Part shown: positions 1 to 64,000 of the stretch, piece by piece
Numbering within the stretch: the stretch's first letter is position 1
How the letters are laid out: each line of letters starts with the position of its first letter
DNA from: a virus
Length of the DNA stretch: 64,000 bases
Direction: 5' to 3' (one strand)
Virus record (IMG/VR): IMGVR_UViG_3300031873_000004
Span: 1-64,000 of that record
The notes under the pieces: generated by a model
Databases searched by the model: none
Told to the model about the DNA's origin: nothing
The model's input: the letters and a program-made list of their open reading frames with translations, nothing else
Program-made: the position numbers and the translations under genes

Positions 1-83
1 GACCCCGACCACGACCCCGACCACGACCCCGACCACGACCGCGACCCCGACCACGACCGCGACCGCGACCGCGACCACGACCC
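1..83 (-). repeat. Hexamer tandem repeat (TCG NGG)n, N=T/C/G
   Basis: Plus strand reads gacccc/gaccac/gaccgc units. Confidence 0.95.
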
Positions 84-116
84 ATCAAATCCAGCACGAG
101 CCACTGCGGCAATCAT
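1..116 (-). CDS. Ser-X dipeptide-repeat peptide (MIAAVARAGFDG-SWSRSRSRSWSG...), runs off the window edge
   Basis: ATG at 116 overlaps the TGA of the upstream gene (ATGA). A 12-aa leader is followed by (TCG NGG)n. Not in the ORF track. Confidence 0.7.
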   Translation of the reverse strand, partial: MIAAVARAGFDGSWSRSRSRSWSGSRSWSGSWSGSWSG

Positions 117-454
117 TTAAGCGACCTCGGCAGAACTTCAATGCGAACTGCGTCAATAATAGCTCCTCGCCCAATAATAACTCGGCCAGAAGGAAATGGC
201 TCGCATTCATTGAACTGCGCCTTTTTGATAGCTTCGGAAAAGCGGCCTGTATCGGGTATCCATGCAGCATCTTCGAGCACCAGTTCGTGTTCAGTCACGC
301 TGACAAGTTTTCCCGTGTCAATCATGGTGACGGTGCGGATGAGATAATTTTCACCCACCTCCCATCCGTGTTCGGTAGTCTGACTGTTGCTGAATAACTT
401 CTGCAACTCCTGCAACTCCTTAACCTGCTTTAGTGTCAAATCGTCAATGTTCAT
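113..454 (-). CDS. Small Sm/SH3-like beta-barrel protein, paralog of 60829..61200
   Basis: YLIRT...GKL...ELVLEDA motif; AAGGAGG RBS before ATG at 454. Confidence 0.7.
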   Translation of the reverse strand: MNIDDLTLKQVKELQELQKLFSNSQTTEHGWEVGENYLIRTVTMIDTGKLVSVTEHELVLEDAAWIPDTGRFSEAIKKAQFNECEPFPSGRVIIGRGAIIDAVRIEVLPRSLK

Positions 455-472
455 TTGTAACCTCCTTGACAT

Positions 473-498
473 ATTATACAGAACTCACGTCGTTTAGT
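473..498 (-). promoter_or_regulatory. Putative middle promoter ACTAAA-N14-TATAAT
   Basis: One of six copies with identical spacing; near-identical to 61237..61262. Confidence 0.8.
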
Positions 499-505
499 TA
501 TGAGA

Positions 506-682
506 TTATTGCGTCCGCTCCTCGTATATCCTGTTCAGAGTCTCGCACTGCTTGTCACTCAGCTCACCCTTGCGCTCAAACTGCTCGGCCACGCTTTCAA
601 CAAATCCAGACTCCCATGAGCTGAGTTTGTCGCATTCGAGCGGGCTGGAGGTATCACGAAAGTACCACCGCCGGGCCGACAT
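506..682 (-). CDS. Small hypothetical protein (LSSWESGFVESV...LSDKQ)
   Basis: Hand-translated ~58-aa ORF with a motif common in phage proteins. Confidence 0.5.
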   Translation of the reverse strand: MSARRWYFRDTSSPLECDKLSSWESGFVESVAEQFERKGELSDKQCETLNRIYEERTQ

Positions 683-833
683 ACAGTCCCGAGTTTAGCG
701 ATTGCGACTTCACTACTTTGACATGAGCATAATCGTGACCGTCGTTATATGTTCGCAATATCACCGCTGCATGATCCTGCGCACCCCGGAGCCGAGCTTC
801 CTTCAATTCCTCTTCCAGTTGAATGAGCGTCAT
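654..833 (-). CDS. Small hypothetical protein (MTLIQLEEELKEAR...)
   Basis: Hand-translated 59 aa; ATGA overlap with the RuvC stop. Confidence 0.5.
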   Translation of the reverse strand: MTLIQLEEELKEARLRGAQDHAAVILRTYNDGHDYAHVKVVKSQSLNSGLYVGPAVVLS

Positions 834-1324
834 TTGTAAGTCCTCCTCGCGTATTCTGCAATGAGCAGCGAGTCGGCGGTCGCAAGCGTCGCCTTTGCTG
901 CCGGGAACAATCGTCGTGCAATGTCAACCGCAGCGCTCTTCAGCTCGTCCTTCTCGCATCCCTTCGGCAGCATATCCTTTTGCCACTCTTTCGAGTCGAT
1001 GTACCGATACGGGATGCCGAGTTCTTCGAGAATAATGAGCGTCGCTTCCAGGCAGCGCATGGCCGAGAGCGTTGCCTTGAACCGTCCGGGATTGATCATC
1101 GGACGTTCGATCACGGCGAGGTTGTTGCAATGAGGAAGTAAACCGCTGTCATTCAAAATAGCTTTCAGCTCAGGTGCATCAGCCCGGGTAATGTTTTGCT
1201 TGGTCTTGGTATACGATTGCTCGGACTTCACCGGCAACGCTTGATGAAATTCGAGAGTACCTGTCGTGCTCAATATCGCGATGGAGCCGGTCACGCCGTT
1301 ATCTATGCCAATGATGTAGCTCAT
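830..1324 (-). CDS. RuvC-like Holliday junction resolvase
   Basis: IIGIDNG, AVIE, WQK, ADSLLIA motifs. Confidence 0.85.
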   Translation of the reverse strand: MSYIIGIDNGVTGSIAILSTTGTLEFHQALPVKSEQSYTKTKQNITRADAPELKAILNDSGLLPHCNNLAVIERPMINPGRFKATLSAMRCLEATLIILEELGIPYRYIDSKEWQKDMLPKGCEKDELKSAAVDIARRLFPAAKATLATADSLLIAEYARRTYK

Positions 1325-1545
1325 GCTGTACCTACCGGCCCGCACACAGGTCGCTTCTTCCTGCTCAGTTGCTTCTTCGGTTGCCTATCATAAACTTGCA
1401 GTTTGGCAAGCTCCAGTATCCCGATTAATTGACTGACCGGAATAGCTACGACCTTGCCGGACTTGTCTATCATATGAGCTTCGACCTTAAGTTCCATGAC
1501 ATCGTTCTTCTGAACGGTTAGTGATATGGCAATCGCGTGTTTCAA
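1321..1545 (-). CDS. Hypothetical protein
   Basis: RBS AAGGAG; fills the operon gap. Confidence 0.55.
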   Translation of the reverse strand: MKHAIAISLTVQKNDVMELKVEAHMIDKSGKVVAIPVSQLIGILELAKLQVYDRQPKKQLSRKKRPVCGPVGTA

Positions 1546-1554
1546 ATGGGCTCC

Positions 1555-2691
1555 TTAATACTTCGGCTTGCGTTCTGGGCGCAACGAGGCTTCGATCTCT
1601 TCCCACGCAGCGGCTACCTCGGCACGCAGCTCGGTTTCCAATCCACGTTCTTCAATAGTCTTGACCAAGGTCGCACGTGTACCTTCGATACCGAGTCCAG
1701 TTGCTCGTACCACCGAGGTCTTGTCTACCTTATTTTTTGCCATCCTCGGCTGGCGCTTACCGGTATCAACCTTCTTCGGCTCCTCGGCTTTGCGCGGCTT
1801 CCATAACTTCTCCAGAATCATGAAGTCGACCATGCTGCCTGTATCATCAATGCCATATCCGTCAAGCGTTTGATAATCTATCGAGCGGAGCTTCCCGTTT
1901 ATTTTATTCTTGTCTACCTTGGCACGGACATCATGACCCACCACTCGCTCATGCTTTTTGAGGGTACCGACATTCGCCAGCCAGGTTATGTTCATAGCAT
2001 AGAAATCGAGCGCCTTGCCGCCGGTACGCTTGTGCTTGGCAAAACTCATAGGGTCGATATTTTCACGCGTCTGGGAGATGATTATAAAAAGTCCGTTCGC
2101 TGATTTAAGTTCGCGTGTAATTACCCTGAATAGTTCGCTCGCACCTTTTGCCTTTTGCATCCCATACGAGCCTTTGGTTTCCTTGCCGTCAGCTTTTGCA
2201 TAAGCCCGTTCAAGTTCCTCGTCTGTGGTGAGCGCGTCGAATGAGTCGAGCACATAAATAAACGGGTTTTCGCGCTTGATGGTGTTAAGCATGTTGACCT
2301 GGAGCTCGGCCACGGTATCGCTTGCGCCGGTCTTCGATGGGGCTTGTAGGCGGGCAGCAAGAGCTTCTCCAAACATCTTAGAAATGTCGAATTCGTTAGC
2401 TGCTTCCACGTCATCTAGTATCAAATCAAAATCCTTGAACGCTGCGTTGCGAGCAGCCTCTGCGAGCACACTCAGACCGAGTGTAGTCTTACCGCTGCTT
2501 TTATCGCCGATGATATTGGCCATGCTTCCGAGCAGGAAGGCTCCGTCTGGTCGGTCGGTGCAGGCGAGATTGTACATTGTGCAACCGGAGGATACAAGTC
2601 TACCATCGAGTCGACCGACAGGTTCTGTTACCTTGGCAGGCTTCTTAGCGCGAGCCTTTATTTGAGCGGTTAGTGATTCACCTCGTGCCAT
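1555..2691 (-). CDS. recA: RecA/UvsX-like recombinase
   Basis: Walker A GDKSSGKT, VLDS, ISQTRE, TGGKALDFY, KNK. Confidence 0.9.
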   Translation of the reverse strand: MARGESLTAQIKARAKKPAKVTEPVGRLDGRLVSSGCTMYNLACTDRPDGAFLLGSMANIIGDKSSGKTTLGLSVLAEAARNAAFKDFDLILDDVEAANEFDISKMFGEALAARLQAPSKTGASDTVAELQVNMLNTIKRENPFIYVLDSFDALTTDEELERAYAKADGKETKGSYGMQKAKGASELFRVITRELKSANGLFIIISQTRENIDPMSFAKHKRTGGKALDFYAMNITWLANVGTLKKHERVVGHDVRAKVDKNKINGKLRSIDYQTLDGYGIDDTGSMVDFMILEKLWKPRKAEEPKKVDTGKRQPRMAKNKVDKTSVVRATGLGIEGTRATLVKTIEERGLETELRAEVAAAWEEIEASLRPERKPKY

Positions 2692-3005
2692 TATACGTCC
2701 TCCTTGAGGAACTTGCGCAGCTTTGCCGGATCGACATACCACTTGCCACCCTTGTGACCAATTTGCTTACCGATACCATATGTCACACACCAGTTGATGA
2801 GCGTTGGTCTCGTAACAGGCATCCCGGCGCTGGACGCATAGGCGAGGGCTTGCGTGATTGTAAACTTGGTCGCAGCCTCAACGTAAGTTGAACATCCCTT
2901 CACGGTGAGTATGCGCCCTTCCTTCAACCCTGAGCAATCCGATTTATTTACAGTCTTGCGGGTGGGTATGGCACAGGTACCGCAATTTTTATTTGATGCT
3001 GACAT
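2691..3005 (-). CDS. Small Cys-containing protein with excisionase/MerR-like HTH
   Basis: CxxC N-terminus; TRPTLINWC...GGKWYVD wing. Confidence 0.55.
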   Translation of the reverse strand: MSASNKNCGTCAIPTRKTVNKSDCSGLKEGRILTVKGCSTYVEAATKFTITQALAYASSAGMPVTRPTLINWCVTYGIGKQIGHKGGKWYVDPAKLRKFLKEDV

Positions 3006-3063
3006 ACACTCTCCTTAAACAGCTGCCGGGCGCAGGATGGATTTCACCACGCCCGGCATGTCA

Positions 3064-3222
3064 CTACACAGCCGCCTTGATCTCTTTCACGACGAGCTTA
3101 ACTTCGCCGAGTGTCAAACCTGCCAAACCGGCCTTGACGGCTCTCGTGACTTCCTTCGCTTCCTTCGCATCGTTCGTCACGAAGCTTGCCTTCACGCTGA
3201 AATTCACCACGTTCTTTGCCAT
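3064..3222 (-). CDS. Small basic protein (MAKNVVNFSVKASFV..., 52 aa)
   Basis: Hand-translated; strong AAGGAGG RBS. Confidence 0.65.
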   Translation of the reverse strand: MAKNVVNFSVKASFVTNDAKEAKEVTRAVKAGLAGLTLGEVKLVVKEIKAAV

Positions 3223-3370
3223 ATTATACAGTCCTCCTTTCATTTAGTGATAAACTACTTGTCGAATGGCTGGTAGAGCTTACTTTCGACCCGCACCGAA
3301 ACTTCACCTTTGCCATAGCTCTCGTTTCGTGTGATGCGCGACCGCCAGTTCCACTCGACAAGCTCTCTGA

Positions 3371-4537
3371 CTACCTTCTCCGCCGCGCAGGAGCTGCTTC
3401 CGCAGGTGCAGGCTCGACCGGTGCAGCAGCCTTTGATTTCGTAGGCACAGCCCCGGTGGTCTTGCGCTTCTTTTCCTGTCTGCAATCCTCCCACACATCG
3501 CAGGAATCGCACTCGTCTTTCGTATCGGTATCCTTGCCGAAAACGTGACCGCTCGGACAGTCACCATCGGCAGGCTTTGCGGCTTTCGGAATGACCACAC
3601 CTTCTGTTCTTTTGTGAACAGGCTCGTCCTGGTCAGGATCGATTGCATGGCGACCGCGTGCGCCCGGTGCATCAGGATCGTGACGGTGCGGGTCGGGTGC
3701 GTTTGTAGGTGACGGTTCAGCTGCCGCGCGTCTCCGAGGTGCTGGCTCCGGTTCGGGAGCAGGTGCCGCTCGCCGAGGTGCGGCAGCTTCTTCCTTTTCC
3801 TCATCAGCGGGTGCATCGGTGCCGAGGAAGATGGCTTCAAGCTGGGCGTAGCTGAGAATGTTGATCGCCTCGTCGAAATTCACCACCTCCTTGAGAATGT
3901 CCTCGGAGTAGGCTTCGCGTTTCGCACCGTCGATGCGGCTGGTCTCGTAGAATTCCTGCTTGCCCATCTTCTTTTCACGGAACCGGGCGCTGATCGTATA
4001 TCCGTCTTTCAGCTCGGCGTACCCGTACAAGTCCTCGTTGAGCCGCTGTTCCTCTTCCAGCATCTTGGTGAAGAGGTGATAGGACACGTCCCACACCTGC
4101 ACCTTCTGATCCTTCGTGCCGAGGTCGATGAGGTTGTACAGCACCCGTTCCTTTGACCGGAGCGCATCCACATCTTCTTTCGCCATCGAGCTGTTCTTCT
4201 TGGCAGCAGCATGAGCCTCGCAAATCGGACAGGCTTTGCCGATGGACTTCAAGCACACACGAGGCTTCTGCTCTGCGCCGACATCCCTGTGCATCCAGTA
4301 AATGCGACAGTCGGTCATGTCACCTACGGAAGCCCGTCCCGCGAGCACGTCCGGATGGCGCGGGTCGGTGATGACGTACGGAAGGAAGTCCAGCTCCGCA
4401 GCCGCTCCTTTGTTCTCAAACCACTTTACACCTTCGGGCAGGTTTACACTCCCACCCCCGCCACCGTGAGTTGTCTCCTCGGTGCGGCGCTTCGCCCTGT
4501 CTCTCATAGAACTTTTTGCAGCACTTTCTCTTGCCAT
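3371..4537 (-). CDS. Phage single-stranded DNA-binding protein with Pro/Ala linker and C-terminal Cys4 motif
   Basis: H...VCLKSIGKACPICE Zn motif, RVLYN; lies between UvsY-like and RecA genes. Confidence 0.7.
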   Translation of the reverse strand: MARESAAKSSMRDRAKRRTEETTHGGGGGSVNLPEGVKWFENKGAAAELDFLPYVITDPRHPDVLAGRASVGDMTDCRIYWMHRDVGAEQKPRVCLKSIGKACPICEAHAAAKKNSSMAKEDVDALRSKERVLYNLIDLGTKDQKVQVWDVSYHLFTKMLEEEQRLNEDLYGYAELKDGYTISARFREKKMGKQEFYETSRIDGAKREAYSEDILKEVVNFDEAINILSYAQLEAIFLGTDAPADEEKEEAAAPRRAAPAPEPEPAPRRRAAAEPSPTNAPDPHRHDPDAPGARGRHAIDPDQDEPVHKRTEGVVIPKAAKPADGDCPSGHVFGKDTDTKDECDSCDVWEDCRQEKKRKTTGAVPTKSKAAAPVEPAPAEAAPARRRR

Positions 4538-4674
4538 AACGTAGCCTCCCTTGTCTTGCTGCTTGTATTGTAATTCTTGCAGTCGATTATATTCTTGCTT
4601 CGTGATACGAGTGCCGTTCGGTGCGTCCGCTTGAGGGTGTTGCCATAAGCAGTCACCTTGTCGATAATAAAACA

Positions 4675-5235
4675 CTATGACCTGCGACCGCGCCTCGGTG
4701 GTTGCTCGCCAGAACTATCAGGCAGAGCGGTCGTTTCGTTGGAGTCCTGCATAGGATGTCGTCGAGCTGCTATCTTATCTCTTGCAGCCTCACGTGAGAC
4801 ACCACCCGCCTTCGCGTACTCAGACGCAATATCCCTCGGCACGACCGGCCCTGCAAAATACTGTTGACCGTGAAGACGCACGAGGTTTTCAAGAGCATCC
4901 TTGCGCTGATCGAACGCCTTGACCGCAGCCTGAAGGATATTCACATCATGCTCGGCCTGCATCACCGCGTCCGACGCTGACTTCGCTTCCGCATCCTGCG
5001 CAACTCCGTCGCGTACCATATCCACGGTGAACTTGTTACCTTCTCCGGTAAGCCTGTCGCGCACCCTTGCACCGGCTTCGGCTTTGATCACATCCATGCG
5101 CTCGGTCAGGCGCGACAGTTCGAGTCTGGCGTTTGCCAATTCCTCAGCGTATTTCATAAAAAGCCGAGGTTGCTTCAACCATTCGATGTCGAGCCCGTTC
5201 GGGTCAATGGTTAAGTCTTTGTCGTAGTCGCTCAT
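4675..5235 (-). CDS. UvsY-like recombination mediator
   Basis: DLTIDPNGLDIEWLKQP start, coiled coil, AFDQRKDALENL. Confidence 0.7.
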   Translation of the reverse strand: MSDYDKDLTIDPNGLDIEWLKQPRLFMKYAEELANARLELSRLTERMDVIKAEAGARVRDRLTGEGNKFTVDMVRDGVAQDAEAKSASDAVMQAEHDVNILQAAVKAFDQRKDALENLVRLHGQQYFAGPVVPRDIASEYAKAGGVSREAARDKIAARRHPMQDSNETTALPDSSGEQPPRRGRRS

Positions 5236-5444
5236 ACCTTCATCCCGCAGATTTTCCGCAGCCGCACATTCATCTTGTCAAGCTGCACCTTAATCTGAGC
5301 CTGCTGATTGTCATTCAGCTTGCGAACGTTCAAAGCGTCGCACAGGGACTCAACACTCATCCTGTTTGCGGAGTCTCCAAACTCGAATGTCAACTTCTTT
5401 GCAGCTTCATAGGCGCTCATATCTTTCCCGTCGATTGTTTTCAT
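5232..5444 (-). CDS. Hypothetical protein
   Basis: AAGGAGG RBS directly downstream of a promoter. Confidence 0.65.
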   Translation of the reverse strand: MKTIDGKDMSAYEAAKKLTFEFGDSANRMSVESLCDALNVRKLNDNQQAQIKVQLDKMNVRLRKICGMKV

Positions 5445-5461
5445 TACTACCTCCTTGCCTT

Positions 5462-5487
5462 ATTATACTGGTGAATGTAACTTTTGT
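5462..5487 (-). promoter_or_regulatory. Putative middle promoter ACAAAA-N14-TATAAT
   Basis: ATAACAAAAGTTACATTCACCAGTATAATA. Confidence 0.8.
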
Positions 5488-6395
5488 TATGCCTTAATCG
5501 CCTCATAGCATGCCATTGTCAATCCTGGCCTGCCATTGTAATGCAGCGGCTCCCGCAACGCGTCCATGATTGCCCACGCCTTCGCGTTGTCTTCCTTGAG
5601 CAGTACCGCGTTCATATAACCGAGCACCGCCTGCCGTATCTGCTCCGGTTCGGCTTCCAGCCCGCGCAACACTCCGGCCACAGTCGCCCACGATCCTCCC
5701 TTGAGCAATATTCGACACAGCGCGATCGTCTCACTGGCCTCGGCTGCTGCCTTCTTCGCGGCTTCCAACATCGCGTCCGGCTCCATGTCGATGATCTTGT
5801 CGAGCATGGTGAGCGCTGCACGTGGGCTGCCGAGCGCGTCTTGAGCTATCTGCTTGACCACGTCATCAGGTATCTTCACCTGCTCGGCTTTGATGACTGA
5901 GTTCAGGAGCGATGCGAGCTGAATATCTGTGAGCGCCTCCATCTTGAATTCGTGGCAGCGGTTGATGATCGTCTTCAATAACTTCTGAGGATCTGTTGTG
6001 CAGAGAAAGAAAAATACGTGATCAGGGGTGTCTTCAAGGCACTTGAGCATAGCTGTCTGAAAGTCCTTCGTGGCAGCTGCAACCTCGTCCAGTATCCACG
6101 CTCGGTACTTACCACCAAGCGGGCGCAGGCGCATCTGCTCCTGAATCTCGCGGGCATTATCGATGCCCCTGAAGTTTGCAATGTTCAGTTCCTGCAAATC
6201 CATATCAGCCACGCCGAGGCGCTTGGCGATGATTCGGGCGGCGGTGGTTTTGCCGCATCCCGAATTCCCCGTAAACAACCACGCGTGCGGCCAGTCCTTC
6301 GTTCGAGCGAGCACGGATTCAATGGACGCGATCGTTGCCTTGTTTCCGACGATATTCTTTAGTTCGGTTGGGCGGTACGTGTGGTAGAGGCTCAT
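5487..6395 (-). CDS. DnaX (gamma/tau)-like clamp loader AAA+ ATPase
   Basis: YRP, GNSGCGKTT, ILDE, MLKCLEDTP, TIINRC, GSPRAAL. Confidence 0.9.
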   Translation of the reverse strand: MSLYHTYRPTELKNIVGNKATIASIESVLARTKDWPHAWLFTGNSGCGKTTAARIIAKRLGVADMDLQELNIANFRGIDNAREIQEQMRLRPLGGKYRAWILDEVAAATKDFQTAMLKCLEDTPDHVFFFLCTTDPQKLLKTIINRCHEFKMEALTDIQLASLLNSVIKAEQVKIPDDVVKQIAQDALGSPRAALTMLDKIIDMEPDAMLEAAKKAAAEASETIALCRILLKGGSWATVAGVLRGLEAEPEQIRQAVLGYMNAVLLKEDNAKAWAIMDALREPLHYNGRPGLTMACYEAIKA

Positions 6396-6543
6396 TGTTC
6401 ATTCTCCTATTTCGACATTGTAGCCATGATCGCGTTCGATACACTCCACGCCGCATACACCCAGGCCAGCTTGTAGTTGTGCTGGATAAACTCCTGGGCA
6501 CAGGCGGCGATGCAGAGGGCGGCTTGCGCCACCATAAAGTAGT

Positions 6544-6810
6544 TCACGACTTCTCCGCACGCTTCTTCATGGCGAATACCGCAAGCTTCAACCCCATCGC
6601 CGCCACCTGAATAGCCTCGTCGATCACCTCGTCCAGGTCGGGACGCTTATGCTTTATCAAATCCCACATCTCGTCCGATTCCTCCAGCAGCACCGCGTAC
6701 CCTTCGTGCAGGCTACGGAAGTCTCCGTGCATCTCGCAAGCGCGGTTGAATTCAGTCATCAATTCGTTAAGCGCCTTTTCATGCAACCCTTGTGTAAAAT
6801 CGACTTCCAT
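6544..6810 (-). CDS. MazG-like helical protein
   Basis: HEGYAVLLEESDE...DEAIQVAAM. Confidence 0.6.
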   Translation of the reverse strand: MEVDFTQGLHEKALNELMTEFNRACEMHGDFRSLHEGYAVLLEESDEMWDLIKHKRPDLDEVIDEAIQVAAMGLKLAVFAMKKRAEKS

Positions 6811-6822
6811 GTGAGTCCTCCG

Positions 6823-8754
6823 TTAGTAAAACATTTCAGAAACTTTATTGACATACCACTCATAATTTATATCGTCTGGAAACGCGTCCGGCAGCATCAT
6901 CATAGGCCGAGCACCGTCCGATTGCGGCACCTTGTTCCCGTTCGTCTTGTACGATATGAAGCCTTGTTCACCCTTCGCATAATACCAACGCACAATCTTG
7001 CCGAGGTATTCCCCACTCTTCATCGCACCACCGTTCACCCGGCGCACGCTCACGAACTTGCGTATATCCCGACAGGCGCGGATCGTCTCGCTGATAGCCG
7101 TACCGTTCTTTAAATATTCGACCAGCGCAACCGTGCAGACATCATACTCAGGATTCTTGGCACGCTTACCTGGAGCGAAGCATCCCTTCAACTTGACACT
7201 TCCGTCATGACCGATGGCGATGTAGTTGTTCACGTCGCGGGAGTAGAGCCCTGCGTATCGGTTACTCTCCATGTTGAAGCCGGTGCGCTTCTCCCAGTCA
7301 CCTATGATGGCTTTCATGGCAAGCTGTGCATCCTTCGGGCATTTGATCACGATACCGTCGGTGTTGCCGGACACCACATCAAATCCCGCTTTATCGAATA
7401 AATCAATGAGCATGAGCAAGGAAAGCTGCCCGGTCAGCGTTACCTGAATCATGAGGTCAGGTGCGTATATAACCGAGTACGGTGAACCTGTCTTTCCGAA
7501 CGTACCGTTTGCGACGATCTTAAGTGAGTCAGCTTTCACCTTCTCGCCAGCCTTCTTCGCACGGAGCCGCTCATCAACGATCGCCCTGAACGTATCGGTG
7601 AAATTCCTGCCGATGCTCTGCGGATACAGACCGCATTGCAGCATGATTGATGGGTAGTAGCTCGCCACATCCCAGTCCCAGTAATCATACTCGTCATCCG
7701 AAATATGAAACGCGCTCTTCTCGCACGAGTGCAGGCCGCCAATACCCATACGATAGGTTGAGCTACCTATCTTAATTTTCAGGTCGGTAAGCTGGTCAGG
7801 CATCTTCACTCCCGAATTGACCGGCTTGGCCACAAACTCATTCTCTTTCAGGATGTCGAGCACCGCGTTCAGCTCAGGATTGTCAAACGATATGAAGTCC
7901 GGCACCTGATAGTGGAAGCGCATCGTGTGCAGCTCTTTCGACTTCTTGATCTCCTTGCCGGTACGGGTAAGCACCTCGGTCTTGATGATCTCCTCGGCTA
8001 TCTGCGCGTCCGATTTCGACATGACGTTTATACCATACTGCTTTGACAGTGTGCGGCGCAGCTCAATCTCTTCCGCAAGGTTGCCCCGCAGTCTGGCGAG
8101 CACATCCACATCGTTCTGGCAGTACCTATCGACTTCAGTCATCTGCTCCCGCGTCAATATCGAGGCTTCGTCATACGGGAGGTCTTGCAATTTATCGCAA
8201 TGCAACCGAGCCCCGCATAGCTTGAGTGACATCCCGACCGGGGTGAGCGGGCAGACGTCTATGTGATCTATTTCCAGCGGCATGAGGTTTCGCTTGTCCT
8301 CAAACTTGTAGACGCGCACCTCATGCTTTATCAGGTCGTCACTTGCCTGCTTGAGCAGCTCGTTCGTGACACCCTTCCCGTGGAGCGCGTAGTTGAGCAT
8401 GGGTACGTCGTAGTGCTCACCATTGAACGTGACTATTTCGTATTCCGCGAGTAGCTTTTTGATGCGGGATCGGTTCAGCTTGATGCCCAGCTCGTCGATC
8501 ATCTCGAATGAGGTGCAGGTACTGTCCTCGTGCCGGAACTTTACGAGGAAGTAGTTAGAGTAGCACTCAATGTCCATGTCGAGCTGTGGCTTACCTGGCG
8601 AGGGCTTCGATTTCGTCTGCTTGCGCTTGGCCTCCGCCGGTACGCGGATGATCAGCGGGTGCGGGAGGTCGTGCTGCACCGATACTACGGCTTTCTTGCC
8701 GCCTGTGGTGCGCACCTTGGGCGCTGTGGCTGGCTTTTGAAAGAATCCCTGCAC
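6823..8754 (-). CDS. Family B DNA polymerase with 3'-5' exonuclease
   Basis: DIE, FNG..YD, YCQND exonuclease motifs; DVASYYPS, KIVANGTFGK, NTDG polymerase motifs. Confidence 0.92.
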   Translation of the reverse strand: MQGFFQKPATAPKVRTTGGKKAVVSVQHDLPHPLIIRVPAEAKRKQTKSKPSPGKPQLDMDIECYSNYFLVKFRHEDSTCTSFEMIDELGIKLNRSRIKKLLAEYEIVTFNGEHYDVPMLNYALHGKGVTNELLKQASDDLIKHEVRVYKFEDKRNLMPLEIDHIDVCPLTPVGMSLKLCGARLHCDKLQDLPYDEASILTREQMTEVDRYCQNDVDVLARLRGNLAEEIELRRTLSKQYGINVMSKSDAQIAEEIIKTEVLTRTGKEIKKSKELHTMRFHYQVPDFISFDNPELNAVLDILKENEFVAKPVNSGVKMPDQLTDLKIKIGSSTYRMGIGGLHSCEKSAFHISDDEYDYWDWDVASYYPSIMLQCGLYPQSIGRNFTDTFRAIVDERLRAKKAGEKVKADSLKIVANGTFGKTGSPYSVIYAPDLMIQVTLTGQLSLLMLIDLFDKAGFDVVSGNTDGIVIKCPKDAQLAMKAIIGDWEKRTGFNMESNRYAGLYSRDVNNYIAIGHDGSVKLKGCFAPGKRAKNPEYDVCTVALVEYLKNGTAISETIRACRDIRKFVSVRRVNGGAMKSGEYLGKIVRWYYAKGEQGFISYKTNGNKVPQSDGARPMMMLPDAFPDDINYEWYVNKVSEMFY

Positions 8755-8755
8755 G

Positions 8756-9124
8756 TTATACCATCCTCAACGCGATAACCGGAAAAGAGGCTTGTAGCTC
8801 TGCAAGCGAATGAAATACAGGAATGCCCAGCTCCTTAGCTCGAGCAATCTCCGCAACAGTACCTTTGCTATTCTCCCATCCAGGTACAAGAACAACAGCC
8901 TCGCTTGCGCATAGCCACGACAGACTGTAATCGTAATAATGACGTACAGTAAGGCGTTCGTCACCTCGCAGCATGAGCTGGAAATGAAAATCCAACCACG
9001 GTGCGAACGGTGCGTAGCCTGCCAACAGCACCTCGGTAGCTAATCGCATCCCTTCTCGGATGTTATCAAGGACACATATCACATTGTCCGCGCTGTAAGC
9101 GCCCGCAACATAAACACGTCGCAT
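8756..9124 (-). CDS. Nucleoside deoxyribosyltransferase-like (DUF4406/DUF1937-type) protein
   Basis: VYVAGAY...PGWENSKG..AE...A..LGIPV. Confidence 0.75.
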   Translation of the reverse strand: MRRVYVAGAYSADNVICVLDNIREGMRLATEVLLAGYAPFAPWLDFHFQLMLRGDERLTVRHYYDYSLSWLCASEAVVLVPGWENSKGTVAEIARAKELGIPVFHSLAELQASFPVIALRMV

Positions 9125-9135
9125 AATTCTCCTGT

Positions 9136-9795
9136 TTAACGACCTAATTGAAATCCGGTTTTATCGTGGTTGATGTGATTGCTGACACGCTTGCATAACG
9201 CGTCGTAGTACGTCTTGTCTATCTCGTATCCGGTGAGTTCAAATCCAAGATTGTAACACGCGATGGCCACGCTGCCGCTTCCGAGGTGAGTATCCAAAAT
9301 TCTGTCACCCTTCTCGGCATAGTTCTTGAGCAGCCACTCATATAGCTTCACGGGTTTCTGGGTAACGTGAATCTTGTCCTTTGGATCATCCGCACCCCGT
9401 GCCCGCTGAAATGACTTGGCGTTTCTGTCAAAAGACGTCCATGCCATTTCAAACGCTGCGAAGTCGTTGTTCGGGGAGAGCTTATCCCATATCAGGACGC
9501 AGCGGGTGTTGTGGAGGTGGTCAATGAAGTAATTACCACCCCAAATAATCTGATTGACGGAGACGCGCATGAGCTGCTCGAAATACTCGGATGACGGAAT
9601 CAATGAGTCCCAGTCGGTATCTCCGCGCACTATCGGAATAGACTTACGTTCACGGGCTCCTTTTCCAAGTGGCTGAGTTGTTATATCCACCCCATAAGGA
9701 GGGTCTGTTATTGCCAATTCGTAGCACTTGTCCGGCATCTTGCGCATGGCCTCGATGCAATCCCCGTGAAACAGTCTCAATCCATCCTGGTTCAC
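9136..9795 (-). CDS. DNA N6-adenine/N4-cytosine methyltransferase, beta class
   Basis: DPPY, H.TQKP, ILDTHLGSGS. Confidence 0.92.
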   Translation of the reverse strand: MNQDGLRLFHGDCIEAMRKMPDKCYELAITDPPYGVDITTQPLGKGARERKSIPIVRGDTDWDSLIPSSEYFEQLMRVSVNQIIWGGNYFIDHLHNTRCVLIWDKLSPNNDFAAFEMAWTSFDRNAKSFQRARGADDPKDKIHVTQKPVKLYEWLLKNYAEKGDRILDTHLGSGSVAIACYNLGFELTGYEIDKTYYDALCKRVSNHINHDKTGFQLGR

Positions 9796-10814
9796 TTTTT
9801 CTTATCCTCCACCGCGACGATAGTTGCCACGTGAACGAAGCCTTCTCCGCTGAACACCAGCCGACCATCGCACACAGCGACCGAGGTAAGTATTGGGAGC
9901 ATGTCCAGCAGGAACTGCGGCACGATAGAGAATGTAACAGGATCACCAGCATACGCAATCCGACTCTTCTCCTTGAACCATCCCACCGCACCCCGTGCCG
10001 ACACCTCCAGCGCCTTCGCAGTCAGCGTCACGGTAACGTACGGATGCCCCTGCGAGTTATCCATGAACACCGCAGCCCTGTCGATAACGGCTCCCAACCC
10101 GTCCGGCAACTCGACCGACGTCCCGCCCTCCACAATCAGCTTAGACAGGTCTGGGTATGTGGCGTCGACCGTCCGGCAAGAGAATCGAGTGCCGACCGCG
10201 TTCATGAAGTGTAACCATCCATCTGTCTCAGCCCACTTCGTCGGAGCGTACTTGATGAGTACTGCACCGATCTTCGCCAACAAAAGGACGTCCCCGTTGA
10301 ACTTGAAGTCCCTGCGCGTCAGCCGGAAGTTGTCGCAGCTCTCAGCGAACGCCTTAGTTAAATGGACGCAGGCCAGCGCAGGCTTATTCATATCGCTCCC
10401 CGCGCTGAACAGGCAGAACTTGACGGCTTCGCAAAAGTCAGCCGGGAGCTTCTTCCATTCAGGCTGCTCGGATACCTGGGCAATCGCGACATCCGTGGCT
10501 GCGCTAATCTCTGCTTGAAACGCAATCCCTGCCGTCGCCCGTCGCCCGGTCACTGTCAATTCATTCTCGGTGGCTGCCAGCTCCACGGTTTCATCGGTCA
10601 GCTTGGCGAGCAGGTTGCGGAATTCATTACCTCGCACCGCACCCTGAATGCCAAGCTTAACCGGGTGGGCTATCACCACCTCATCGTTGAATGTTGCGAT
10701 CATGTCCGGCAGCAGCAGGAAGGATGTCGATTGCTCGGCTACCTCCCGTGCTGCAAGGCCGGGGCGCACCATATCCAACACGGCCAGCAGCTCAACTCTG
10801 TTTATTCCCATCAC
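9792..10814 (-). CDS. Beta sliding clamp-like protein
   Basis: 340 aa; KPALACVH, CDNFRL, YPD, FLLDML match the DnaN pattern; clamp loader nearby. Confidence 0.75.
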   Translation of the reverse strand: MMGINRVELLAVLDMVRPGLAAREVAEQSTSFLLLPDMIATFNDEVVIAHPVKLGIQGAVRGNEFRNLLAKLTDETVELAATENELTVTGRRATAGIAFQAEISAATDVAIAQVSEQPEWKKLPADFCEAVKFCLFSAGSDMNKPALACVHLTKAFAESCDNFRLTRRDFKFNGDVLLLAKIGAVLIKYAPTKWAETDGWLHFMNAVGTRFSCRTVDATYPDLSKLIVEGGTSVELPDGLGAVIDRAAVFMDNSQGHPYVTVTLTAKALEVSARGAVGWFKEKSRIAYAGDPVTFSIVPQFLLDMLPILTSVAVCDGRLVFSGEGFVHVATIVAVEDKKK

Positions 10815-10823
10815 GACCTCCGG

Positions 10824-11519
10824 TTACTTTACGGTGATTTTCTTTTCTGCATCCGTCTTGACCTTGTGGCCAGCCGCTTCGACCTTCTTGAGCAGGTCAT
10901 AGAACGTCCGGCCCAGCTTCTTGGTGACCTCGGCCATCGTGTGCTTGCCGGTGGCGAACATTTCCATCGCCTTCGCATTGTTGGTTCCGGGGCGGCATCC
11001 GAACTTGTCGAGCTCAACCTTTGCCTTGGCAGCTTTCTTGGCTTTGGGCTCCTTCACCGGCTTCGGTGCCTTGACGGGTTTCTCGGCCTTCGGTACCTTT
11101 GCGGGTTTGGCAGGCTTCTCGGCCTTCGGTGCCTTGACGGGTTTCTCGGCCTTCACCGGCTTCGGTGCTTTCTCTGCCTTCGGCGCAGGCTCGTCACTCT
11201 CACCAGCCTCCATCTCGTCGTGTGCGGCTTCTTCCTCGGTGGGCTCAACCACCACAGCCTTCGTCTTCTTCGGCATGATCGCCGCCTTCTTCTCCGCATC
11301 CCACACACCGACATTCACAAAGAACGCCCACACGTCCGCGCTGAACGTATCCTTCGCCAGGATTGCGTCCTTCGGTTGCCCGTCCCCGGTCGCGTTACGC
11401 TTGATCTCGTCCAGCATCGAATCGTCATCCATCATCTCGTGGTCGATGGGCGGGGTAAGCGCCATCACCGTGTTCATTTCCGTTGCTACCTTCTGCAAGA
11501 GTTCCCGTTTATGTGCCAT
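10824..11519 (-). CDS. Histone H1-like Lys/Ala/Pro-repeat DNA-binding protein
   Basis: KAEKPVKAPK repeats, C-terminal winged-helix-like segment, own promoter and RBS. Confidence 0.7.
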   Translation of the reverse strand: MAHKRELLQKVATEMNTVMALTPPIDHEMMDDDSMLDEIKRNATGDGQPKDAILAKDTFSADVWAFFVNVGVWDAEKKAAIMPKKTKAVVVEPTEEEAAHDEMEAGESDEPAPKAEKAPKPVKAEKPVKAPKAEKPAKPAKVPKAEKPVKAPKPVKEPKAKKAAKAKVELDKFGCRPGTNNAKAMEMFATGKHTMAEVTKKLGRTFYDLLKKVEAAGHKVKTDAEKKITVK

Positions 11520-11540
11520 GATATTTACTACCTCCTTTTG

Positions 11541-12197
11541 CTATATTATACCGACGCGGCTGTCTTTTGTGACGTGTTTTATCCCGAAACCTGTCTCTTC
11601 GTGGGCAATGTGGTGCTGGATGCGTTTCTGGGCGGCGTCGAAGTAATCCTTGTCTATCTCGTATCCAGTGAAATCGTAGCCGAGGTTGTAGGCTGCGATA
11701 GCCGATGACCCGCTGCCGAGGTGTGTGTCGAGTATCTTGTCGCCGGGCTTGGCGTAGTTCTTGAGCAGCCACTCGTATAGCTTGACAGGTTTCTGTGTGG
11801 GGTGGAATCTATCCTCGTCGACAGAACGGAAACTAAACATTTTAGCAGGGCGGTCGAAGGACGTCCATGCCATTTCCCACTCACTCATTGTAGTTAGTTT
11901 GTTATTCTTATCCCAACATAAAACACATCTTGTAGGAGGTAATGGGAAATAATTACCTCCCCATATAATCTGATTGACGGAGACGCGACGAAGTTCTTCA
12001 AAATATAAATTGTCAGGAGCTACATCCCATCTTTTTTGCTCATAACTCGTTTTGTATTTGAGCATCAGATTCTTACGTTGACCACCATCAGTTAGTCTAT
12101 CGCCGAGTCCATACGGCGGATCTACAATAGCCAGCTCGTAGCATTTGTCCGGCATCTCCTTCATCGCAGCGAGGCAATCACTATTAAATAATTTCAT
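11541..12197 (-). CDS. DNA N6-adenine/N4-cytosine methyltransferase, paralog of 9136..9795
   Basis: DPPY, HPTQKP, ILDTHLGSGS. Confidence 0.92.
   Translation of the reverse strand: MKLFNSDCLAAMKEMPDKCYELAIVDPPYGLGDRLTDGGQRKNLMLKYKTSYEQKRWDVAPDNLYFEELRRVSVNQIIWGGNYFPLPPTRCVLCWDKNNKLTTMSEWEMAWTSFDRPAKMFSFRSVDEDRFHPTQKPVKLYEWLLKNYAKPGDKILDTHLGSGSSAIAAYNLGYDFTGYEIDKDYFDAAQKRIQHHIAHEETGFGIKHVTKDSRVGII
11545..11570 (-). promoter_or_regulatory. Putative middle promoter embedded in the MTase 3' end
   Basis: GTCACAAAAGACAGCCGCGTCGGTATAATA. Confidence 0.8.
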
Positions 12198-13729
12198 TAG
12201 AAGCTCCCCAAGAACGGCCTACCTATATTGAGATTTTGCAGCACTGTCACCTGCTTATCCGAGAACGCATCGTCCCGCACAAACGCCGTCGATATGCGCA
12301 TCACCCCTTCACGCTTCTCCGCGTCCTGCTGGTGCAAGAACAGGAACTTCGTGCAATGTGAGAACTTGCGCTTGTCCTCGCTAAAGTTTTTAGCATTCAG
12401 GCTCCGCTGCCCATACCCTGCTGAGTTAGCCTGCGTCACGCTCACCACAGCTGCGTGCCTGCGCTGCGCCTGCGCCCGTGCTGCCTTCCATGTATCGTTC
12501 TGCTTGTGCCGCTCTTCCAGCGTCTTTGTATTCTCTGGTGCCATGATGTCAAAGTAGTCATACAGGATTATGTCCGGCACGAATCCATCTTCCTGTTCCC
12601 ATCGGTCAAGGATTGCATCGGCCTCGCGTATCGTAAGTGTGCCGGTTGGGTGACAGGACATTTTTAGACGCTTGCGACTACGCTCAGCAGTCTTGACTCC
12701 GGTAGCAATCGCGTGGTCAGCGGTAAGCTCCTCAACCACAATACGCTCAGCCCACACACCTCCAAAGAAGTCCGTAGGCGCTTCCTTCATACAATAAGTA
12801 CATACTCGATGATCAAATGCGTCGTTGAACTGCCTCTTCCTTTGTTCGGGAGGCTTGCCTTGAACCAGCACAGTTTCAAGTATCGACCCCTCGCCGGTGC
12901 GCTCGCGCTTGTTGCAGGTGTCATCCTGATTGCGCAGACAGTCTATGATTGGTGACAACATAGCTCCGTGGTGCTTGTGGCTGCGCTTGCTATTGTAAGT
13001 GTGGATGCGTCGGACATATTGCTCTTCCATCATATCACCTGCGCCGAACAGTGCCACGTTGCATTTCGCATTCACGGCTCGCATAACGAATTCGAGAAGT
13101 ATCCAGGTCTTTCCTATTTTCTCAATTCCAAGTATCCCGATTAAGTCTTCCCTGACGATAGGACCGAGCAACTTGCCCAGCGCTCCGGGGAACTTGAACA
13201 GGATGTCACCCTCGACACTTTCAAACGCTTTCTGAATCAGCGCGGCATCGGTAAGCGGCTCGACACCTGCCGACGTTGGCAGCTCAACCCGCTTATAGTC
13301 GGTGAGCAACGTCTCGGCCTCGGCTGGGTTGCCTTGCGCGAGCACCGCTGATATGTCATCGCTCAGAAGTTGGAGGCTGCGGGACTTGAACCGCTTTTCT
13401 GTCTGGTCTAAAAGATACGCGCTATTAAACTGAGGTGCGTGCTCAAACTCGTCACTGATGTGCGCGAGGAAATCGGAGATCATTTCCGCTTGCGTGGGAT
13501 CGAGACCGTTGCGAGAATGGGACTCGAATACTCCTTGTATGTCTCGGCCAGGTGCCTTGTCGTACTGCTCATGATAGTCGAGGCACCATTGCATCACCGT
13601 TTTAGCGAACGGGATAGCCATGAGGTCGGGCTGATATATCGAACGCACCCCGGCGAGGAATTCGGTGCTGATAATCCCTCCGGTTACTATGCGCTTTTCT
13701 ATGGAGTGATCTACCTGTCGGATACGCAT
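12197..13729 (-). CDS. DnaB/T4 gp41-like replicative helicase
   Basis: GIEKIGKTW, ILYDYFD, SVTQAN, FSEDKRK; CAGGAG RBS before ATG at 13729. Confidence 0.85.
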   Translation of the reverse strand: MRIRQVDHSIEKRIVTGGIISTEFLAGVRSIYQPDLMAIPFAKTVMQWCLDYHEQYDKAPGRDIQGVFESHSRNGLDPTQAEMISDFLAHISDEFEHAPQFNSAYLLDQTEKRFKSRSLQLLSDDISAVLAQGNPAEAETLLTDYKRVELPTSAGVEPLTDAALIQKAFESVEGDILFKFPGALGKLLGPIVREDLIGILGIEKIGKTWILLEFVMRAVNAKCNVALFGAGDMMEEQYVRRIHTYNSKRSHKHHGAMLSPIIDCLRNQDDTCNKRERTGEGSILETVLVQGKPPEQRKRQFNDAFDHRVCTYCMKEAPTDFFGGVWAERIVVEELTADHAIATGVKTAERSRKRLKMSCHPTGTLTIREADAILDRWEQEDGFVPDIILYDYFDIMAPENTKTLEERHKQNDTWKAARAQAQRRHAAVVSVTQANSAGYGQRSLNAKNFSEDKRKFSHCTKFLFLHQQDAEKREGVMRISTAFVRDDAFSDKQVTVLQNLNIGRPFLGSF

Positions 13730-15411
13730 ATAACTCCTGTCAACATTAGCCATGCAGTTGCCATACATAAAGGTACTTGTCCATTGCCGATTGCTTTGAG
13801 TCTGTGTGCTCGGTTCTTTGTGTCGGTAGTTACTCGTGGAATAGGGGGCTCGGCTGACCACACACTTCCTGAACAAGTGTATACAATGAGCCAATCCTTT
13901 TCTTTGTCATCAAGGGATTGCCATATTTCTTGAAGCGAGTTAAGTGTTTTTGACAAAACCCCAAACCTGCTGGAGGCATTCCACAAATTGAGCAGTCCGA
14001 CTGTCTCCTCGGCATAGTTTTCCCATTGCTCCAATGCCATTTCGTATGACAGGAGCCGCACAACGTCATGATATTGTCCTGAACATTGTGCGCAATATCC
14101 CCGTTCAGATGATGAACTTGCAATTTCTTTTGTGTTCCGCACATCTCGCAATTCTTTTTCTTGAATTTGTGAGCTCTTTTTAAGAGTGCTGATTTTTTCG
14201 GCGCATCCTTTATTTGACGCACTGCCATGCATTTCGCGTCGCAAAATTTCCGCCGCTTGAACACAGTTGCATCTTCGAGACGATCGCCATATCTCTTCCG
14301 GTTCATCGTTTTTCCGCACTGAAGACACGCTTTTGGATCTACCTTTATTTGCCGATAAGGTCTGTATTCTTTTCCCATAAGTTTTCATTTCCTCCGAAAT
14401 CAAAGGTTCAGGTGATGACCATCCTCTCCACCACCCCATAAGGTAAAACTCAACCCAGTCCGGATTGAGCTGTCCCGTTGCCACCGTTGCCGCAAGGTGT
14501 CCGTGAGCTTTCATGTTCGCTTGACTCTTTGTACCTATCGGACCACTACCTTTGTGATCGGATTGAGTTGGTGTAGGGAAGACCGGTCTTGCATCTTTAC
14601 CAGACAATTTATAATGTAAACCGAGGATACGAGCTGTCTGACAGCTCGTATCCTCCCAAGTTTCAGATGAACGCAAATAAGATTTGACGTGAGCACCCTC
14701 CATCGCAGACGGTGTTGGCCAATACTTAACTGCATCTTGAAGATAGGTGGCGCGCGGCGCGCCACCGTATTTCTTACGTCGGGCTGCATATTGCTCAGGT
14801 GTACATTCACGAGTCGATACCATCGGAGTAGGCCATATCATAACAGCATCGGACAGTCCGATGCTGTGGCTACCCTTTCCGTCACGTGTCTTTCGTCTTC
14901 CCGTGGATGTCAATTCCATTTCAGGGTGCTCAACTTCCTGTGTGGTCGGAGTAGGCCAGATGACACATCCTAAAACTTGACGTGCTTCATCTTCACTTAT
15001 ATCACCATTTATTACTTTATCACGAACCATCTCACGAGAACCACTACCGCCGAGTAACCCTCGTGTTCTGGGACTTGGCCAAAATCCAGACCCGATCCCT
15101 CCTATGCGGCGCTCCAACATCGGCAGCTGATAGCACACGCCATCGAGCATCATACCCGCCTTCGGCCAGGTCTCGGAGAATGGTTCCGAAATACCGAATA
15201 TCGTCGTTCGGCCCGTCCTCCAAATCCCACTGTCCAGAGTCGCCATTTTCAATGCCGAGGAGTGCAGAGACGTTTTCCAAGAGGCACCATTCGGGTTTGA
15301 CTGCTCGGATGACGTCCATAGTCGCTGGCCACATGTTTCTGGCGTCACCAACTCCTTTTTGTTTGCCTGCCGATGAGAACGGTTGACATGGAAATCCTCC
15401 CGACACGACAT
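13711..15411 (-). CDS. C5 cytosine methyltransferase second polypeptide (WPTP repeats, motifs IX and X)
   Basis: Five [W/F]P[T/S]P repeats, GQLNPDWVE.LMG, RLKAIGNGQVP; start codon uncertain. Confidence 0.7.
   Translation of the reverse strand: MSCREDFHVNRSHRQANKKELVTPETCGQRLWTSSEQSNPNGASWKTSLHSSALKMATLDSGIWRTGRTTIFGISEPFSETWPKAGMMLDGVCYQLPMLERRIGGIGSGFWPSPRTRGLLGGSGSREMVRDKVINGDISEDEARQVLGCVIWPTPTTQEVEHPEMELTSTGRRKTRDGKGSHSIGLSDAVMIWPTPMVSTRECTPEQYAARRKKYGGAPRATYLQDAVKYWPTPSAMEGAHVKSYLRSSETWEDTSCQTARILGLHYKLSGKDARPVFPTPTQSDHKGSGPIGTKSQANMKAHGHLAATVATGQLNPDWVEFYLMGWWRGWSSPEPLISEEMKTYGKRIQTLSANKGRSKSVSSVRKNDEPEEIWRSSRRCNCVQAAEILRREMHGSASNKGCAEKISTLKKSSQIQEKELRDVRNTKEIASSSSERGYCAQCSGQYHDVVRLLSYEMALEQWENYAEETVGLLNLWNASSRFGVLSKTLNSLQEIWQSLDDKEKDWLIVYTCSGSVWSAEPPIPRVTTDTKNRAHRLKAIGNGQVPLCMATAWLMLTGVICVSDR
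13830..14378 (-). CDS. HNH endonuclease with Zn ribbons, nested in an alternative frame
   Basis: CEMCG...QVHHLNG...N...N...LCGSCH..WH; GGAGG RBS. Confidence 0.85.
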   Translation of the reverse strand: MGKEYRPYRQIKVDPKACLQCGKTMNRKRYGDRLEDATVFKRRKFCDAKCMAVRQIKDAPKKSALLKRAHKFKKKNCEMCGTQKKLQVHHLNGDIAHNVQDNIMTLCGSCHTKWHWSNGKTMPRRQSDCSICGMPPAGLGFCQKHLTRFKKYGNPLMTKKRIGSLYTLVQEVCGQPSPLFHE

Positions 15412-15634
15412 CAACCATGCCTTGATATGCTTCGGCGTAACCTTCACTGACAAAGGTTCGGATGTCTCCGAAGATTGGCGCGGCATCCAGAATACCGTCG
15501 ACGATTCTTTGCTTGATAATTTCTTGACAGAACGGTTCGTATTCGACATAGCCTACAGTCTCCCATCCGAGTGATTTACCGCCGAGAACACCACCTCCGG
15601 CTCCGGTGAATAATGACAGCTCTTTCAATCCCAT
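15044..15634 (-). CDS. C5 cytosine methyltransferase catalytic polypeptide (motifs I-VIII only)
   Basis: LFTGAGG, GFPCQ, ENV, PHRRDRVW; stops before motifs IX and X. Confidence 0.9.
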   Translation of the reverse strand: MGLKELSLFTGAGGGVLGGKSLGWETVGYVEYEPFCQEIIKQRIVDGILDAAPIFGDIRTFVSEGYAEAYQGMVDVVSGGFPCQPFSSAGKQKGVGDARNMWPATMDVIRAVKPEWCLLENVSALLGIENGDSGQWDLEDGPNDDIRYFGTILRDLAEGGYDARWRVLSAADVGAPHRRDRVWILAKSQNTRVTRR

Positions 15635-15650
15635 TCAAAACTCCTATTTC

Positions 15651-15721
15651 CGCGATTTAAGCCCTTTAAATTAGCCAAGCTATACCAAGGGTAGGGTTTG
15701 GCTTTAAATCGCGTTAAAAGC
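15651..15721 (-). repeat. 71-bp dispersed element, copy A
   Basis: Plus strand CGCGATTTAAGC-N17-CTATACCAAGGGTAG-N19-TTAAAAGC. Confidence 0.8.
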
Positions 15722-15743
15722 CGGTTTCCTGCGCGTAGGGTGG

Positions 15744-16394
15744 CTATTTAGGCTGGTCAGTACCCGATATGCGCCTATCCGAACCCGTAATCTTGAAAAT
15801 ATCGCACATTTCGGCGATTCGGGACGGTATTCGATCTCCATATTTCCCGGCCAGTGCGTTGAGTGTCAGGTTGCTCGTGATGATTGTTGGTTGGAGGCGG
15901 GCATTACGGTATCTCCAGTCGATAATGTGGTCGAGGGTTTGCACTGCCCATTCACTCGGTTTGCTTGTGCCGAGATCATCAAGAACAAGAGTGATAGCCC
16001 AGCATAATTGGTTTACGATATCGGCCTCACCAGCAGAACCATTGTTGCTGTATGACGCTCGCAGTGAATATAAAACGTCATCAACTTTTTTGAAAAGGTA
16101 CTTGCTGGTAATTCGATAAATAGCCTCATCCACAGTTTCGTTTTCTTGCAGGTGAGTTATTTTATGCGTCATTCGAGCGTGAATAATCGCAGCGGTCATG
16201 TAACTTTTACCAGTGCCGATGTCGCCGTGCAAATAAATACCACGCCCGGCGTTGAGTGATTTCAAGATGCCTTCCCATAAAATTTGATCAGTGGTTTCTC
16301 CACGAGCATGAGTCATGTTGTCCGGGACACCTATTGCAATGAGCATTTGTTTCGTGTGGTTGGTTACGTATTTCAAAAAGTCATCTTGACTCAT
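15744..16394 (-). CDS. DnaC/IstB-like helicase loader ATPase
   Basis: GDIGTGKS, LVLDDLG, IID.RY, TSN, RI.SRI. Confidence 0.9.
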   Translation of the reverse strand: MSQDDFLKYVTNHTKQMLIAIGVPDNMTHARGETTDQILWEGILKSLNAGRGIYLHGDIGTGKSYMTAAIIHARMTHKITHLQENETVDEAIYRITSKYLFKKVDDVLYSLRASYSNNGSAGEADIVNQLCWAITLVLDDLGTSKPSEWAVQTLDHIIDWRYRNARLQPTIITSNLTLNALAGKYGDRIPSRIAEMCDIFKITGSDRRISGTDQPK

Positions 16395-17232
16395 GGTGAA
16401 ACTCCTTTACGTTGTCATATTTGTTCGGGTTGGTTGATATGCTCGCGTCACCTTTCGCTGATACCTGTTCATACTTTCCAGGGGTAGCAGGTACTCCGTA
16501 AAATTCACCAGCACCTTTTCTTACGCGCGGTTGACGGGTGGGTGCATCTCGTCGCATTTGAGATTCCAGAATGTCAAACTTAATTCTTAACTTTTCAGTT
16601 GATAAAATATTCGAATGCCAGAAGTCGCTTGTTTGACACCAATCAATAACAGCCGCTATGCGATCTCTTGAACGTTTATCTATGCGAAGCATTCGGTCTA
16701 TGACTTTAGCCCATTGCTGAATGTTAGGTAATTTGAAGTCTTGTTTCTGAGCAATGATGCGATTGAGTAATCTTTGAGATAGTTCTATTTCCACACCAGC
16801 CTCAGAAAAGGTTTTGGTTTTCTGAGGAGATGTTTTAGGTTCTTCTTTACTATTATTCTTAGCTATAGTATATGGTAGCTGTTTTCGGCTAGGCAGGGTA
16901 GCTATTTTCAGCGAGTCAGGGTAGCTATTTTCAGCTAGTCTGCCTAGTCGTAGAGATCGCCACCTACCATCGAAATTTACCTGTTGTATAATTTCAGCAG
17001 CTTTCAATTCAGATATCAAATGACTGACTCGTCCCACGCTCAGGCCCATGAACTTTGCAAGATATGCATTGCTGGCATAGCATCCGCGTTCGGGATCTTG
17101 AAGTGATCTTATCTCGGCGGCGAGAACCTTTCCCATAGTTGATAATGTTGGGTGAGTCCATATTTCAATGGGGATAGTTATATGAGTTACTTGGCGTTTT
17201 GGTTGTTCGGGATTTATGTCATTTCTGGGCAT
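16381..17232 (-). CDS. Replication initiator (N-terminal HTH, lambda O-like layout)
   Basis: CYASNAYLA HTH; FWHSNILSTEKLR.KFD.L C-domain; internal iterons; followed by DnaC. Confidence 0.85.
   Translation of the reverse strand: MPRNDINPEQPKRQVTHITIPIEIWTHPTLSTMGKVLAAEIRSLQDPERGCYASNAYLAKFMGLSVGRVSHLISELKAAEIIQQVNFDGRWRSLRLGRLAENSYPDSLKIATLPSRKQLPYTIAKNNSKEEPKTSPQKTKTFSEAGVEIELSQRLLNRIIAQKQDFKLPNIQQWAKVIDRMLRIDKRSRDRIAAVIDWCQTSDFWHSNILSTEKLRIKFDILESQMRRDAPTRQPRVRKGAGEFYGVPATPGKYEQVSAKGDASISTNPNKYDNVKEFHHESR
16874..16938. repeat. Three iterons (GGTAGCTRTTTTCRGC, 23-bp period), probable replication origin
   Basis: Copies start at 16874, 16897 and 16920 inside the initiator gene, next to an AT-rich tract. 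Confidence 0.8.
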
Positions 17233-17253
17233 GTTTAGACTCCTTCAAAAACA

Positions 17254-17342
17254 CAAGGGGCGCATCATGGATGTTCGTGGACGCGGTTTTGGAGCCGCGC
17301 TGCAAACCCTTACGGGAATCGCCATCCGTGATACGCCTCTTG
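17254..17342 (-). ncRNA. Structured 5' leader of the initiator mRNA
   Basis: ~20-bp outer stem with G-U pairs and an inner GUAA tetraloop hairpin; ends just before the RBS. Confidence 0.55.
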
Positions 17343-17394
17343 AATTGTTGAAAGTGAGTTTGTTCATAAGGCCGCGAACCTTAATCTGAAAAGT

Positions 17395-17423
17395 ATATTA
17401 CCATACCACGAAGCATAAATCAA
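17395..17423 (-). promoter_or_regulatory. Sigma70-like promoter TTGATT-N17-TAATAT
   Basis: Canonical spacing, upstream of the initiator leader. Confidence 0.55.
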
Positions 17424-17457
17424 GCCACTTATATTCTTAATACAGGCACATCAATAT

Positions 17458-17483
17458 ATTATACCCGCGCCACGCTATTTTGT
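17458..17483 (-). promoter_or_regulatory. Putative middle promoter
   Basis: ATCACAAAATAGCGTGGCGCGGGTATAATA. Confidence 0.8.
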
Positions 17484-18374
17484 GATGCCTATATCTCGCA
17501 TAAGCGCATCAGCCTCGGCCTGCGCCATCGACCCGGGATCGCCGCTATCCAATTCCACCACATGAGTCTCGCCAGGAAACGCGCTCAGGATGCACGATAA
17601 CCTATCAGCCGCCACCGCCGCGTTCGGATCTTCGTCAGCGCTATCGAGTATGATGAACCTGCGCTTGTACGGGCGCAGGAGTTGAACTTGCTCGTTAATA
17701 TAAGCCGTTCCAAAAGTCCACACAGCCCCAACACCTAATCGCCACGCATCACTCGCACCCTCAACAATCACCACCGTATCGCCTGTAACCAAATGCGCAC
17801 CGCCGAGGCAATACTTATGATCGCGCACCTCATGAGCCTTGTCACACGTCTTCCAGCGGAGGTCGCTCTTGCCAGTTACATCACGGCCTTGAAAACTTAC
17901 CACTTGCCCGTCATGATAAATCGGATAGGTGATGCGAAACTTGTACGGGCCGAGCGGCCCTGTTCCGGTCAATCCCCATGTTCGAGCGAGCTTGTCAGGA
18001 TCGTACCCGCGTCCGATGAGGTATTCCTTATGGATGCGTTCGAGCGGCCCGCCGGGGACGGTGCAGGTTTCGGCGTGCTGGACAGGTGCTATGTCCTCGG
18101 CTTCGTGCGATGGGCGGAGCTTGTAGCGCAGCATGAGTACGTAGGCTTCGTGTTCGGGGATGCCGAGGAGTGCGGATACCGTTTCATCAGTCTGGTGCCC
18201 GCGACATTTCCAGCAGCTCCAGTATTGATCGGCTATATTCCATCCGAGCTTATCCTTCGTGGAGTCACCGCAGAAGGGACAGGCTACGTTCACCCAGCCC
18301 CGCGCCACGTGCATTCCCTTTGTGGCTATCTTGATGCCGTGGTCGCGGAGCAGGGAGGTCATATCGATTAACAT
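17475..18374 (-). CDS. DNA primase (Zn ribbon plus TOPRIM)
   Basis: CPFC...CWKC, FQGR, VIVEG..DA, ILD, DPG. Confidence 0.88.
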   Translation of the reverse strand: MLIDMTSLLRDHGIKIATKGMHVARGWVNVACPFCGDSTKDKLGWNIADQYWSCWKCRGHQTDETVSALLGIPEHEAYVLMLRYKLRPSHEAEDIAPVQHAETCTVPGGPLERIHKEYLIGRGYDPDKLARTWGLTGTGPLGPYKFRITYPIYHDGQVVSFQGRDVTGKSDLRWKTCDKAHEVRDHKYCLGGAHLVTGDTVVIVEGASDAWRLGVGAVWTFGTAYINEQVQLLRPYKRRFIILDSADEDPNAAVAADRLSCILSAFPGETHVVELDSGDPGSMAQAEADALMRDIGITK

Positions 18375-18379
18375 ATTTT

Positions 18380-18405
18380 ATTATACCCGTCCACCGAACT
18401 TTTGT
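18380..18405 (-). promoter_or_regulatory. Putative middle promoter; primase mRNA may be leaderless
   Basis: ATTACAAAAGTTCGGTGGACGGGTATAATA; ATG lies 5 nt after TATAAT with no RBS. Confidence 0.75.
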
Positions 18406-20009
18406 AATATCTCACCGAGCATCGAAGTCTCGTCATCCGGCGCTCCATCGAGCACCGCCGCCAGCACCTTCGCCTTGCGCACGAGCATGGACGCTATATC
18501 CTCTTCAATCGTTCCCGCTGCCAGCAGGTAATAGATATTCACACTCTCAGCCGCCTGACCGATGCGGTGGATCCTGTCCTCGGCTTGGGAGCATAACGCA
18601 GGTGTCCATGGGGCTTCAAGCATGACCAAACTATCCGCAGCCGTCAGCGTGATACCGACACCAGCCGCCTGTATGTTGCCGAGGAAGAGTTTGATAGCTG
18701 GATTGTTCTGAAACGAGTCAACCACCGCCTGCCGATCGCCAGCCGAAGTGCTACCATCGAGCCGTACAGATACACTTGGAAACGCCTGCTCAAGCGCGTT
18801 CAGCACTGCTTTATGTGTTGCCATGACCACCAGCTTCTTCCCGCTTTCGAGGAAGTCCGCAATCCATTCTATCGCTGCTGGAAGCTTGCTGAGTGCGGCC
18901 ACCTGTTTCAGTCCTTCGATGCGGCTGAGCGTCTCGGCTCGGCTTGCTCGCTTGGCTTTCTCAATCTCACCCTCGCTGCGCAACCATGCGATGAAGTCTG
19001 CTTCAGCAGCTTTGTAGCGGGCGGGATCGTCGAGCGCCATCGGCACGTAGGAATACTGCTTCGGCGGTAGGTCTTTCATCACATCAGCCTTGAGTCGTCT
19101 AATCATGACTGTTCGGTGAAGCAGCTCGGATAATTCGGGAATATTTGACGCGCCTGTGAAATCCCATCCGAACCGAGTATGCTTTGCGCCACAAAACTTC
19201 TGAGCGAAGTGCCAGAATGAAGGGAACACTCCGGGAGCCACGATATTTACCGTGTTAAACAGCTCTACGGGGCGATTTAAGATGGGTGTGCCGGTCAGGG
19301 CTATAACGTGCTGCACTGGCTTACAAAGTGCCTGTACGGCCTTCGTGCGCTGCGTGGAGCGGCTTTTTATGGCATGAGCCTCATCCAGTATTACAGCCTT
19401 GATAATCTTCGGCAGGTCATCCCGGCGCTTGGCGAGGATGTCATAGTTGATTATGATAATGCTGCCGGGGATCTTGCGCCCGGTCGTCCCCTCCACCACG
19501 GTTATGTCTTCATCCTCGTGTAGCCACCGCTCGGCCTCCCGCTTCCAGTTGAGCTTGAGCGAGGCTGGGCAGACGATTACTGCCGGACGTGCTTGCGGAT
19601 TGAGGTCGAGCCATGCGAGCGCTTGTACAGTTTTACCCAATCCTTGCTCATCACCAAGCAGCGCTCGGCCTTGCATGGACATGAGTCGCTCGACACCCTC
19701 GCGCTGGAATGGGTAAAGCTCCCCGCGCAATTGCACACCGCTCAAGTCCACGGTCGGCACAGGCGCTACGCGGGCGAGGATGAAGCGCGACACCTCGGCA
19801 TCCATTGTGAATCCCCAGTCACGGAGTTTCTCAACGTTCGGCACACTGAGGTCAGCAGTCCATCGTTTATCGGTTGAGTGCCAGCGCCGGTCGCTGAGGG
19901 ACTTGACCTTGTTGAGCACGCCGGGATCGTATGGGAATTTTATACTCAGACGGGTTTTGGCTGCGGTGAGTTCTACCCGCCCGGTCGCGTGAGTCGCTTT
20001 GTCGGGCAT
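18381..20009 (-). CDS. SNF2-family helicase with N-terminal HARP-like domain
   Basis: DEQGLGKT, DEAH, LTGTP, QAEDRIHRIGQ. Confidence 0.92.
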   Translation of the reverse strand: MPDKATHATGRVELTAAKTRLSIKFPYDPGVLNKVKSLSDRRWHSTDKRWTADLSVPNVEKLRDWGFTMDAEVSRFILARVAPVPTVDLSGVQLRGELYPFQREGVERLMSMQGRALLGDEQGLGKTVQALAWLDLNPQARPAVIVCPASLKLNWKREAERWLHEDEDITVVEGTTGRKIPGSIIIINYDILAKRRDDLPKIIKAVILDEAHAIKSRSTQRTKAVQALCKPVQHVIALTGTPILNRPVELFNTVNIVAPGVFPSFWHFAQKFCGAKHTRFGWDFTGASNIPELSELLHRTVMIRRLKADVMKDLPPKQYSYVPMALDDPARYKAAEADFIAWLRSEGEIEKAKRASRAETLSRIEGLKQVAALSKLPAAIEWIADFLESGKKLVVMATHKAVLNALEQAFPSVSVRLDGSTSAGDRQAVVDSFQNNPAIKLFLGNIQAAGVGITLTAADSLVMLEAPWTPALCSQAEDRIHRIGQAAESVNIYYLLAAGTIEEDIASMLVRKAKVLAAVLDGAPDDETSMLGEILQKFGGRV

Positions 20010-20020
20010 TCGGAGTCTCC

Positions 20021-20482
20021 TTAATTATCGAACCAGAATACAATTCGCTCCACGCCTACATCCTTCAGTTTTTGGATTTCCACAAAGAATTCGTCTCCGA
20101 GGAATTCACGGAAAGTCATTTCCTTTCCGTCTCCCTGTTCCGCTGTTGCTCCACAGTCCCATGAGTTAGGTCCGGTTTGCCGTGTCACCCGCCGGTCCTC
20201 CATCTTTGCATCGTAGTTGAACGACGCAAGTTCTTCGACGCTTAACCATGAGGGGCTGTGCGTATCCGAGCCCCTGTCCTCGTAATCCTTCGCAACTTTC
20301 ACACTCACGTCCTCCGGCACTCCGCGCCTTTCGGTAATCGGCGGCACGGCTGAATAATTCCGCACGTTTGCCAGAAATCCGAACATGCCGTATGATCTCC
20401 AGTTGAACGGTTTCAGCCCCGGTATCTTTTCGTAATCTCCCGCTGTTTTCTGTTCTGCATGGCTGTGAATATCACACCCCAT
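20021..20482 (-). CDS. Conserved phage hypothetical protein (MGCDIH...RIVFWFDN)
   Basis: Recognisable phage family termini; AAGGAGG RBS. Confidence 0.75.
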   Translation of the reverse strand: MGCDIHSHAEQKTAGDYEKIPGLKPFNWRSYGMFGFLANVRNYSAVPPITERRGVPEDVSVKVAKDYEDRGSDTHSPSWLSVEELASFNYDAKMEDRRVTRQTGPNSWDCGATAEQGDGKEMTFREFLGDEFFVEIQKLKDVGVERIVFWFDN

Positions 20483-20875
20483 ATCACTACCTCCTTAGTT
20501 GTTAGGCTGGTTCATCGCCTGACTGTATCGAGCCTTCGCTTCTGCGATTTCGGCACTGGTCAGCTTGACGGTCTTGATGTCATATTTCCACACCCGTTTA
20601 TGCTGGCGCTCGGCCCGGTTGGTGGCTTTCATCTTCGGTGTGTTGTTATCGTCTTCGCGTTCCATTCTAATCCTCCTGGGTGCTGATATAGGCGCATAAT
20701 GCGGTTATTAAAATGAGCAGTATCATCACGCTGTCCGGTGGGCTGAAGAAGGCTTGCATTTATTTACCTCGACATTCCCGTTCAATAAACTTCATCAGAC
20801 CGTTTGCAAATAATATCCCGCATAAAAATCCTACCAAAAACATACCACATATCCAACTCATTAATTCGGTTGTCA

Positions 20876-21739
20876 TTATAAGTCTCCTTTGTCACGGAAT
20901 CCGAGGAAGACCGGGAAGCGAGGTGCTTCCAGCACTCCGACCGCCTGATATTTGAACTTCACAGTCATTCCGGGTAGCGTGTTTTTGTTTCTCCAAAGTT
21001 CAGCGCGGGTGGCAGCATCGAATCCTGTGCCGATGTTAAACTCGATCCCGTTGAAGCGTACCCGTAATGCACCGAGTGTGTTAAGCCCGGTCATGTTTGC
21101 CTTGTGGCTGCTGCGAGCTGTTCGGCCCAGCTCGTTCGTGGTGGCTTCGTTGCCATTGTGCATCTGCTCCTCGTAACCTATCACCTCGGCCTCGGCATCG
21201 GTGAATCGTTTGAGCTTGAGCAGTATACCCTCTTTCAGCGTTGAGCGGCCTTGCTTATATCTCCCGTCGAGGGAGCGCACCATCACCCCTTCGTACCCTT
21301 GGGCGAGGCAGGCGGTTTCGTATGCGAGGAGTTCAGATTCCTGTGTGCGGTATTCATGGGAGACGATCTTGAGCCAAGGTAAATCGAGCTGGTTTACTAT
21401 CTGACCAAGTCTGCGTAGGCGATTATTGAATGGACTTTCTGAGCCCGCAATATCAAACACATTGTAGGTGAAGTCCGGGGCTCCATCTCCCCCCATCACC
21501 GCGCTGGTCGAGGATTGGAATGTTGGGCCGCTGATAAGTTCGCCATCGAAATTGTAAGCGGCGAGGTGTACCGCCAGAAGATTGCGGATGTGGTGGTTTG
21601 GGATCGGCTTGAGGTTGCGGCTGACCGCCTTACCGTCGATAATGAGGCAGCGGATGCCGTCGAGCTTGGGTGAGGCGAGCACTGGGTATTTGATGGTTGC
21701 GGTGTCTTCGATTGTTCCGGCGAGTAGTGGTTTAAACAT
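20876..21739 (-). CDS. ATP-dependent DNA ligase
   Basis: KLDGIR, DGEL, EGVM, KLK, GTGF, PRFP. Confidence 0.93.
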   Translation of the reverse strand: MFKPLLAGTIEDTATIKYPVLASPKLDGIRCLIIDGKAVSRNLKPIPNHHIRNLLAVHLAAYNFDGELISGPTFQSSTSAVMGGDGAPDFTYNVFDIAGSESPFNNRLRRLGQIVNQLDLPWLKIVSHEYRTQESELLAYETACLAQGYEGVMVRSLDGRYKQGRSTLKEGILLKLKRFTDAEAEVIGYEEQMHNGNEATTNELGRTARSSHKANMTGLNTLGALRVRFNGIEFNIGTGFDAATRAELWRNKNTLPGMTVKFKYQAVGVLEAPRFPVFLGFRDKGDL

Positions 21740-21941
21740 TGTCAGCTCCTTTAGGATGACGTTCTGAGAAGGACTTCATCCAGTAAATGAGGATAGACGA
21801 CGCTTCTTTGTGGTTAAGACTGAATTCTTCCTCAACGTATGATGAAGCCCCGAACATGTTAGTTACACCCGATTCACGAAGCTCGTCTAAATATATGAGG
21901 TGCTCATCTGTTACGTGTTCTGGTCTGATGGTGTTTCCCAT
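21732..21941 (-). CDS. Small conserved phage protein (YLDELRESGVTNMFGA)
   Basis: Known small phage motif; AGGGAG RBS. Confidence 0.7.
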   Translation of the reverse strand: MGNTIRPEHVTDEHLIYLDELRESGVTNMFGASSYVEEEFSLNHKEASSILIYWMKSFSERHPKGADNV

Positions 21942-21993
21942 TGTCAGCTCCCTTTCAGGTTATATGACCGACGGTCTTCGGGGCCGCCACCAT

Positions 21994-22065
21994 GTCGCTC
22001 TCGTTTTGTTACCCATAATATAGCCTATCGCGGGTATTAAGTCAATAAGAAAATGCAAATATATA
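21994..22065 (-). promoter_or_regulatory. Early sigma70 promoter TTGACT-N17-TATATT, copy 1 of a 72-bp duplication
   Basis: Near-identical to 23567..23638; AT-rich UP element. Confidence 0.8.
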
Positions 22066-22074
22066 AAGAATTAT

Positions 22075-22662
22075 TTACAGGCTCTTTTCAGCAGAAATCC
22101 TCGTTTTCCGGCGCTTAACCGGCACCCCCGCAATCTCCGTCCGCAGCTCCCGCATCGTTTCCCGTGTGTCAGCCCAGGTCAACCCCTGCACATTGCGAAG
22201 ATGCTTGACCACCTTGCCCCGCGCCTTGGTATGGCTCTCCGTGCCTTCGATACCGAGAACCTCCGGGTGGTTGGCGACGAGCCATGTTACCTTGTACGCA
22301 GCCTCGCTCAGCATGGCGACACTCTGTTTGAGGATCAGCACGTTTTCCATATCTGAATGACTGTGAGATACAACCGCTTCTGCCTCGGCTATATCTGCGT
22401 GAGTATGTGAGCGTTCATCGTTGCAATAGGTCTGCAAAGCGTTTGATATTGCCCGCCAGATAAATGTGCTTTCAGCACCCCGTTCGCTATCGTATTTCGG
22501 AGCAGCTTCGACCAGAGCGAGGCAGGCTTCGGCAAACAACTCTTCCTGTTCAATGCCGGATGATCGGGAGAACCCCCAAGCGATTTTGTGCAGGAGTTTA
22601 TAGTTGCGCTCGTACATGGAGCCGATGTCATTCGTTGAGTTAGTTTTCGAGGCTGTCAGCAT
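22075..22662 (-). CDS. Sigma70 region 2-containing transcription factor
   Basis: EELFAEACLALVEAAPKYDSERG.ESTFIW..I. Confidence 0.75.
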   Translation of the reverse strand: MLTASKTNSTNDIGSMYERNYKLLHKIAWGFSRSSGIEQEELFAEACLALVEAAPKYDSERGAESTFIWRAISNALQTYCNDERSHTHADIAEAEAVVSHSHSDMENVLILKQSVAMLSEAAYKVTWLVANHPEVLGIEGTESHTKARGKVVKHLRNVQGLTWADTRETMRELRTEIAGVPVKRRKTRISAEKSL

Positions 22663-22799
22663 TTTGCATCTCCTTTTCGATTGGTCGGTTAATATTATTT
22701 ACCAACTTCCTTCCACCTTCACAGTTGCACCACGATTGCAGCAAGCGCCCAGTGATCACCGACCACGTAAACCCTGCACCACAAGTCGGGCAAACCGGG

Positions 22800-23030
22800 C
22801 TATCCCCGCGCACTGAAGTTCACCCCGTCGAGCGGTTCTCCGCATTGGCAGCCTGACCAAGTTTCAGGTATGCGTTCGGTTGCACAATCTCGGCAGATCG
22901 CTTGATGCTCGTTTATTTCGATGGGTGAATCGCCGAGGTAGTGGATGCTGCGTATTTCCTGTTCATGCTCGCCACACCAGTCGCAGGGTTTGTCGAATAC
23001 TTGATTTCCTAAATCATATCCTTGTACCAT
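22800..23030 (-). CDS. Small Zn-finger hypothetical protein
   Basis: Three CxxC/CxC motifs; GGAGG RBS. Confidence 0.55.
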   Translation of the reverse strand: MVQGYDLGNQVFDKPCDWCGEHEQEIRSIHYLGDSPIEINEHQAICRDCATERIPETWSGCQCGEPLDGVNFSARG

Positions 23031-23032
23031 GA

Positions 23033-23443
23033 TTACATACCTCCTTCACGATATGCAATGAGGGAGAGTATTGTATGCTTAAAAAATCTGTAGAATGCTT
23101 TTCCGTTCGAGTCGAGTTTTTCAGCTTGGGCTTCAGTGAGAGACTTCCATTCGGTGATTGTTTTAATATAACATCCGATGGAAATATGAGTTTCCATGAT
23201 TGTAACTTGATATGGGAGTCCGATTATGTTGATTGGAGATTTTAGTACCTGTGCATTCCCGGATACCCATGCATTCCCGTATACCTGTGCATTCCCGTAT
23301 ACCCATGCATTCCCGTATATTGAGAGATTTATTTCATTTTCAATCCATCCACCAACTTCATCGGTTAAAACTCGTTTGATCTGTTTCAACGTGATACCAA
23401 ATATAATCTTTGTCTTACCTGTGAATGTGTATTTCGTATTCAT
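23033..23443 (-). CDS. Hexapeptide (GNAWVY) repeat beta-helix protein
   Basis: GGWIE.E.NL followed by four GNA[W/Q]V repeats (18-bp tandem). Confidence 0.75.
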   Translation of the reverse strand: MNTKYTFTGKTKIIFGITLKQIKRVLTDEVGGWIENEINLSIYGNAWVYGNAQVYGNAWVSGNAQVLKSPINIIGLPYQVTIMETHISIGCYIKTITEWKSLTEAQAEKLDSNGKAFYRFFKHTILSLIAYREGGM

Positions 23444-23566
23444 TTTAAAGTCTCCTTTAGAAGTTGGTGCCGAGGGCTCGTCACCCTCGGCTGTATAGGT
23501 TAGTTTGCAGCCGCACCCTTGAGCTGTGCCATTTTGTCGGCCATCGCTTCATGGTCTGTGGCCTTT

Positions 23567-23638
23567 GTCGCTCTCGTTTTGTTATCCATAATATAGTCTA
23601 TTGCCGATATTAAGTCAATAAGAAAATGCAAATATATA
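23567..23638 (-). promoter_or_regulatory. Early sigma70 promoter, copy 2
   Basis: Same -35/-10; sits at the divergence point of the two genome arms. Confidence 0.8.
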
Positions 23639-23702
23639 TAATAATGAAAACAAAGGCTTATTGGCCCATTTGCAATATATAATGGCTTTTAGGATAAATA
23701 TT

Positions 23703-24374
23703 ATGCCAAGAGGCGACTACAAAAAGCCGAAATTACGCGTTAAAAAATCACCAGCATTGCAGCACGGGAAAAAGGTAGCGGGACGACCCACGTCATACGA
23801 ACCTGACCGCCACCCGCACGACGCGTATGTAGCCTGCTCACGTCTGGGCGCAGAAAACAAAGACCTCGCAGCCTTGTTTGAGGTGAGCAGTGAGTTGATC
23901 GAGCTCTGGTTAAGGAACTACCCTCAATTCAAAGCAGCTGTTCGTGTCGGTCGTGACGAATGGGATAGTATCAACATTGAGAAATCTCTCAAGCGCCGCG
24001 CAATGGGGTATGAGTACGAGGAAGTCAAGAGGAGCGCAAAGAACGGTCTGGAAACTACCACTAAGCACATGGCACCCGACGTCGGAGCCTGCATATTCTG
24101 GCTCATCAATCGACAGAAGGATCGCTGGCAGCAGATGCGCAATGTAGTCGTAACGGGTAAGACGGAGACAGACTTCAATGTCACTACAAATCATAAAATC
24201 AGCATAGCCAATCTCGACAGGAGTCAGCTTGAGCAGTTGCGAGACATTATCACCATCGCCAAGAACGTCCCCGCCCTCCCCGCACCAGTCCCCGGCAATG
24301 GATCTGAGCATATTGCCGGAACTGGAAACGGTGGAAACGGAACTGGCGACCAGGTATCTAAAGCCGTTCACTGA
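23703..24374 (+). CDS. Terminase small subunit
   Basis: GRPTSY, HTH, PDVGACIFWLINR; precedes TerL. Confidence 0.85.
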   Translation: MPRGDYKKPKLRVKKSPALQHGKKVAGRPTSYEPDRHPHDAYVACSRLGAENKDLAALFEVSSELIELWLRNYPQFKAAVRVGRDEWDSINIEKSLKRRAMGYEYEEVKRSAKNGLETTTKHMAPDVGACIFWLINRQKDRWQQMRNVVVTGKTETDFNVTTNHKISIANLDRSQLEQLRDIITIAKNVPALPAPVPGNGSEHIAGTGNGGNGTGDQVSKAVH

Positions 24375-25881
24375 GCAAGCGTGGCACGTGCTTGAGCCGG
24401 TGACAGACTTTACTCCCGGATGGCACCTCGATGCCGTTGCAGACCATTTGGAGTCTGTCGCGCTTGGCATAGGGAAGCCTGATGCGCCCGGTGCAATCCG
24501 TCGTTTAATAATCAACATCCCGCCCCGTCACAGCAAGAGCCTGCTCGTATCGGCAATGTTCCCGTCATGGTTATGGATAAATCACCCTGCATTCAGAAGC
24601 ATCACCGCGTCATACGGCCAAGACTTAGCGGTACGTGACGCAGTCAAGATGCGCAGGCTCATCACATCAAACTGGTATCAGAATCGCTGGTCAGACAGAT
24701 ACCAGCTCACCGGCGACCAAAACGCCAAGCAACGGTACGAGAATGACAAGACCGGCTACCGCATAGCAACCAGCGTGGACGGCATAGCGACAGGTGAAGG
24801 CGGAGACGGAATATTTATAGACGACCCGCACAACATCAAGGACAGTCTGAGCCCAGTCAAATTGCAATCAGTCATAGACTGGTTTGATATGGTAATCCAA
24901 ACCCGCCTAAACAATCCTAAGACAGGTTTCATCGTGCTGATCATGCAACGCTGCCACGAGAGGGACTTGACCGGCCATATATTAAGCAAAGAACTCGGCT
25001 ACACCCACTTATGCCTACCCGCCAGGTACGAGCGGAATCATCCGCAAGCATGGCCAGCCGACCCACGTTCGGTAGACGGCGAGTTGTTGTGGCCGAGTAT
25101 GTATGGCGAGACTGAATTACTAAGCCTCGAAAAAAGTATGGGGACTTATGCGGCAGCTGGTCAATTGCAACAGCGCCCGACACCTCGCGAAGGTGGGATG
25201 ATAAAGCGGGGATGGTTCACGATAGTGGAAGCCCTCCCAGCAGCACATCGTCGCACAGTCCGGTTCTGGGATAGGGCGAGCACGGAGAAGACGAGACTGA
25301 ACGATCCTGACTGGACAGCGGGTGCGAAGTTGAGCTGTCATGAGGGACTTATATACATTGAGCATATAGATGCGTTTCAGGCATCCAGCCATGAGAACGA
25401 GAAGCGCATCAAGCAGCGGGCTATCATGGACGGACCTGATGTGCAAGTGTTCATGGAAGAGGAGCCCGGCAGTAGCGGTAAGGATACCATCTCCCATTAC
25501 TCCCGTAACGTGCTTCAAGGGGTCGCTTTCAGGGGTAGACGCTCGACTGGACCGAAGGAATCCTATATAGACGTGATTGCTGCGCAGGCCGAGGCTGGCA
25601 ACGTGCGCTTGCTCAAGGGTGACTGGAACGAGGCATTTCTCAAGCAGTGCGAGCAGTGGCCGATGGGCGCGCACGATGACTATATCGACGCGGTGGCGAA
25701 GGCTTACGCTGAGATAAGTGCGAACTCAGTCAACATTCGCGACTTGAGCGATAACGTAGACATGGATGTGATAGACGAGAACACGGCACGAGCTGAGGAG
25801 TTGCGGGCGTATCAGAATATTAATCCCTCGATGATAGAAGCAACGCCGACAAGCATATTCAGAGATCCGGAGGCTTATTAA
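24298..25881 (+). CDS. Terminase large subunit
   Basis: NIPPRHSKS, FIDDP, IMQR.HE.DL, RFWD.A, HDD.IDA. Confidence 0.95.
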   Translation: MDLSILPELETVETELATRYLKPFTEQAWHVLEPVTDFTPGWHLDAVADHLESVALGIGKPDAPGAIRRLIINIPPRHSKSLLVSAMFPSWLWINHPAFRSITASYGQDLAVRDAVKMRRLITSNWYQNRWSDRYQLTGDQNAKQRYENDKTGYRIATSVDGIATGEGGDGIFIDDPHNIKDSLSPVKLQSVIDWFDMVIQTRLNNPKTGFIVLIMQRCHERDLTGHILSKELGYTHLCLPARYERNHPQAWPADPRSVDGELLWPSMYGETELLSLEKSMGTYAAAGQLQQRPTPREGGMIKRGWFTIVEALPAAHRRTVRFWDRASTEKTRLNDPDWTAGAKLSCHEGLIYIEHIDAFQASSHENEKRIKQRAIMDGPDVQVFMEEEPGSSGKDTISHYSRNVLQGVAFRGRRSTGPKESYIDVIAAQAEAGNVRLLKGDWNEAFLKQCEQWPMGAHDDYIDAVAKAYAEISANSVNIRDLSDNVDMDVIDENTARAEELRAYQNINPSMIEATPTSIFRDPEAY

Positions 25882-25882
25882 T

Positions 25883-27097
25883 ATGATATTCGAGACAGGT
25901 GACAGAGTAGTGCGAGTGGATGGCAAGGGCGGCATGATGCTCGTCATCGACGCGAGTGTGAAGTGGGTGCGAGTGCAGCATTGCGATGAGAATGTCACGC
26001 CGCTTCAGCGCAAGCAGGAGGTGCTCGTGCCGGAGTTGTTGGTGAAGCGGGACTATGTGCGGGATGATCGTGGGCGGTTTGGGAGTGGGTCGGGTGGTGG
26101 CGCAAAACCCAGTAATGAAGAGTCTGAGAATGCAGCCCGCAGTGGTAGTCCTTTCAAACCAGGTGACAAGGTGCGAGAACATAATCGGGTTGAGGTAGGA
26201 ACCGTGACGGGTCACAATCGTCATGGTCAAGTTCGGGTTGATGTTGGTGGTCGTGAAACTATCTATCATCATGCGAATTTAAGAACATCTGATTCCGTAA
26301 CCAAACCCTCCGCACCCATTGCCGCGATACAGGAGGCTCAACGCGGACGTACAGTTATTAATCCTCATTCTATCACAGCTGTTGAGGAATCACAACGAGC
26401 TGTTGGTAACGGAGACGCTCGATCCCACGCCAGAGCCGTTGCTGCGCATGATGCAGCTGCTATATACACATCGAATACTCAAGTGCGGGCAGGGGAGAAG
26501 CCTTTGTCTGAATTACATAGAGCAGCTGCGCAATTTCATCGAGATGCTATAGCGTCAGTAATCAAACCCTCCGCCGATAAGCTCCCAGCTCCAAAACATC
26601 CCAACGCGACAGTAATGTCGGTTCACGGGACGCATCATGTTGAGCGTTTTTCACGGGAAAACGCTCCGACACAGTATGATGTCATTGAAACGAGCACAGG
26701 TACGTTTCGAGGGAGTTATCCGACACATGAGGCTGCGGGAAGGGTTGCGGATGGTCACTCATCTCGTTCACTCCCAGCAGCCCACCAGGAAGCGCGTGAG
26801 CGCAACGTGGCGGCTGTCCGAGCAGGGGTGGGGCAGAGTGATGTACCGTCGACCGTTGATAGGTTGCCAGACGGGCGTTATGATTACCGTTCAGCTGGAC
26901 AGCATGGCTTGTTTGTTACAAGTTCTAAATATCCACCTAAAGTTGGTGGTGAGGTAGATTTCGCAGATAAGAATGGTAATAAAGTACAAGGGCGAGTTGA
27001 ACATATCGGAAATGGTAATATTCACATACGACAAGCTAATAACGATGGCTATTTCAAAGGACCGTTGCACGTTATGAGGATGATAGCTGAACGGTAA
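25883..27097 (+). CDS. Mosaic protein with RDDRGRFG motif, SH3-like and His/Ala helical segments (candidate virion cargo)
   Basis: Shares a block with 39324..39755. Confidence 0.7.
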   Translation: MIFETGDRVVRVDGKGGMMLVIDASVKWVRVQHCDENVTPLQRKQEVLVPELLVKRDYVRDDRGRFGSGSGGGAKPSNEESENAARSGSPFKPGDKVREHNRVEVGTVTGHNRHGQVRVDVGGRETIYHHANLRTSDSVTKPSAPIAAIQEAQRGRTVINPHSITAVEESQRAVGNGDARSHARAVAAHDAAAIYTSNTQVRAGEKPLSELHRAAAQFHRDAIASVIKPSADKLPAPKHPNATVMSVHGTHHVERFSRENAPTQYDVIETSTGTFRGSYPTHEAAGRVADGHSSRSLPAAHQEARERNVAAVRAGVGQSDVPSTVDRLPDGRYDYRSAGQHGLFVTSSKYPPKVGGEVDFADKNGNKVQGRVEHIGNGNIHIRQANNDGYFKGPLHVMRMIAER

Positions 27098-27453
27098 TGT
27101 CAAAGAACACGATCAACACATACATCGCATCGAGCCCGGTCTGGACGAGCACTCTCATCGTTCAAGGCACTCAGCGCATCAACGTATCCATCCGGTGCGG
27201 TAGTGTGGTGGCTGATCCCGTGCTCTCATACTTCTCAGGCATTGTCACGTTGCAGAGACAGTTTGGCGACGACGCTCTCGACTTCTGGCGCGATGTGGAG
27301 ATATGGAGCGTGACAAAGAGTGAGGGTATGGCCGGTAGCATTGAAGAGTGCACCACGATGCCGGAAGCCGAGACGGTAACATATAGGATTGGCGTGAAGA
27401 CAGGTGCTTATTACAGCGTGGGCTCGTGCAACGTAAGACTGGGGACAACATAG
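27097..27453 (+). CDS. Putative virion beta-sandwich protein, paralog of 28257..28613
   Basis: LQR...W.DV..W...YR...RLG. Confidence 0.65.
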   Translation: MSKNTINTYIASSPVWTSTLIVQGTQRINVSIRCGSVVADPVLSYFSGIVTLQRQFGDDALDFWRDVEIWSVTKSEGMAGSIEECTTMPEAETVTYRIGVKTGAYYSVGSCNVRLGTT

Positions 27454-28245
27454 ATGGGCGCGATTAAACTCACCAACAAACAAGGGCGTGTAATAAATCC
27501 GGCTACTGAAGAACCGTATTTATTCGCTATTGCCGAGGGTAAGATCCCCGGCCATTCAATTCTTTCTAAACGCGGTTATAGTCCTGCAAGTGCGGCGACT
27601 GAAACTACATTATGGAGTCCTGGCACGCAATATGTGTTTCCGACAGGAGCAACTGCGGTTGAAGCCGTAAGTTCAAGTGCAGTTGATTCAGACGCATTGG
27701 GCACTGGCGCTCGTACAGTGCATTTATTATATCTGGATACGAACTATGCTGAAAAAACATGGACATTCGTCATGAATGGAGTTACCCCTGTGGTTGGCCC
27801 CGTTGATTTCTTCAGATCAAATTCATTACATGTCGAGTCTGGAGTGAAAAATGTAGGTACTATCGACCTGCGATTGGTTGGTGGCGCGGCGACGATATAC
27901 AATCAAGTGCAGATTGGAGCTGTATCTTGTTTTTGCAGTGTTTATACAGTTCCTATAAACAAAACCTATTATGTTACGAGTGCTCATTTTTCAGCCGGAT
28001 ATAAAACAACCGGTAAAACCGTACGCATGACCATTCATGCGTCAGTGTCACCTGATGGTATCGTATCGACTTCAGGATTGCTATTTTGGCCGCACTTCGA
28101 GTCAATGTTGATGGATGATGATGTGTCAAGCGTCGGGCTTGAACCGTTTGCATTTCCAGAAAAGACTGACGTTAAGGTGTCAGTTGTTGGTGAAACATTA
28201 GCGCAATGCACCAGTCGTATTTCAGGCTGGATAGAAACTGAATAG
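27454..28245 (+). CDS. Hypothetical virion-associated protein
   Basis: GTGART, YTVP, PEKTD motifs typical of an uncultured-phage family. Confidence 0.6.
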   Translation: MGAIKLTNKQGRVINPATEEPYLFAIAEGKIPGHSILSKRGYSPASAATETTLWSPGTQYVFPTGATAVEAVSSSAVDSDALGTGARTVHLLYLDTNYAEKTWTFVMNGVTPVVGPVDFFRSNSLHVESGVKNVGTIDLRLVGGAATIYNQVQIGAVSCFCSVYTVPINKTYYVTSAHFSAGYKTTGKTVRMTIHASVSPDGIVSTSGLLFWPHFESMLMDDDVSSVGLEPFAFPEKTDVKVSVVGETLAQCTSRISGWIETE

Positions 28246-28256
28246 GAGATAACGAT

Positions 28257-28613
28257 ATGGCAACCAATCCACAGCAGACAATACTGACATCATTCGCAGC
28301 AGCGAGCGCATTGACAAGCACGATCAACGTGGCGGGACGCGGATACATTCACGCCCAGTTCCGCGCAGGCAGCGCAATCAGCAACCCATCGGTCGTACTC
28401 AGCACGATGAGCATGATCATTGCCTTGCAGCGCGAGTTGATAGGCGGCGAGGACAATATGTGGGTGGATGTGCAGACTTGGGCGGTTGCACTCACCGAGT
28501 CGTTGCCGGGAAGAGACCTTGTGTATCTGAGCGCAGAGCAGACCGCCAACTATCGCTTATATGTGAAGAACTATGGCAGCGGTATCTGTCAAGCTCGGCT
28601 CTGGGGAGGGTGA
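28257..28613 (+). CDS. Putative virion protein, paralog of 27097..27453
   Basis: Aligned by eye. Confidence 0.65.
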   Translation: MATNPQQTILTSFAAASALTSTINVAGRGYIHAQFRAGSAISNPSVVLSTMSMIIALQRELIGGEDNMWVDVQTWAVALTESLPGRDLVYLSAEQTANYRLYVKNYGSGICQARLWGG

Positions 28614-28615
28614 GG

Positions 28616-28897
28616 ATGGGAGATGATAAGGATTGCGTTGACCCGGAAGTCTGCATTGTGACTCATCGTGATCTTACGAGGAGGGTTGAAACCATGGAGA
28701 CTGCACAGGATGATTTGGAGAAAAAGTTTGACGGACATCTCAACAAACTTTATATGAAGATCGAGACCGAGACCCTCAACTTTGCGAACAAGGCAATTGA
28801 GGCGAGCCAGCGACCCGGATGGGCTACACTCACAATAGTGGCAGCCCTCAGCTCATTGAGCGTTGGCCTGATCGTCAAGATGGTGGGAGGACGCTAA
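28616..28897 (+). CDS. Coiled-coil protein with C-terminal TM helix (lysis-associated)
   Basis: Hydrophobic C-terminus; precedes the endolysin candidate. Confidence 0.6.
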   Translation: MGDDKDCVDPEVCIVTHRDLTRRVETMETAQDDLEKKFDGHLNKLYMKIETETLNFANKAIEASQRPGWATLTIVAALSSLSVGLIVKMVGGR

Positions 28898-29337
28898 TGC
28901 GGACAATCAATCTTGTTACCACATCATTCAACGATGATGGAACATACGGGGTGCTTATAGAGAATCGCATCCCGCTCAACTATCGAACATTGGAGCGCCC
29001 GTGGAAGGATAACGCGAAGGGGCTCAGCTGCATCCCTGAAGGGCGGTATATCGTCAAGCGTGAAGTCACGCCGAAGCACGGTCTTACTTGGCACGTGCTC
29101 GACGTTCCTGGTCGCGACATGATCCTCATCCACCCAGGCAACACCGAGAAGGATGTCGAGGGCTGCATTATGCTCGGCATCGAGTGCGGTTCAATGACGG
29201 CAGAGGATCCGGACACGGGCAAAACCGAGTATCAGCCAGCTGTGCTCAGGAGCAAAGAGGCGCAGAGCAATTTCGACTTCGCGTTTGCGAACGAGGACGA
29301 GTTCACGCTCAATGTGGTCAGGAGGAGCGCGATATGA
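28897..29337 (+). CDS. DUF5675-like putative endolysin (L,D-transpeptidase-like His/Cys motif)
   Basis: TLERPW, CIPEGRY, ILIHPGN...GCI. Confidence 0.75.
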   Translation: MRTINLVTTSFNDDGTYGVLIENRIPLNYRTLERPWKDNAKGLSCIPEGRYIVKREVTPKHGLTWHVLDVPGRDMILIHPGNTEKDVEGCIMLGIECGSMTAEDPDTGKTEYQPAVLRSKEAQSNFDFAFANEDEFTLNVVRRSAI

Positions 29338-29534
29338 CGCCACAATGGGAGTCCATTATCATCGTGCTCATGAGCTGCCTGGGCGCGTTTGTCATCGGCT
29401 TCGTCATCGGGTACGCGACGCGCGACGAGCTGGATCATCAGCGCAAAGAGGAAGAGCAAGCTGAGATATTCAATCAGATGCGCATCAAGCAACGCGACTA
29501 CGATGCAAAGAACGGTACGGGAGGGCGGGAGTAA
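29334..29534 (+). CDS. Small single-TM protein
   Basis: N-terminal hydrophobic helix. Confidence 0.55.
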   Translation: MTPQWESIIIVLMSCLGAFVIGFVIGYATRDELDHQRKEEEQAEIFNQMRIKQRDYDAKNGTGGRE

Positions 29535-30031
29535 TGGCGATATGGGCGACAGTAGCGGGCCTGTTCACGGGCGGCATCGACAAGACCATCACGGCTCTGG
29601 GCGACGCGATTGACAAGAACGTCACCAGCGACGAGGAGCGCGGCAAGCTCAAGAACGAGCTGGTGCAGATAGCAGCTACCGCCAAGAAGGACGCGCAGGA
29701 CTTCGAGCTGAAGGTGAAGGAGCTGGAAGTCAAGCAAGGCGAGACCACGCAGAAGGATCGAGACAGCGCCCACAATCGCGAGATTGAGCTGGCCAAACTC
29801 GGACGCAAGAACTACATCATGCTCACCCTCGCGGTGCTCGCTATATCAGGCATGGGCTGGCTCACGTGGTTCGTCTTTCACAACGACATCCGCGAGCGCG
29901 AGATTGCCTTCCTCATCATAGGTATGGTCATCGGTATCGTCAAGGACATCTATGGGTACTATTATGGATCGTCAGCGGGCAGCGCAGCCAATGCGGCAGC
30001 GGTGCGCATCGTGACGAAGGAGAGCAAATAA
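29534..30031 (+). CDS. Holin-like protein
   Basis: TSDEER coil, DRDSA..RE, two TM helices, YYYGSS. Confidence 0.75.
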   Translation: MAIWATVAGLFTGGIDKTITALGDAIDKNVTSDEERGKLKNELVQIAATAKKDAQDFELKVKELEVKQGETTQKDRDSAHNREIELAKLGRKNYIMLTLAVLAISGMGWLTWFVFHNDIREREIAFLIIGMVIGIVKDIYGYYYGSSAGSAANAAAVRIVTKESK

Positions 30032-30438
30032 TGTATCTCGAAGGCGCGTATGTTTATGGGAACTGGGCGACGGCGACGATAACGCTGGACAATCTCGCCA
30101 ATGCCAGCATCGCCACCAGCGCCGCAGTGAACTTCGCGGGCGCGTTCGGCATCGAAGTTGAGAGCGTCATCTCAGGCACGGCTGCTGCGACGGCATATTT
30201 GAACGTGGCTGTGGAGCGCGTAGGATCCGATGGGGTGACCGCGAGCGCATACGAGAACGCGGCTGTCAGCAAGCCGCAATTCTTCAGCGCCACGCCCAAT
30301 GTATTCGTTCGCTATTTTGAAGGCCCGTTCGCCATCGTCAAGTTTGCGGTCGAGAACAAGACGGGCGCAGCATTAAGTGCGGTCGGTAACACGCTGAAGT
30401 ATCGCACAGTGACTCCGAGAAACACGGTGACTGCTTGA
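30031..30438 (+). CDS. Putative virion decoration protein
   Basis: TITLDNLAN, VENKTGAAL motifs. Confidence 0.6.
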   Translation: MYLEGAYVYGNWATATITLDNLANASIATSAAVNFAGAFGIEVESVISGTAAATAYLNVAVERVGSDGVTASAYENAAVSKPQFFSATPNVFVRYFEGPFAIVKFAVENKTGAALSAVGNTLKYRTVTPRNTVTA

Positions 30439-31268
30439 TTGATCCGAGTCGTGGCATAAAAGGTTTCTTTCCGAAAGGAGTAGCTTACTGGGCGCTCGAT
30501 GGGACGCCAGCAGGGTTGGTTGACCAGTATGGAAATGGGAGCAACGCGGCTACGGCGGGAGTGTCCAGTAAACCGTCTATAATTCATAACGGAGGATCGT
30601 CTGGCTATGCGTTCGATAATGACGTAACCAAGATTATCACGTTGCCATACAACATACTAATGAATAGTCCACAAGTAACAGTTATATCGTGGGCGATTCC
30701 GTCATATGCTACAGGATTAACTGAGATACTGCTATGCAAGTTTAGGAATACAACGACTGGGAACGCCTACAGATTAGCTTTCTTACCACCGAATAATGTT
30801 ACGTTTCAAACGACAAATTTGGATGGCGCGGTGAATGTGCTGAACTCAGCGACGGCTATAAATGGTCGTGGTAAAACGAATAATAAGCCAACTTGTTTTA
30901 TTGGAACACTTGATGTAAATCTGAAGTTGACACTATATATAAATGGCGATGTAGTAGCTGAGGCACAGTCGTTAGCAGGATATATAAAGACGAACAACGA
31001 CGCTGCTATAGGTAGATTGTTGGGTTCAACGCAACCATTCAACGGTATCATTGGAGAGTCGGCAATACTCTCATACGCCATCACATCTCAGCAAGCAGCA
31101 GATTATTATAAGTACGCAACCGAGACGCCCGTCAAGTATTGGTTCTTTGGCGACAGCTTGAACCTCATAGCGCAACGAGTCAACGAGAGTGCCGGCATTG
31201 TCGACTCAGGACTTCGAGGGATACCGCAACCAAAGATGAATGTGCCGCGTCGAGTGTTCACGCGATAA
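30435..31268 (+). CDS. LamG/concanavalin A-like domain protein
   Basis: AYWALD, LYING, IG...FNG.I.E. Confidence 0.75.
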   Translation: MIDPSRGIKGFFPKGVAYWALDGTPAGLVDQYGNGSNAATAGVSSKPSIIHNGGSSGYAFDNDVTKIITLPYNILMNSPQVTVISWAIPSYATGLTEILLCKFRNTTTGNAYRLAFLPPNNVTFQTTNLDGAVNVLNSATAINGRGKTNNKPTCFIGTLDVNLKLTLYINGDVVAEAQSLAGYIKTNNDAAIGRLLGSTQPFNGIIGESAILSYAITSQQAADYYKYATETPVKYWFFGDSLNLIAQRVNESAGIVDSGLRGIPQPKMNVPRRVFTR

Positions 31269-31278
31269 GGATAATATA

Positions 31279-31704
31279 ATGGACATTGTAGCATTACGAA
31301 CAGAGCTGCAACAGGATCCGAAGACACTCGGCTATGCCGCGCACATCACGAGCGGGAACGACCAGGCGATCACCGACATTCTGAACACCACGGGAGCGAC
31401 CAGCGAGGTCTTGCTGCGCGAGGCTGTCGACGCGCGTGAAATCGTGCAGTGCTTCGTGTACAGCGAATGGCTCGCACTCACAGCTGATCAGAAGGCGTAT
31501 ATCAACATGGCCATCGGGGCGGGTACTGTCGATTCATCGAACGCGAACATCGGCGTGGCGTTCGGCACGATATTCGGTGCAGGCACGCAGACGATCCTGA
31601 ACCTGGTGGCGATGGCGACGCGCCCTGCATCGCGTGCGGAGGTTGTACTCGGACGGGGTGTTAGTGTCTCAGCTACCGACATAGCGCACGCGTTGAGAGG
31701 ATAA
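31279..31704 (+). CDS. Hypothetical virion protein (EL..DP..LGY...SRAE)
   Basis: Family motif typical of this gene neighbourhood. Confidence 0.65.
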   Translation: MDIVALRTELQQDPKTLGYAAHITSGNDQAITDILNTTGATSEVLLREAVDAREIVQCFVYSEWLALTADQKAYINMAIGAGTVDSSNANIGVAFGTIFGAGTQTILNLVAMATRPASRAEVVLGRGVSVSATDIAHALRG

Positions 31705-31705
31705 C

Positions 31706-32103
31706 ATGGCACTTACTTACGGGGCACGCACAGCGATAACCATTGCGCTCGACAACCTGGCGAACGCGGGGTCGGCAACAGGCAACAAGTAACGAAGTGA
31801 GCAATGCCTTCACGCTCGCCGACGACTATCTCATCGAGGCGAACATTGCAGGCACCGCAGCGGCAGCAGCCTGGATCGAGTTGCGCCTGCTCGTGAGTGA
31901 AGACAGCGCGAGCAGTGGTGTACCCGTCAACGACCACGTGGATGTGCGTGCTCGATAATACCGTCGATGGAGACAACCCAGCAACCGTTACGGCGACGAC
32001 TATTGGCGGGGTGACGACGATCCGGGTAATAATTCGTCAGTGTAATAACGTGCCGCCGTTTGCGCCGAGCATGGGTGTTGGGCGAAGGGTGTTAATGCGA
32101 TGA
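31706..32103 (+). pseudogene. Frameshifted, truncated paralog of 30031..30438 fused to the 3' remnant of another gene
   Basis: 7-bp duplication GGCAACA at 31774-31787; second frame break near 31915. Confidence 0.7.
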
Positions 32104-32252
32104 TACAGGACAGCTCATGGTGGCCGGTTAAAATTGAGTGGTTCGCTGCGGGGTGGTGGCCAGGACAAATTCAACCGCTCGCCGATCCGCTCGTGGGCAA
32201 ACGTCGAGCACTACAGACAAGCACGGAACGCATCGTGCTGGAATGGGTATAG
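32100..32252 (+). CDS. Small Trp-rich protein (50 aa)
   Basis: Hand-translated MIQDSSWWPVKIEWFAAGWWPG...; ATGA overlap. Confidence 0.5.
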   Translation: MIQDSSWWPVKIEWFAAGWWPGQIQPLADPLVGKRRALQTSTERIVLEWV

Positions 32253-32253
32253 C

Positions 32254-33345
32254 ATGAGCAAGAGTTATACAGGACTGGCGGCAACGATAGGCGCTCATCG
32301 GCAGGTCGACCACGCCGGAGTTGAGACGATTGTGGCGCTCACGACGACAGGCGGGACAGTCACCGCACCAGCAACGACCGCATCGTTCTTGGTCAATGGC
32401 GCGGTCATTGCGCTGCCTGTTGCTGGAATAACGACCCACGCAATTACCGATGACGTGCCCAACTATGTGGTCATCTCGTACAATGGTGGATCGCCCACGT
32501 TCGATGTCATCACCGACGAGACGCTCATCGACTCAGCACTCATTCTCCCGTACGGCGAAGTGTTCAAGCGAGCGGGCAGCAGTTCAGTTCATACGCAGCT
32601 CAGTCCGCTTCGCGCTCATGGTGAGTTGGAGATGTCGCATCGAAGACTCATTGAAGCTGATAGATATGCTCACGACACTTCGGTATTGCTCAATTTCAGT
32701 GTCGATACGGGACTCAATATTCATCTGGATGGTGGAGAAGTATGGACAGGTACATATGAGTATTTGCTCTCCGCAATAACCGTAGACACGCGGTTATTCT
32801 CATGCCTGTATTATGGTGGTGTTTGGAATTATTCGAGCGGTAAAGGCATGGCGTCATCGCCGCTGGTATTCACTCAAGACGTCAATACGATTGTGCGCGC
32901 TGCAGGAGGCTTTGTTGCAGGTGGTGTGGTCAACGGCACGAAGTTCAAGACGAACAGTGCGATTAATCCAGGACCGTTCACAGTACAATCATTTAACGAT
33001 ACAACCATCACTACTGTCGAAGCTCTTGTGAATGAGACCGCTAGCAAGAGTATAACATTTTGGCCACAACTCGACAATTTGCACTATAATGACATAGCTG
33101 CTGGTGATGGTATAGGGACGTTGGGCGGTGGTGCATTTGGCATCGTGTACATTTGGCGCGGGGTGGAGAATGAGGATCATATGTATTTCATGCTCGCAAC
33201 GACATCTTATGCAAATTTAATTGATGCTCGTGCGGCTGTGACACCAACGAGTCTCCCGCCACTTGCAACATCTCACGCAATATTAGTGGGACGCATAATA
33301 GTTGAGCAAGGCCATACGACAGCAGTTGTTGAGTATTTGAATTAG
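32254..33345 (+). CDS. Hypothetical structural protein
   Basis: Beta-rich; C-terminal LVGRIIV. Confidence 0.6.
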   Translation: MSKSYTGLAATIGAHRQVDHAGVETIVALTTTGGTVTAPATTASFLVNGAVIALPVAGITTHAITDDVPNYVVISYNGGSPTFDVITDETLIDSALILPYGEVFKRAGSSSVHTQLSPLRAHGELEMSHRRLIEADRYAHDTSVLLNFSVDTGLNIHLDGGEVWTGTYEYLLSAITVDTRLFSCLYYGGVWNYSSGKGMASSPLVFTQDVNTIVRAAGGFVAGGVVNGTKFKTNSAINPGPFTVQSFNDTTITTVEALVNETASKSITFWPQLDNLHYNDIAAGDGIGTLGGGAFGIVYIWRGVENEDHMYFMLATTSYANLIDARAAVTPTSLPPLATSHAILVGRIIVEQGHTTAVVEYLN

Positions 33346-33353
33346 GAGACATC

Positions 33354-33821
33354 ATGGCAAGCAAGCCTTATAGTGTAGCGAGTCGCCCTGGAGCAAGTGC
33401 ATACGTGATCACCCGCCGCCGATCTGATGGATGGTTAGTGGGAAGCGATGGTGTGTTCTCAGCAGCACCAGCTACTCCGTACCTCGTGTTAACCGAGCAC
33501 GCAGTCATCAAGGGATTGTACGAGCGTGCCGAAGTTCAGGCCGTGTGGGCAAATTGCGAAGTAACTAATTTTTATTATGCACAAGCCGGAGCTACTCCTA
33601 ACCCTGCGAACGATGTTATCATTGCGACTGAGGATTGGGCGATTAACAACGACACCGCTAACGACCACATAAAGATTGTTGCGGCAACGCTCGCAGGCAA
33701 GAGCAGCGGCGCAGGCACAGTGCTCATCACCTATCGCGATTTGTCCGACACGCGTGATGCGGTCATAGGTGTGGTTGACGTTCTTGGCAATAGGACAGCG
33801 GTCACTCTGGGAGGCGTGTAA
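33354..33821 (+). CDS. Hypothetical structural protein
   Basis: LAGKSSGAGT...GNRTAV family C-terminus; AGGAG RBS. Confidence 0.6.
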   Translation: MASKPYSVASRPGASAYVITRRRSDGWLVGSDGVFSAAPATPYLVLTEHAVIKGLYERAEVQAVWANCEVTNFYYAQAGATPNPANDVIIATEDWAINNDTANDHIKIVAATLAGKSSGAGTVLITYRDLSDTRDAVIGVVDVLGNRTAVTLGGV

Positions 33822-34156
33822 TGGGCGCAACCGGATCAGCAACTGTAAGTTTCAACGGCAACGGTCTCGCATTCGATAGATCATTCAGTACATCGTTCGC
33901 GAACCCATACACATACGACTCGTGCCCAACAGTCGACGTTACGGGTCAAGCGGCAATTCTGGCGGGTAGCGATGTTGAGGCGTGGATCATGGGAGCAGAC
34001 AGTACCGCAGACAACTCAACCGAGGCACATGCACTTGCAGCTCTCATCGTCCAGCCTACAATTGTGACTGTCGCCGCTGGAGTAGGCTTCACAATACGGG
34101 CGATGAGCGAGGGCGCACTGCTCGGCACATTCAAAATTCGATGGGTTTGGAATTAA
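33821..34156 (+). CDS. Hypothetical structural protein
   Basis: GVGFTI...G.F.IRWVW. Confidence 0.6.
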   Translation: MGATGSATVSFNGNGLAFDRSFSTSFANPYTYDSCPTVDVTGQAAILAGSDVEAWIMGADSTADNSTEAHALAALIVQPTIVTVAAGVGFTIRAMSEGALLGTFKIRWVWN

Positions 34157-34168
34157 GGGAGGTATGAT

Positions 34169-35635
34169 ATGTCAGGAGTAAAAATAGCAGGCACAAGTGG
34201 ACGCGAAGCAGAAGTCGATTTGAACAATCAGCTGGTAGCAACCGGCCCGTTGGATAATACCAAGGCTGGCTTTGCTGTGCTGGCGTTAGAACGTGATGCA
34301 GGAACCATCACAGGTACGAGGTATATGATGACTCCGCGCACGAGTGAGAATCATCGCCTGCGCGTAGGCATGGATGCTTTGCTTGACGATGAGCGATTCA
34401 TCTACGCTGCGCAGAACACCGGCAAGCACAAAATTTCAAACACGACGATGACCGTGACCTACGGTGGAGGCTTCATGACCACCAATGGCGGCGGCATTAC
34501 AACCGTAACCACAGGTATACTGTGGCAGACATACAAGCACTTCCCGCTTTATCAGATGAGTTCGCTGTGGGCTGAGATCGAGTGTGCCTTCACGAATACA
34601 TGGGTCACGAACACCACAATTGACATAGGCTTCTTCCTAGCTCCTGTGGCACTCCCGAATGCACCCACAGACGGTGTGTATTTTCGAGTGACGAGTGCTG
34701 GAATGCAGGGTGTTACGAATGTCAATGGAGCTGAACAGACTTCAGGGGTGTTCCCATTCACACCAGTTCTCAATCAGGTATACAACTTCCGTATCGTGAT
34801 GCACGATGCTGAGGTGGAGTTCTGGATCAACGATGTGATGTACGCCGAAATCGCCCGACCGGCGGCAGAAGGCAACCCGTTCCGCTCGGCGGTCGCACCC
34901 TTCGCCATTCGCCATCAAATCATCGGCGGCGCAGCGAGTGCAGCACTGAGCGTGAAGGTGGCAGGATATGCGGTCGCGTTGCAAGACGTGGGTGGAGCAA
35001 AACCGTGGCGCGAGCAGCTTGCAGGCAGCGGATACTTCGGATGGAATCCGCAGCCAGGTCATACCAATGCGCTTGCGCAAGGCACGAACGCATATTATCC
35101 GGTGAGCGCTGTACCTATTTCAGTCACAACGCCTACAGCCACAACGATTGCAGGCCCGTCCGGTCTCGGCGGCTTATATATGACCCCTGCATCGGCACTA
35201 GCCATCGGTACAGACTACACCATTATGGGCTATCAGAACCCTGTGCCAACAAGTCTCATTACAGGTCGCACATTCCATTGCACTGGCATAGGGCTGGATA
35301 CAATGTTTAACAGTCTTGCAGCCGGTTCAGTATTGAGCGCGGGCGGATACGTCATGGCATATGCACTCGGCATGGGAGGTTGGTCAATCACACTGAATCT
35401 TGCTGATGCATCTGCGATGAAGGCGTATCGTCGTATGCCGATCGGCTTCCAGAACTTCCCGTCTGGCACGATTGCAGGCACGGTAGGATCGCCTGCTGGG
35501 TTATACAAGCCCATCGATCCGCCTATCCCGCTGAACCCTGGTGAGTGGGCAGTGGTAATGATGAAGCCTCTCAACTATACAACGCAGCAAGGTAGCATCT
35601 GGCACAGCATCTTCGTCAATGGATTCTGGGAGTAA
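34169..35635 (+). CDS. Lectin-like (ConA-type) virion protein
   Basis: YNFRI...VEFWIND; beta-rich. Confidence 0.6.
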   Translation: MSGVKIAGTSGREAEVDLNNQLVATGPLDNTKAGFAVLALERDAGTITGTRYMMTPRTSENHRLRVGMDALLDDERFIYAAQNTGKHKISNTTMTVTYGGGFMTTNGGGITTVTTGILWQTYKHFPLYQMSSLWAEIECAFTNTWVTNTTIDIGFFLAPVALPNAPTDGVYFRVTSAGMQGVTNVNGAEQTSGVFPFTPVLNQVYNFRIVMHDAEVEFWINDVMYAEIARPAAEGNPFRSAVAPFAIRHQIIGGAASAALSVKVAGYAVALQDVGGAKPWREQLAGSGYFGWNPQPGHTNALAQGTNAYYPVSAVPISVTTPTATTIAGPSGLGGLYMTPASALAIGTDYTIMGYQNPVPTSLITGRTFHCTGIGLDTMFNSLAAGSVLSAGGYVMAYALGMGGWSITLNLADASAMKAYRRMPIGFQNFPSGTIAGTVGSPAGLYKPIDPPIPLNPGEWAVVMMKPLNYTTQQGSIWHSIFVNGFWE

Positions 35636-35639
35636 TTGA

Positions 35640-36785
35640 TTGAGTTTACTGCTTTCAAGATTAACACCAGCACCTCCGGCAGTCGTCAAGCTCATCAATG
35701 AGACCTTGCGGCTGACGGAGACTATGTCTTACATCAAGACAGGAGGTCTTGCTCTCAAGAAGATCCTTGCCGAGTCGCTAGTGTTTGTCGAAGCGCGATT
35801 CAAACCTATGGTCTTGCGAAGATCCTTTGCAGAGAGCATGGCGTTGAGCGAAGCAACGTATAGACCGCGAACCCTCCGTCGGTCAATCGCGGAGACGCTT
35901 CCTCATAGTGAAGCGACGAGGATTGTTCGTACGCTCAGACGGTTGATATCCGAAACCTTGCCGCATAGCGAGACAACACGGACCCCTCGCACTCTTCGGA
36001 GAATCATCACGGAGACGTTACCTCATAGCGAGACTGTACGGGCAGTTCGTGCAATGGTGCGCAAGATTGCGGAGACATTACAGATAACCGATGCATTGGT
36101 ATATGTGAAAGCAATTGTTGCGCTCGTACTCATCAAGATACTGAGCGAGGCGCTAAGTTTGACCGAGGCAACTCGCAGAGTGTTTACGTTGCGTAGATAT
36201 ATAGCCGAGACCTTGCCGCACAGCGAGACGTTACGCAGACCGATGACAATGCGCAGAGCTGTTGCAGATACATTACAGCTCGTGGATGCTACTCGCACGA
36301 CATTACAGCGCCTGCTCAAGAAAATTCTAACTGAGTCGCTGGCTTTTGTTGAGACTACACGACGAGTGTTCACTTTACGACGCATCGTTGCTGAGATATT
36401 ACCTCACAGCGAGAGCATCATCAAGGCAATGACGATTCGACGCAAGATTGCCGAGAGTTTACAGTTCGTCGAGACTCGAATGACGGTGCGAACCTTGCGG
36501 AGAACTATCGCAGAGACGTTGCGATTGACAGATGTATCCTCTCGTATGCGTAGATTGTTTAAAATTGTGAGCGAGACGCTTCGTGTAACTGAAACAATCT
36601 CATATTGGCAAGCAATTGTCGGTAGCATTCTTGTAAAGGTGATTAACGAAGCTGTTGATGTGCGAGATGGATTGGTGTTTTTTAAGATTGCAGCAGCCTA
36701 TCAGCTCCGCACAATGTGGAATGATACCAGCTCGAGGGTGATGACTTTTATTGAGAAGAGGAGGCAATTCGATGTCGACAAGTAA
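35640..36785 (+). CDS. Arg-rich 20-aa tandem-repeat protein
   Basis: RRxIAETLPHSE repeats with 60-bp period (35901, 35961, 36021). Confidence 0.8.
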   Translation: MSLLLSRLTPAPPAVVKLINETLRLTETMSYIKTGGLALKKILAESLVFVEARFKPMVLRRSFAESMALSEATYRPRTLRRSIAETLPHSEATRIVRTLRRLISETLPHSETTRTPRTLRRIITETLPHSETVRAVRAMVRKIAETLQITDALVYVKAIVALVLIKILSEALSLTEATRRVFTLRRYIAETLPHSETLRRPMTMRRAVADTLQLVDATRTTLQRLLKKILTESLAFVETTRRVFTLRRIVAEILPHSESIIKAMTIRRKIAESLQFVETRMTVRTLRRTIAETLRLTDVSSRMRRLFKIVSETLRVTETISYWQAIVGSILVKVINEAVDVRDGLVFFKIAAAYQLRTMWNDTSSRVMTFIEKRRQFDVDK

Positions 36786-36923
36786 CGGACCTGACGATCG
36801 CTTGGGTGGTCGAGAAACGGTGAGTGCTATACTCACACGAGTATCGGATGGCAAAAAGACCGTGATTGCCGAAAAGCGAGGTGTGAAAGAGGCTATAAAG
36901 GCGTTTGTACGACGCGTAGAGCC

Positions 36924-36994
36924 GCTTTTTACGCGTTTTTAAGCCGAGGATGAGGCTTTCTATGGGCTGGAATAAAGAAACGCCTTAAAACGCG
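36924..36994 (+). repeat. 71-bp dispersed element, copy B
   Basis: Same blocks and the same N17/N19 spacing. Confidence 0.85.
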
Positions 36995-37029
36995 TTTATT
37001 CGATTATAATGCAAAACAGGAGGGCTCAA

Positions 37030-37563
37030 ATGGACATCAGACATGACAATGGATTTTTCGACGAAGTAGGAGTAGCCGGTCAAGTGCTTGCCGTTCTCAT
37101 CGACGCAAATGGTCGGAGACGCACGTTTGAAGGTAAGAACATCGTGACCGGCTCTGGCAACAGATGGTATGCAGCACGCGGCGCACTTGCGGCATCAGGT
37201 ATTCAGGTGCTCGGCATGAAGATTGGTCTCGGCTCCGTTGGACTCATCACGCCAGCAAGTACCGATGCAGATATTGCGAGCGTTTCCTTCGCAAGCTGCT
37301 TTCAGTCTCTCGATGTAGGATACCCGATGCTGTCCGATACGGATGCTGATAACACAGGTGCTGGATCGAACATCGTTTGCTGGCGCGTGACCTATACAGC
37401 CACGGCAGCAACTTCGCAGGTGAGCATTGCCGATGTATGTCTATGCAGCGTGAGTGCGGCTCCGATCATGGCAATCAACCACGCTAAGTTCGCAGCAGCG
37501 TTTGACAAGACCGCAGCCGACACGCTTAAAATTTTTATAAATCACACATTCACAAGTATCTGA
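37030..37563 (+). CDS. Hypothetical virion protein (NIVT.G...KTAADTLKI)
   Basis: Baseplate/fiber-attachment-like family motif; AGGAGG RBS. Confidence 0.65.
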   Translation: MDIRHDNGFFDEVGVAGQVLAVLIDANGRRRTFEGKNIVTGSGNRWYAARGALAASGIQVLGMKIGLGSVGLITPASTDADIASVSFASCFQSLDVGYPMLSDTDADNTGAGSNIVCWRVTYTATAATSQVSIADVCLCSVSAAPIMAINHAKFAAAFDKTAADTLKIFINHTFTSI

Positions 37564-37575
37564 TAAGGAGCCAAT

Positions 37576-37911
37576 ATGATAGCACCATTCTTCATAGGTC
37601 AAGGCGACCGGCTCCCATACTATCGTGTCGTAGTGCGTGACGAGACTGGCGTGGTGACGTTGAGCGATGTCGCTGCAATTACATTTCGCATGAAGCTCAT
37701 GTCGACAGGCTCCGTGCTTGTGAGCGCCGCTGCCACAATCACGGATGCTTTGAATGGCGAAGCTGAGTACCGATGGGCAATCGCGGATACCATAACTGTC
37801 GGCGAGTATGCATCGTCGTTTGAGTTTCTGACCAACGCAGGACTTAAATATACCCTTCCGCGCAACACCATCGCCAAGATTATTGTCGAAGAGCGCGAAG
37901 CAACTGGATGA
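37576..37911 (+). CDS. BppU N-terminal-like adaptor protein
   Basis: IGQGD.LP...G.AEY.W...DT...GEY..FE...T.P. Confidence 0.7.
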   Translation: MIAPFFIGQGDRLPYYRVVVRDETGVVTLSDVAAITFRMKLMSTGSVLVSAAATITDALNGEAEYRWAIADTITVGEYASSFEFLTNAGLKYTLPRNTIAKIIVEEREATG

Positions 37912-37918
37912 GGTGACC

Positions 37919-39322
37919 ATGTTCGACGGAATAAGATCCAAAATGATGGAGACTATCGCCGACTGGTCAACCAAGGCGAGCAAAACCACGCAGGTGATGA
38001 TCGCGGGCGGTGACGGTGCTATATGGAAGAACAAACGGTATGACACGTTTGCGAAGGAAGCCTATCTCACGAACGTCGTCGCCTACCGCTGCATCGATGA
38101 GATTGCTCGCTCGGTTGAGTCTATCGAGTGGAAGATCAAGCAGTGGAAAAAGAACGGTGAGGTACAGGATGTAGATGACCACTTCATGCTTGACCTCATG
38201 TTTCAACCGAACCCTGAGCAGTCATGGGGTGAGCTTGTCTATCGTCACGTCGCGTTCGGTGTCATCTCCGGCAACGCGTACATGGAGCGCATAGGGCCGA
38301 CGAGTGGTCCCAATTCTGGCATTCCTCGGGAGCTGTGGAGCCATCGCCCGGACCGCATGACAGTGAAGGCGAACCCGAACACAGGTCTGCGCGAGCTGTA
38401 CAAGTATGTTGGCCCGAGTGGGCGCGAGGTTGAATGGAAGGTGAATCCGCTCACAGGCAAATCTGACATCTGGCATATGCGCTTCTTCAACCCGCTCAAC
38501 GATTGGTATGGTGCGGGTCCTGTGGAACCCACAAGCAGAGAGATTGACACGAGTAATGAGGCAATGGAATGGAACAAAAACCTCCTCCAGAACAGTGGCA
38601 GACCGGGGATGCTTTTCATCTTCGACGGGGCGATAGGCGATACCGAGTACAACAGATTAGAGAAAAAGCTGAAAGACAAGTACGGTGGGCCAAAGAACAC
38701 AGGCAAGCATCTAATCATCGAAGGCAAGAACGCCAAGGTCGAGCCGTATGGCTGGAGCCCGACGGAGATGGATTATATTGAGGGTAACCGGGAGCTGGCG
38801 CGTCGTATTGCGCTCGGCTTCGGTGTACCTCCAATGCTGCTTGGTATTCCCGGCGACAATACGTACAGCAATTACGCCGAGGCTAAGCTCGCATTCTGGG
38901 AGTCAACCGTGTTCTGGTACGCTAAGCGATTCGGCGGCGGGCTCAGCTCGTGGTTGTTCGACGTGAAGGATAGGATGCGGCTCATGCCTGACTATGACAG
39001 CCTGCCCGCGCTGGAGCCTCGGCGCAAGGAGCAGTTCGAGAAGGCTGAGAAGAGTGACTTCCTCACAATCAACGAGAAGCGCGAGATGTGCGGCTTCGAG
39101 AAGTATGGTGAGATCAAGCCGGATGAGGATGACGAGAGTGCGGATCCCGCAGATAAGATTTATCAGAACGCCAGCATGATGCCGCTGGGCGAGGAGCCGC
39201 CTGCGCCGGATATAGGTGGGTTTGATGGCGGTGACTTTGGAGCAGAGCCAGCACCGACTGATGAAGAGGATAGAGGTGAGGAAGTACCGCCCAAGAAGCC
39301 GAAGCCCGGCGAGGAGGAATAG
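37919..39322 (+). CDS. HK97-family portal protein
   Basis: VAYRCI, PNP, GNAY, FGVPP.LLG, TYSN, LTINEKR. Confidence 0.95.
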   Translation: MFDGIRSKMMETIADWSTKASKTTQVMIAGGDGAIWKNKRYDTFAKEAYLTNVVAYRCIDEIARSVESIEWKIKQWKKNGEVQDVDDHFMLDLMFQPNPEQSWGELVYRHVAFGVISGNAYMERIGPTSGPNSGIPRELWSHRPDRMTVKANPNTGLRELYKYVGPSGREVEWKVNPLTGKSDIWHMRFFNPLNDWYGAGPVEPTSREIDTSNEAMEWNKNLLQNSGRPGMLFIFDGAIGDTEYNRLEKKLKDKYGGPKNTGKHLIIEGKNAKVEPYGWSPTEMDYIEGNRELARRIALGFGVPPMLLGIPGDNTYSNYAEAKLAFWESTVFWYAKRFGGGLSSWLFDVKDRMRLMPDYDSLPALEPRRKEQFEKAEKSDFLTINEKREMCGFEKYGEIKPDEDDESADPADKIYQNASMMPLGEEPPAPDIGGFDGGDFGAEPAPTDEEDRGEEVPPKKPKPGEEE

Positions 39323-39323
39323 A

Positions 39324-39755
39324 GTGAGACAGAAATTAACAGCAGACGAGATGATGATGTCGGTGCAGATAAAGGGTGGGCCTGGTTCGGGTATCCGTGG
39401 CCATCAAACTGGTCGCGATCACACCGACGATTCTGTGCAACAACAGGATAGTTTAAGATTTGGTATTCCTTCGCCAAGAAATGCACAGGAGTTGCATGAA
39501 AGATTGCAGTCATCTGTGTCTAAAATCCAATCTTTACACAGAGGGAGAACTATCGTTCCCTCGGAATCAATCGACGCAGTTGAGGAGTCACAACGAGCTG
39601 TCTCTAATGGTGATAAACGTTCTCATTTACGTGCGCAATCTCTGAATCTGGCTGCGGCTCAGTCACAGAGGCTTACTAAAATTCCAGGATTAGCAGCAGC
39701 TCACATTCAACTTGCGAGTCACCATGCACAAGCGGCGAGGAGTGCTAACCCATGA
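39324..39755 (+). CDS. GGPGSG-motif His/Ala-rich protein (candidate head cargo)
   Basis: GTG start after GAGGAGG; KLTADE...QIKGGPGSG. Confidence 0.75.
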   Translation: MRQKLTADEMMMSVQIKGGPGSGIRGHQTGRDHTDDSVQQQDSLRFGIPSPRNAQELHERLQSSVSKIQSLHRGRTIVPSESIDAVEESQRAVSNGDKRSHLRAQSLNLAAAQSQRLTKIPGLAAAHIQLASHHAQAARSANP

Positions 39756-40210
39756 CACCCAAAGCAAGCGAGAAGCTCACAGACCTCCTGCAACGCGCCA
39801 TAGCTGGCGAAATGCAGGCGGCAATTCAGTACATGTGGCAGCACGTGGTCATGGTTGGACTCGAAGCCGAATCCGTCGGCCCCGCCATTCGCGGCATTGC
39901 AATGAGCGAGATGAAGCACGCCGAGCAGATTGCCGAGCGTCTCAACTACCTCGGCGGCATCCCGACCACGAAGCCAAATCCGATATATGTCGGCGGCACA
40001 ATCCCGGCGATGCTCGCTATTGATGTGACTGCCGAGGAGGATACGATCGCGCTGTACATGGATGTGATTGCGCAGGCGAAGGAAGACAACGACCACGAGA
40101 CAGCGCTCATGTTTCGCGAGATCATTCTTGAGGAGCAGGAGCACCACAATATACTAATCACGCTGCTCGGCAAGAAGGGTGAGGTTGGCGAGCCGAGGAT
40201 AGGAGACTGA
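39752..40210 (+). CDS. bfr: Bacterioferritin/ferritin-like protein
   Basis: E...QY, EMKHAE, AEE, EEQEH ferroxidase pattern. Confidence 0.88.
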   Translation: MTPKASEKLTDLLQRAIAGEMQAAIQYMWQHVVMVGLEAESVGPAIRGIAMSEMKHAEQIAERLNYLGGIPTTKPNPIYVGGTIPAMLAIDVTAEEDTIALYMDVIAQAKEDNDHETALMFREIILEEQEHHNILITLLGKKGEVGEPRIGD

Positions 40211-40213
40211 ACG

Positions 40214-40519
40214 ATGCGAATGAAATTGACAGCAGATGAAAAGTTGATGCCTACGCAAATCAAAGGTGGGCCAGGGAGTGGTCGTCGTGCTGAAAGTTCA
40301 TCTGAACATGCTGATAAATGGACAGTTGCTGCAAATAAGGTAAACACTCGACAAGCACATACAATTGCAGCTGCGGCCCATCGTCACGCTCAAAACGCTC
40401 ACGAAGAAGCCTATTATGCACATCCAGAAAGTGATAATAGGCATCATAGCGATGAAGCAGCTCGTCATCTGCGTGCATTTGATATGCATACTTCCGCTGC
40501 AAATTCGGCTAAGAGGTGA
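40214..40519 (+). CDS. GGPGSG-motif His/Ala-rich protein
   Basis: KLTADEKLMPTQIKGGPGSG; AHxxAAxxH repeats. Confidence 0.8.
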   Translation: MRMKLTADEKLMPTQIKGGPGSGRRAESSSEHADKWTVAANKVNTRQAHTIAAAAHRHAQNAHEEAYYAHPESDNRHHSDEAARHLRAFDMHTSAANSAKR

Positions 40520-40524
40520 TAACT

Positions 40525-40821
40525 ATGCCGACCGGAACAGCTGTTGACTCCTGCTATCAAAAATTGAAGCTCTCACACGGCGAAGCCTCCGCAGCTCGCA
40601 TCTGCCAGCACGCGACCGGGCAGGCGCTCGCCACAGGCAAGCCACCGAAGAAGGCAATGTCTTACAGCCAGCGGGTGAACGCGGGTACGCAATCGTTGAC
40701 GACCGACGAGCGCAAGATCCCGCCGCAACTGCTCACGCCGTCGGAGTGCAAGGGCTGCAAGCATCGCAATGTGGATGTATTTGAGAATACGCCGCCGACG
40801 ATAGGCGCAGGAGCCGCGTGA
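40525..40821 (+). CDS. Small Cys-containing protein
   Basis: MPTGT.V..CY...AARICQ..TG; internal LTTDERK. Confidence 0.6.
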   Translation: MPTGTAVDSCYQKLKLSHGEASAARICQHATGQALATGKPPKKAMSYSQRVNAGTQSLTTDERKIPPQLLTPSECKGCKHRNVDVFENTPPTIGAGAA

Positions 40822-41510
40822 TGGGATTGACTCCGTATGAAAAGGAAGAGAAGTGGATAGCGAAAGTGCAGCGTACCTGGTCACCTGAGCGCAAGGACTT
40901 CGATCCAGCGAAGCATCCTCGCGGTGAGGGTGGTCGGTTTGGGGAGGGTAGCGGGAGCGGAGACAGTGCAATAGTTTCTGAAAATAGAAAAGAAGAAAAT
41001 TATCGTGGAATAAAGGCTATATCTTTTGCACCGCAGGGAAGTGTCGATGTGGATTTAATAAAAGAAAATCGTGCAGTTGTTAATTCGGTACTTGATAAAC
41101 TTCCGAAAGGAGCTGCCGACGGATTAAACGCGCTTTATATAACAAGCGGTGACTTTACTCCACTTGGAACAGCCACGTACATCGCTCCAAGTAAACAGCG
41201 AGGGTATGTTTCAGATGAGATAATGACACAACAGGCGTGGTTGAATAAATCTCCTGTTGATAAAGAGGCTTCGTTACTTCATGAATTTGGTCATAGGATG
41301 CAACTTGTGAGTCATAAGGATATATTTAAGCGATTTAGCGCACAAGGTTTGGGTGTCCATTTTTCTTCTTTGACGGAACCACAGTATCAAAAGGCATACC
41401 CTAAAAAGCAACATGACGGAGAGTCTTTCGCCGAGTCGTTTGCAAGATATAAAATAGGAAAGGATATGCCGAATGAGTTAGTTACGTTTTGGAAAGGGAC
41501 GGGCTTATGA
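40818..41510 (+). CDS. HPR..GRFG-motif protein with zincin metallopeptidase domain
   Basis: KHPRGEGGRFG; HEFGH plus downstream ESFAESF. Confidence 0.8.
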   Translation: MMGLTPYEKEEKWIAKVQRTWSPERKDFDPAKHPRGEGGRFGEGSGSGDSAIVSENRKEENYRGIKAISFAPQGSVDVDLIKENRAVVNSVLDKLPKGAADGLNALYITSGDFTPLGTATYIAPSKQRGYVSDEIMTQQAWLNKSPVDKEASLLHEFGHRMQLVSHKDIFKRFSAQGLGVHFSSLTEPQYQKAYPKKQHDGESFAESFARYKIGKDMPNELVTFWKGTGL

Positions 41511-41614
41511 CTATTCCGATAAATATGGACGATCTGATTCAAGCAGCATTTAGCGGGGATGAGGAATCAAAAGAGCTTCTTATAAAAATAAAAGAGGTTG
41601 ATAGTAAACCGTGA
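41507..41614 (+). CDS. 35-aa acidic peptide (possible peptidase inhibitor/immunity)
   Basis: Hand-translated; ATGA and GTGA overlaps on both sides. Confidence 0.45.
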   Translation: MTIPINMDDLIQAAFSGDEESKELLIKIKEVDSKP

Positions 41615-42459
41615 TCTTCAACGTCAAACGCCCAGCCGCTCAAGCCCGCGCCCAAGTTGCCATCAACAGGCGACAGGACACGCTTGAGCGCAACTTCCGC
41701 AAGCGAGTACGCACCTTGCTTAACCAGCAGTATGCGGCAGCAAGCCGTGCGGTTGCGCGAGGCAATGATGTAGACGCGGTAATAGACTCCTTCACCGGAC
41801 AGCTTCGCCGGATATTCGCCGAGGAGTACACGCGAGCCGCCGAGACATTCTACGGCATTGTTGACCAGTCGCTGAAAAACGCGAAGGCTACAGAAAGCAT
41901 ACTTGAGTACAAGGGAATGAAGGACGAGTTCTGGGCGCGGTTCTTCGGATATGTGCGGAAGAAGGTGGCTCAGAAGGTTGCATGGGTGAACGATACTACT
42001 AAGGCAAACATCCGCGCCATCGTTGAGCTGGGTAAGGCTGACGGGAAGAGTGTTAATCTTATTGCTGAGGATATCTGGAGCTCAACAAATCAGGACATCA
42101 ATTTCAAGCGAGCAGTCAGGATTGCAAGGACGGAAGTCCATGCGGCGAGCAACACGGCTACGCAGGCGGCGGTCGAGTCCACGGGGCTGACGGGGCTGAC
42201 GCGAGAGTGGATAGCAATGGCAGACGAGCGCGTGCGTAGCAGCCACAGGAAGGCTCATGGGCAGGTGCGCGGGATGGATGAGGCGTTTGATGTGAACGGT
42301 GAAGAGTTGCAATTTCCTGGCGATCCAAAAGGAAGTGCTGGGAACGTGATTAACTGTAGATGCATCCTGATATATCATACTGGGCGCGGCGAGGACAGGA
42401 CAGCAGCACGTAGACGTGAGCAGGAACAACTCAGCAGGATGAGGAGCGCATACGAATGA
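41611..42459 (+). CDS. MuF/SPP1 gp7-like head morphogenesis protein
   Basis: RA.RIARTE, W....D.RVR.SH, FPGDP, INCRC. Confidence 0.92.
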   Translation: MIFNVKRPAAQARAQVAINRRQDTLERNFRKRVRTLLNQQYAAASRAVARGNDVDAVIDSFTGQLRRIFAEEYTRAAETFYGIVDQSLKNAKATESILEYKGMKDEFWARFFGYVRKKVAQKVAWVNDTTKANIRAIVELGKADGKSVNLIAEDIWSSTNQDINFKRAVRIARTEVHAASNTATQAAVESTGLTGLTREWIAMADERVRSSHRKAHGQVRGMDEAFDVNGEELQFPGDPKGSAGNVINCRCILIYHTGRGEDRTAARRREQEQLSRMRSAYE

Positions 42460-42644
42460 GAATTTACAATCATCTATTCACCGGAACATTCAAGCGCGAG
42501 CCGAAGCCTGTCGCGGGTGCGGTGGAGTATAAGACCATTAAATCCCGCACAGTAAAGTCTCGCAAAGTGAAGAATAAACTATATTAAATCTATTAAATAG
42601 CGCGGTACTTCCGCGAAACGACTATATAATGACAACAATGTAAT

Positions 42645-43394
42645 ATGGAGGCGAAGATGCAGACTAAGTACGCCACGAAACGGGACGAAGTTCTCGACTT
42701 TTCAATAGAGATCAAGAAGGAAGACGTCAACCATAACGGCTTCTTCAAGGGCTACGCCAGCACGTTTGGCGGCGACCCCGACCAAGGTGGAGATGTCATA
42801 GCCAAGGGCTGCTTTACCGACACCCTCAAGATGAACGGGCGCGGCGGCAATGGCATCGCGATGCTCTGGTCACACGATCCGCGCTGTCCTATCGGTGCAT
42901 GGAACCTCGTGCGCGAAGACGAAAAAGGATTGTACGTTGAAGGAATGATCGAGCCCACCGCCTGCCCGGACGGAGTGCCAGTTCATAAGGTTATGAAGAT
43001 GGGTGGCATCAAAGGGCTCTCCATCGGCTACAACACGGTGGACAGCGGTGACATCATGGTGGGCAAGACGAAGGCCCGTGAGCTGAAGAAGGTCAATCTT
43101 TGGGAAATATCGCTGGTGACGTTTCCGATGAACACTCGGTCAACCGTCACTGGTGTCAAGCACATACTTGAAGCGACGACAGAGCGTGAGTTGGAGGATG
43201 CCTTGCGAGAGGCAAGCATTCCCCGGTCGGTAGCCAAGGTCATTGTGAAGGTGGCGAAGGAAGGCTTGCGGGATGCAGCCAGACCGAGACACTCAACCAA
43301 TGGCGAACAGGCGCTCATTCTGAAGGCGTTGAGAGATGTGAATGCGGGTCTCACGTTATCAGCTGTACAAAATTCAATTCGGGAAAACTTTTAA
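42645..43394 (+). CDS. HK97-type prohead protease
   Basis: GYASTF, MLWSHD, GLSIGY, EISLVTFP.N. Confidence 0.95.
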   Translation: MEAKMQTKYATKRDEVLDFSIEIKKEDVNHNGFFKGYASTFGGDPDQGGDVIAKGCFTDTLKMNGRGGNGIAMLWSHDPRCPIGAWNLVREDEKGLYVEGMIEPTACPDGVPVHKVMKMGGIKGLSIGYNTVDSGDIMVGKTKARELKKVNLWEISLVTFPMNTRSTVTGVKHILEATTERELEDALREASIPRSVAKVIVKVAKEGLRDAARPRHSTNGEQALILKALRDVNAGLTLSAVQNSIRENF

Positions 43395-43406
43395 ACAGGA
43401 GGAACT

Positions 43407-44861
43407 ATGAAATCGAACCAGATCGCAAGGCCGTTCGGCAAACCTACCATGGAGTACAAGGATGCCAATGGCGACAACAACGGTAACAGCGGCAATGAGC
43501 CGGAAGTAAACGCAGCAGTCCTCGCAGAGATCAAAACCCTCGGCACCAATGTCAAGGGCCAGATTGAAGAGTTGCAGCGGAACTACAAGAAGCTCCAGAG
43601 CGCAGTGGATCAGGGCAGCCCGGACGCAGTGAAGCGTGCAGAGATCAGCAAGCTCTCCGAGGACATTATCACTCGGCAGAACGCGCTCGACATGACCTTC
43701 ACCAAGCGTGCCGATGACATGGAAGTCGCGATGCAGCGGCTTATGTCGGCAGGCGGATCACACCTTGAAGGCAAGGCGGGTCAGGAGTTCGCGGATGCAA
43801 AGATGTTCCTCACGCACCAGCTCATCAGCCAGAAGCGGCTCAACAAGACCGGCATCGACGATTCAATGGTTGACGTTGAAGCCCTGCGCAACTACAGCAA
43901 GGCATTCAGCACATACCTCCGCATCGACGAGAAGCAGCTCCCCATCCACTCCCCTGAGTGCGTGAAGTACCTCACGACCGGCTCTGATCCGGACGGTGGT
44001 ATCCTCGTGACCCCGGTGACGTCCTCGCGCATCGTTGAGCGCATCTGGGAAATGGACCCCATCCGTCAGCTGGCCTCTGTTGAGACCATAGGTACGGACG
44101 CGCTGGAAATGCTCGAAGACCTCGGACAGTTCGGCGTTGACTGGGAAGGTGAGACTGTTGCAACCACGACAGTCGCAACCTCTCAGTGGAGCAAGAAGCG
44201 CATCCCGGTGCATGTTCAGTCCTGCCGTCCCTACGCCACTCAGTCGCAGGTTGACGATGCATCTATCAACATCGAAGAGTGGATCGCCAAGAAGGTGGCC
44301 GACAAGTTCGGGCGGGCAGAAGCAAACGCATTCGTCGCAGGCAACGGCATCAACAAGCCTCGCGGTTTCCTGACCTATACGGATTACACGGGCACCAAGG
44401 GAGACGGCGGCGTCACCATGGGCCAGATCGAGCAGCGCAACTCCGGTGCAGCCGCAGCGGTCACGACCGACGGTCTCATCACCCTGAAATACTCGCTAGT
44501 TGAAGACCTCCTTCAGCGCGGCACCTGGCTTGTCAACAGGCTCACGGTTGCTGAACTGATGAAGCTCAAAGACGGCGACGGCCAGTACATCTGGAGACCC
44601 GGCATCACGGAAGGTCAGCCTTCCACCCTGCTTGGTCTTCCGCTCCGCATGAGCACCTCAATGCCGACGATCACCGCAGGTGCGCTCTCCGTGGCCCTCG
44701 GCGACTGGCGCGAGGCTTACACCATCGTTGACCGGCAGGGCATCACCGTGCAGCGCGACCCTTACACCAAGAAGCCCTTTGTTGAGTTCTACACTCGGCG
44801 CAGGGTTGGCGGCGATGTGGTCAACTTCCAGGCCATCAAGCTGATGGTGATTTCCGCTTAG
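43407..44861 (+). CDS. HK97-fold major capsid protein with delta domain
   Basis: DPDGG.LV, FV.G.G..KPRG, DGQYIW, RRVGG. Confidence 0.96.
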   Translation: MKSNQIARPFGKPTMEYKDANGDNNGNSGNEPEVNAAVLAEIKTLGTNVKGQIEELQRNYKKLQSAVDQGSPDAVKRAEISKLSEDIITRQNALDMTFTKRADDMEVAMQRLMSAGGSHLEGKAGQEFADAKMFLTHQLISQKRLNKTGIDDSMVDVEALRNYSKAFSTYLRIDEKQLPIHSPECVKYLTTGSDPDGGILVTPVTSSRIVERIWEMDPIRQLASVETIGTDALEMLEDLGQFGVDWEGETVATTTVATSQWSKKRIPVHVQSCRPYATQSQVDDASINIEEWIAKKVADKFGRAEANAFVAGNGINKPRGFLTYTDYTGTKGDGGVTMGQIEQRNSGAAAAVTTDGLITLKYSLVEDLLQRGTWLVNRLTVAELMKLKDGDGQYIWRPGITEGQPSTLLGLPLRMSTSMPTITAGALSVALGDWREAYTIVDRQGITVQRDPYTKKPFVEFYTRRRVGGDVVNFQAIKLMVISA

Positions 44862-44872
44862 TAACAGATGAA

Positions 44873-44900
44873 CCGGCGGCTTTCGGGCCGCCGGATGTTT
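44873..44900 (+). terminator. Rho-independent terminator after the capsid gene
   Basis: CCGGCGGCT-TTCG-GGCCGCCGG followed by a T-rich tract. Confidence 0.75.
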
Positions 44901-44924
44901 AAACTTTTAGGAGGATTTTGAAAC

Positions 44925-45410
44925 ATGAATATTCGTGAGACGTTTACCTATTTCAAATTTGCACGTGTTGACGGCTGCGGTGTCGCAGGACTCACCGCAG
45001 AGAGCAACACCGGCGTGACCGTTGACAGACAGGGCTACGACAGCCTTACCTTCATCGTGAACATGACCGACACCAGCACCGCCGCAGTTCCGGCAACCTC
45101 GTACTGGTATGCTCGCGTTGAACATGCGGATGTATCGGCAGCGGGTACCATCGGCGCATACGAAGTCTGCGGCAGCATCGACCTCATCCGCATGGCTTCC
45201 GGCGCTTGCACCAGCGGCATCGTACCGATCACGGCGAGCACCTACAGCGGTGTTCCGTTCATGATCGGCTATCGCGGCAACAAGCAGTTCGTTCGTGTGA
45301 ACATCTCCACGGTGGGCTCGATGATTGCAGGCTCCACGCACATCACGATCACCTCCATGAAGGGACACGCAGAGAACTGGCCGGTCACGATCCCGAACCT
45401 CGACGCCTAA
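44925..45410 (+). CDS. Putative head decoration protein
   Basis: VDRQGYDSL...IGYRGNKQFVRV; follows the MCP gene. Confidence 0.7.
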   Translation: MNIRETFTYFKFARVDGCGVAGLTAESNTGVTVDRQGYDSLTFIVNMTDTSTAAVPATSYWYARVEHADVSAAGTIGAYEVCGSIDLIRMASGACTSGIVPITASTYSGVPFMIGYRGNKQFVRVNISTVGSMIAGSTHITITSMKGHAENWPVTIPNLDA

Positions 45411-45487
45411 ACTCGGCCTCCCGCTGAGCATATCCGGAACGGGGCTGCCGGTCATACAGCCCCAGAGTTTTAACGAAGGAGGCTTCA

Positions 45488-46024
45488 ATGAGTTTATTCG
45501 ATAGCTATGCAGCAAGGGTAGGTAGACAGATTGGCGCGAATCGCCTGTTCGTCGCAGCCACAGGCTTCTTCAACGTGGGTGATGTGAGCGGTGGTGCGGA
45601 TGGGATAGACATCACGGGGGCTCAGCTCAAGGGCTTGCTTATGCAGACCCGCACCAGCTTCACGCTCGCTTCAGCAATTCAGGGAGTCAGTGTGATTCCG
45701 GCGGTCGCAGGTGTGGTGAATTTTTATTACCCTTCAGCAACGACCTCGGTCAAGATGCCTGTTGCAACCCCAGGCAATATACTCCTGCTCAGGTTTGATG
45801 GCGTTCTCAGTAACGTCTCAATCCTACCGGGCAGCAATGCAGCGGGTGTGGTTCAGTCTATTCTGTTGGGCGTGTCTGACCTGTCTTGTATCGCCATCTC
45901 GAATATCACGGGCACGATGAGCACGCAGGCGAACTTCGTGCAGCTCTATTGCGAGACCGCAGGCGCATGGCAGGTTGCTACGAGCGCAGGTACTGTAGGC
46001 GGAGTGGCATTGCAGCGCAGCTAG
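45488..46024 (+). CDS. Putative head fiber/decoration protein
   Basis: Position; beta-rich C-terminus. Confidence 0.55.
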   Translation: MSLFDSYAARVGRQIGANRLFVAATGFFNVGDVSGGADGIDITGAQLKGLLMQTRTSFTLASAIQGVSVIPAVAGVVNFYYPSATTSVKMPVATPGNILLLRFDGVLSNVSILPGSNAAGVVQSILLGVSDLSCIAISNITGTMSTQANFVQLYCETAGAWQVATSAGTVGGVALQRS

Positions 46025-46129
46025 TAACACTGATCAGGGCGGGACTGGCAAGAGCCTCCTCCTCGTTGCGTAAATAAGCAGAGCGAGAATCGGTGATCAG
46101 CCAGCCCCGCTGTATTTAAGGAGAAACAA

Positions 46130-46417
46130 ATGGCACGTTCACAACCGAACACGATGGTGATGACGGAGACAAGATCAGGCTCACCCGACGGCATCGGCTC
46201 GATGTTCTTTGAAGCCGGTAAGACGTACACTACGACCGAGCGACTGTTCAAGCTCTTCATCGCAAACGGCTGGGCAACGCTTCCTGGCGCTGAGGTTGAG
46301 GAGAAGATGCTCACCCCGGCGATTGAGAACAAGATGGCGCAAGAGACGATTGCCGACCGTGACAAAGCTGCCGATGATGCAAAGGGTGCAGAAGCGAAAG
46401 CGACAAAGCGGAGGTAG
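46130..46417 (+). CDS. Small head-completion-associated protein
   Basis: GSPDG...F..G.TY...ENKM. Confidence 0.6.
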   Translation: MARSQPNTMVMTETRSGSPDGIGSMFFEAGKTYTTTERLFKLFIANGWATLPGAEVEEKMLTPAIENKMAQETIADRDKAADDAKGAEAKATKRR

Positions 46418-46420
46418 TCC

Positions 46421-47116
46421 TTGTACGAGACCTACCCGGACACAAGTTTTAACAGCCGCCTTATCAACCCGCAGGAACTTCCGTGGCGATTCACATACGT
46501 CATCAAGACGCCTCCCACGGGTATGCCTGTCACGCTCGATGAGGTCAAGACATTTGCCAGGCTCGACAGCATGGATGAGGATAGTCTCATTGAAATGTTC
46601 GTGCAGGCAGCAACCTCGGCGGCTGAAGAATATATGGGTAGGTCGCTCATGCAGCGCACTGTCACCATGCGCTTTGACTTCTTTCCTGGGATCATCTCAA
46701 TGCTCCCTCGCTTCCTTGCAACATCTTCGTTGCCAGTACCGTTGATCAAGCCGCCTCTCGTGAGTGTGACGGAAGTGCGCACTCTGTACGAGGATGATTC
46801 GGTGGCTGCAATCTGGCCTCTCGATCAATTCTATTGGCTCGATGGCGACCAAGCGGAGTTCGTGATACGGCGTGGAAGTGTACCGCCTATCAACGTGGAG
46901 CGCTACAAGAACGGGTTTGAGATAGATTACGTGGCTGGCTATGGGATTTCAGGTGCAACGCTTACACAGCAGCGTGCAGCGATCCCGGCACCAATTAAGA
47001 TTGGCCTGCTCGTATGGGCGGCAGCAATGTACTCTCAGCGGGGCAAGGCAGCAGCGGCAGAGCCTCCAGCGGATGCTAAAATGATGTTAGATCCGTATAA
47101 GATAATAAGGATTTAA
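46421..47116 (+). CDS. Head-tail adaptor (gp6-like)
   Basis: PVTLDEVK, AEEYMGR, YVAGYG, LDPY. Confidence 0.88.
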   Translation: MYETYPDTSFNSRLINPQELPWRFTYVIKTPPTGMPVTLDEVKTFARLDSMDEDSLIEMFVQAATSAAEEYMGRSLMQRTVTMRFDFFPGIISMLPRFLATSSLPVPLIKPPLVSVTEVRTLYEDDSVAAIWPLDQFYWLDGDQAEFVIRRGSVPPINVERYKNGFEIDYVAGYGISGATLTQQRAAIPAPIKIGLLVWAAAMYSQRGKAAAAEPPADAKMMLDPYKIIRI

Positions 47117-47118
47117 CC

Positions 47119-47529
47119 GTGACATGGCTCGTTGATAAACTCAGTCGAAGAATCGAGTTCATGCAGCAGGAGCAGACTGCGGCGAGCGATGGTAGCTACA
47201 CTCAGCAGTACAAAGTTCTCGCGAAGGTATGGGCTGGATGCGAACCGTTGAGCGCGAATGCCGCTAAGTATATACGCGGAGTGCAAGTCGAGGACGGTCC
47301 CACGCACAAGTTCACAGTCAGGCGCAGCATACCGATGGGCGTCGATGTATACGGAACAGGGTTTGTGAAGGCTGATAATTTTATCTTCCTCCTCAGCACG
47401 CATCAGGGAACGATTGGTAGGCTGTTTCGCATACTGACTGCGGCAAACAACATGGAGCAGGATGAGTTCATCGAAGTGATCGCGAAAGAGATGGGCTCGT
47501 TTGATACAAGTCGCGGGGTGATGGTATGA
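47119..47529 (+). CDS. Head closure/stopper protein
   Basis: L.RRI, VWA, THKFTVR; position. Confidence 0.75.
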   Translation: MTWLVDKLSRRIEFMQQEQTAASDGSYTQQYKVLAKVWAGCEPLSANAAKYIRGVQVEDGPTHKFTVRRSIPMGVDVYGTGFVKADNFIFLLSTHQGTIGRLFRILTAANNMEQDEFIEVIAKEMGSFDTSRGVMV

Positions 47530-48020
47530 GCGATGCGATTCTTTCAGAGCTGCGGGATTATGCAGGCCGTGTGATTACGTTTGAAGAGATGAGCATGAAT
47601 ACTCGACGCGTGCTCGGACGAGTTGCATATGCCCGCTGCATGGATGTGCTTCAAGAACATGCTCTTATGTTTCGCAACGAAGTTGTACTTTCCATGCGAA
47701 ACTCTCCAGCTAAGCTGTATAAGGTAGGAACGAATAAACGAGGTAAGGGTGCATATCGTCGTGCATCGCAAGAGATGTTCCCACCAAGACCTAATACGGG
47801 CGACCTGATTCGTTCGATAGTGATGGACGTTCGTCACGCTGAGGTTGAGGTTGGTAGTAACATAACCAAGCCAGCCTATCCGTATTTCCTTGAACATGGT
47901 ACTCGTCGCATGGCCCCGAGACCATGGCTCGAACCTGCGATACTGAAGATCAAACCGAAGCTCGATGCAGCATTGACTCGTACTCTGCGTGACATAGCTG
48001 CGGAATTTAGGCAGGAGTAA
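47526..48020 (+). CDS. HK97 gp10-like tail completion protein
   Basis: TGDL.RSI, FLEHGTRRMAPRPWL.PA. Confidence 0.85.
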   Translation: MSDAILSELRDYAGRVITFEEMSMNTRRVLGRVAYARCMDVLQEHALMFRNEVVLSMRNSPAKLYKVGTNKRGKGAYRRASQEMFPPRPNTGDLIRSIVMDVRHAEVEVGSNITKPAYPYFLEHGTRRMAPRPWLEPAILKIKPKLDAALTRTLRDIAAEFRQE

Positions 48021-48021
48021 T

Positions 48022-48702
48022 ATGAACCTAGGCGCAGTGGCATTAAAAATACGGGCAGGTAATACTCGCTTTGGCAACCGGGTCGTAGGTACTGTTGAAC
48101 TTGCACTTGCTCAGGAATACACTCTTCAGAATGAGACTGCATTTGTCATACCGTTGAGCGAGTCTGTCAAAGGCCCGAATCAAAACGATACTTTCGTCAA
48201 TCAAAGAATTGTTGAAAATTTCGGTGTTATTGTAGCCATCAAGAACGATACCGCCAGCACGGACAAGCTCGGATTCAAGGCGTACGATGCTCACGGTGAT
48301 GTGCGTAAAGAATTGCTGACTGCATTACTTGGATGGACAATGCCGGAAGCAACTGACGGCACAGCTCAACCGGCTGCACTTGTGTATTATAACGGGGGTC
48401 GAGTTATAGATATAACTCCCGCATGGTTGTGGTACTCATTTGAATTTGTCGCCGAGTCCCGCATCACAAGCGATGTTGACGGGGTGGATGAAGCTCTTGC
48501 CGCTCAGTACACCGACCAGTTCTTGAAAGTATACACTCAATATGCGGTGTTCGATCAAGCGGTACTGCCGCTTGAAGGAGCAGCTCCACAACTTCCCACG
48601 AACCTACTCACGCCGACAGTCACTGAGCTGTTTGGTCCTGAGTTCCAGTTCGGCGATGCGTTTGCTAAAGACATGAACACGCTGGATACCGCAGCTGGTT
48701 AA
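48022..48702 (+). CDS. Tail terminator protein
   Basis: ALLGW motif; position before the sheath gene. Confidence 0.7.
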   Translation: MNLGAVALKIRAGNTRFGNRVVGTVELALAQEYTLQNETAFVIPLSESVKGPNQNDTFVNQRIVENFGVIVAIKNDTASTDKLGFKAYDAHGDVRKELLTALLGWTMPEATDGTAQPAALVYYNGGRVIDITPAWLWYSFEFVAESRITSDVDGVDEALAAQYTDQFLKVYTQYAVFDQAVLPLEGAAPQLPTNLLTPTVTELFGPEFQFGDAFAKDMNTLDTAAG

Positions 48703-48712
48703 AGGAGAGATT

Positions 48713-48937
48713 ATGAGTACTGTATTTGTAAAGCCCATTGCTGGCGCGACGATCCAGACATTCGATACGAAGACTGCCATCCCGGCAGAGGGAATGGAAG
48801 TCACGCTCGACACATTCTGGTCGAGGCGCATTGCTGACGGTTCGGTTGTGGTAGTGGATAAAACAATAACGGCTGCTACTGAGGAGCCAGCTGAGACGGC
48901 TGTGGAGTCCGTCACAAATACGAAAAGAGGGAGGTAA
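48713..48937 (+). CDS. Mu gp38/DUF2635-like protein
   Basis: FVKP..G...P.EG...FW.RRIADG.V. Confidence 0.85.
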   Translation: MSTVFVKPIAGATIQTFDTKTAIPAEGMEVTLDTFWSRRIADGSVVVVDKTITAATEEPAETAVESVTNTKRGR

Positions 48938-48940
48938 CAG

Positions 48941-50428
48941 ATGGCAATATCTTTTAATAACATCCCGACGACGTTGCGGACTCCGGCAGTCTATGTCGAA
49001 GTTGACAACTCACGGGCGATCAAAGGACTGGTGGCGAACCCGCACAAGGTGCTCATCATCGGTCAGCAGGTATCAGGCGGAGGCTCGGCTGCCAAGCTCG
49101 CGCTCAAGCAGATATTCAACGAGAACACGGCAGCCGGATACTTCGGTAACGGATCGCTGCTCGACCGTATGTGCCGCACGTTCAAGAAGAACAATGCGCA
49201 GACGGAATTGTGGGCGATTGCACTGAGCGAAGCTGGTGTGGCTACCGTAGCTGCTTCCGCTGCATTCACCGCAACGGGGACTTGCACGGGCGGTACAATC
49301 TGTCTGCTGCTCGGCGGCGTTCAAGTCAACACGCCACTTACAAGCGGATGGTCAACCGGACAGGTGATGAGCGCCGTGGCGAGCGACATCAATGCAAACT
49401 CAGCATTGTGTTTCCGCATGTCGCATACCTCCCCGGCGAGCATTGGCTACCTCGTCGCGCAGAACAGCGGCTTGGTGGGTAACTACTTCGACGCAAGGCT
49501 CAACTTCTATGACGGTCAGGTGACTCCGTCCGGTATGACATTGAATCTGAGCGTGGTCGCTACAGGTTCAGGTAGTCCGGTATTCACTGACGTCTGGGCA
49601 GTGGCTGATGCAATCCAGTTCCACCATATCATCCACCCGTACATCGATTCAACGAACCTGGCAGACATCGCCACCGAGCTGAACACGCGCTATGGTCCGA
49701 TGGTGGATATGCAGGGTCATGCATACACCGCAGTACGCGGAACACTTGCATCTTGCGCAACCCTCGGCCTCACTCGCAACTCTCCGTTCCAGACAATCAT
49801 CGGAGCGAACGACAGTCCGAGCAACCCTGAAAACTGGGCAGCGGCACTCGGTGCGGTTGCGAGCTTCAATCTGAATAACGACCCGGCTCGCCCGCTGCAT
49901 TATCTCACGCTTCAGGGGATTATCCCTCCGACGATTCAGTCCGGCAACCGATTCAGCCAGAGCGAGCGGAACATCATGCTCTTCGATGGCATCGCTACCT
50001 GGATCGTGGATGCAAGCGGCAATGTGAACATTGAGCGGTGCATCACCACGTACCGCACGAATGCACTCGGCCTAGCTGATCCCAGCTATCTGGACATTGA
50101 GACCATGTTCACCATTCTTGAAATCCGGTACCAGTTTAAGAATCGGATGGCGACACGCTTCATCCTGCCTCGCTTCAAGCTGGCTGATGACGGTAACGTA
50201 TATCCGGCAGGGTCGCTCATCGCAACACCTGGCACAGTCAAGCAGGAGATCATTGCGCTCTTCACTCAGCTGAGGGATGCGGGACTCATCGAGAACTTGG
50301 ATGACTTCGCCAATAACGTCAGGGTCGAGCGTGATACTGTGGATATGAACCGGGTGAATGTACTCCTTCCTCCGGACCTCATCAACCAGTTCCGGATACT
50401 TGCAGGACAAATTCAGTTCATTCTGTAA
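48941..50428 (+). CDS. Mu-like tail sheath protein
   Basis: ISFNNIP..LRTP, DPARP, ITTY, PDLINQ. Confidence 0.95.
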   Translation: MAISFNNIPTTLRTPAVYVEVDNSRAIKGLVANPHKVLIIGQQVSGGGSAAKLALKQIFNENTAAGYFGNGSLLDRMCRTFKKNNAQTELWAIALSEAGVATVAASAAFTATGTCTGGTICLLLGGVQVNTPLTSGWSTGQVMSAVASDINANSALCFRMSHTSPASIGYLVAQNSGLVGNYFDARLNFYDGQVTPSGMTLNLSVVATGSGSPVFTDVWAVADAIQFHHIIHPYIDSTNLADIATELNTRYGPMVDMQGHAYTAVRGTLASCATLGLTRNSPFQTIIGANDSPSNPENWAAALGAVASFNLNNDPARPLHYLTLQGIIPPTIQSGNRFSQSERNIMLFDGIATWIVDASGNVNIERCITTYRTNALGLADPSYLDIETMFTILEIRYQFKNRMATRFILPRFKLADDGNVYPAGSLIATPGTVKQEIIALFTQLRDAGLIENLDDFANNVRVERDTVDMNRVNVLLPPDLINQFRILAGQIQFIL

Positions 50429-50436
50429 ATCAAGAT

Positions 50437-50461
50437 GCGGGGCTTCGGCCCCGCTTACTTT
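50437..50461 (+). terminator. UUCG hairpin between sheath and tube genes (terminator or stabiliser)
   Basis: GCGGGGC-TTCG-GCCCCGC-TTACTTT. Confidence 0.6.
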
Positions 50462-50475
50462 AAGGAGGTAGACAA

Positions 50476-50862
50476 TTGGCAAAAATTACTGGGCGCGTGG
50501 AAGTGGTCGTCAACGGCGTCATACTCCTGAACAAGAACGGAGCCTCGGCATCCGGTATCGGCGAGTCCGGCAAACCTGCAGTCAAGCGTGAACCGGTCAT
50601 CGGCGACATGGGAATTCATGGCTACAAGGAGACCATCGAGGCTGCACGGCTCACGGTATCCATTACCGATCGCGACGATGTACGCCTCAGCGACCTCTGC
50701 AAGATCAACGGAGATGGCACAGTCATCATGCGAGCAGCTCTCGGCGGCAAGGTGTACACGATGGCAAATGCCACCTGTGTCGGAGCGCTTTCGGTGACCG
50801 CAGGTGAGGGTGACACGAAAATCGAGTTTGTCGGGCCGTATTGGACCGAGACAACCGCCTAA
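50476..50862 (+). CDS. Mu-like tail tube protein
   Basis: RE.V.G..G.HGYKE, EG...IEF.G. Confidence 0.9.
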   Translation: MAKITGRVEVVVNGVILLNKNGASASGIGESGKPAVKREPVIGDMGIHGYKETIEAARLTVSITDRDDVRLSDLCKINGDGTVIMRAALGGKVYTMANATCVGALSVTAGEGDTKIEFVGPYWTETTA

Positions 50863-50889
50863 AACAGCGCTTTAAACGAGCGCAAACCC

Positions 50890-50960
50890 GCTTTTTAGCC
50901 ACTTTGAGAGCGCGGACGAGGGTTTCTATAGCCCTTGTATTGAAAACGGCTTAAATTGCC
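50890..50960 (+). repeat. 71-bp dispersed element, copy C
   Basis: Same blocks and spacing; abuts the AAGGAGG RBS. Confidence 0.85.
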
Positions 50961-50971
50961 AAGGAGGATTC

Positions 50972-51247
50972 ATGGAAACGGCTACAAAAACCATCAAACT
51001 GCAATTCCCGATAAAAACCTCAACTCCCGGAGGTGCTTCAGCTACCATCGAAAGCGTTGAGATTCGCCGACTCAAAGGAAAGGATTTGAAGTTCCTTCCC
51101 AGTAGCGATCCGAAACCTGCTGATTTTATTCCGCTCATTTCTTCGGTTACTGGAATGGTGATCAAGGATGTTGAAGAGATGGACCTTGTTGATCTCACGG
51201 CGATAGGCAAGGACTTGATGGCTTTCTCAGCGGGATACCCGGAATAG
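50972..51247 (+). CDS. Tail assembly chaperone (Mu gp41/P2 E-like)
   Basis: IKL.FPI, IRR.KGKDL, EMD..D. Confidence 0.85.
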   Translation: METATKTIKLQFPIKTSTPGGASATIESVEIRRLKGKDLKFLPSSDPKPADFIPLISSVTGMVIKDVEEMDLVDLTAIGKDLMAFSAGYPE

Positions 51248-51381
51248 AATGGGAGCGCATCGTCTGGGGTATCGCCCGCGTGTATCATTTCTCCCCTGAG
51301 TCAATAGGGGACATGACGATGGATGATTTAGATTTTTGGCATCGAGGGATTCAGTGGTTAGCCGAGGAGAGTAATGGCTGA
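51223..51381 (+). CDS. -1 frameshift extension of the chaperone (P2 GpE'-like)
   Basis: IARVYHFSPESIGDMTMDDLDFW; no start codon of its own. Confidence 0.75.
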   Translation, partial: FLSGIPGIEWERIVWGIARVYHFSPESIGDMTMDDLDFWHRGIQWLAEESNG

Positions 51382-53002
51382 ACAGCAAGTCACATGGTTG
51401 CTAAAACTACAAGATGAACTTACCTCAGGGCTCGATAAAGTTGGAAACAAGTTCAAGGAGCTAGGTAAGCATCAGAGTGAGGCCGGGAAACGTCTGACCG
51501 ATGTCGGCAAGACGATGACGGCCTTTGTCACCACAACCATCGGGGGAGCTGCAACTCTTGCAATGAACGAGTCTCGTAAAATCGAGAGTTCGTTCGTCAA
51601 TTTACGGCAAACTGTTCCCGGCACCATAGATCAGTTGCATAGTCTTGTTAAAGAACTTGAAAATGTCGCAATGGCAACGGGAGCCCCGATCGAAGGGCTC
51701 ATGGCCATTGCCGGGGTTGGTAGTCGTGCCCGTCTGAGTGACCTTAAAGGTTTTACTCAGATGATGACCGATCTGAATACAGCTACTGGTAATTTTGGCG
51801 GCGAAGAGGGTGCAAAGCAATTTACGCATCTTGCCAAAGCGTTGAATGTAGCCGAAAAGGATTACAAAAGTCTGGCGTCAATGCTCGACTGGGGCTCTGA
51901 TAATTTCAACACTTCAGCCGAGCAGATCGCGGGCATGACTCGCGAGTTGTCAGGCTTGACCGCCATTACACCAATCACAAAAGAGCAGCTCATGGGAATT
52001 TCAGCATGGGCCGGATCGTTTGGTCAAGAAGGCAGCACGGCTATGATGACCATCTTGAATAAGATGGGTGAGGCCGTTAAAAAAGGAACAGGGTCGGATC
52101 TTGGATGGTTTGCTGACATGTCTAAAATGGACGCCGGTGTGTTCATGGATTTATTTAAAAAAGACGCACCTGCTGCGTTAGCGAAAACTCTCGAAGGACT
52201 CAAAAATATGAGTGAAGAGGGTATCAGGACAGATGTTATTGTGAAGCAAATTGGATGGGGTGGTATTCGTACATTAAGAACAGCGCTCACAGGAGCGAAC
52301 GCTATCAACGATTTGACAATGGCTACCAATGGGATGAATAAGGCTTCCAAAGAGGGGGATAATCATACGAAGGGTGCATCTATGACTTATAAAACCCTCG
52401 ATAGCACTCTTAAACAATTACATCAAACGTACGGTGCGCTCATGGTTCAATTCGGCGAGCTTGTGTTGCCGCTATTTGTCGCATTGGCAAAAGCATTAAA
52501 AAGTCTTTTAGAAAACTTCACTCATTTACCGACATCTTTCAAATACGCGGTTGCGGCTCTGGGTGGATTGCTCGCGATCGCTGGACCTGTATTAATGGCG
52601 CTCGGTTCGATGGTAGGTACTCTGGCAATGCTTAAAATAGCATTCCCAGCTGTAGGTCTTGCTGGAGTCACGGGACTCGCACCGCTGGCGGCGATGCTGG
52701 GAGTGATGGCGTTGAAAGCAGCAGCCATCATGCTTGCTTGGGAAGCAGGAAAGAAAGTCGGAGGATGGATTAACGAAGGCATAACAGCACTCAGCGGCGG
52801 ACAAGAAGGTGCCGCAGGGGCACAGATATATGACTGGCTCCATCCAGAAGCTGCAAAAGGTGTGGGTGGAAATAATAGTAAGTCCGAGCTGAAGGTAGGT
52901 CTCGACCCAGGCCTCGTTGTAAAGGGAGCCAAGACCACCGCTGGAAATATGGACTTGACAACCGAGATGAACCCATATGCCGGATGGATGGCAACGCCAT
53001 GA
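51374..53002 (+). CDS. Tape measure protein (TP901-like core)
   Basis: Ala/Gly-rich helical protein with hydrophobic segment; position. Confidence 0.88.
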   Translation: MAEQQVTWLLKLQDELTSGLDKVGNKFKELGKHQSEAGKRLTDVGKTMTAFVTTTIGGAATLAMNESRKIESSFVNLRQTVPGTIDQLHSLVKELENVAMATGAPIEGLMAIAGVGSRARLSDLKGFTQMMTDLNTATGNFGGEEGAKQFTHLAKALNVAEKDYKSLASMLDWGSDNFNTSAEQIAGMTRELSGLTAITPITKEQLMGISAWAGSFGQEGSTAMMTILNKMGEAVKKGTGSDLGWFADMSKMDAGVFMDLFKKDAPAALAKTLEGLKNMSEEGIRTDVIVKQIGWGGIRTLRTALTGANAINDLTMATNGMNKASKEGDNHTKGASMTYKTLDSTLKQLHQTYGALMVQFGELVLPLFVALAKALKSLLENFTHLPTSFKYAVAALGGLLAIAGPVLMALGSMVGTLAMLKIAFPAVGLAGVTGLAPLAAMLGVMALKAAAIMLAWEAGKKVGGWINEGITALSGGQEGAAGAQIYDWLHPEAAKGVGGNNSKSELKVGLDPGLVVKGAKTTAGNMDLTTEMNPYAGWMATP

Positions 53003-54129
53003 GCGTGACTGATCGCGCCGTATTGAACGTGAACGGTAAACCGTTTGATAAAGGCTGGGATGAAATACGGGTGAGCAGCTCGATGGATGCGCTGTCTATC
53101 ACATTTGATTTTACATGTACTCAGCAGCGCCCGTTCAATCGAGCCGAGTGGGAAATTCAGATGGGGTCTGTGTGCTCCGTTTCAATGGGCGGTCAGTTGC
53201 TCGCTACAGGGTATATCGAGGATATTGACATTGACTACAACGCAACCAGTCATACAGTGCATGTTTCGGGTCGCGATAAACTTGCAGATATAGTTGATAG
53301 TGCTTCAGACGGAACTGTGCTTCATTGGAAAGCATCCAGTGCTCGCACTATCATTGCAGCACTCGTCAAACCGTTCGGCATTACCCTCGTGGTTGATCCA
53401 AAAGTCAAGGCGCTCATGAATGAAGCCATTAGCCCGCAAACTCTTCAGGGAGGCGATGGTGTATTCGACATCATCATGAAGATATTGAAGCTACAAGGCA
53501 CAGTCGGTATTGCAATGGCCGATGGAAATTTATTAGTGACCGAAGCGGGTGCGTATAACGGTAAAGAATACCGAGCAACTGATAAGATAGAAAGCGGCGT
53601 GAATGTGATTCGAGGGGCGCTGAAACAGTCTGATAAAGATCGCTTTCAATATTACTTTACCAAGGGTTATTCAGAAAGCATAGACACTGCTGCCGGAAAA
53701 CACCTGTCATATTTTGATAAATTCAAAGATGATGGTATTCGTCGTTTCCGCGCAATGGCTCTCAATGTTGAAACCGCCGGAGACTTTAAAAGCGGGAAGA
53801 GTCGTGCAAAGTGGGAAGCTAAGTATCGTGCCGGGAAGAGTCGTGATTATGGATACTCCGTTCAGGGCTGGAAACAGAAATCGGGAGCCTTATGGGATAT
53901 TAATATGCTGGTGGAAGTGACCGACGAGATGTTTGGTCTTATTCCCGGTGGCATCGATCAAACACTTCTCATAAATTCGATTGAGTTTGTACAATCGGCA
54001 TCAGCGGGCACATTATCAAATATGAAATTGGTGAGTCCTGAGAAATGGAAAGCCCAAGCCAAACTCGATTCTATCAAAGCCATGTCCGATGGCACCACCT
54101 CAGCAAGTAGTTATAAATTGGGGAGCTGA
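52999..54129 (+). CDS. Mu gpP/gp44-like baseplate hub
   Basis: GW..I.V, TGYI, SGRD..AD..D, RAKWE, VQGW. Confidence 0.9.
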   Translation: MSVTDRAVLNVNGKPFDKGWDEIRVSSSMDALSITFDFTCTQQRPFNRAEWEIQMGSVCSVSMGGQLLATGYIEDIDIDYNATSHTVHVSGRDKLADIVDSASDGTVLHWKASSARTIIAALVKPFGITLVVDPKVKALMNEAISPQTLQGGDGVFDIIMKILKLQGTVGIAMADGNLLVTEAGAYNGKEYRATDKIESGVNVIRGALKQSDKDRFQYYFTKGYSESIDTAAGKHLSYFDKFKDDGIRRFRAMALNVETAGDFKSGKSRAKWEAKYRAGKSRDYGYSVQGWKQKSGALWDINMLVEVTDEMFGLIPGGIDQTLLINSIEFVQSASAGTLSNMKLVSPEKWKAQAKLDSIKAMSDGTTSASSYKLGS

Positions 54130-54134
54130 AATAA

Positions 54135-54713
54135 ATGAACACGGATGCATTATCACGATTGCTCAACCCAATCAAGTCACGTATATATAACGTGATCGGT
54201 CGAGCTGTTGTGACGGCTATGAACAACAATAATAAGACGCTGAAGTGTCAGATTGTTTTGTTTCAGCAAGACGTATATGATGGGATTGATGTATTGCAAA
54301 ATTATGGATTTGAGAGTTTAATCGATTCAACCGATGCCGAAAACGAATGTCTTGTTTCAAGCATTGGCGGTAACAGGAATTTGAGTGCCGCTACAGCCAT
54401 TCACAATCGGACTCACCGCCCCAAGACACTCACCGCAGGCGAGGTGATGGTGTACAGCAAATTCGGTCAGACAATTCATCTGAAAGCCGACGGCTCCATT
54501 GCACTTATTCCAGCAGCAGGCAAGAGTGTCGATCTATATGGAACGGGTGGGTCGCCCGTGACGCTTGAGACTATAATCGCCAAACTCAACGGTCATAAAC
54601 ATAGTACGATCGTTCCCACACACGGTACAATACAGTCAAATGATATGAAGACCGACGGTGTTGAGCTGATTGCTGGAACTGATAGCGCAGCAAACGTGAA
54701 GGCGAAAGCATGA
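54135..54713 (+). CDS. Mu gp45-like baseplate spike
   Basis: QNYGF.S, GG.R, GEV..Y, HKH. Confidence 0.88.
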   Translation: MNTDALSRLLNPIKSRIYNVIGRAVVTAMNNNNKTLKCQIVLFQQDVYDGIDVLQNYGFESLIDSTDAENECLVSSIGGNRNLSAATAIHNRTHRPKTLTAGEVMVYSKFGQTIHLKADGSIALIPAAGKSVDLYGTGGSPVTLETIIAKLNGHKHSTIVPTHGTIQSNDMKTDGVELIAGTDSAANVKAKA

Positions 54714-56017
54714 CCCTTAATATTAAATGGAATAACTGGCGCGACCGGCTCAAGGATGCTACCTTCAGGGACGTTCCATTCAAGGTGATGTCTACCACGA
54801 GCGAGGGTGGTCGTCGATCCGTGCTGCACCAGTATCCGTTTGACGACACTCCGTACTGGGAAGACCTCGGCAAGGAAGCGAACACATACCAGTTACAGGC
54901 GTATGTCATAGCTAATTCGGCAAACAGCTTCGATTATTTCGCTGAGCGGGACAACCTCATCTTCGTGCTGGAGCAGGAAGGTCCGGGAACACTCGTCCAT
55001 CCCTTCTTCGGTCAGATAGCCCGTGAGGTAGGCGTTCAGGGAAAATATAAACTTGATGAGTCGTTTGCCGAGGGTGGGGTTGCTCGCTTCACCATTACGT
55101 TTGTGGATGCGGGGCGATCCGCTCAGCCAGCATCCGGCGCGGTTACGAGCGCAAGCCAAGTTGATACTGCGGCTTCGTTCATTGTGGTTAAAGCTACCAA
55201 TCCTGTATCTGACTTGTTGACCCAGATGGCAAATGCAAGAAATAAAGTCAGGAAATACGCGCTCATGGGAACGGCTGCGATTCAGGGCGCGACCAACATG
55301 ATCAATAATGTATACACCACCCTCACGAATATCCAGACCAATGTGGTGGGAGCGACCAGTTTTGCGCAGACCACCCTTGCCCAGTTGCGAGCTGCCCTCG
55401 TTGCTATTGTCGGCTTCCCGGATCAATTTGTCACCGCGATAAAATCAACTCTCAACACCTACTCCTCGTTCGGTGCTGGGCTTTCCGCATCGGACACTTC
55501 TGTAGTTAAAGCTGCGTTGAGGATGAGTGAAACGCCGAGCACCATTATTCCTATACCGGCAGCACTCGACACGGCTCCCGGTCGTGTGGAAGAGCTTGCT
55601 ATGCAGTATGCGATGACTGAAGCAAACATGGCTGGTGGATTAGCCGAAGCTATACGAGCCGCTTCGGTTGTGGAGTATTCGAGCTACGATCAAGCCACAG
55701 CCATGCTGAACGAGCTTATTGCAGCCATTGACCGAGTGCTGGATTATATAGGGTCTCATTCGCAGAATGACGATCTTATTGCTTCGATTGAAGGTATCAG
55801 ACCACTCATAACAAACTTGCTGCTTCAGAAGGGTGCGAGTTTGCCGCCGATAAAAAATGTGGTTATTCCTGGCGATCCTCAGCCAGCACTCATACTGTCG
55901 CAGAGACTGTACGGTGACATTGCTCGCGACCAAGAGATCATTGACATGAACATCATACAGATGCGCCACCCCGGATTTCCAGAAGCCGGTACGACTATCC
56001 GAGTACTGAGCGAGTGA
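54710..56017 (+). CDS. Mu gpN-like DNA circularisation/tail protein
   Basis: W...L..A.FR.VPF, GGRR, HQYP, EDLG, GPG.LVHP, HPGF. Confidence 0.92.
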   Translation: MTLNIKWNNWRDRLKDATFRDVPFKVMSTTSEGGRRSVLHQYPFDDTPYWEDLGKEANTYQLQAYVIANSANSFDYFAERDNLIFVLEQEGPGTLVHPFFGQIAREVGVQGKYKLDESFAEGGVARFTITFVDAGRSAQPASGAVTSASQVDTAASFIVVKATNPVSDLLTQMANARNKVRKYALMGTAAIQGATNMINNVYTTLTNIQTNVVGATSFAQTTLAQLRAALVAIVGFPDQFVTAIKSTLNTYSSFGAGLSASDTSVVKAALRMSETPSTIIPIPAALDTAPGRVEELAMQYAMTEANMAGGLAEAIRAASVVEYSSYDQATAMLNELIAAIDRVLDYIGSHSQNDDLIASIEGIRPLITNLLLQKGASLPPIKNVVIPGDPQPALILSQRLYGDIARDQEIIDMNIIQMRHPGFPEAGTTIRVLSE

Positions 56018-56021
56018 GCCG

Positions 56022-56507
56022 ATGCCGAACGATTTAAGCCTTGTATGGAATCAGGATTTGCAGGTATGTGAGATTGACTTCTCGACAGAGACAAATGACC
56101 TCGTCATGTCGAAGTCGCTTCTGACTTCAGTGCTAGTGAGCTTGTTCACCGATGCGAGGGCGTCAAATGACGAGACTCTTCCTGACCTGAATAGCACTGA
56201 TCGACGAGGTTGGTGGGGTGACTCGACCAATACCCAGAAGGAACTCGATACGGTTGGGTCGAAGCTGTGGCTCATTGAACGAGAGAAAAGCACAGATGTC
56301 GTGCTCGTTAAATCAAAGCAGTACATCGAGCAGGCTTTAAAATGGATGACTGATGAGGGTATTGCTGAACGCATCGTGGTGATAACAGAAGCTCAGCCAA
56401 TTCCGCGTTCCGGGACGGTTATTCTCGCGTATCAAGTTCAGATATACAAGCCTGGCGGAGTGGCTGAGAATTACAAGTTTGAGCAAGAGTGGAGGGCGAC
56501 TGTATAA
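56022..56507 (+). CDS. Mu gp46-like baseplate protein
   Basis: SLFTDARA, RGWWGD, GSKLWL. Confidence 0.92.
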   Translation: MPNDLSLVWNQDLQVCEIDFSTETNDLVMSKSLLTSVLVSLFTDARASNDETLPDLNSTDRRGWWGDSTNTQKELDTVGSKLWLIEREKSTDVVLVKSKQYIEQALKWMTDEGIAERIVVITEAQPIPRSGTVILAYQVQIYKPGGVAENYKFEQEWRATV

Positions 56508-57613
56508 TGGCATTTTCAAGACCAACACTTCAGCAAATTATTGATCGCATAGCGGCGGACTTCGTATCGAAGATCACAGGCTCGCTCACGCTGGCTCTTC
56601 GCTCCGTGCTGCTCATCATGGCAAGGGCGTATGCAGGGGCTGTGCACTCACTTTACGGATACCTCGACAATCAGAGCAAGGAGCTGTTTGCCACGACCGC
56701 AACAGCTGATGCTGATGGTGGTAAGCTGGATACAATTGGGCTTGAATACGCGCTCCCTCGCAATGCTGCGGTGGCGGCATTCGGAACGATAGCCTGTACG
56801 GGCACGCCCGCAACGGTCATCCCGGCGGGAAGCGCTCTCAATTCAACCGCAGGCAATAGATATACCACGGATGCTATAGCAACGTTAGATGGCGCTGGAA
56901 ATACAACCGTGACAGTCACTTGCGATACAGCGGGAGTGGCCGGAAACGATAGTGCCGGAATCACGCTCACATTTGAATCGCCTATTGTAGGATTGACCTC
57001 AACTGCGACGGTGGATGCAAATGGACTTGTTGGCGGAGCTGATGTTGAAATAGATGACGATTATCGCGCTCGTATACTGGCGAGGAAGCAACTAGCCCCG
57101 CACGGAGGAGCGAAGCACGACCTCATCAACTGGATGCTGGAGGTCGATGGAGTGACTCGCGCATGGGCATATCCGCTATATCAAGGCGCGGGCACAGTGG
57201 CTCTTCACTTTGTGCTGGATGCTCAGTTGCCGATCACCCCAACCGCATCTCAAGTCACGTCGATGGTATCTTATTTGACTGAACATACAGGAAGCGAAGG
57301 TCAGGTATGGGGCGTGGCGGTCACAATGCTTCCTGGAATGTTTGTTGGTCCGCCAGTTCTCAAAAATATTGACATGAACATCAAAATAAAGCCAAATACG
57401 GCCGCAGTGCAAGCAGCCGTGACGACTGCCATTGATGATTATTTGTATCAGTATGGAGTGCCAGATGGAGTCATATACCTGTCACAGCTTGGGCAAGCTA
57501 TCGCAGCTTCCGCAGATTTAACCGTTCACCAGGTGACCATTCCTGCGACCGATGTAACCTTATTATATAATGAGTTGGCTGTACGCGGCATAATCACATG
57601 GAGCACATACTAA
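56507..57613 (+). CDS. Baseplate J/Mu gp47-like protein
   Basis: RPTL, GGAD.E.D..YR.R, PHGG. Confidence 0.92.
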   Translation: MAFSRPTLQQIIDRIAADFVSKITGSLTLALRSVLLIMARAYAGAVHSLYGYLDNQSKELFATTATADADGGKLDTIGLEYALPRNAAVAAFGTIACTGTPATVIPAGSALNSTAGNRYTTDAIATLDGAGNTTVTVTCDTAGVAGNDSAGITLTFESPIVGLTSTATVDANGLVGGADVEIDDDYRARILARKQLAPHGGAKHDLINWMLEVDGVTRAWAYPLYQGAGTVALHFVLDAQLPITPTASQVTSMVSYLTEHTGSEGQVWGVAVTMLPGMFVGPPVLKNIDMNIKIKPNTAAVQAAVTTAIDDYLYQYGVPDGVIYLSQLGQAIAASADLTVHQVTIPATDVTLLYNELAVRGIITWSTY

Positions 57614-58345
57614 ATGGCTCGTGACTGGAATTCATACTATAGACTGATACGCTCTTTGTTCCCGCGAGGACGTGCGTGGAACATAGACAGTGGGGTGATG
57701 AAGGAGCTTGTGCAAGGGAAAGCGGTTGAACTTGCGCGGGTGGATGCGCGGGTGGATGCTCTATTGCTCGAACGAAGCACGCTTACAGCAACCGAACTAC
57801 TTGAAGAGTTTGAGACCGAGTTTGGGTTGCCTGACGGGTGCATCGACCCGTCGACATACACAACGGCTGAACGCAGAGCAACGCTGAACACCAAACTCAA
57901 ATCACTCGGTGGGTTGCGTCCGAATTATTACATAGCTCTTGCCGAATCGCTTGGCTATACAGGTGTGACAATAACCGAATACACTCCGTTCTGGTGCGGG
58001 CTCGGAGTAAGTGGCGATCCGTGCGGCGACCAGGAGACAATATTTTACTGGACGCTCAAATGGACATATGACTTGACGAAGCCGCTGCAAGACGGATGGG
58101 ATTTGGAATGTCTCGTCAATCGTTATAAACCGGCACATACGGTGGTTATAGTACTGATGACTGGACCGCCATTCAGCAACGCATTCAGCAACGCGTTTTA
58201 CGCAATGCCTGCAGTGAGCTTGCTTGGCGGAGCATTCAGCTTAGAATTTGACAATGCGTTTGATGTGAATTATGGAGGCGGATTCGATTCAGTTGCATTC
58301 GCTGATGCGTTTGCAAAACCAGGCGGTCAATATTTTGGATATTAA
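57614..58345 (+). CDS. Mu gp48/DUF2313-like baseplate protein with FxxxF-repeat tail
   Basis: P.G.AW, GLPD.C, LEC...KPAHT. Confidence 0.9.
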   Translation: MARDWNSYYRLIRSLFPRGRAWNIDSGVMKELVQGKAVELARVDARVDALLLERSTLTATELLEEFETEFGLPDGCIDPSTYTTAERRATLNTKLKSLGGLRPNYYIALAESLGYTGVTITEYTPFWCGLGVSGDPCGDQETIFYWTLKWTYDLTKPLQDGWDLECLVNRYKPAHTVVIVLMTGPPFSNAFSNAFYAMPAVSLLGGAFSLEFDNAFDVNYGGGFDSVAFADAFAKPGGQYFGY

Positions 58346-58359
58346 AAGGAGGTAGTAAG

Positions 58360-58941
58360 ATGCCGGATACACAAAGAACAAGGGCAGCACTGCTCGCACT
58401 CATGGCAGACAATGCAGTGGGTAACATTTCCGCTCAGGATTTCAGGGACTTCATGGTCACGGTGATGAACACCGAATTTGTCAACACGGGTGACTTCTGG
58501 GCTCAGCCTTCTGCTGATGCACTCACCACAGATCAGTCGATCCGTGGGTGGATTCAGTATTCGCAGATCATCGCATCGCAAGGTATCAGCTTCGGGCGAG
58601 TACTGTTCTTGACACCGAGTGGCTGGAAACCCGCAGGTGCAAGCGCTACAGCCGATCACGCAGGTGTTCTGGGAGTAGCTGGCGGTAACTATGCCTCGAT
58701 GGAATCACAGGCTCAAATCCTGCGCAGAGGGTTGGTATTCAATATGAGCGCATCGCTTGCATTGAGCGCACGCATAGGCGGATACGTCTATCTCGGCTCC
58801 GGGGTCACAGGTAGCATTGCATCGGCAGCGGTGGCGAGCAACGTGGTTGTCGGATGCGTCGAGCTGAGTGCTGTCGGGGATGGCGGACTGACGAGCTACA
58901 AGTGGCGCTTTGAGCCTATGTGGGGCGTGACGTCTGCATAA
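58360..58941 (+). CDS. Hypothetical fiber/decoration protein
   Basis: DN..G.ISAQD.RD N-terminus; capsid-cement-like C-terminus. Confidence 0.6.
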   Translation: MPDTQRTRAALLALMADNAVGNISAQDFRDFMVTVMNTEFVNTGDFWAQPSADALTTDQSIRGWIQYSQIIASQGISFGRVLFLTPSGWKPAGASATADHAGVLGVAGGNYASMESQAQILRRGLVFNMSASLALSARIGGYVYLGSGVTGSIASAAVASNVVVGCVELSAVGDGGLTSYKWRFEPMWGVTSA

Positions 58942-59001
58942 GCAAATACAGCCGGGTACGCTCGCATAGGTGCTCGGCATTTCTTGCAAGAGGTGAGCTG
59001 A

Positions 59002-60084
59002 ATGGATAGAACAAACGGTGCGAATAATATCAACGTGGGCGGCAAGCGCAAGTTTACAGACGGACCTCCTGGGACGTGCGTTGAAGAGGGTTTCCTGAAC
59101 GGTGTGCAGGAAGAGATAATGGCTGTGATCGAGGGTGCGGGACTTGTGCCCGACGCCAATGTCAACACTCAGCTCCGTGACAGCATCTTCGCTACCGTCT
59201 CCGGTGGTGGGTTCTTCAACGTGCCAGCTATAGGCTTGAGCATAGGTTCGGGCGGACTCGGCGCATATACCAGCGGCGGCAACTCTGTGATGGATGGCGA
59301 GTATCACTTCACCGACTTCACCTTGCAGAGTGCGCATCAGCTCAGCGTGGGCTCAACTGGCATTCTCATTATTCGCTGCACGGGGACGGCGACGATCAAC
59401 GGTAGTGTGAACGGTGCGGGAACTGTTGGGGCAAGTGGATCAACCGCCGGACTTCCTTATGGTAGTGGGGGTCATGGTGGAGGTGGGGGTGGTGCCGGAG
59501 GTTACGGAGCTGGTGGAAGTGGAGGGATTCCTCTATCTGTTAATTATGCGGGTAATGCTGGTGGATTTTGGTCTGCTGGTTCGGGAACCAACAACGGCGG
59601 AACCGCTGGTTCAGGAAAAACAAACCCACTACTTTTACGATTCCATGCGGGAATCATGGGAGGAAGTGGCGGTTCTAATTTGGGATCATGTGGTCAGCCC
59701 GGTGGTAGTTTAGTGAACGTTACAGAATGGACAATATGTAATTTTATTTCAATGAATGTTTTATTCGGAGGAGGAGGAGGCGGTGGGGGAAGTCCGACGG
59801 CCGGACTCGGTGGTCCAAGTGGAGGCGGTGGGGGTGGAGGTGGTTCTTTTATATTGATTGTTGCCCCTTCGATATTAGGTGCAGGATCAGTTAATTCTAA
59901 TGGTGGATATGGTGGTAGCTCTACGAGTGGTGCCGGAGGAGGAGGAGGAGGGGGAGGCGTTGCTATAACCGTATCGAAAAATACGCCGTCAATTTCAATC
60001 TCTGCGGTAGGTGGCTCGGCAGGGTCAGGATCATTCGTCGGTAGTGCGGGATCGAATGGATTTGGAAAAAGTTACCACCCTTGA
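59002..60084 (+). CDS. Tail fiber with Mu-type N-terminus and glycine-rich body
   Basis: MDR...FTDG...LN.VQEE...IE.AG.; poly-Gly segments. Confidence 0.8.
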   Translation: MDRTNGANNINVGGKRKFTDGPPGTCVEEGFLNGVQEEIMAVIEGAGLVPDANVNTQLRDSIFATVSGGGFFNVPAIGLSIGSGGLGAYTSGGNSVMDGEYHFTDFTLQSAHQLSVGSTGILIIRCTGTATINGSVNGAGTVGASGSTAGLPYGSGGHGGGGGGAGGYGAGGSGGIPLSVNYAGNAGGFWSAGSGTNNGGTAGSGKTNPLLLRFHAGIMGGSGGSNLGSCGQPGGSLVNVTEWTICNFISMNVLFGGGGGGGGSPTAGLGGPSGGGGGGGGSFILIVAPSILGAGSVNSNGGYGGSSTSGAGGGGGGGGVAITVSKNTPSISISAVGGSAGSGSFVGSAGSNGFGKSYHP

Positions 60085-60085
60085 T

Positions 60086-60508
60086 TTATATAGAACTGCA
60101 TTTGTGTAAATAATCTGTTTTATGATCAGCGTCCAATTTGCCAGTTATCCAATGTACTATTTCGTGATTTACTGCGAGAGAATACAGAGGTATGAGATCA
60201 TGAGTATAGATTGGTGACTGGACTTGAGTATCGATTGATACAAATAATATATCTGCATAGATACATCCATAAGTGTTTGGATTATTTTCATTACACCAGA
60301 ACAGAGTATCTACAATAACAAAGTACGGGTCGCCCTCACGGGCGTACCCGTACTCTTTCATACACGCCTGCACGCTTGCCACCTGCTCGGTAAGCGCGGC
60401 GTCCTGACTTGCATACCCCTCCCACAGTATAGCATTCCATCCGTGCGGCGTGTTGTCTTGCTGCCCGCATCCTGCAATTAGCATAATCGCTATCAACAAA
60501 ACTCTCAT
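60086..60508 (-). CDS. Lipoprotein with HExxH motif
   Basis: Lipobox LIAG-C; NHEIVHW. Confidence 0.7.
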   Translation of the reverse strand: MRVLLIAIMLIAGCGQQDNTPHGWNAILWEGYASQDAALTEQVASVQACMKEYGYAREGDPYFVIVDTLFWCNENNPNTYGCIYADILFVSIDTQVQSPIYTHDLIPLYSLAVNHEIVHWITGKLDADHKTDYLHKCSSI

Positions 60509-60595
60509 TTCACAGCCCTCTCACCCGCCCACGCACTCCTCCCGCAGCACGAGTGCTACGCAGACGAATATCACTACGATGAGTATTCGCATAGT

Positions 60596-60841
60596 CTATC
60601 CTTGACCATAGCCAGAGCCATAGCCATAGCCATAGCCATCGCCAGAGCCATAGCCATAGCCATAGCCATAGCCAGAGCCATGGCCATAGCCAGAGCCATC
60701 GCCATAGCCAGAGCCAGAGCCAGAGCCAGAGCCATAGCCATAGCCATCGCTAGAGCCAGAGCCATCGCCATAGCCATCGCCATAGCCAGAGCCATCGCCA
60801 TAGCCAGAGCCATAGCCATCGCTAGACGTTACTGTTTCCAT
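60596..60841 (-). CDS. Gly-X (X=Y/S/D/H) dipeptide-repeat peptide
   Basis: ATG overlaps the upstream gene by 13 nt; (GGC NNT)n. Confidence 0.65.
   Translation of the reverse strand: METVTSSDGYGSGYGDGSGYGDGYGDGSGSSDGYGYGSGSGSGSGYGDGSGYGHGSGYGYGYGYGSGDGYGYGYGSGYGQG
60605..60824 (-). repeat. Hexamer tandem repeat GGC-TAT/TCT/GAT, ~36 units
   Basis: Plus strand gccata/gccaga/gccatc units. Confidence 0.95.
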
Positions 60842-61200
60842 ATCTCAACCCCGTTGATTGATTTTACAGCCTTTGCAGAGCATTTGTCGATTTCGATCAC
60901 TTCCGTTAAAATCAACTCAGCAACCGCAACCGGAAATTTGCACTCTTTCGGTTTACTCGTCCCTTCCATCGCAAGCTGTGAGAGACTTGCCGCACCTGCC
61001 CACATCCACAACCGCCGAGCATTTGTCATCTCAACTTCTTTCCCGTTGCGGGACTTGATGTGCCCGAAGAACACACCAGCTGAGTTAGTGCGCACGATGT
61101 AATAATCCGCGCTCATTTCGGGCTGCTCCTTTATCAAGTCCTTCCTGATATATTCAGCTTCACTTCCGTCTTCGTTCTTCAACATAACAGAATGTAACAT
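60829..61200 (-). CDS. Sm/SH3-like protein (DUF6948-like), paralog of 113..454
   Basis: YIVRT.SAGVFFG...EV...NARRLW.W.GA.SLS..A..G; GGAGG RBS. Confidence 0.8.
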   Translation of the reverse strand: MLHSVMLKNEDGSEAEYIRKDLIKEQPEMSADYYIVRTNSAGVFFGHIKSRNGKEVEMTNARRLWMWAGAASLSQLAMEGTSKPKECKFPVAVAELILTEVIEIDKCSAKAVKSINGVEIWKQ

Positions 61201-61236
61201 TTTTATCCTCCCGTGAATTATTTACCTTCTTGACTT

Positions 61237-61262
61237 ATTATACTAGACTCACGTCGTTTAGT
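61237..61262 (-). promoter_or_regulatory. Putative middle promoter, near-identical to 473..498
   Basis: TCATAACTAAACGACGTGAGT-CTA-GTATAATA. Confidence 0.8.
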
Positions 61263-61282
61263 TATGACGATTTGAAAATAAT

Positions 61283-63898
61283 TTACAACTCATCCCAGAC
61301 AGCTCCGTTGTCATGCGGAAACTTCTCTATATACTGAGCAAGCGCTTCATGTGCCCTATCGTCAAGCCCAGCACGTTTCAGGATGGACGCATAGGTTAGG
61401 AGGAAGTGGTCAAACTCCGTACTGTTGGACATTGCTTCGCTTATCCACTTCAATCCCTCCTGCAAGTCAGCCACAGGATCGTTGTCAGCCCAGAGCTTGA
61501 CGAGTACCTGGCCGTACTCGAACTTAAAGCGATGGACTTCCTGAAAATCCTCCACCAACGACTTGTACTCAGCCGCCGCCAGGACCAAATTATCAAGCAT
61601 GTTATATGCCGATGCGATGCCCCAGCGAGCTTCTTGACGGGTAGGAATTAACTCCTTTGCCTTCTTCAGCAACTCCATCGCCTCGCTGAACTTTTTACCA
61701 TCGCGTCCAAGCTCAAGTGCTTCGTCTATGAGGTCGAGATACTCCGGGATTTTATTGCGATTGAGAGATAGATCAACCTCGTAAACGTCCTTTGCCTTCT
61801 CAATTGCATCCGTACGCATGATAATTGACCTATCAATTATATCGGCAGCATGTTTCATGATCAAAGCATCGGGTCGAGGTGCTTGTTTCATTGTCCGACA
61901 CGCTTCAAGATATGGTTTGGCGAATGCACCTGTGCTCAAATAGTGCTCAGCGTCATCTAAGCTCGGTGCATCGGGATCGCCAATCGAATCGAGTATTCCG
62001 GACTTCCCCTGACCGTACTCAATGAGCGTATTGCGAGTCTCCTCGTAAGTTGCTTTCAGGTCCTTTGCGGCATCACGAGCGGCCTTCAGGATTATCTCGT
62101 TGCGGTCAAGCCTGATGTCTCGCTCCTTCTTAAACTTCTTGGTGGCAAGCAACTGCGCATCAGCCTCCACGTTGAGCGCCCGTCCCTGAATAGCTCGGCT
62201 TGCTCCGTATATGGCAAGCGATACTGTCGGCATACGCTTAGCGGCTTCATACGCCACCGTGCTGTGTTTAGCATTTTCGTGAAATAGCTTCATCAGCTTT
62301 TTCTGACTGGTCGTGTTCCTCAATTTCATCACGGTCTTGAGTCCCAGTTCAGCGTGCTCGATAATGAGCTTGAGCAGTTTCAAGTCAGTAGTGAGCAGCG
62401 GGAGCAATCGCTGAATGGTCGCGTCGGCATTCGGGTCGAGATTGAGCAGAGGCTTGAGCACTGATTTGTCTATTGGTGCAATGGCATGTTTAGCAAGGGC
62501 ATCTGACAGGAACATACGCTTGGCCCCGCGCTTCCTCGCGCCACCCTCCGTACAGTCGATAGTCTCGGTATCTTTGAACGCTTCAATGAGTCGCTCAAAC
62601 GCTGTGATAAACGTCATCAACCCTGTGTTCGTGAGCACTGAATCACCCCACCACCCTGCAACATAGGTCTCAGGCCCCATGCCGATGTCGGTGCGGGCGT
62701 GAAGCGTCTTGCTTCGCGGATCGTCAACCACCCATTTGATCTGACCGTCAACCACAGTAATGTGACCAGCACTATCCGCTTGCATGAAATGGCTGGTCGT
62801 GCCGAGGGCTAGGTTCATTCCGACGAACATCACAGGCGAGCATCCCATATGAGCGCAGAGCGAGTACGCCATATGAGCGACCGAGCCGCCCTGTGCCAGC
62901 TCACCTTTATCTTTCAAGATACCGTGAGCAGTTTCGTCATATCCCTGATTGATTGACGCGCTAATGAACTTCGGACCCTTGTACGCCTTGAGTATAGGTG
63001 CGTACGTCTTGTTGATAGTGACCAGCGGTACGGTCTCGTCCATCAGTCCTGCGAGGTGGGTCATATTTACTTCACCGAAATCTACTGTACAAATGAAGTC
63101 TGGTGTGATGCCATAGGCGAGAAGAGGTCGGAGTGCCTGTGCTACTGCAACAATAATAACCTTGTCTTGTGTCTCTTTGAGCAGATGGATGTTGCGATTG
63201 AGAGCTGGACCTGTGCCAACCATCACTGCAGGCTTTCCCTTGAATAAATCCTTGAGGTCGTTTACTCCTCGATGGCGGATGACATATGGTAGGGTGGCGA
63301 TGTCATTATCAGCAATCTTAGCTCCGGCGCTCACCACAGTCCCAGTATTGCACTGGATTGCGTTGAGCGACTCAATTGTGTACGTGCTCAGCTTCCAGTA
63401 TTCCGGTCGAGTGCGAGTGATGAGTTCGATCAACACTCCCCAGTCCTCAACTACCTTTGAACCCTCCATGAGCGAAAGGAGGAAGTCAACTTCGGCTTTA
63501 CCGGGAGCAATGAGTAGCGATTGATTTTTGATATACTCGGACAAATCATATTGTGCAAACATCAATCTCAGCATATGAGATATAGGCTCAACTGCAATCA
63601 CATGATGCCCTTTTTCCATTTTCTTGAGAAGTAAATTCAACGCATGACCGAGGCCCACGCCTATGAATACAGTGACTGTCTCTTTATCGGAGCGAACCAT
63701 GTCAGCAACGCACTGTGCATCTTTGAATGGGTCGGTCACATCGTATACCGGTAGTGGTCGCCCATTCTCGGTTATCCAGAGCTGATCACCCTCATTCCGT
63801 ATCCAATCCTCGGTTGCACCCTTCTCCAACCACTCGGCAAGTCCGGGGTGGGTTTCTTTGATTGCTACCATGTTTTTCTCGTATATTTCAGTGCTCAT
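61283..63898 (-). CDS. Maf (motility-associated factor/DUF115)-like glycosyltransferase with C-terminal TPRs
   Basis: YEKN...HP.LA, G.GLG, FKGKPAV.VG.GP.L, GI.PD, GGSV, GC.P..FVG.NLA, TEGGA. Confidence 0.85.
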   Translation of the reverse strand: MSTEIYEKNMVAIKETHPGLAEWLEKGATEDWIRNEGDQLWITENGRPLPVYDVTDPFKDAQCVADMVRSDKETVTVFIGVGLGHALNLLLKKMEKGHHVIAVEPISHMLRLMFAQYDLSEYIKNQSLLIAPGKAEVDFLLSLMEGSKVVEDWGVLIELITRTRPEYWKLSTYTIESLNAIQCNTGTVVSAGAKIADNDIATLPYVIRHRGVNDLKDLFKGKPAVMVGTGPALNRNIHLLKETQDKVIIVAVAQALRPLLAYGITPDFICTVDFGEVNMTHLAGLMDETVPLVTINKTYAPILKAYKGPKFISASINQGYDETAHGILKDKGELAQGGSVAHMAYSLCAHMGCSPVMFVGMNLALGTTSHFMQADSAGHITVVDGQIKWVVDDPRSKTLHARTDIGMGPETYVAGWWGDSVLTNTGLMTFITAFERLIEAFKDTETIDCTEGGARKRGAKRMFLSDALAKHAIAPIDKSVLKPLLNLDPNADATIQRLLPLLTTDLKLLKLIIEHAELGLKTVMKLRNTTSQKKLMKLFHENAKHSTVAYEAAKRMPTVSLAIYGASRAIQGRALNVEADAQLLATKKFKKERDIRLDRNEIILKAARDAAKDLKATYEETRNTLIEYGQGKSGILDSIGDPDAPSLDDAEHYLSTGAFAKPYLEACRTMKQAPRPDALIMKHAADIIDRSIIMRTDAIEKAKDVYEVDLSLNRNKIPEYLDLIDEALELGRDGKKFSEAMELLKKAKELIPTRQEARWGIASAYNMLDNLVLAAAEYKSLVEDFQEVHRFKFEYGQVLVKLWADNDPVADLQEGLKWISEAMSNSTEFDHFLLTYASILKRAGLDDRAHEALAQYIEKFPHDNGAVWDEL

Positions 63899-63911
63899 GA
63901 ACCCTCCAAAA

Positions 63912-63982
63912 CGCGATTTAAGCTACTTTGCCGACCTTGTCTATAGAAAGCCTCGTTCGAGCTATGAAAACGGCTTAAAAGC
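63912..63982 (-). repeat. 71-bp dispersed element, copy D
   Basis: Plus strand CGCGATTTAAGC-N17-CTATAGAAAGCCTCG-N19-TTAAAAGC. Confidence 0.85.
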
Positions 63983-64000
63983 GTGTTTCTGCTCGTTTGC

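Follow-up and report, generated by a model that had tools for sequence, protein, structure and literature searches.

Within the window analysed here, two diverged copies are found of one conserved, self-contained phage cassette, that is, of a gene for a small protein with a predicted Sm fold and, overlapping that gene, a second gene for a dipeptide-repeat peptide. By ‘window’ is meant the whole stretch of DNA examined, i.e., bases 1-64000 of a 79,431-nt IMG/VR virus record that is classed as linear and 97% complete, and all genes of both cassettes are carried on its minus strand. The cassette exists in two versions, one with a basic Ser-Trp/Arg/Gly peptide (copy 1) and the other with an acidic Gly-Tyr/Ser/Asp peptide (copy 2). 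In either version the product of the second gene would be, as read from its sequence, an intrinsically disordered dipeptide-repeat microprotein. Such cassettes are widespread, conserved, and mobile between phages. No description of either cassette type was found in the literature. As to function, a probability of about 40% is assigned here to the first gene encoding a putative Sm-like nucleic-acid-binding protein, with the repeat peptide serving as its detached low-complexity tail.

Layout of the two cassettes

Here the terms ‘Ser-X’ and ‘Gly-X’ are used to describe the repeat ORFs, arrays, and peptides of the basic and acidic versions, respectively. The Sm-fold protein gene of copy 1 (113..454, minus strand; 113 aa) belongs, as based on its homologues and on a predicted model, to an unnamed family that is sister to DUF6948. 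A Shine-Dalgarno sequence, AAGGAGG (461..467, minus strand), can be read 6 nt ahead of the ATG at 454, and homologues begin at this same ATG. The start of a longer ORF, from 472, falls inside a promoter-like element. The second gene, a (Ser-[Trp/Arg/Gly])n peptide gene, is present as its 5' part (1..116, minus strand), with its ATG at 116..114 giving rise to an ATGA overlap. A conserved 12-aa leader, MIAAVARAGFDG, is followed by (TCG-NGG)n, i.e., by an array (1..82) with a period of 6 and 13.7 copies (TRF). Every Ser in that array is TCG and a single base varies per hexamer, just as the first-pass annotation described. The ORF is cut by the contig start after 38 codons.

The GACCNC hexamer of the copy-1 array is seen as well at the other contig end, as a 250-nt array (L004 15131..15380) within a 91-aa Ser-X ORF (L004 15129..15404), which stops one base ahead of a gene for an SbcC-like ATPase. 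The encoded peptide has a net charge of +14 and contains 41 Ser, 19 Trp, 14 Gly, and 13 Arg. These two arrays may be parts of one ORF or instead of two. If the genome is circular or permuted, then the array at the other end would lie just downstream of copy 1, a placement that matches relatives, found at some loci, in which 2-4 tandem Ser-X genes accompany each partner gene. A Gly-Arg frame of the array was considered also, both because the variable base is the wobble position in that frame and because the frame, at the other contig end, is open straight into the SbcC-like gene. It was ruled out as relatives instead have Gly-His/Gln or Gly-Ala in this frame, often without a start codon.

Copy 2 begins with a 123-aa DUF6948 (PF22253) Sm-fold protein gene (60829..61200, minus strand; Pfam E 6.1e-27). 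With 94 bits versus a gathering cut-off of 27, its product is a member of that family, and 4853 homologues were found. The accompanying (Gly-[Tyr/Ser/Asp])n peptide gene (60596..60841, minus strand) encodes 81 aa with a net charge of -8 and carries a hexamer array, GGC-(TAT/TCT/GAT), of 35.7 copies (60606..60819, minus strand; TRF). It overlaps the DUF6948 gene by 13 nt, with its ATG laid over an invariant Trp codon of the upstream gene, such that the T and G are those of this Trp codon and the A is the final base of the codon just before it, a base that accordingly has to be A. Gly-X peptide leaders are only 4-7 aa in length, as set by this overlap. That both Sm-fold genes overlap the start of an ORF made of a leader plus a hexamer repeat, as was claimed upon first reading, therefore is correct, by ATGA in copy 1 and by 13 nt in copy 2.

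Each cassette has a promoter-like element ahead of it. The element of copy 1 (473..503, minus strand) reads TCATAACTAAACGACGTGAGT-TCT-GTATAAT, that is, an ACTAAA box, a 14-nt spacer, and TATAAT (473..478), along with five more conserved upstream bases, and it provided no canonical sigma-70 match. The element of copy 2 (61237..61267, minus strand) has the same 21-mer, then CTA-GTATAAT, with TATAAT at 61237..61242. A 20-mer common to the two elements (61248..61267 in copy 2) has exactly two occurrences versus 0 expected, and the class ACWAAA-N14-TATAAT, of which both elements are members, has 7 minus-strand sites in the window, also with 0 expected. A third promoter-like copy, of the same class but outside the window (L004 5743..5765), is found ahead of an unrelated 63-aa ORF, and the spacer too is common to both cassettes and to this small ORF. 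The first-pass annotation’s near-identical element ahead of both modules thus stands, indeed with an exact 20-mer, but the element is not module-specific, as its third copy serves an unrelated ORF. Both cassettes have the same type of phage promoter-like element.

Linkage and spread of the gene pair

The association of gene with repeat was compared over 79 viral loci of the copy-1 family and 80 viral loci of the DUF6948 family. A period-6 Ser-[Trp/Arg/Gly] array is directly behind the gene in 69/79 of the former, and a (Gly-X)n ORF is behind the gene in 68/80 of the latter. An independent set of genomes and MAGs, which includes copies integrated in 2.3-2.5 Mb contigs, has the Ser-X array in 36/48 copy-1 loci, down to approximately 35% protein identity. 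The idea of a dedicated pairing, as initially suggested, is upheld in two respects: a dipeptide-repeat ORF does follow the homologues, at these frequencies, and repeat type does track protein family, with Ser-X behind the copy-1 family and Gly-X behind DUF6948. In 47 of 78 Ser-X arrays the ORF begins at -4 (ATGA), and in 58 of 60 Gly-X arrays it begins at -13. With gene 2 in this manner beginning before gene 1 has ended, its translation most likely occurs, judging from the arrangement of the two ORFs, by coupling. Candidate cultured carriers of the DUF6948 cassette are the Pectobacterium phages, Ralstonia phage NK-7, and Iodobacter phage PhiPLPE.

The copy-1 family consists of more than 1000 close homologues, with a Pfam domain in none of them, and of 1578 clusters at 50% identity, again without a Pfam entry. 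The copy-1 protein itself matched nothing in Pfam or PHROG. Only one GenBank phage record was found with a gene of this family, and there the next, overlapping 43-aa CDS is annotated as hypothetical. Mean column identity is 65-66% in the alignments of the copy-1 and DUF6948 families. The present phage is unusual in bearing both the basic and the acidic version: DUF6948 was absent from 20/20 long contigs bearing the copy-1 family, as searched with a positive control. At two loci, L042 and L157, both cassettes are found side by side in one operon. Many related contigs, like this one, end inside the array, and in each of four sediment metagenomes the array attracts contigs, 1200-2175 per run, with contigs breaking inside it. 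As the loose contig ends encode the conserved leader, many such genes coexist in those sediment metagenomes.

Copy 1 is located in a recombination block, i.e., flanked on one side by genes for RecA and a RuvC-like resolvase and on the other by SbcC/SbcD-like genes. Directly upstream of copy 2 is a Maf-type glycosyltransferase gene, with nonulosonic-acid genes nearby. Across the 159 loci, clustering of 4116 neighbouring ORFs provided no third conserved gene, with ERF, YqaJ, DUF669, DnaB, AAA_24, DEAD-box helicase, and PDDEXK genes as occasional neighbours. Glycosylation by Maf of the Ser/Tyr-rich peptides was considered and rejected, as Maf adjacency is not conserved across loci.

These neighbourhoods bear as well on whether the cassette might be RiPP-like, that is, with the peptide as precursor, the small protein as leader-recognition element, and an enzyme, of phage or of host, modifying or cleaving the core. 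In Ser-X peptides a conserved leader does precede a core that is variable and repetitive, and some loci possess tandem precursor-like genes. The Maf-type gene beside copy 2 and its nonulosonic-acid neighbours could be read similarly. That Maf adjacency is peculiar to this phage, however, and in none of the 159 loci is a modifying enzyme, protease, or transporter conserved beside the cassette. The Gly-X leader, in addition, is merely the few residues that the overlap dictates, and the partner has a predicted Sm fold rather than being a winged-helix RRE. A RiPP-like role consequently is hardly probable at all.

Coding and turnover of the repeats

The first-pass annotation offered two candidates for the partner of the Sm-like protein, a peptide or instead the repeat RNA itself. 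Ser-X peptides have in common a leader, M-N/I-A-A-x-L/A-R-x-G-F-D, of 11-12 aa. Thereafter their partner positions are Gly (641), Arg (608), or Trp (513), these three making up 1762 of approximately 1900. Ser is encoded predominantly by TCG in 50 arrays, by TCA in 11, by AGC in 8, and by TCT in 8. With Gly-X arrays, partner positions are Ser (783), Tyr (636), and Asp (435), Gly is encoded predominantly by GGC in 49 arrays, by GGT in 7, by GGG in 3, and by GGA in 1, and the third base of the X codon is C in 31 and T in 28. Amino acids thus are kept and the Ser and Gly codons differ between phages, and the other two frames shift in meaning from phage to phage, e.g., from GR to GH/GQ to GA. A switch of Ser between TCN and AGC, particularly, is not explicable in terms of nucleotide-level constraint. 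With amino acids rather than codons conserved, the peptide reading is favoured and the pure RNA reading is disfavoured, and the peptide reading frames are shown to be under amino-acid-level selection.

The possibility of the repeat acting mainly as RNA or DNA nevertheless deserves consideration. The Sm-like protein in that case would bind (GG-N4)n with 6-nt periodicity, in its own transcript or in ssDNA, with the array serving in autoregulation or as an assembly site and with translation being secondary. Both array types indeed are (GG-N4)n on the coding strand, and Sm/Hfq rings do bind short periodic RNA motifs, the Hfq distal face, for example, binding A-R-N repeats. Furthermore, the X codons of Ser-X arrays are almost only NGG (GGG 616 vs GGA 23; CGG plus AGG 582 vs approximately 24 for other Arg) despite there being other codons for Gly and Arg. 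That bias is not obviously explained by amino-acid selection alone, which leaves room for an RNA or DNA constraint and thereby keeps this alternative alive. Against it, the NGG set also is what first-position mutation of TGG, the only Trp codon, provides, with third-position changes in the Trp unit leading to a stop or to Cys. Ser being TCN or AGC and Gly using all four codons means, too, that none of the hexamer's remaining bases is invariant, and the conserved leader peptide, conserved start overlap, and always-open frame are features of protein. A repeat that functions principally as nucleic acid is therefore considered to be decidedly unlikely.

To return to the peptide reading, the residues found in Ser-X arrays are single-step neighbours of one aromatic codon, i.e., TGG to CGG, AGG, and GGG. 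Those of Gly-X arrays are so likewise, with TAY leading to TCY and GAY and, more rarely, to AAY, TTY, TGY, and CAY. Synonymous positions do not differ among the units of an array, with variation being confined to amino-acid-changing positions, which suggests a concerted evolution of units along with selection for mixed composition. Indels of 18, 108, and 162 nt are found in arrays located beside partner genes that are 94-99% identical. Arrays, that is, are shown to resize in 6-nt steps while the partner gene remains nearly identical. On a tree of the copy-1 family as labelled by Ser codon, parsimony gives 16 changes, but with only 2 of the tree’s 54 branches being well supported.

Predicted fold, kinship, and possible action

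Both proteins are predicted to adopt the Sm fold. The model of the copy-1 protein (pLDDT 77) consists of a helix, three strands, a helix, and three further strands (E84-86, E91-95, E99-105). It matches an archaeal Sm protein, 1i8f_C, with Z 9.3 and an rmsd of 2.3 A over 64 of 68 residues, and 237 Sm/LSm chains are found at Z >= 8, i.e., at 8 or above. Foldseek returns E 5.8e-4 for the Sm fold. The copy-2 model (pLDDT 85) has two short, low-confidence N-terminal strands, then three strands, a helix, two strands, and a helix; its Z is 7.1, with all top PDB rows being Sm/LSm. The Sm/Hfq-like fold, first proposed on the basis of a motif, thus is supported by the models of both proteins. By eye, the copy-1 sequence has an Sm1-like G-x-L...L-V-L-E-D-A along with R-G in the last hairpin. 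Neither protein matched Pfam LSM, the best E being 0.13 for 1 of 53 copy-1 relatives, and profile searches of the PDB found no Sm protein.

The two proteins are shown to be remote homologues of each other. Their paralogy had been put forward by eye, and at the level of pairwise sequence it does not register, as BLASTP provides no alignment of the one with the other; it is seen instead with profiles and folds. Using shallow alignments of the two families, hhalign gives a probability of 0.1%. With 53 diverse copy-1 relatives included, the probability is 48% and E is 1.9e-4, over the N-terminus and strands 1-3, thereby recovering the segment that was aligned by eye. In terms of structure, the best viral match of the copy-1 model (BFVD) is a DUF6948 protein, with E 1.8e-4 and TM 0.51, and in the ESM Atlas DUF6948 is the nearest named cluster to copy 1, with TM 0.63 over 103 residues. 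The DUF6948 Pfam model, however, matches 0/53 members of the copy-1 family. With kinship detected solely via hhalign, Foldseek/BFVD, and the ESM Atlas, the copy-1 family thus is best described as a sister of DUF6948 rather than as a member.

The favoured reading, that of a detached low-complexity tail, may be spelled out as follows. The Sm-like protein would assemble, probably as a ring, and, at an early stage of infection, would bind single-stranded nucleic acid. Docking on that protein, in the case of the Ser-X type via the conserved leader, would then allow the repeat peptide to serve as the tail. Evenly spaced aromatic and charged residues would give rise to multivalent weak contacts, and these might either tune the binding of nucleic acid or drive local clustering. 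It is unlikely that the acidic and basic peptides act alike on nucleic acid. No fused Sm-plus-repeat protein was seen among the longer homologue matches inspected nor in a search for longer forms, leaving the detached-tail idea without Rosetta-stone support, which as evidence is weak. A complex prediction for the copy-1 protein and peptide, both supplied as alignments, scored 0.00, and this counts neither for nor against.

A more elaborate possibility is that the two oppositely charged aromatic polymers, made under co-regulated promoters and each anchored on its own Sm-like ring, co-condense with nucleic acid, via charge as well as cation-pi/pi-pi contacts, to form a compartment without a membrane, in which phage recombination/replication would be organised or host RNA would be sequestered. 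The side-by-side cassettes of L042 and L157 fit with cooperation of both peptides in such a condensate. Still, this idea must be described as a long shot.

An alternative of a different sort is that the peptide is a host-directed effector and the barrel protein its keeper, i.e., keeping the peptide soluble, delivering it, or neutralising it up to the time of need. The Trp/Arg-rich peptide, from this perspective, would bind to nucleic acids, to ribosomes, or to membranes, in the manner of synthetic (RW)n peptides and poly-GR/PR, and the Tyr/Asp-rich peptide would be a decoy or sponge. Composition is consistent with such a role, being extreme, with those 19 Trp and 13 Arg within 91 aa at a net +14, as too are the early-type promoters and the position among early genes. 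Arrays change fast in company with a conserved partner, as expected of something facing a host target; the presence in some phages of 2-4 peptide genes per partner suggests that dosage matters; and the cassette moves between unrelated phage backbones. The peptides, though, are without a signal sequence or hydrophobic segment, and no match was found to a known defence or anti-defence family (PADLOC having been left out). A conservation of the partner to a mean column identity of 65-66%, moreover, is unusual for what would be a mere chaperone, and opposite charges within the same architecture fit better with a shared scaffold role than with two host targets. The effector idea overall is viewed here as rather unlikely.

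Comparison with known systems

If the detached-tail reading is true, then a minimal system of just two parts, a folded Sm-like core and a genetically separate low-complexity chain that can rapidly be resized, is present in thousands of environmental phages. This would represent a natural experiment, from the bacterial world, in disordered ‘sticker’ sequences working with RNA- or DNA-binding rings. With both versions found in one phage, the present genome is a good source for asking whether the two cooperate or instead substitute for each other. There are consequences for annotation as well. Repeat genes often go unannotated or are assigned an incorrect frame, short-read assemblies break at them, and a family of roughly 1600 clusters at 50% identity is lacking a Pfam entry.

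The closest comparison is with the DUF6948 proteins of phages, for which no paper was found and for which the Pfam entry is without an assigned function. Copy 2 is a member of this family, having the family’s usual 13-nt overlap and Gly-Tyr/Ser/Asp ORF. Copy 1 resembles it in terms of the same predicted fold, the same helix between strands 3 and 4, the same two-gene layout, and, as seen by eye in family alignments, a similar Trp...Gly...(E/K)-x-F-P pattern. Copy 1 differs from DUF6948 in that it and 52 diverse relatives miss the Pfam model and in that its peptide is basic, i.e., Ser-[Trp/Arg/Gly], begins with a long leader that is conserved, and is encoded by an ORF that overlaps by ATGA.

Archaeal and eukaryotic Sm/LSm proteins are like copy 1, as predicted, in having an N-terminal helix and a bent, five-stranded sheet. 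Some of these proteins, i.e., SmD1, SmD3, SmB, and LSm4, carry Arg-Gly dipeptide-repeat tails, and thus there too a low-complexity dipeptide repeat is tied to a barrel. Copy 1 differs from Sm/LSm proteins in its lack of a Pfam LSM match, in an additional helix that separates its Sm1 and Sm2 parts, and in having an invariant Glu in place of the uridine-binding Asn. The repeat of the cassette, furthermore, is made from a gene of its own and not as a C-terminal tail. In terms of the peptides, similarity may be seen to the FUS-type [G/S]Y[G/S] and RGG/SR low-complexity domains of eukaryotic RNA-binding proteins, the composition of which drives multivalent weak interactions. Evenly spaced Tyr or Arg/Trp on a Gly/Ser background is found in both cases. 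Those domains, however, are irregularly spaced parts of large proteins, whereas the phage repeat peptides are free-standing, are 25-145 aa in length, and have a strict two-residue periodicity.

[quoted passage not shown] They resemble the cassette proteins in their small size and in their predicted LSm-like barrel, and are unlike them in that no repeat-peptide partner is described (PMC12152347) and in belonging to a different phage group; no sequence similarity of the cassette proteins to these three was found. The detached-tail model finds its parallels in the Arg-Gly tails of SmD1/SmD3/LSm4 and in the Gly-rich, acid-tipped tail of Acinetobacter Hfq, though no sequence relationship of the cassette proteins to Hfq was detected. 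The Acinetobacter baumannii Hfq has a long C-terminal domain of GGFGGQ repeats with an acidic tip, for which repeat copy number matters to both RNA binding and autoregulation (PMC11617691). As with the cassette, an Sm core there is combined with a glycine/aromatic repeat, to which the acidic Gly-Tyr/Ser/Asp peptide is similar in composition. The Hfq repeat, however, is fused to its core and has a six-residue unit, whereas that of the phage cassette has a two-residue unit and is encoded by its own, overlapping gene.

Codon usage in the repeat arrays

Among the Ser-X arrays, i.e., those of viral loci belonging to the copy-1 family (L005-L083) along with the array at window positions 1-82, NGG is nearly the sole type of X codon. 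Ser-X as well as Gly-X arrays thus can both be read, on the coding strand, as (GG-N4)n. Amino-acid selection alone does not obviously account for this NGG bias and (GG-N4)n reading.

Related phages display variants of the cassettes. Both types are found in tandem within one phage at L157 2885-4635 and at L042 3279-4979. In L157 the Ser-X gene is separated from its Sm-like partner gene by an inserted HNH endonuclease gene. In L042 three degenerate Ser-X genes occur in succession. A 203-aa relative (P0372) carries the copy-1 Sm-like domain twice within a single chain. Other tandem repeats, as detected by TRF, are found at window positions 16874-16940 (23-nt x2.9), 23246-23319 (18/36-nt x3.8), and 11061-11168 (27/36-nt).

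A second Ser-X ORF at the other contig end

A second (Ser-[Trp/Arg/Gly])n ORF, of 91 aa and with a net charge of +14, is found on the minus strand at the other end of the contig (L004 15129-15404, i.e., genome 79129-79404). Its leader, MIRGRYRKW, is a different and basic one, and its start is provisional, the frame staying open up to the contig end. Located 1 nt past the end of this ORF is an SbcC-like ATPase gene, followed by a Cys-rich ORF (73 aa) and then an SbcD-like phosphoesterase gene (together L004 12994-15127, minus). The SbcC-like protein is short, at 350 aa, consisting of an AAA_23 N-terminal part with a CxxC motif at its end. This may represent a split or interrupted SbcC.

Promoter-like sites and the surroundings of copy 2

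A bipartite, promoter-like element, ACWAAA-N14-TATAAT, is present at window positions 473, 3223, 5462, 11545, 17458, 18380, and 61237, that is, at seven sites, all minus-strand, versus 0 expected in the window. The class lacks a -35 hexamer. This pattern suggests a promoter type which would depend on a phage or host factor and drive leftward genes.

Convergent with copy 2 is a plus-strand gene (59002-60084) whose 360-aa product contains long stretches of poly-Gly/Ser and has no Pfam match; this protein may be structural and fibre-like. Genes for a Maf/MptE-like glycosyltransferase (871 aa, with TPR repeats), NeuB, and DegT-family members (window 61283-63898 and L004 3836-7189) look, taken as a group, like a phage-borne nonulosonic-acid glycosylation set.

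Follow-up and report, generated by a model that had tools for sequence, protein, structure and literature searches.

A 92-bp helically phased intergenic element in four copies in a sediment phage: a possible movable transcription-control site

The 79,431-bp genome of a sediment phage, whose first 64 kb constitute the window (the whole stretch of DNA analysed here), contains four copies of a non-coding element of about 92 bp that is A/T-richer than the genome. The element is probably a movable transcription-control site. It may well be a double-stranded DNA, protein-bent cassette that has moved as a unit, a reading that we favour tentatively; its likeliest role would be that of an internal promoter requiring a factor from the phage, for example a phage sigma-like protein.

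Copy number and extent of the element

A pattern search located the element at 15656-15721 (- strand), 36924-36989 (+ strand), 50890-50955 (+ strand) and 63917-63982 (- strand), and the reversed control of the pattern gave no matches. When a profile built from the four copies was run against the whole 79.4-kb genome, the copies scored 71.0-82.5 bits, whereas the runner-up, which is the element's own reverse strand, scored 12 bits. Therefore, the genome contains exactly four copies, as originally predicted: copy A (15649..15740, - strand, 71.0 bits), copy B (36905..36997, + strand, 78.1 bits), copy C (50871..50962, + strand, 82.5 bits) and copy D (63909..64000, - strand, 80.4 bits), the last of which meets the window edge and extends to genome coordinate about 64002. 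The gaps between them (21.2, 14.0 and 13.0 kb) agree with the predicted 13-21 kb.

The alignment of the four copies is gap-free inside the 71 bp first assigned to the element, confirming that the spacer lengths are exactly conserved. Although this core geometry was correct, the length of 71 bp was not, because conservation reaches ~20 nt further 5' (ACG.GC.GAAAC.C in the four-copy alignment); thus, the unit is ~92 bp long. Pairwise identity between the copies is only 55-72%, yet invariant blocks and gap-free spacing are retained, and this block-wise conservation in the aligned sequences fits selection on contact points over recent copying. In copy C, block I lies at 50883-50897, the second arm at 50898-50907, the core ACGAGGGTTTCTATAG at 50916-50931 and the 3' inverted arm at 50947-50960.

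Placement relative to neighbouring genes

Copy A takes up most of the 109-bp gap that separates a gene for a DnaC-like loader (15744-16394) from that for the C5 MTase N-half (15044-15634), ending 16 nt before the ATG of the latter. The 5' part of copy B encodes the final seven codons and the stop of a small ORF (36772-36942), and 35 nt separate the end of the copy from the ATG (37030) of a gene that encodes a 177-aa product and is located two genes ahead of the portal gene. Copy C occupies the 109-bp gap that separates the tail tube gene (50476-50862) from the gene for a Phage_TAC_7 tail assembly chaperone (50972-51247), and ends 11 nt before the chaperone ATG. Copy D occupies the 108-bp gap between a GNAT acetyltransferase gene (genome positions 64007-64564) and the gene for an 871-aa MptE/Maf-like protein (61283-63898), ending 13 nt before the ATG of the latter. 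The names first given to the downstream genes, MTase, tail chaperone and Maf, agree with these assignments; the label 'virion protein' is putative for the 177-aa product, for which no family match was found. The copies head replication, head, tail-assembly and glycosylation blocks. Late activation, one of the functions first proposed, is too narrow because copy A precedes the replication module, and packaging, recombination and nucleoid organisation received no specific support.

The orientation of the element flips with transcription, as had been claimed: all four copies follow the gene strand. When a homologous copy in the related L032 is included, all five are sense-oriented and end 11-35 nt ahead of the next ATG, and four of the five begin within 21-27 nt of the upstream stop. 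Copies A, C and D stop immediately 5' of the Shine-Dalgarno sequence, which the conserved part excludes. The orientation of the copies also tracks the GC-skew replichores (minimum near 23 kb and maximum near 60 kb, coinciding with strand switches), and therefore the sense orientation need not reflect transcription.

Filled and empty junctions in related phages

Each copy stands between genes that directly adjoin one another in relatives. G004 has no copy at sites B, C and D, and site C (tube/chaperone) is likewise unoccupied in G001, in L027 and in most of the 20 sheath relatives in which both genes were placed. L032/L068, whose sheath is 57% identical, carry one homologous copy at another junction, where this phage has none. 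Orthologous sites are thus polymorphic for the presence of the element in both directions. The element is absent from G001 (a complete genome), G004 and L027, so that the absence from related phages which the original prediction had named as telling against it was largely found. This patchy presence is read as lineage-specific gain, not as evidence of no function. A search with two exact patterns of one genome from each of 185,579 species and of metagenome contigs yielded no true copy, the hits in the species genomes being due to chance.

It is conceivable, though rather unlikely, that these gains reflect a selfish MITE-like element with no phage role, whose inverted arms would be the binding ends for a host or other transposase. 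The filled and empty junctions, the L032/L068 copy elsewhere, the patchy distribution, the imperfect inverted arms and the small, A/T-rich, non-coding nature of the unit are all consistent with this explanation, and virus-host shared MITEs have already been published (PMC11602168). Bacterial MITEs (Correia, ERIC, RUP; virus-host shared: PMC11602168, PMC10969869) are likewise small, non-coding, A/T-rich, multicopy and intergenic, with inverted repeats, filled and empty sites and possible regulatory signals. However, the copies are deeply diverged while keeping exact spacing and invariant blocks, which indicates long-term selection and not a recent burst, and conservation runs ~15-20 nt past the left arm, so that the arms may not be terminal. 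The repeats in the flanks, such as AAATAG for copy A or TAGC for that in L032, are short and inconsistent and give no clear target-site duplication, and all five copies have a single orientation. Furthermore, the phage proteins scanned, which represent a part of the ORFs, yielded no transposase or integrase, and no host copy was detected in the species and metagenome search described above.

Inverted arms and helical phasing

Columns 29-38 and 82-91 of the alignment are complementary in 75.5% of cells, compared with 18-47% when slid by 1-3 columns. The arms are therefore roughly inverted, as predicted, being imperfect 10-bp sequences that lie 43-52 bp apart, and the fixed 43-bp spacer carries the conserved core. 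The 5' side carries two direct copies of a GC.TTTWAGC-like arm motif, and the 3' side has a single inverted one.

The claimed A/T-tract phasing of ~10 bp was confirmed by the AA/TT Fourier amplitude at a period of 10.0 bp, which places all four copies at the 99.6-100th percentile of the genome's 92-bp windows and is matched by at most 1 of 5000 shuffles. Copies A, C and D account for nearly all of the 25 most strongly phased windows of the genome, and the L032 copy is at the 98.6 percentile. No phasing was found in the other promoter-like repeats of this phage or in those of G001. T-tracts characterise the 5' side and A-tracts the 3' side, giving a dyad-like polarity. The element thus has A/T tracts in helical phase over several turns, as expected of a bent or wrapped site, and the phasing suggests that it is strongly bendable DNA. 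The original prediction had offered two alternatives, a bent or wrapped protein-DNA site and a miniature mobile element. The first gains support from this extreme, copy-specific phasing and from the lack of a shared RNA or single-stranded DNA fold, and the second is supported by the filled and empty junctions and the L032 copy at another site.

Promoter context and proposed mechanism

A scan for sigma-70 promoters (-35 and -10 boxes 16-18 bp apart) was blank in copies A, B and C and found one unrelated plus-strand site near D. In the alignment, the candidate -10 sequences (TATAGn, TATGGG) lack the final T in all copies, and no conserved hexamer with the -11A and -7T for the housekeeping sigma is present in any register. 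The IHF site WATCAANNNNTTR has no match with up to one mismatch on either strand of any copy. The claim that the element matches no nameable site was therefore upheld with respect to an ordinary sigma-70 promoter and IHF. No sense-strand terminator-like site was found in any copy. Real terminators are present elsewhere in the genome, for example at 44862-44924.

The phage encodes a 195-aa sigma-like protein (22075..22662, - strand; Sigma70_r2, 1.2e-11; phrog_351), of which only region 2 is detectable and which is, by inference only, a candidate trans-acting partner of the element. G001 has a homologue of this protein (33% identity) and no element; thus, the sigma and the element do not co-occur. 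Two other repeated promoter-like families in the phage have clear TATAAT-type -10 boxes, and no further repeated motif was found upstream of structural genes; the element is the sole repeated candidate for a non-sigma-70 promoter class in this phage. In G001, the core motif GGCTTTC(0-2)TAT[AG] occurs exactly three times, each time in the three-copy cassette of that phage and 12 bp upstream of its TATAAT box, a position where activators act. Relative to the gene, the motif of G001 is on the other strand, and it has no wider homology with the element; the match may be due to chance.

The following account of how proteins bind and bend the element, of its action as a promoter, of the factor involved and of the way in which it spread is inferred. 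The element would be a cis-acting site operating on double-stranded DNA, with one or more proteins binding the repeated arm motif. The protein would bend or wrap ~60-70 bp, with narrow A/T minor grooves every 10 bp, around the conserved core GAGGCTTTCTATAG, and the resulting complex would govern the transcription that enters the downstream gene block. The site would most likely be an internal promoter that host sigma-70 alone could not use, the candidate factors being the sigma-like protein or another activator. The cassette would have been gained at several junctions as a unit of ~95 bp, each time after a stop codon and ahead of the following ribosome-binding site, and would therefore behave as a movable regulatory cassette. 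In favour of this reading are the helical phasing, the block-wise conservation, the constant orientation and placement, the positions at module boundaries, the other promoter classes and the sigma-like protein of the phage, the core motif in G001 and the precedent of Phi29 p4. Several points count against this reading. Besides the missing housekeeping -10 hexamer, the sigma homologue of G001 without the element, the strand of the G001 motif and the agreement with the replichores, the promoter activity depends on a putative alternative factor that is unproven, any tolerated insertion between co-directional genes in a packed genome lands just upstream of a ribosome-binding site, and a promoter between the tube and chaperone genes is unusual in contractile-tail phages, judging by the P2 and Mu operons.

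It is improbable that the cassette is instead a stoperator-like roadblock or operator, on which a phage protein bound to bent DNA would stop or gate the read-through of RNA polymerase and thereby separate temporal classes. Stoperators of Cluster A mycobacteriophages have one orientation relative to transcription, and the constant orientation of this asymmetric site, its position in short intergenic gaps at module boundaries, the absence of a promoter consensus and the protein-wrapping signature are all compatible with such a role. They are 13-bp sequences with a part in the regulation of transcription in the case of the Cluster A stoperators (PMC3203893). However, stoperators number in the tens, as against four 92-bp copies here, no repressor or lysogeny genes were recognised, and a promoter of some kind would still be required for the head, tail and replication genes downstream.

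The chance is similarly slim that the element is a replication or chromosome-architecture site with strand polarity (gyrase or nucleoid wrapping, a priming or origin-type site, or a packaging-related site), whose orientation would follow replication. The agreement with the GC-skew replichores, the extreme phasing over 60-70 bp with its dyad-like polarity and the T4-like replication and recombination genes of the phage point in this direction. Nevertheless, the complete relative G001 manages without the element, nothing links the copies to ori, ter or the genome ends, the IHF consensus is absent, and the tight placement ahead of the ribosome-binding site would be explained only by insertion tolerance.

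RNA and recombination-site searches

No match to any Rfam family, including small ribozymes, was obtained at E-values up to 5 for the five copy-bearing loci, and the copies contain no tRNA or tmRNA. Single-sequence folds differ between copies (z-scores of -0.2 to -1.1), and the RNAalifold consensus is -3.6 kcal/mol with a positive covariation term. Covariation in the arm pairing is weak, with three pairs showing compensatory changes and 27-31 of 500 shuffles doing equally well. An RNA element in the polycistronic transcript, serving in RNase III/RNase E processing, as a translational enhancer or insulator, or in antitermination, is very unlikely in the face of these folding and Rfam results and of the 10-bp phasing, a property of double-helical DNA that RNA function leaves unexplained, even though the sense orientation, the fact that copies A, C and D run right up to the Shine-Dalgarno sequence, the A/U-rich tracts, the pairable arms and the established analogue of the T7 RNase III sites speak for it.

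Integron attC sites have the boxes R'' (RYYYAAC) and R' (GTTRRRY) and a bottom-strand hairpin formed by the whole site. The arms of the element, (A/T)TTTAAG and CTTAAA(T/A), differ at the conserved C/G position, and the single-stranded DNA folds are inconsistent, with z near 0 in copies C and D; an attC site was therefore rejected.

Comparison with known phage systems

Phages Mu and P2 each have four late promoters, which depend on the C protein and Ogr, respectively, and T4 has MotA-box middle promoters; all of these are activator-dependent and lack a -35 box. The element resembles these sets in that a few copies of a composite site without a -35 box head modules, and dependence on a phage factor is proposed. 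In addition, the geometry of the three-copy cassette of G001 (a box 12 bp upstream of TATAAT) is like that of T4 middle promoters, and the core motif is common to this cassette and the element. However, the known sets keep a recognisable -10 hexamer and their positions among relatives, whereas the element lacks a usable -10 and is placed differently from lineage to lineage.

The promoter-early stem-loop cassettes (PeSLs) of T4-type phages are mobile regulatory cassettes (PMC2839356, PMC4122927). Both they and the element are short, repeated, non-coding, intergenic and transcription-directed, lie where related phages differ by insertion or deletion, and have been interpreted as mobile or recombining regulatory units. 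PeSLs, however, join an early promoter to a terminator stem-loop and are found beside variable genes in hyperplastic regions. The element has neither a sigma-70 promoter nor a stem-loop, and thus is not a PeSL; it is helically phased and dyad-armed and stands alone between conserved core genes, such as tube/chaperone, with no cargo gene.

The start-associated sequences (SAS) and ESAS of Cluster K mycobacteriophages (PMC3203893) are also sense repeats that closely precede the start codons of genes unrelated to one another, with an imperfect inverted-repeat pair around a spacer and a suspected protein or RNA partner. However, SAS is a 13-bp motif at the translation start in 11-19 copies, and ESAS consists of 17-bp repeats with a variable spacer of 4-13 bp that are conserved at orthologous genes across the cluster (PMC3203893). 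In contrast, the four 92-bp copies have 10-bp arms around a fixed 43-bp spacer that holds a conserved core, leave 11-35 nt to the ATG, exclude the Shine-Dalgarno sequence and do not occupy conserved orthologous junctions, and membership in SAS/ESAS was rejected.

The p4 protein of Phi29 binds AACTTTTT-15 bp-AAAATGTT by indirect readout of A-tracts (PMC1904284) and changes the topology of the DNA at both the early promoters and late promoter A3 (PMC3100819). Like the p4/p6 sites at A2c, A2b and A3, the element is an inverted repeat running from T-tract to A-tract, and by analogy it may work in the same manner, with a phage regulator that switches transcription by altering DNA topology. A site for p4 spans 31 bp (8 + 15 + 8), whereas the arms of the element are 43-52 bp apart around a conserved core; no p4 homologue was recognised in this phage, and there is no sequence relationship.

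Conclusions

At its plainest, the element is a variant of already known phage intergenic cassettes. A bolder and rather doubtful possibility is that it is a new phage mobile cis-element, namely an orientation-locked, helically phased 92-bp cassette that inserts precisely between translationally coupled core genes and brings with it a protein-wrapped promoter or insulator for a phage-specific factor. If this is true, transcription units in this phage would be rewired by the movement of a control site and not by the movement of genes.

Copies, extent and conserved blocks of the element

The original prediction described a fixed-geometry element of 71 bp in four copies. A search with its pattern recovered four matches and none in the reversed control; the window forms the first 64 kb of a 79,431-bp virus record (completeness 97% by CheckV). 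A profile derived from these four matches scored them at 71-82 bits and the next best match in the whole genome at 12 bits; the latter is the reverse strand of the element itself, because the element has partial dyad symmetry. The 71-bp alignment is gap-free, confirming the fixed geometry, but 71 bp is not the full extent: approximately 20 further nucleotides are conserved at the 5' side (ACG.GC.GAAAC.C), making a unit of ~92 bp. Pairwise identity between the copies is just 55-72%, yet four blocks are invariant, namely block I (GAAAC.CGCTTTTWA), a second arm (C..TTT.A), the core (ACGAGGCTTTCTATAG) and the 3' arm (AA....CTTAAA..GC). The arm motif is present three times, as two direct occurrences at the left and one inverted occurrence at the right. 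The roughly inverted arrangement of the arms was also borne out: columns 29-38 and 82-91 of the alignment of element copies (A3) are complementary in 75.5% of cells, compared with 18-47% when slid. Three arm pairs have changed on both sides, a number equalled by 27-31 of 500 shuffles. Five copies, four from this phage and one from another lineage, were available for statistics.

Positions at the heads of gene blocks

Copy A (15649-15740, minus strand) has a DnaC-like loader on one side and the N-half of a C5 methyltransferase on the other, and heads a block that contains DnaB-like helicase, clamp, DNA polymerase, clamp loader and UvsY/UvsX-like genes. Copy B (36905-36997, plus strand) is located 5' of a 177-aa gene and a 111-aa gene, which are followed by the portal; copy C (50871-50962, plus strand) lies between the tail tube and tail assembly chaperone genes, with the tape measure next; and copy D (63909-64000, minus strand) is flanked by the genes of a GNAT acetyltransferase and an 871-aa MptE/Maf-like protein. 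Each copy thus opens a gene block: replication (A), head (B), tail assembly (C) and glycosylation (D). The gaps that hold copies A, C and D (109, 109 and 108 bp, respectively) are filled by the element, and the conserved end is 16, 35, 11 and 13 nt from the start codon in copies A to D. We tentatively propose, at somewhat less than even confidence, that the element is a protein-bent transcription-control cassette that has spread as a unit.

Several other features of the genome were observed. The replication/recombination set at 1555-12197 is T4-like (UvsX-like, UvsY-like, clamp loader, DNA polymerase and sliding clamp), and the same region also carries DnaB/DnaC/DnaD-type initiation genes and three DNA methyltransferase genes. 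The large terminase (24229-25881) and portal (37883-39322) genes are ~12 kb apart; ~11 kb of this interval (25.9-36.8 kb) is made up of genes that mostly have no family match, although one has a Laminin_G_3 domain (30435-31268). Both record ends (window 1-83 and genome 79131-79380) lie inside one tandem repeat of a 6-bp unit, the probable explanation being a circularly closed or permuted assembly with its break inside this repeat.

Filled and empty junctions in related phages

Relatives were gathered by portal and sheath searches and comprised G001 (IMGVR_UViG_3300037424_002485; 88 kb, with terminal repeats, rated 100% complete), G004 (52 kb), L027 (sheath 73% identical) and ~35 shorter contigs. 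By pattern search with three mismatches, nhmmer and a covariance model, the element is absent from these relatives except L032 and L068, and when 38 related virus records were scanned with a sequence-only covariance model, the L032 copy alone was matched. The absence from related phages that had been named as an objection is therefore largely real, but a homologous copy does exist in the L032/L068 lineage.

At the junction of the tube and chaperone genes, occupied here by copy C, the stop-start distance is 12-25 bp in G001, G004 and L027, and comparably short in most of the 20 relatives for which positions of both genes could be assigned. L031 and L032 have a 68-aa ORF at this junction instead (L031:3039-3289; L032:4483-4733). 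This ORF is Cys-rich, and a gene of ~230 aa between sheath and tube in L027 (L027:4640-5350), judged by eye, is a putative homing endonuclease; tail-module junctions seem to be insertion hot spots. At the site of copy D, the GNAT and Maf genes abut in G004. At the site of copy B, the ORF at 36772-36942 (56 aa) obtains its last seven codons and stop from the copy, and the end of its G004 homologue overlaps the ATG of the next gene; insertion of copy B has altered the C-terminal tail of the 56-aa protein. Junction A was left out of the comparison because gene order differs. As read from these junctions, the cassette is an insertion at gene junctions that are otherwise closed in relatives.

The L032 copy (63 bits; sheath 57% identical) is sense-oriented in a 111-bp gap, and L068 bears the same copy. 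The gap is flanked by homologues of 46421-47116 and 47119-47529, genes that are 2 bp apart in the present phage. The 5' half of this copy is 78% identical to copy A, which is higher than the identity of copy A to its siblings. Its location at another junction, together with the absence from closer relatives, indicates that the cassette occupies different junctions in different lineages. The lineages with the element are this phage and one other, the sheath identity of the closest relatives being 57-73%.

The exact pattern of the full element had no match in viral contigs, and its five genome-contig and five metagenome-contig matches were all single chance matches (≤11.5 bits). A looser 5'-half pattern gave six viral matches, of which only L068, which bears the same copy, and L069, the same record as L032, are real; its 17 matches in genomes and the two matches of a 3'-half pattern were all due to chance. 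Among contigs of four other sediment runs compared with 36000-52000, one of 382 nt spans 50580-50961 with 20 differences, and no joints skipping copy B or C were listed among these short contigs. No prophage relatives were found in bacterial genomes by sheath-protein search, nor any close annotated phage (top portal identity 35%).

This distribution may also be read as that of a selfish element similar to a miniature transposable element (MITE). We consider this unlikely, although it is the foremost of the alternatives; the proteins scanned, which represent a subset of the ORFs, include no recognised transposase.

Promoter, terminator and orientation analyses

The scans of the copies detected no sigma-70 site, sense-strand terminator or IHF consensus, in line with the original prediction, which could name no site that the element matches. 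On this basis, the element is not a standard promoter or terminator. For a sigma-70 -10 box, every register tried misses -11A or -7T. In a sigma-54 promoter, the -24/-12 spacing would be off by 1-2 nt, and an ECF-type GAAAC-N16-CGT fails on both elements, as no correctly spaced CGT is present and GAAAC is missing from copy B. A T7-like CTATAG promoter was rejected, no single-subunit RNA polymerase having been recognised among the proteins scanned; a FliA promoter and a MotA-box geometry in this phage were dropped on reading the alignment. A roadblock to transcription resembling a stoperator is a rather improbable explanation for such a site.

An architectural site with replication polarity is similarly improbable. 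Genes point rightward between 23.6 and 60.1 kb and leftward in the two flanking stretches, from ~23.4 kb down and from 79.4 to 60.1 kb, and GC skew switches where the gene strand switches; the orientation of the element consequently tracks replichores as well as gene strand. This orientation also counts against a link between the element and the phage's sigma-like protein (22075-22662, minus strand; 195 aa), in which region 2 alone is detectable. A further point against this link is that G001 has a sigma homologue (33% identity) and lacks the element.

Two other promoter-like repeats, both with a clear -10 box, are present. A 73-bp direct repeat (21993-22065 and 23566-23638; 93% identical) carries a canonical, leftward-facing TTGACT-N17-TATATT promoter, with one copy at the divergent early region and the other just downstream of the sigma-like gene. 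A three-copy repeat of ~50 bp on the minus strand (453-503, 61217-61267 and genome 69726-69771, the last being L066:5726-5771) holds ...GAGTCTAGTATAAT; in it, CATAACTAAACGACGTGAGTCTAGTATAAT is followed by an RBS, with no -35 and a small dyad (CGTC...GACG). Upstream of structural genes, no further repeated motif was detected, and k-mer analysis aimed at a second short late-promoter motif returned nothing but words of Shine-Dalgarno and double-stop (TAAATAA) type. This leaves the element, by elimination, as the sole repeated candidate for a promoter class that is not read by host sigma-70.

A lead to function may come from G001. The motif GGCTTTC(0-2)TAT[AG] occurs exactly three times in this genome, all within a three-copy cassette (13467, 22175 and 31857; L009:13445-13525, L010:2155-2235 and L010:11835-11915) and 12 bp upstream of TATAAT (GGGCATAGCGAAAGCC-N12-TATAAT). 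The box is the reverse complement of the element core plus 2 nt. A box 12 bp upstream of TATAAT is the geometry of an activator box that replaces the -35, and the G001 cassette resembles T4 middle promoters in this respect. Motif and gene are, however, on opposite strands, and when the G001 cassettes were aligned to the reverse-complemented copies, no homology extended beyond the ~14-nt core. An antisense promoter of G001 geometry was rejected for the copies, the -10 position being an unusable T.AAA.. G001 also contains a 90-bp repeat (4077-4166 and 57956-58045; 93% identical) with a small hairpin (CTACTAAAAGTAG) and a strong TTGACA-N17-TATAAT-type promoter, a composite similar to the promoter-early stem-loop (PeSL) cassettes of T4-type phages.

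Helical phasing and predicted DNA bending

The suggested phasing of A/T tracts near 10 bp was clearly supported. AA/TT Fourier amplitude at the 10.0-bp period is extreme in all four copies (99.8th, 99.6th, 100th and 100th percentiles among all 92-bp windows for copies A to D; 98.5-100 among A/T-matched windows), and at most one of 5000 shuffles reached it. Almost all of the 25 strongest windows genome-wide lie within copies A, C and D, and the corresponding value for the L032 copy is the 98.6th percentile. T-runs occur near columns 25 and 35, TTT near 55 and A-runs near 75 and 85, with steps of 10, 20, 20 and 10 bp, T at the left and A at the right. The same phasing is unremarkable in the phage's other promoter-like repeats and in the G001 cassettes. 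This pattern is that expected of double-helical DNA bent or wrapped on a protein surface, and the cassette carries one of the genome's clearest DNA-bending signatures, as predicted from phasing.

An action at the RNA level, the least probable of the explanations and a very improbable one, does not explain the phasing; there was no Rfam match (E up to 5) or tRNA, the RNA folds vary from copy to copy and do not outperform shuffled sequence, the consensus structure reaches -3.6 kcal/mol and its covariation term is positive, and ssDNA folds are inconsistent among copies, so that the element is judged not to be an RNA element.

Proposed mechanism and significance

In the protein-bent control cassette that we favour, a protein would bind the three arm motifs and bend 60-70 bp around the core, and the complex would control transcription into the downstream block, most likely as a factor-dependent internal promoter or else by gating read-through. 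The cassette would have spread as a unit into stop-to-RBS junctions.

Activator-dependent promoter sets are known from Mu, P2 and T4, and the element may be likened to them in its working. It may likewise be compared with the mobile PeSL cassettes (PMC2839356, PMC4122927), and the p4 sites of phi29, inverted repeats of a T-tract and an A-tract that are read indirectly (PMC1904284, PMC3100819), are a candidate working analogue. In placement, it resembles repeats from Cluster K mycobacteriophages that likewise have no assigned function, the start-associated sequences (SAS/ESAS; PMC3203893). Defining features failed wherever testable, and by this comparison the element appears to lie outside each known family compared. 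We therefore file it among phage intergenic regulatory or mobile cassettes, yet as a member of none of those compared.

Here, one cassette splits otherwise fused gene junctions, and does so at different junctions in different lineages. Phage genomes are mostly read one gene at a time and, to our knowledge, the non-coding control elements of uncultured phages are almost unknown. If merely selfish, the cassette would be a rare case of a MITE-like element within phage core operons. Should it prove to be a promoter or gate that depends on a factor, it would provide a defined, synthesisable DNA probe to fish out the binding protein, and would illustrate how the gain of a control site of ~95 bp can rewire phage transcription programmes.

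Follow-up and report, generated by a model that had tools for sequence, protein, structure and literature searches.

In an uncultured phage of 79 kb, a run of small genes flanked by the portal and MuF genes of the head module probably encodes head cargo in precursor form, in which a propeptide resembling the capsid targeting sequences of T4, a head-protease site and a conserved tag stand before swappable payloads. The window that we analyzed is the whole stretch of 64,000 nucleotides at positions 1 to 64,000 of IMG/VR virus record IMGVR_UViG_3300031873_000004. Two tags are involved. The GGPGSG of two of the small proteins is the first half of a widespread motif, here called motif B ([K/D/L/N/E]-GGPGSGNFGHxGRPGxVGGS), and the second tag is motif A, DFDPAKHPRGEGGRFG (general form, xFDxxxHPRxxxGRFGxGxG). 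In many unrelated phages, these tags also mark the module borders of polyvalent proteins fused to portal, MuF, or protease, so the cassette reads best as an unbundled polyvalent protein, and we infer that its products are loaded, trimmed, and injected because the residue before the tag matches the cut preference of the phage's own head protease.

Head-carried, injected proteins are known for only a handful of model phages, although they are the first weapons that reach the host (anti-restriction, ADP-ribosylation, and nucleotide and cell-wall enzymes). If our reading is true, the tag would make it possible to list candidate injected effectors from metagenomic phage genomes. The residue before it would read out prohead protease specificity, including Asp for the uncharacterised DUF2213, and would make cut sites predictable for protease families that lack biochemistry, DUF2213 among them. 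The tag would also offer a portable handle by which HK97-type capsids could be loaded with foreign proteins, a use to which the targeting sequences of T4 and P1 are already put in those phages. Finally, the model would make sense of the orphan genes between portal and MuF, a run that is otherwise opaque.

Gene content of the cassette

The cassette, its neighbors, and a related gene next to the large terminase subunit gene (TerL) comprise the following features.

25883..27097, +, ORF404, immediately after TerL: small N-terminal domain, degenerate motif A, P2-like module
26045-26101, +, degenerate motif A junction of ORF404, KRDYVRDDRGRFGSGSGGG
37883..39322, +, portal protein, 479 aa (Pfam Phage_portal, 1.3e-61)
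39324..39755, +, P2, cargo candidate, 143 aa: leader, degenerate motif B, helical His/Ala payload
39324-39374, +, P2 leader, aa 1-17, last residues QIK
39375-39404, +, P2 degenerate motif B, GGPGSGIRGH
39752..40210, +, bacterioferritin-like protein (Pfam Ferritin, 4.8e-26)
40214..40519, +, P4, cargo candidate, 101 aa: leader, half motif B, His/Ala-rich helical-bundle payload
40214-40264, +, P4 leader, aa 1-17, last residues QIK
40265-40282, +, P4 half motif B, GGPGSG
40525..40821, +, P5, 98 aa, without a junction tag (neither A nor B)
40821..41510, +, P6, cargo candidate: leader, motif A, zincin payload
40821-40895, +, P6 leader, aa 1-25, last residues ERK
40896-40961, +, P6 motif A, aa 26-47
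41489..41614, +, P7, acidic ORF, 41 aa, overlapping the end of the zincin gene (phrog_7267, E 1.3e-3)
41611..42459, +, MuF-like head morphogenesis protein, 282 aa (Pfam Phage_Mu_F, 7.3e-15; phrog_2468, 3.3e-49)
42456..42587, +, 43-aa ORF coupled to the MuF stop codon: leader ending AVEYK (42519-42533), then a 17-aa basic tail
42645..43394, +, HK97-type prohead serine protease, S78 (Pfam Peptidase_S78, 1.3e-28; phrog_80, 3.7e-50)
43407..44861, +, HK97-fold major capsid protein with a long N-terminal scaffold region (Pfam Phage_capsid, 1.1e-72)

P2, P4, P6, the ORF at 42456-42587, and ORF404 appear to be head-cargo precursors built on one plan, with a short amphipathic N-terminal leader ending in Lys, a Gly-rich tag (A or B), and a variable payload. 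The cassette begins 2 nt past the stop codon of the portal gene, whose product also matches phrog_2662, a family of portal-MuF fusions; the two proteins that flank the cassette are thus joined in related families. Read-through from the portal into P2 was rejected, given that P2 lies in the +1 frame and has its own strong ribosome-binding site (GAGGAGG, 6 nt upstream).

As the original prediction had it, the proteins starting at 39324 and 40214 share an N-terminus, MRxKLTADExxMxxQIKGGPGSG, and then diverge (BLASTP E value of 5e-13, identity confined to the first 23 residues). In this leader, 17 of 23 residues are identical and the nucleotide identity is 70%; among the 16 identical residues with degenerate codons, 10 use different synonymous codons, so the peptide itself is under selection, and the pair is an old duplication maintained at the peptide level and not a recent repeat. 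A relative 84% identical to P2 (P0058) retains the leader. The N-terminal sequence of P6 was also as described, MGLTPYEK...SPERK-DFDPAKHPRGEGGRFGEGSGSG, with its start at the ATG at 40821. The 43-aa ORF would be the remnant of a cargo slot with only its leader left, because a 193-aa protein (P0056) has the same N-terminus and continues with EYK-RFDPAKHPRGEGGRFG and a payload. In ORF404, the module at 26318-26428 is 62% identical to the payload module of P2 (39516-39626).

The bacterioferritin-like gene (best PDB sequence match, bacterioferritin 9qq4, E value of 1.5e-24), whose start overlaps the P2 stop codon, has neither leader nor tag, and together with the likewise untagged P5 it counts against the model. 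The N-terminal 45 aa of P5 belong to a small-protein family labelled PF23855, and its relatives keep the stretch LTxDER...ECK and the C-terminal tail. The case for the leader proposed for P5 is weak: SLTTDERKIPPQLLTPSECK is present and conserved in relatives, but neither tag follows. The statement that payloads are AT rich held for P2, P4, and the P6 payload (GC of 0.47, 0.46, and 0.40) but not for two genes that it had passed over, the bacterioferritin-like gene (0.57) and P5 (0.61). In P6, GC falls from 0.58 in its own leader and tag to 0.40 directly after the tag, and P7 has a GC of 0.39.

Among 50,697 phage records, no close relative was recovered, either by megablast of the head region or with P2 and P6 as tblastn queries. 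A set of 5.8 billion proteins contained no relative of P4 of similar length, and the ESM Atlas offered no clue to the function of P4 or ORF404.

Tags and interchangeable payloads

Both tags are present in 1 to 9 copies per locus between the modules of the fused polyvalent proteins, and both also occur in head modules, close to the N-terminus of genes that stand alone. A strict pattern of motif A was matched in 37 IMG/VR loci and that of motif B in at least 114, and no entry for either was found in Pfam, NCBIfam, or the literature searched. An exhaustive phmmer search with P6 recovered motif A three to six times per protein in proteins of 500 to 2090 aa with MuF or ADP-ribosyltransferase (ART) domains. 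The domains found on tagged ORFs were portal, MuF, ART, Top1B, NUDIX, zeta-toxin, InPase, LPD3, and head protease. In the solo tagged ORFs (n = 58), the tag begins at a median of 30 aa after the first Met, and the neighbors are portal, MuF, head protease, TerL, and capsid genes. These domains and neighbors bear out the predicted link between the motif and head genes. Searches of IMG/VR with the leader or with the exact pattern FDPAKHPRGEGGRFG gave no match, and in cultured phages tblastn with tag-rich proteins matched nothing beyond the enzyme domains, the Gly-rich tag presumably being masked. Prophages with the tags do occur in bacteria such as Arthrobacter sp. MPF02, Pseudarthrobacter albicanus, Amycolatopsis sp., Haloechinothrix aidingensis, and Inquilinus sp.

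The predicted exchange of payloads behind leader and tag was also found. The P6 leader is 77 to 80% identical in two proteins with unrelated payloads (P0012 and P0013), similarity to P6 stops directly after GRFG, and P0056 likewise carries leader and tag on an unrelated payload. The pattern is repeated in locus L167, with three solo genes behind one common leader, and in L056, with two solo genes after MuF. This comparative evidence supports leader plus tag as a portable unit ahead of interchangeable payloads, with swaps made exactly at the tag.

The payload of P6 is its zincin domain, confidently modeled (AF2, pLDDT of 87) as a lethal-factor/Pro-Pro endopeptidase-like zincin on the grounds of HExxH and a downstream Glu on a zincin fold. 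The active site is HEFGH at 41280-41294, with the Glu ligand region at 41418-41438, and E155, H158, and E201 are invariant or nearly so in 29 relatives (E155 at 90% or more). The top Foldseek matches were all lethal factor or PPEP, with probabilities of up to 0.99, weak E values (6e-3), and TM scores of 0.35 to 0.42; M34 is a candidate family. In relatives, this payload is fused to portal, MuF, ART-PolyVal, or InPase, at 41 to 59% identity to the P6 zincin.

The residue before the tag and the head protease

Within a phage, the tags are preceded by a uniform residue, which follows the family of the head protease. For motif B, 86% of within-phage pairs have the same residue versus 21% after shuffling (0 of 2,000 shuffles reached 86%). 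Gene conversion was rejected as the cause of this uniformity because the copies are saturated at synonymous sites (56 to 70% synonymous differences).

In the 47 motif B records, S78 or S78_2 was found only with K or R (5/5) and S77 only in L167, at the sites LFE/GG and LLE/GG (a slash marks the candidate cut). Full-length DUF2213, which is a family of head maturation proteases in PHROG, was present in the 11 D-class records and in no others. Motif A gave the same picture, with S78 accompanying K in 5/5 records and DUF2213 accompanying D in 7/7. Taking both tags together, the association was 10/10 for S78-type proteases with K/R, 18/18 for DUF2213 with D, and 1/1 for T4-type S77 with L-x-E, in records stratified by the pre-tag residue alone, and shared lineage ancestry could partly account for it. 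None of the protease families searched was found in 7 of the 11 K-class and all 4 N-class records.

HK97 is cut at K103/S104 (PMC10275583) and T4 gp21 cuts after L/I-x-E (PMC9026906). The source phage has an S78 protease, and its P2, P4, and P6 leaders end in Lys, providing the candidate sites QIK/GG and ERK/DF; cleavage after Lys by the head protease would fit the way in which the pre-tag residue tracks the protease. At motif A the position of the cut is uncertain, since the Lys stands 1 to 3 residues before the aromatic residue. In the capsid protein, the Lys residues of NYSK (43890-43901) and ECVK (43956-43967) fall on or close to the position paired with HK97 K103/S104, in an alignment to HK97 gp5 that did not fix the maturation site objectively (in an N-class phage, MAFFT pairs Lys, not Asn, with K103). 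The general [E/Q]-x-K pattern that the original prediction had drawn from capsid, MuF, and protease is at chance frequency in the ORFs of the genome (119 observed, 118 expected), and therefore MEYK, LEYK, and IEIK as a class prove nothing. For EYK, 2.2 occurrences would be expected and 4 were observed; MuF, the 43-aa ORF at 42456-42587, and the capsid protein account for three of these.

We therefore favor a sequence of events in which the leader, in the manner of a T4 capsid targeting sequence, would bring the precursors into the procapsid, the S78 prohead protease would cut after Lys at QIK/GG and ERK/DF, and the payloads would remain in the head, now beginning with the tag, and exit with the DNA at infection. 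A tag that is conserved along 20 residues and across protease families exceeds what a cut site needs, so part of the mechanism is missing from this model; the roles considered for the tag after cutting are substrate presentation, a tether, or an exit signal. It is possible, although we put it forward only tentatively, that tailed phages universally use motifs A and B as cargo tags, much like secretion signals, each module after a protease site and tag being cut free in the capsid and delivered with the DNA, and the tag serving a common post-cut step (portal/tail exit or DNA tethering). Were this broader reading true, sequence alone would suffice to catalogue injected effectors in viruses of bacteria and of archaea.

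Alternative readings and known systems

The tags might instead be uncleaved binding or address peptides on genuine capsid cargo, with portal, MuF, the capsid interior, or DNA as the partner and the pre-tag residue co-inherited with the protease family. Conservation of the tag across different protease families would suit a partner common to all, MuF was found in 34 of the 47 motif B records, and the isolated tag region is predicted to be disordered (pLDDT of about 50), as short docking peptides often are. However, a module fused to portal or MuF needs no address, and yet each boundary between such modules has a tag. What stands before the tag also agrees with the known specificities of HK97 (K) and T4 gp21 (L-x-E), and within each protease family motif A and motif B show the same association, all of which makes this reading unlikely. 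Neither tag was present at the loci of distant MuF relatives (n = 52), and therefore MuF alone does not imply the tags.

More improbable is that the tags are mere flexible linkers and recombination joints for module shuffling, with no role in processing or targeting. They are Gly rich, predicted to be disordered, and located exactly where payloads are exchanged, but the copies within one phage have 81 to 97% peptide identity and only 64 to 76% DNA identity, which leaves little DNA homology for recombination and indicates clear selection on the peptide. A plain linker would not require H, R, P, and F/W to be kept unchanged at their positions across phyla, as they are here.

We are very doubtful that the small genes are unpackaged accessory genes or assembly helpers sharing a leader for translation, folding, or membrane targeting. 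Their AT-rich payloads do look horizontally acquired, and the bacterioferritin-like gene and P5 stand untagged in the same block. Elsewhere, however, payloads of these types occur with these tags in fusions with portal, MuF, and head protease, and solo tagged genes are located in head modules.

It is harder still to credit that a P6-type zincin cuts the junctions, although P6 is itself such an enzyme by its model and Iyer et al. (2017) predict that polyvalent proteins are processed by zincin domains of this kind. As a general junction enzyme it was rejected: a P6-type profile was found in only 3 of the 47 motif B records and 1 of the 13 near-complete ones, and anthrax-lethal-factor-type (ATLF) zincin domains were present in only 1 to 2 of 42 to 48 tagged ORFs scanned. 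Moreover, the pre-tag residue goes with the head protease family and does not follow zincin occurrence.

An export leader of the double-glycine type, which an ABC transporter with a C39 peptidase would cut behind GG, is barely conceivable and was rejected: the KLTxxEM...IKGG leader, which we take to resemble class II bacteriocin and ComC leaders, has the superficial likeness of an IKGG end and an L-T-x-x-E-M stretch, but the spacing of hydrophobic positions does not fit, the GG tag is also internal (up to nine times per locus), Pro follows GG in 60% of tags, the context is one of head genes, and the source phage has no Peptidase_C39.

The preferred reading, processed and injected head cargo, has relatives among known systems. 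[quoted passage not shown] The MuF polymorphic toxins of temperate phages combine a MuF head protein with variable effector ends as swappable C-terminal modules (Jamet et al. 2017, PMC5576092). Here, in contrast, the MuF protein at 41611-42459 carries only the MuF domain with no fused toxin, the payloads are separate ORFs, and no immunity gene was identified, P7 being no more than a candidate; Jamet et al. mention neither a junction motif nor cleavage.

Phage polyvalent proteins, as described by Iyer, Burroughs, Anand, de Souza, and Aravind (2017, PMC5512222), are encoded among late virion genes and predicted to be packaged and injected, and the fold of their metallopeptidase domain is reported there as resembling lethal factor. 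The domain repertoire in that paper is the same as that found here (lethal-factor-like zincin, ART-PolyVal, InPase, LPD3, NUDIX, zeta toxin, and MuF/portal fusions), and our cassette also lies among late virion genes, between portal and MuF and upstream of protease and capsid. The difference is that P2, P4, and P6 have one payload each in separate small genes instead of at least two effector domains per polypeptide; ORF404 is the only protein here with several small modules, while relatives of the P6 payload are true fusions. In the passages searched, neither the two junction tags nor a protease-matched residue is mentioned, and processing is assigned to zincin domains. The stand-alone addressing system originally predicted thus stands in part: leader and tag are portable and linked to the head, but they would be no separate invention, being the split form of portal- and MuF-fused polyvalent proteins with the same junction tags.

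A close parallel is T4, in which capsid targeting sequences on IPI-III and Alt are removed by the prohead protease gp21 (PMC9026906). We saw no sequence similarity between the leaders here and those of T4, the source phage has an HK97-type S78 protease with Lys sites, and the 20-residue conserved tag beyond the cut site is absent in T4. The junction described here, moreover, is also found inside portal- and MuF-fused multidomain proteins, in a system known from sequence alone. In both cases, a short leader is common to otherwise unrelated head-module proteins (P2 and P4; P6 with P0012 and P0013), and the T4 leader ends at a head protease cut site; the leaders here end in Lys, a candidate site for the S78 protease of this phage. 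The payloads are variable and conflict related, T4 Alt being an ART, and one tagged phage, L167, has a T4-type S77 protease and L-x-E before every tag.

Leader-bearing genes between portal and MuF

The source record (79,431 bp, judged 97% complete) contributes its first 64 kb to the window, with the late region arranged as follows.

24229-25881, TerL
25883-27097, ORF404, directly after TerL
between ORF404 and portal, about 20 appendage genes
37883-39322, portal
between portal and MuF, six small ORFs
41611-42459, MuF, the phage head morphogenesis protein
42456-42587, 43-aa ORF, coupled to the MuF stop codon
42645-43394, S78 prohead protease
43407-44861, HK97-fold capsid protein

Both the portal and the MuF protein matched phrog_2662, in which portal and MuF form one protein, indicating that the small ORFs occupy the fusion joint of relatives. 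Two of them, P2 (39324-39755) and P4 (40214-40519), open with MRxKLTADExxMxxQIKGGPGSG and then diverge, a likeness that had been predicted and proved real and far beyond chance (BLASTP E value, 5e-13). Of the 17 identical residues of these leaders (short N-terminal stretches ending in Lys), 16 have degenerate codons, and in 10 of these the codon differs between the two genes, showing that the leader is old and has been kept by selection on the peptide. The zincin gene P6 starts with the ATG at 40821 and has a 25-residue leader ending in ERK, followed by DFDPAKHPRGEGGRFGEGSGSG and a zincin with HEFGH. AT-rich payloads, also predicted, were found in P2, P4, and P6; in P6, the GC content is 0.58 in leader plus tag and 0.40 directly downstream. 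The supposed general [E/Q]-x-K pattern, in contrast, vanished against the background (119 occurrences in the genome versus 118 expected). P5 (40525-40821) was a mixed case, in that the LTxDER...ECK stretch is conserved but the tag is absent. Its first 45 residues correspond to a family of 54- to 59-aa proteins labelled PF23855 in the protein database, and its C-terminal tail, ECKGCKHRNVDVFENTPPTIGAGA, is kept in close relatives.

In the 43-aa ORF, the leader of a cargo gene runs into a 17-aa basic tail, as if the cargo slot had been emptied; a relative, P0056 (193 aa), has the gene in full length. Between P2 and P4 in the head operon lies a gene for a bacterioferritin-like protein (39752-40210) with neither leader nor tag and with relatives that are rare among phages (4 of 50,697 records). 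The GKKGEVGEP tail at its C terminus bears a loose likeness to GRPGEVGGS, one half of motif B (see below). P7 (41489-41614), a 41-aa acidic ORF of equally low GC content that overlaps the end of the zincin gene, could encode an inhibitor or partner of that zincin.

Two glycine-rich tags and their payloads

In an exhaustive phmmer search for relatives of P6, its leader and tag recurred with 77 to 80% identity ahead of unrelated payloads in P0012 and P0013, while P0056 combines an N terminus like that of the 43-aa ORF with EYK-RFDPAKHPRGEGGRFG and a payload; in all three, similarity ends right after GRFG. This tag, motif A, can be written approximately as [K]-[DE]-[FW]-[DN]-E-x-x-HPR-[DG]-x-x-G-[RK]-F-G-x-G-x-G, and it occurs in 3 to 6 copies per protein in proteins of 500 to 2090 aa with MuF or ADP-ribosyltransferase (ART) domains. 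At the same position, the zincin relative P0005 carries a second tag, motif B, as KG..SGNFDHAGRPGEQGGSG. The consensus of motif B is [K/D/L/N]-GG-P-GSGNFGHxGRPG-[EKQ]-V-GGSG, with up to nine copies per locus; GGPGSGIRGH of P2 is a degenerate version and GGPGSG of P4 its first half. AF2 models the tag as disordered and preceded by a short leader helix.

The P6 model is a confident zincin (pLDDT, 87), whose best structural matches were the anthrax lethal factor catalytic domain and Pro-Pro endopeptidases, with weak E values and TM scores of 0.35 to 0.42. The same phmmer search placed P6-type zincins behind varied N termini, namely, ART-PolyVal (P0002), InPase (P0003), MuF (P0008 and P0011), and portal (P0015). 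A zincin acting as the general junction enzyme was rejected because only 3 of 47 tagged records have the P6 type, which argues for a payload. The P4 payload forms a small bundle of helices. The P2 payload and ORF404 have a 37-residue module in common (62% identity). In ORF404, a small N-terminal domain is also followed by a degenerate form of the motif A junction (RDDRGRFGSGSGGG); therefore, tagged cargo genes are not confined to the portal-MuF gap.

Phage polyvalent proteins (Iyer et al. 2017, PMC5512222) have the same domain repertoire as the tagged ORFs. The cassette fits best among the known polyvalent and MuF cargo systems, as a split variant that would work like the capsid targeting sequence system of T4. 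The junction motifs go unmentioned in the searched portions of the polyvalent-protein and MuF-toxin papers, no Pfam or NCBIfam model covers motif A or motif B, and strings such as KHPRD, GHAGRPG, and GGPGSGN did not appear in a phage context in the literature searched. The two junction tags and the protease-matched site are apparently an undescribed part.

The residue before the tag and the head protease

The residue preceding motif B (K, D, L/A [usually R-x-L/A], N, E, Q/H, or R) varies from phage to phage but hardly at all within one phage. Within-locus pairs were identical at this position in 86% of cases versus 21% after shuffling, and none of 2000 shuffles reached the observed value. Gene conversion was rejected as the cause of this uniformity, given that copies within a phage are 81 to 97% identical as peptides but 64 to 76% as DNA, and that 56 to 70% of codons differ behind identical residues within one phage.

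We then compared these classes with head proteases in 47 motif B records, picked by residue class and blind to protease. Peptidase_S78/S78_2 was confined to K or R records (5/5; p of ca. 8e-4 by hypergeometric arithmetic with 13 of 47 records being K/R, treating the records as independent). Full-length DUF2213, annotated in PHROGs as a head maturation protease and carrying an acidic scaffold-like tail, was present in exactly the 11 D-class records, with divergent DUF2213-like matches in L/A and H/Q records. T4-type Peptidase_S77 appeared only in locus L167, together with a Gp23-type capsid protein and four tags preceded by LFE or LLE. When the comparison was repeated independently on the motif A loci, S78 went with Lys in 5/5 and DUF2213 with Asp in 7/7. 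Each tag type is thus found with either protease family, and it is the protease, not the tag, that the preceding residue tracks. None of the searched protease families was found in 7 of 11 K-class and 4 of 4 N-class records, the capsid maturation site was not fixed by alignment, and the association could come partly from lineage inheritance.

These residues agree with known specificities: in HK97, the capsid protein is cleaved at K103/S104 (PMC10275583), and in T4, gp21 cleaves after L/I-x-E and frees the internal proteins of their 10-residue capsid targeting sequences (PMC9026906). Judging from the sequences, the residue before the tag is probably a site matched to the phage's own head protease, which would cut there; in the window, the S78 protease would cut after Lys, with candidate sites at QIK|GG (P2 and P4), ERK|DF (P6), and EYK in the remnant ORF. 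The proposed precursor would thus comprise a portable leader, a Lys site for the head protease, a Gly tag, and a swappable payload, encoded in the head module. The original prediction was right in this outline, and its details were wrong or unproven. Since the 20-residue tag is conserved across protease families, it must have a role beyond that of a cleavage site.

Three D-class proteases (L212, L213, and L214) have IKD-S, IKD-S, and NID-S, respectively, directly after the DUF2213 domain, where these proteases may cleave themselves at an Asp like that of their cargo junctions. In the N-class phage L209, a 713-aa ORF (positions 274-2412) that includes a long acidic spacer has the capsid protein as its C-terminal portion; searches of this 80-kb, 100%-complete record turned up no known head protease family. 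L167 (7816-11637) encodes a 1274-aa tagged protein with HEAT-like repeats, a DRAT-type ADP-ribosyltransferase, and an intein with a DUF559/Vsr-type endonuclease.

Distribution of the tags

Scanning IMG/VR with strict patterns yielded 37 motif A loci, versus <1 expected by chance (an arithmetic estimate), and at least 114 motif B loci. ORFs with motif A and those with motif B share one set of domains, comprising portal families, MuF, ART, Top1B, NUDIX, zeta toxin, InPase, LPD3, RelA/SpoT, GNAT, lethal-factor-like zincin, and the head proteases S78_2 and DUF2213. In one metagenomic locus (L055), a 767-aa portal is joined via motif A to an extra C-terminal domain; in another (L056), MuF is followed by two solo genes with one common leader plus motif A and different payloads. 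Among 58 complete solo ORFs (≤350 aa), the tag starts a median of 30 residues past the first Met, and the neighbors within two genes include portal, MuF-type head morphogenesis, head maturation protease, TerL, and capsid genes, so that the expected link between motif and head genes was borne out. Motif B was also found in genomes or MAGs of Clostridia, Actinobacteria, several Proteobacteria, Acidobacteria, Planctomycetota, Saccharibacteria, and one Methanomassiliicoccales archaeon, presumably prophage carriers. Its presence in the Methanomassiliicoccales MAG and in Saccharibacteria MAGs (contigs L253, L232, and L258 together) extends the tag across bacterial and archaeal viruses.

Follow-up and report, generated by a model that had tools for sequence, protein, structure and literature searches.

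A self-contained phage gene pair encoding a predicted Sm/LSm-like barrel protein and a hypervariable Gly-X dipeptide-repeat protein

The module at 60596–61267 of the window, which comprises bases 1–64000 of a 79,431-bp IMG/VR phage contig classed as linear and 97% complete, is a phage unit of two translationally coupled genes, self-contained and served by a promoter of its own. The upstream gene encodes a DUF6948 protein predicted to fold as an Sm/LSm-like barrel, and the downstream gene an acidic, probably disordered protein in which glycine alternates with Tyr, Ser or Asp. The comparison with related loci indicates that the repeat gene is very probably a real, translated gene and a true partner of the barrel gene. 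The explanation that accounts best for the whole, a paired unit in which the repeat protein is the low-complexity partner of the barrel, has a probability of about 40% in our estimate. Proteins of this sort, strictly period-2 and hypervariable in their array and accompanied by a highly conserved Sm-like protein, are unusual in bacteria and in bacterial viruses. The pair is nevertheless present in thousands of phages and prophages of Pseudomonadota, Bacillota, Bacteroidota, Acidobacteriota, Planctomycetota and Cyanobacteria, and also in candidate phyla and some archaeal bins, where the repeat gene is often left unannotated, mis-framed or taken for non-coding DNA and the barrel is an unnamed DUF. 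Our literature search on DUF6948, a typical peptide string and related terms retrieved no description or function of the pair. No near relative of the contig was found among the deposited phages searched, and one public run, a sediment metagenome that is probably the source sample, contained the locus; two metatranscriptome runs and one DNA run that shared few sequence words with it gave no contigs there. The features of the locus and of the second module discussed below are collected in Table 1.

Table 1. Positions of the two modules and of neighbouring features (window coordinates unless stated otherwise)
Feature	Position	Strand	Remarks
(Ser-Trp/Arg/Gly)n repeat gene of the first module, basic product	1..116	-	ATGA overlap; cut by the contig start
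Sm-like partner gene of the first module	113..454	-	alignment A3; probable true start ATG 454 (MNIDD...)
Predicted lipoprotein gene, 140 aa	60086..60508	-	lipobox LIAGC, HExxH motif; last gene of the co-directional block
Possible hydrophobic micro-ORF, 23 aa	60521..60592	-	begins 4 nt past the repeat gene stop; status uncertain
(X-Gly)37 repeat protein gene, 81 aa	60596..60841	-	coupled to the DUF6948 gene, 13-nt overlap
Hexamer array GGC-TAT/GGC-TCT/GGC-GAT	60606..60819	-	Tandem Repeats Finder: period 6, 35.7 copies
DUF6948 gene, 123 aa, predicted Sm/LSm-like barrel	60829..61200	-	Pfam PF22253
Promoter-like 30-nt element	61235..61264	-	ends in TATAAT; upstream of the DUF6948 gene
MptE-like/Maf protein gene, 871 aa	61283..63898		directly upstream of the module
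Third repeat gene, Ser-X type	genome 79129..79404		beyond the 64,000-nt window

The repeat protein consists of METVTSS followed by 37 X-Gly units and the stop. Its X positions are occupied by Tyr (16), Ser (12), Asp (7), His (1) and Gln (1), giving a peptide with a net charge of -8 and a pI of 4.1 (7 Asp, 1 Glu). Codon choice within the array is almost uniform: Gly is encoded by GGC in 34 of 36 cases and by GGT and GGA once each, while a single Gly position carries AGC (Ser). Similarly, X-position Tyr is TAT in 16/16 and Asp GAT in 7/7 cases, and X-position Ser is always TCT, a codon that represents only 11% of the Ser codons in the long ORFs of this genome. The original prediction, made from the sequence of the window, had described a two-gene unit with a DUF6948-like protein and a (Gly-Tyr/Ser/Asp)n peptide, about 36 GGC-NNT hexamers in aperiodic TAT/TCT/GAT order, a start overlapping the upstream gene and largely open alternative frames. 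All of these descriptions were borne out: the Pfam match and the Gly-X ORF downstream of it, the repeat count of Tandem Repeats Finder, the overlap at 60829–60841 and the open frames at 60574..60819 (-; MAMALA) and 60602..61102 (+; IAIARA). When the X residues were tested for periodicity in their order, none of the lags between 1 and 12 stood out (largest z 2.5), and the longest repeated X-string, of 5 units, was attained in 1339 of 2000 shuffles. The order is thus indistinguishable from shuffles, and the suggestion that it could act as a code found no evidence.

Profile searches added little to this picture. NCBIfam and PADLOC gave no match for the barrel, for the repeat peptide or for the Sm-like partner of the first module, and a PHROGs search gave only a marginal one. 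We rejected a TrAA12 match of the repeat peptide as compositional and below the cut-off, and the Rfam matches MIR7526 and isrG as low-complexity hits (24–31 bits against cut-offs of 100–110).

The promoter-like element upstream of the DUF6948 gene is followed by GGGAGGA (61206–61212) and by the ATG at 61200. A copy with 4 mismatches lies at 471–500, and the two modules do share this element, as had been proposed. A third good copy, at 69741–69770 of the genome, precedes a series of small genes, none of them a repeat gene. The element is therefore not specific to the module; we regard it as a general promoter of the phage. At the other end of the block, the predicted lipoprotein had no match in Pfam, PHROG or PADLOC.

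We then compared the loci of DUF6948 homologues in 24 viral sequences, 80 bacterial or archaeal genome assemblies and four annotated phages. A Gly-X array lay immediately downstream of the DUF6948 gene in 20 of the 24 viral loci. It did so in 66 of the 80 genome loci as well, and a contig end truncates another six of these. At least four (L069, L075, L093 and L126) of the eight genome loci scored as lacking an array have interrupted or masked ones. In all, a Gly-X ORF directly follows about 95% of the DUF6948 homologues, which number more than 100 and come from phages and prophages across many phyla. Its start usually overlaps the stop of the barrel gene by 13 or 8 nt, and the array ends at the stop. 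Clustering of the ORFs over 104 loci revealed no third gene family conserved beside the pair, and the annotated phages have the pair in regions of small early genes and recombination genes. Three cultured phages carry it as well. In Ralstonia phage NK-7 (XCO36016/XCO36015) the downstream gene is annotated ‘fibroin heavy chain-like protein’, in Pectobacterium phage Ymer (CDS0033/0032) it is annotated as hypothetical, and in Iodobacter phage phiPLPE gp84 is followed by a Gly-X array without annotation. All three share with the IMG/VR phage the PF22253 family, the gene order and the downstream Gly-Tyr/Ser/Asp repeat; unlike them, the IMG/VR phage adds a basic Ser-X module.

The codons of these arrays differ from one lineage to another while the residues do not. 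Each array has one dominant Gly codon (median share 1.0), which is GGC, GGT, GGG or GGA depending on the lineage. Among GGC-class arrays, Tyr is written TAT 232 and TAC 341 times, Ser TCT 241 and TCC 348 times, and Asp GAT 185 and GAC 259 times. The residue set is constant, Ser, Tyr and Asp plus a few Asn and Phe: Ser accounts for 555, Tyr for 444, Asp for 375 and Lys plus Arg for 10 of about 1,580 X positions. The two alternative frames, for their part, translate to residues that differ by lineage. The array in the window fits this family pattern, with its Ser/Tyr/Asp alphabet, its single dominant Gly codon and no Lys or Arg among its X residues. Synonymous codons that vary while residues stay constant are the pattern of selection on a protein and not on a DNA motif, and Gly-X is, in this cross-lineage comparison, the selected frame. 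A repeat that was untranslated and not conserved beside homologues would have spoken against the original prediction; the repeat proved to be conserved beside them, in the Gly-X frame.

In a subset of loci (11 of 104) the array and a domain of about 150 aa, which has no annotation, form one protein, the array being N-terminal and once C-terminal; at locus L012 the array precedes a domain whose predicted structure resembles DUF7666. Neither ESM Atlas nor Pfam assigned a function to these fused domains. Being joined to various domains, the array behaves as a portable disordered segment. None of five longer DUF6948 proteins examined had a C-terminal Gly-X tail, so gene fusion gives no Rosetta-stone support for joint action of the two proteins.

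The DUF6948 protein matched PF22253 over residues 33–115 with E 6e-27 and 94 bits (cut-off 27), a result reproduced by a whole-genome search. The family is large, with more than 4,800 homologue clusters at E <= 0.001, and strongly conserved, with 25 invariant columns in an alignment of 41 sequences. Its AlphaFold2 model had a mean pLDDT of 91.3. The best PDB matches of this model in Foldseek were all Sm/LSm chains, with E values of about 0.01–0.05 (best 0.014), and the first 36 rows of the VIA-align result were nearly all Sm/LSm-type chains, with Z scores of only 4.4–6.8. At the sequence level, DUF6948 was the sole Pfam match at E <= 0.01, with no LSM or Hfq model, and a profile search of PDB sequences with DUF6948 returned no Sm protein. 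Given these middling fold scores and no LSM or Hfq match in sequence, the protein is predicted to be an Sm/LSm-like barrel by fold and is not a shown member of that family. We also considered whether the charges of barrel and peptide are complementary and rejected the idea: DUF6948 proteins span pI 5 to 9.9, the partners of the first-module type are mostly mildly acidic, and the charges are not clearly opposite to those of the peptides.

Sm-like proteins of cells offer a model for such a pair. SmD1, SmD3, SmB and LSm4 have Arg-Gly tails, and the Hfq of Acinetobacter has a Gly-rich acidic C-terminal domain. The phage unit would likewise combine a small bent beta-barrel, as predicted by the models, with a repetitive, probably disordered Gly-rich segment. 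Unlike in Sm, LSm or Hfq proteins, the low-complexity part of the phage system is a separate polypeptide, encoded by an overlapping gene and following a strict dipeptide alternation. By analogy, the repeat protein may be a detached low-complexity ‘tail’ that works with the Sm-like barrel, a trans equivalent of the Arg-Gly tails of SmD1, SmD3 and LSm4 or of the acidic Gly-rich Hfq C-terminal domain. Early in infection, such a tail would tune how the barrel binds RNA or single-stranded DNA, or make that binding multimeric. We put this mechanism forward tentatively and consider it possible but not probable; nucleic-acid binding, ring formation and contact between barrel and peptide are all inferred. 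If the pair does act on RNA or single-stranded DNA through a detachable partner, it would connect early phage functions to the biology of low-complexity domains.

Two further likenesses bear on this model. The T4 early proteins GoF, MotB.1 and Frd.2 constitute a family of predicted LSm-like fold in Tevenvirinae phages (PMC12152347). By description, they resemble the DUF6948 protein in their small size, early timing, LSm-like predicted fold and suspected link to RNA, and the paper describes no repeat-protein partner for them (PMC12152347). The second likeness, to FUS-type prion-like domains, of which [G/S]Y[G/S] repeats had been called the hallmark, was upheld in part. The repeat protein has 16 such motifs in 81 aa, every Tyr being flanked by Gly, but it is acidic and has a single Gln, where such domains are uncharged and rich in Gln, Asn and Ser, which makes it a resemblance and not a membership. 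In contrast to FUS-type domains, it is also strictly of period 2 and not joined to an RNA-binding domain.

A somewhat unlikely reading, which nonetheless deserves serious attention, makes the repeat protein itself the effector, with the barrel only as its chaperone, regulator or antidote and no nucleic acid involved. The effector could be a silk- or amyloid-like beta-sheet former, a cross-linkable Tyr-rich material or a decoy for a host factor or defence protein. In a beta-strand, strict alternation would place every Gly on the same side, as in silk fibroin. The repeat is, moreover, the constant downstream feature, alone or fused to other domains, and no fusion of the barrel to a C-terminal array was found. 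The unit is also moron-like, with its own promoter, varied neighbours and, in the IMG/VR phage, an adjoining lipoprotein gene. Against this reading, the invariant columns of the barrel exceed what a dedicated chaperone of a hypervariable peptide would need, and Sm/LSm proteins are the closest structures found for both families of partner, including that of the first module described below.

The original prediction had presented the unit as the second copy of a module also found at 113–503. The two are alike in fold, topology and layout. The AlphaFold2 model of the first-module partner (pLDDT 77) also matched Sm/LSm proteins, and more strongly than DUF6948 did, 19 chains reaching Z >=8 with a top Z of 8.8; both partner models follow the order strand-strand-strand-helix-strand-strand-helix, with Sm/LSm proteins as top matches, and both partner genes are followed by a coupled dipeptide-repeat gene. 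At the sequence level no similarity of the partners was detectable: BLASTP produced no alignment, profile-profile comparison with hhalign gave a probability of 2%, and the first-module partner had no DUF6948 match in Pfam. The peptide of the first module is, in addition, of a different, basic (Ser-X)n type. Two distant relatives of the first-module partner (L060 and L061) are followed by Gly-X arrays instead, and the L061 protein combines the N-terminal helix of the first-module type with a bona fide PF22253 barrel. The two modules are thus analogous and probably distantly related, and not copies in the ordinary sense.

The first-module partner probably starts at ATG 454, because the TATAAT of its promoter overlaps the ATG at 472. 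The genome has one partner of this type only. In this family a hexamer array follows the partner gene in nearly all of 30 viral loci, and its Ser codon is TCA, TCT, TCG or AGC according to the lineage. The use of both Ser codon families across lineages marks out Ser-(Trp/Arg/Gly) as the frame of these arrays. The Gly-Arg frame, attractive in the window, turns into Gly-Ala in AGC lineages. When the contig ends are joined, the cut peptide of the first module stops at a TAG 24 nt before the start of the third repeat gene; if the ends do join directly, the two Ser-X genes would lie in tandem, as in several relatives.

The IMG/VR phage carries both module types, unlike 39 other records, which have one type each: DUF6948 was found in 0 of 22 phage records with the Ser-X type and the first-module partner in 0 of 17 DUF6948 records, with searches whose positive controls in the IMG/VR genome worked. 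This lack of co-occurrence does not support a general acid-base pairing of the two peptides, which is possible in the IMG/VR phage itself. A simple nucleic-acid-mimic role does not account for peptides of opposite charge on similar barrels. Another view, which we consider rather improbable, treats both modules as a sticker-and-spacer system, in which an Sm-like ring on RNA or single-stranded DNA recruits hypervariable repeat proteins. Tyr or Trp and Asp or Arg, spaced by Gly or Ser, would then drive condensates, a phage counterpart of LSm-based RNP granules, and the acidic and basic versions would co-condense in the IMG/VR phage. A 2026 paper on phage SPO1 still calls the role of phase separation in phage development unclear (PMC13401047).

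It had also been noted that the two modules would flank the Maf gene region in a circular genome. A circular contig would indeed give this geometry, but no link emerged and the neighbours in other phages differ. For the IMG/VR phage only, the repeat proteins could be substrates of a Maf-type O-glycosyltransferase together with a nonulosonic-acid pathway. The Maf gene directly upstream, the sugar-pathway-like ORFs that continue from this region to the contig end and the richness of the arrays in Ser are compatible with such a role. A separate promoter nevertheless lies between the Maf gene and the module, and a Maf neighbour was seen in no other module-bearing phage that was annotated or compared; we consider this role very unlikely.

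Slightly less credible still is the view that the array is a non-coding DNA element, for instance an attachment or recombination site. It has a precedent in phiPLPE, where a 210-bp ‘(KMGCCG)35’ repeat region was listed at 46,046–46,255 (Table 3 of PMC3391216) and the authors speculated that it is a new kind of attachment site (PMC3391216). That published repeat is the Gly-X gene. The openness of all frames and the DNA-level homogeneity of each array could be read in the same sense. On the other side, what the lineages share is the residues and not a DNA motif, the array always opens right behind a start codon that lies within or against the end of the barrel gene and runs to a stop, some longer proteins contain it as their N- or C-terminal part, and the phages that have it span many phyla without sharing a neighbour gene.

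That one of the other two frames, Ala-Met/Leu or Ile/Arg-Ala, is the coding one has a negligible chance, for both are open in the window but the same offsets in relatives give Ala-Thr/Pro, Gly-Thr/Pro or Val-Arg without keeping the residues, the conserved coupled start belongs to the Gly-X frame only, and the database protein P0068, which enters the array in the Ala-Met frame, appears to result from faulty gene calling.

Finally, we examined how fast the arrays change. In near-identical phage pairs the flanks were 99–100% identical and the arrays 78–83%, and array lengths differed (89 versus 106 codons, 88 versus 80), differences to which short-read assembly error could contribute. With this reservation, the rapid change suspected from the aperiodic order is what the pairs display. 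The array may grow, shrink and reshuffle as one founding hexamer undergoes slippage or unequal recombination, an expansion that would account for the single codon per residue, while selection would keep the alternation and the Tyr/Ser/Asp alphabet. Gly-X and Ser-X arrays also break short-read assemblies. Logan contigs of the sediment metagenome run, the probable source, break at 60598 and 60828; both of these breaks and both contig ends of the phage record fall in arrays, as do many contig ends of its relatives.

The 'repeat region' (KMGCCG)35 of phage phiPLPE, an attachment site in its authors' speculation (PMC3391216), is an unannotated Gly-Tyr/Ser/Asp gene (L030:1197-1407; NC_011142.1 46,047-46,257), located immediately behind the gene of the DUF6948 protein gp84. 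Among the other fetched loci encoding DUF6948 homologues, the Gly-X array, a dipeptide-repeat ORF behind DUF6948, was also observed joined to further domains. In one subfamily, mostly from Clostridia-type prophages (loci L080, L095, L098, L102, L105, L106, L113, L121, L128 and L135), the ORF directly behind DUF6948 combines the array with an unannotated domain of ~150 aa; the array lies at the N-terminus of the fused protein, except in L135, where it lies at the C-terminus. A DUF7666-like domain is joined to the array in L012 (3109-3750). Within the array of L008 (3312-3630), an inner stretch reads (Arg-Val)n, starting at an insertion of one base and ending where a further indel compensates for it. 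The sequences flanking this array match their L007 counterparts at 99.4-100% identity. The (Arg-Val)n stretch reflects either an assembly error or a genuine frameshifted allele.

Features of the phage contig surrounding the repeat modules (window coordinates unless marked genome)
Feature	Position	Strand	Remarks
30-nt element, TATAAT at its end	471-500; 61235-61264; genome 69741-69770	- (coding strand)	
30-nt element, weak copy	3221-3250		
Tail-fibre-like protein, 360 aa	59002-60084	+	weak PHROG tail-fibre matches, N-terminus
Predicted lipoprotein, 140 aa	60086-60508	-	lipobox LIAGC; HEIVH (HExxH) motif
Hydrophobic ORF, 23 codons	60521-60592	-	begins MRILIVVIFVCVALVL...; start 4 nt past the repeat gene's stop
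MptE-like/Maf-type protein, 871 aa	61283-63898	-	TPR repeats; Pfam check
Third repeat gene, (Ser-Trp/Arg/Gly)n, 91 aa	genome 79129-79404 (beyond window)	-	net charge +14

At each end of the contig (positions 1 and 79431), the sequence falls within an array or borders on one. If the two ends were joined directly, the cut peptide of copy 1 would terminate at a TAG, 24 nt before the start of the third repeat gene; such joining would place two tandem Ser-X genes after a single Sm-like gene. The 30-nt TATAAT element is followed by start codons 20-35 nt downstream on the coding strand, and is a candidate for a general promoter of the phage, not restricted to the repeat modules.

Downstream of the Gly-Tyr/Ser/Asp repeat gene, the 23-codon ORF may encode a small membrane peptide of the same operon. 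The predicted lipoprotein, for which no match was found in Pfam, PHROG or PADLOC, is encoded by the final gene of the block, convergent with the tail-fibre-like gene. The tail-fibre-like protein itself carries long poly-Gly and Gly-rich tracts, not a dipeptide repeat. On the other side, ORFs after the Maf-type gene (genome 64000-73600) resemble nonulosonic-acid pathway enzymes by eye: a dehydratase, an aminotransferase, a NeuB-like synthase and a cytidylyltransferase.
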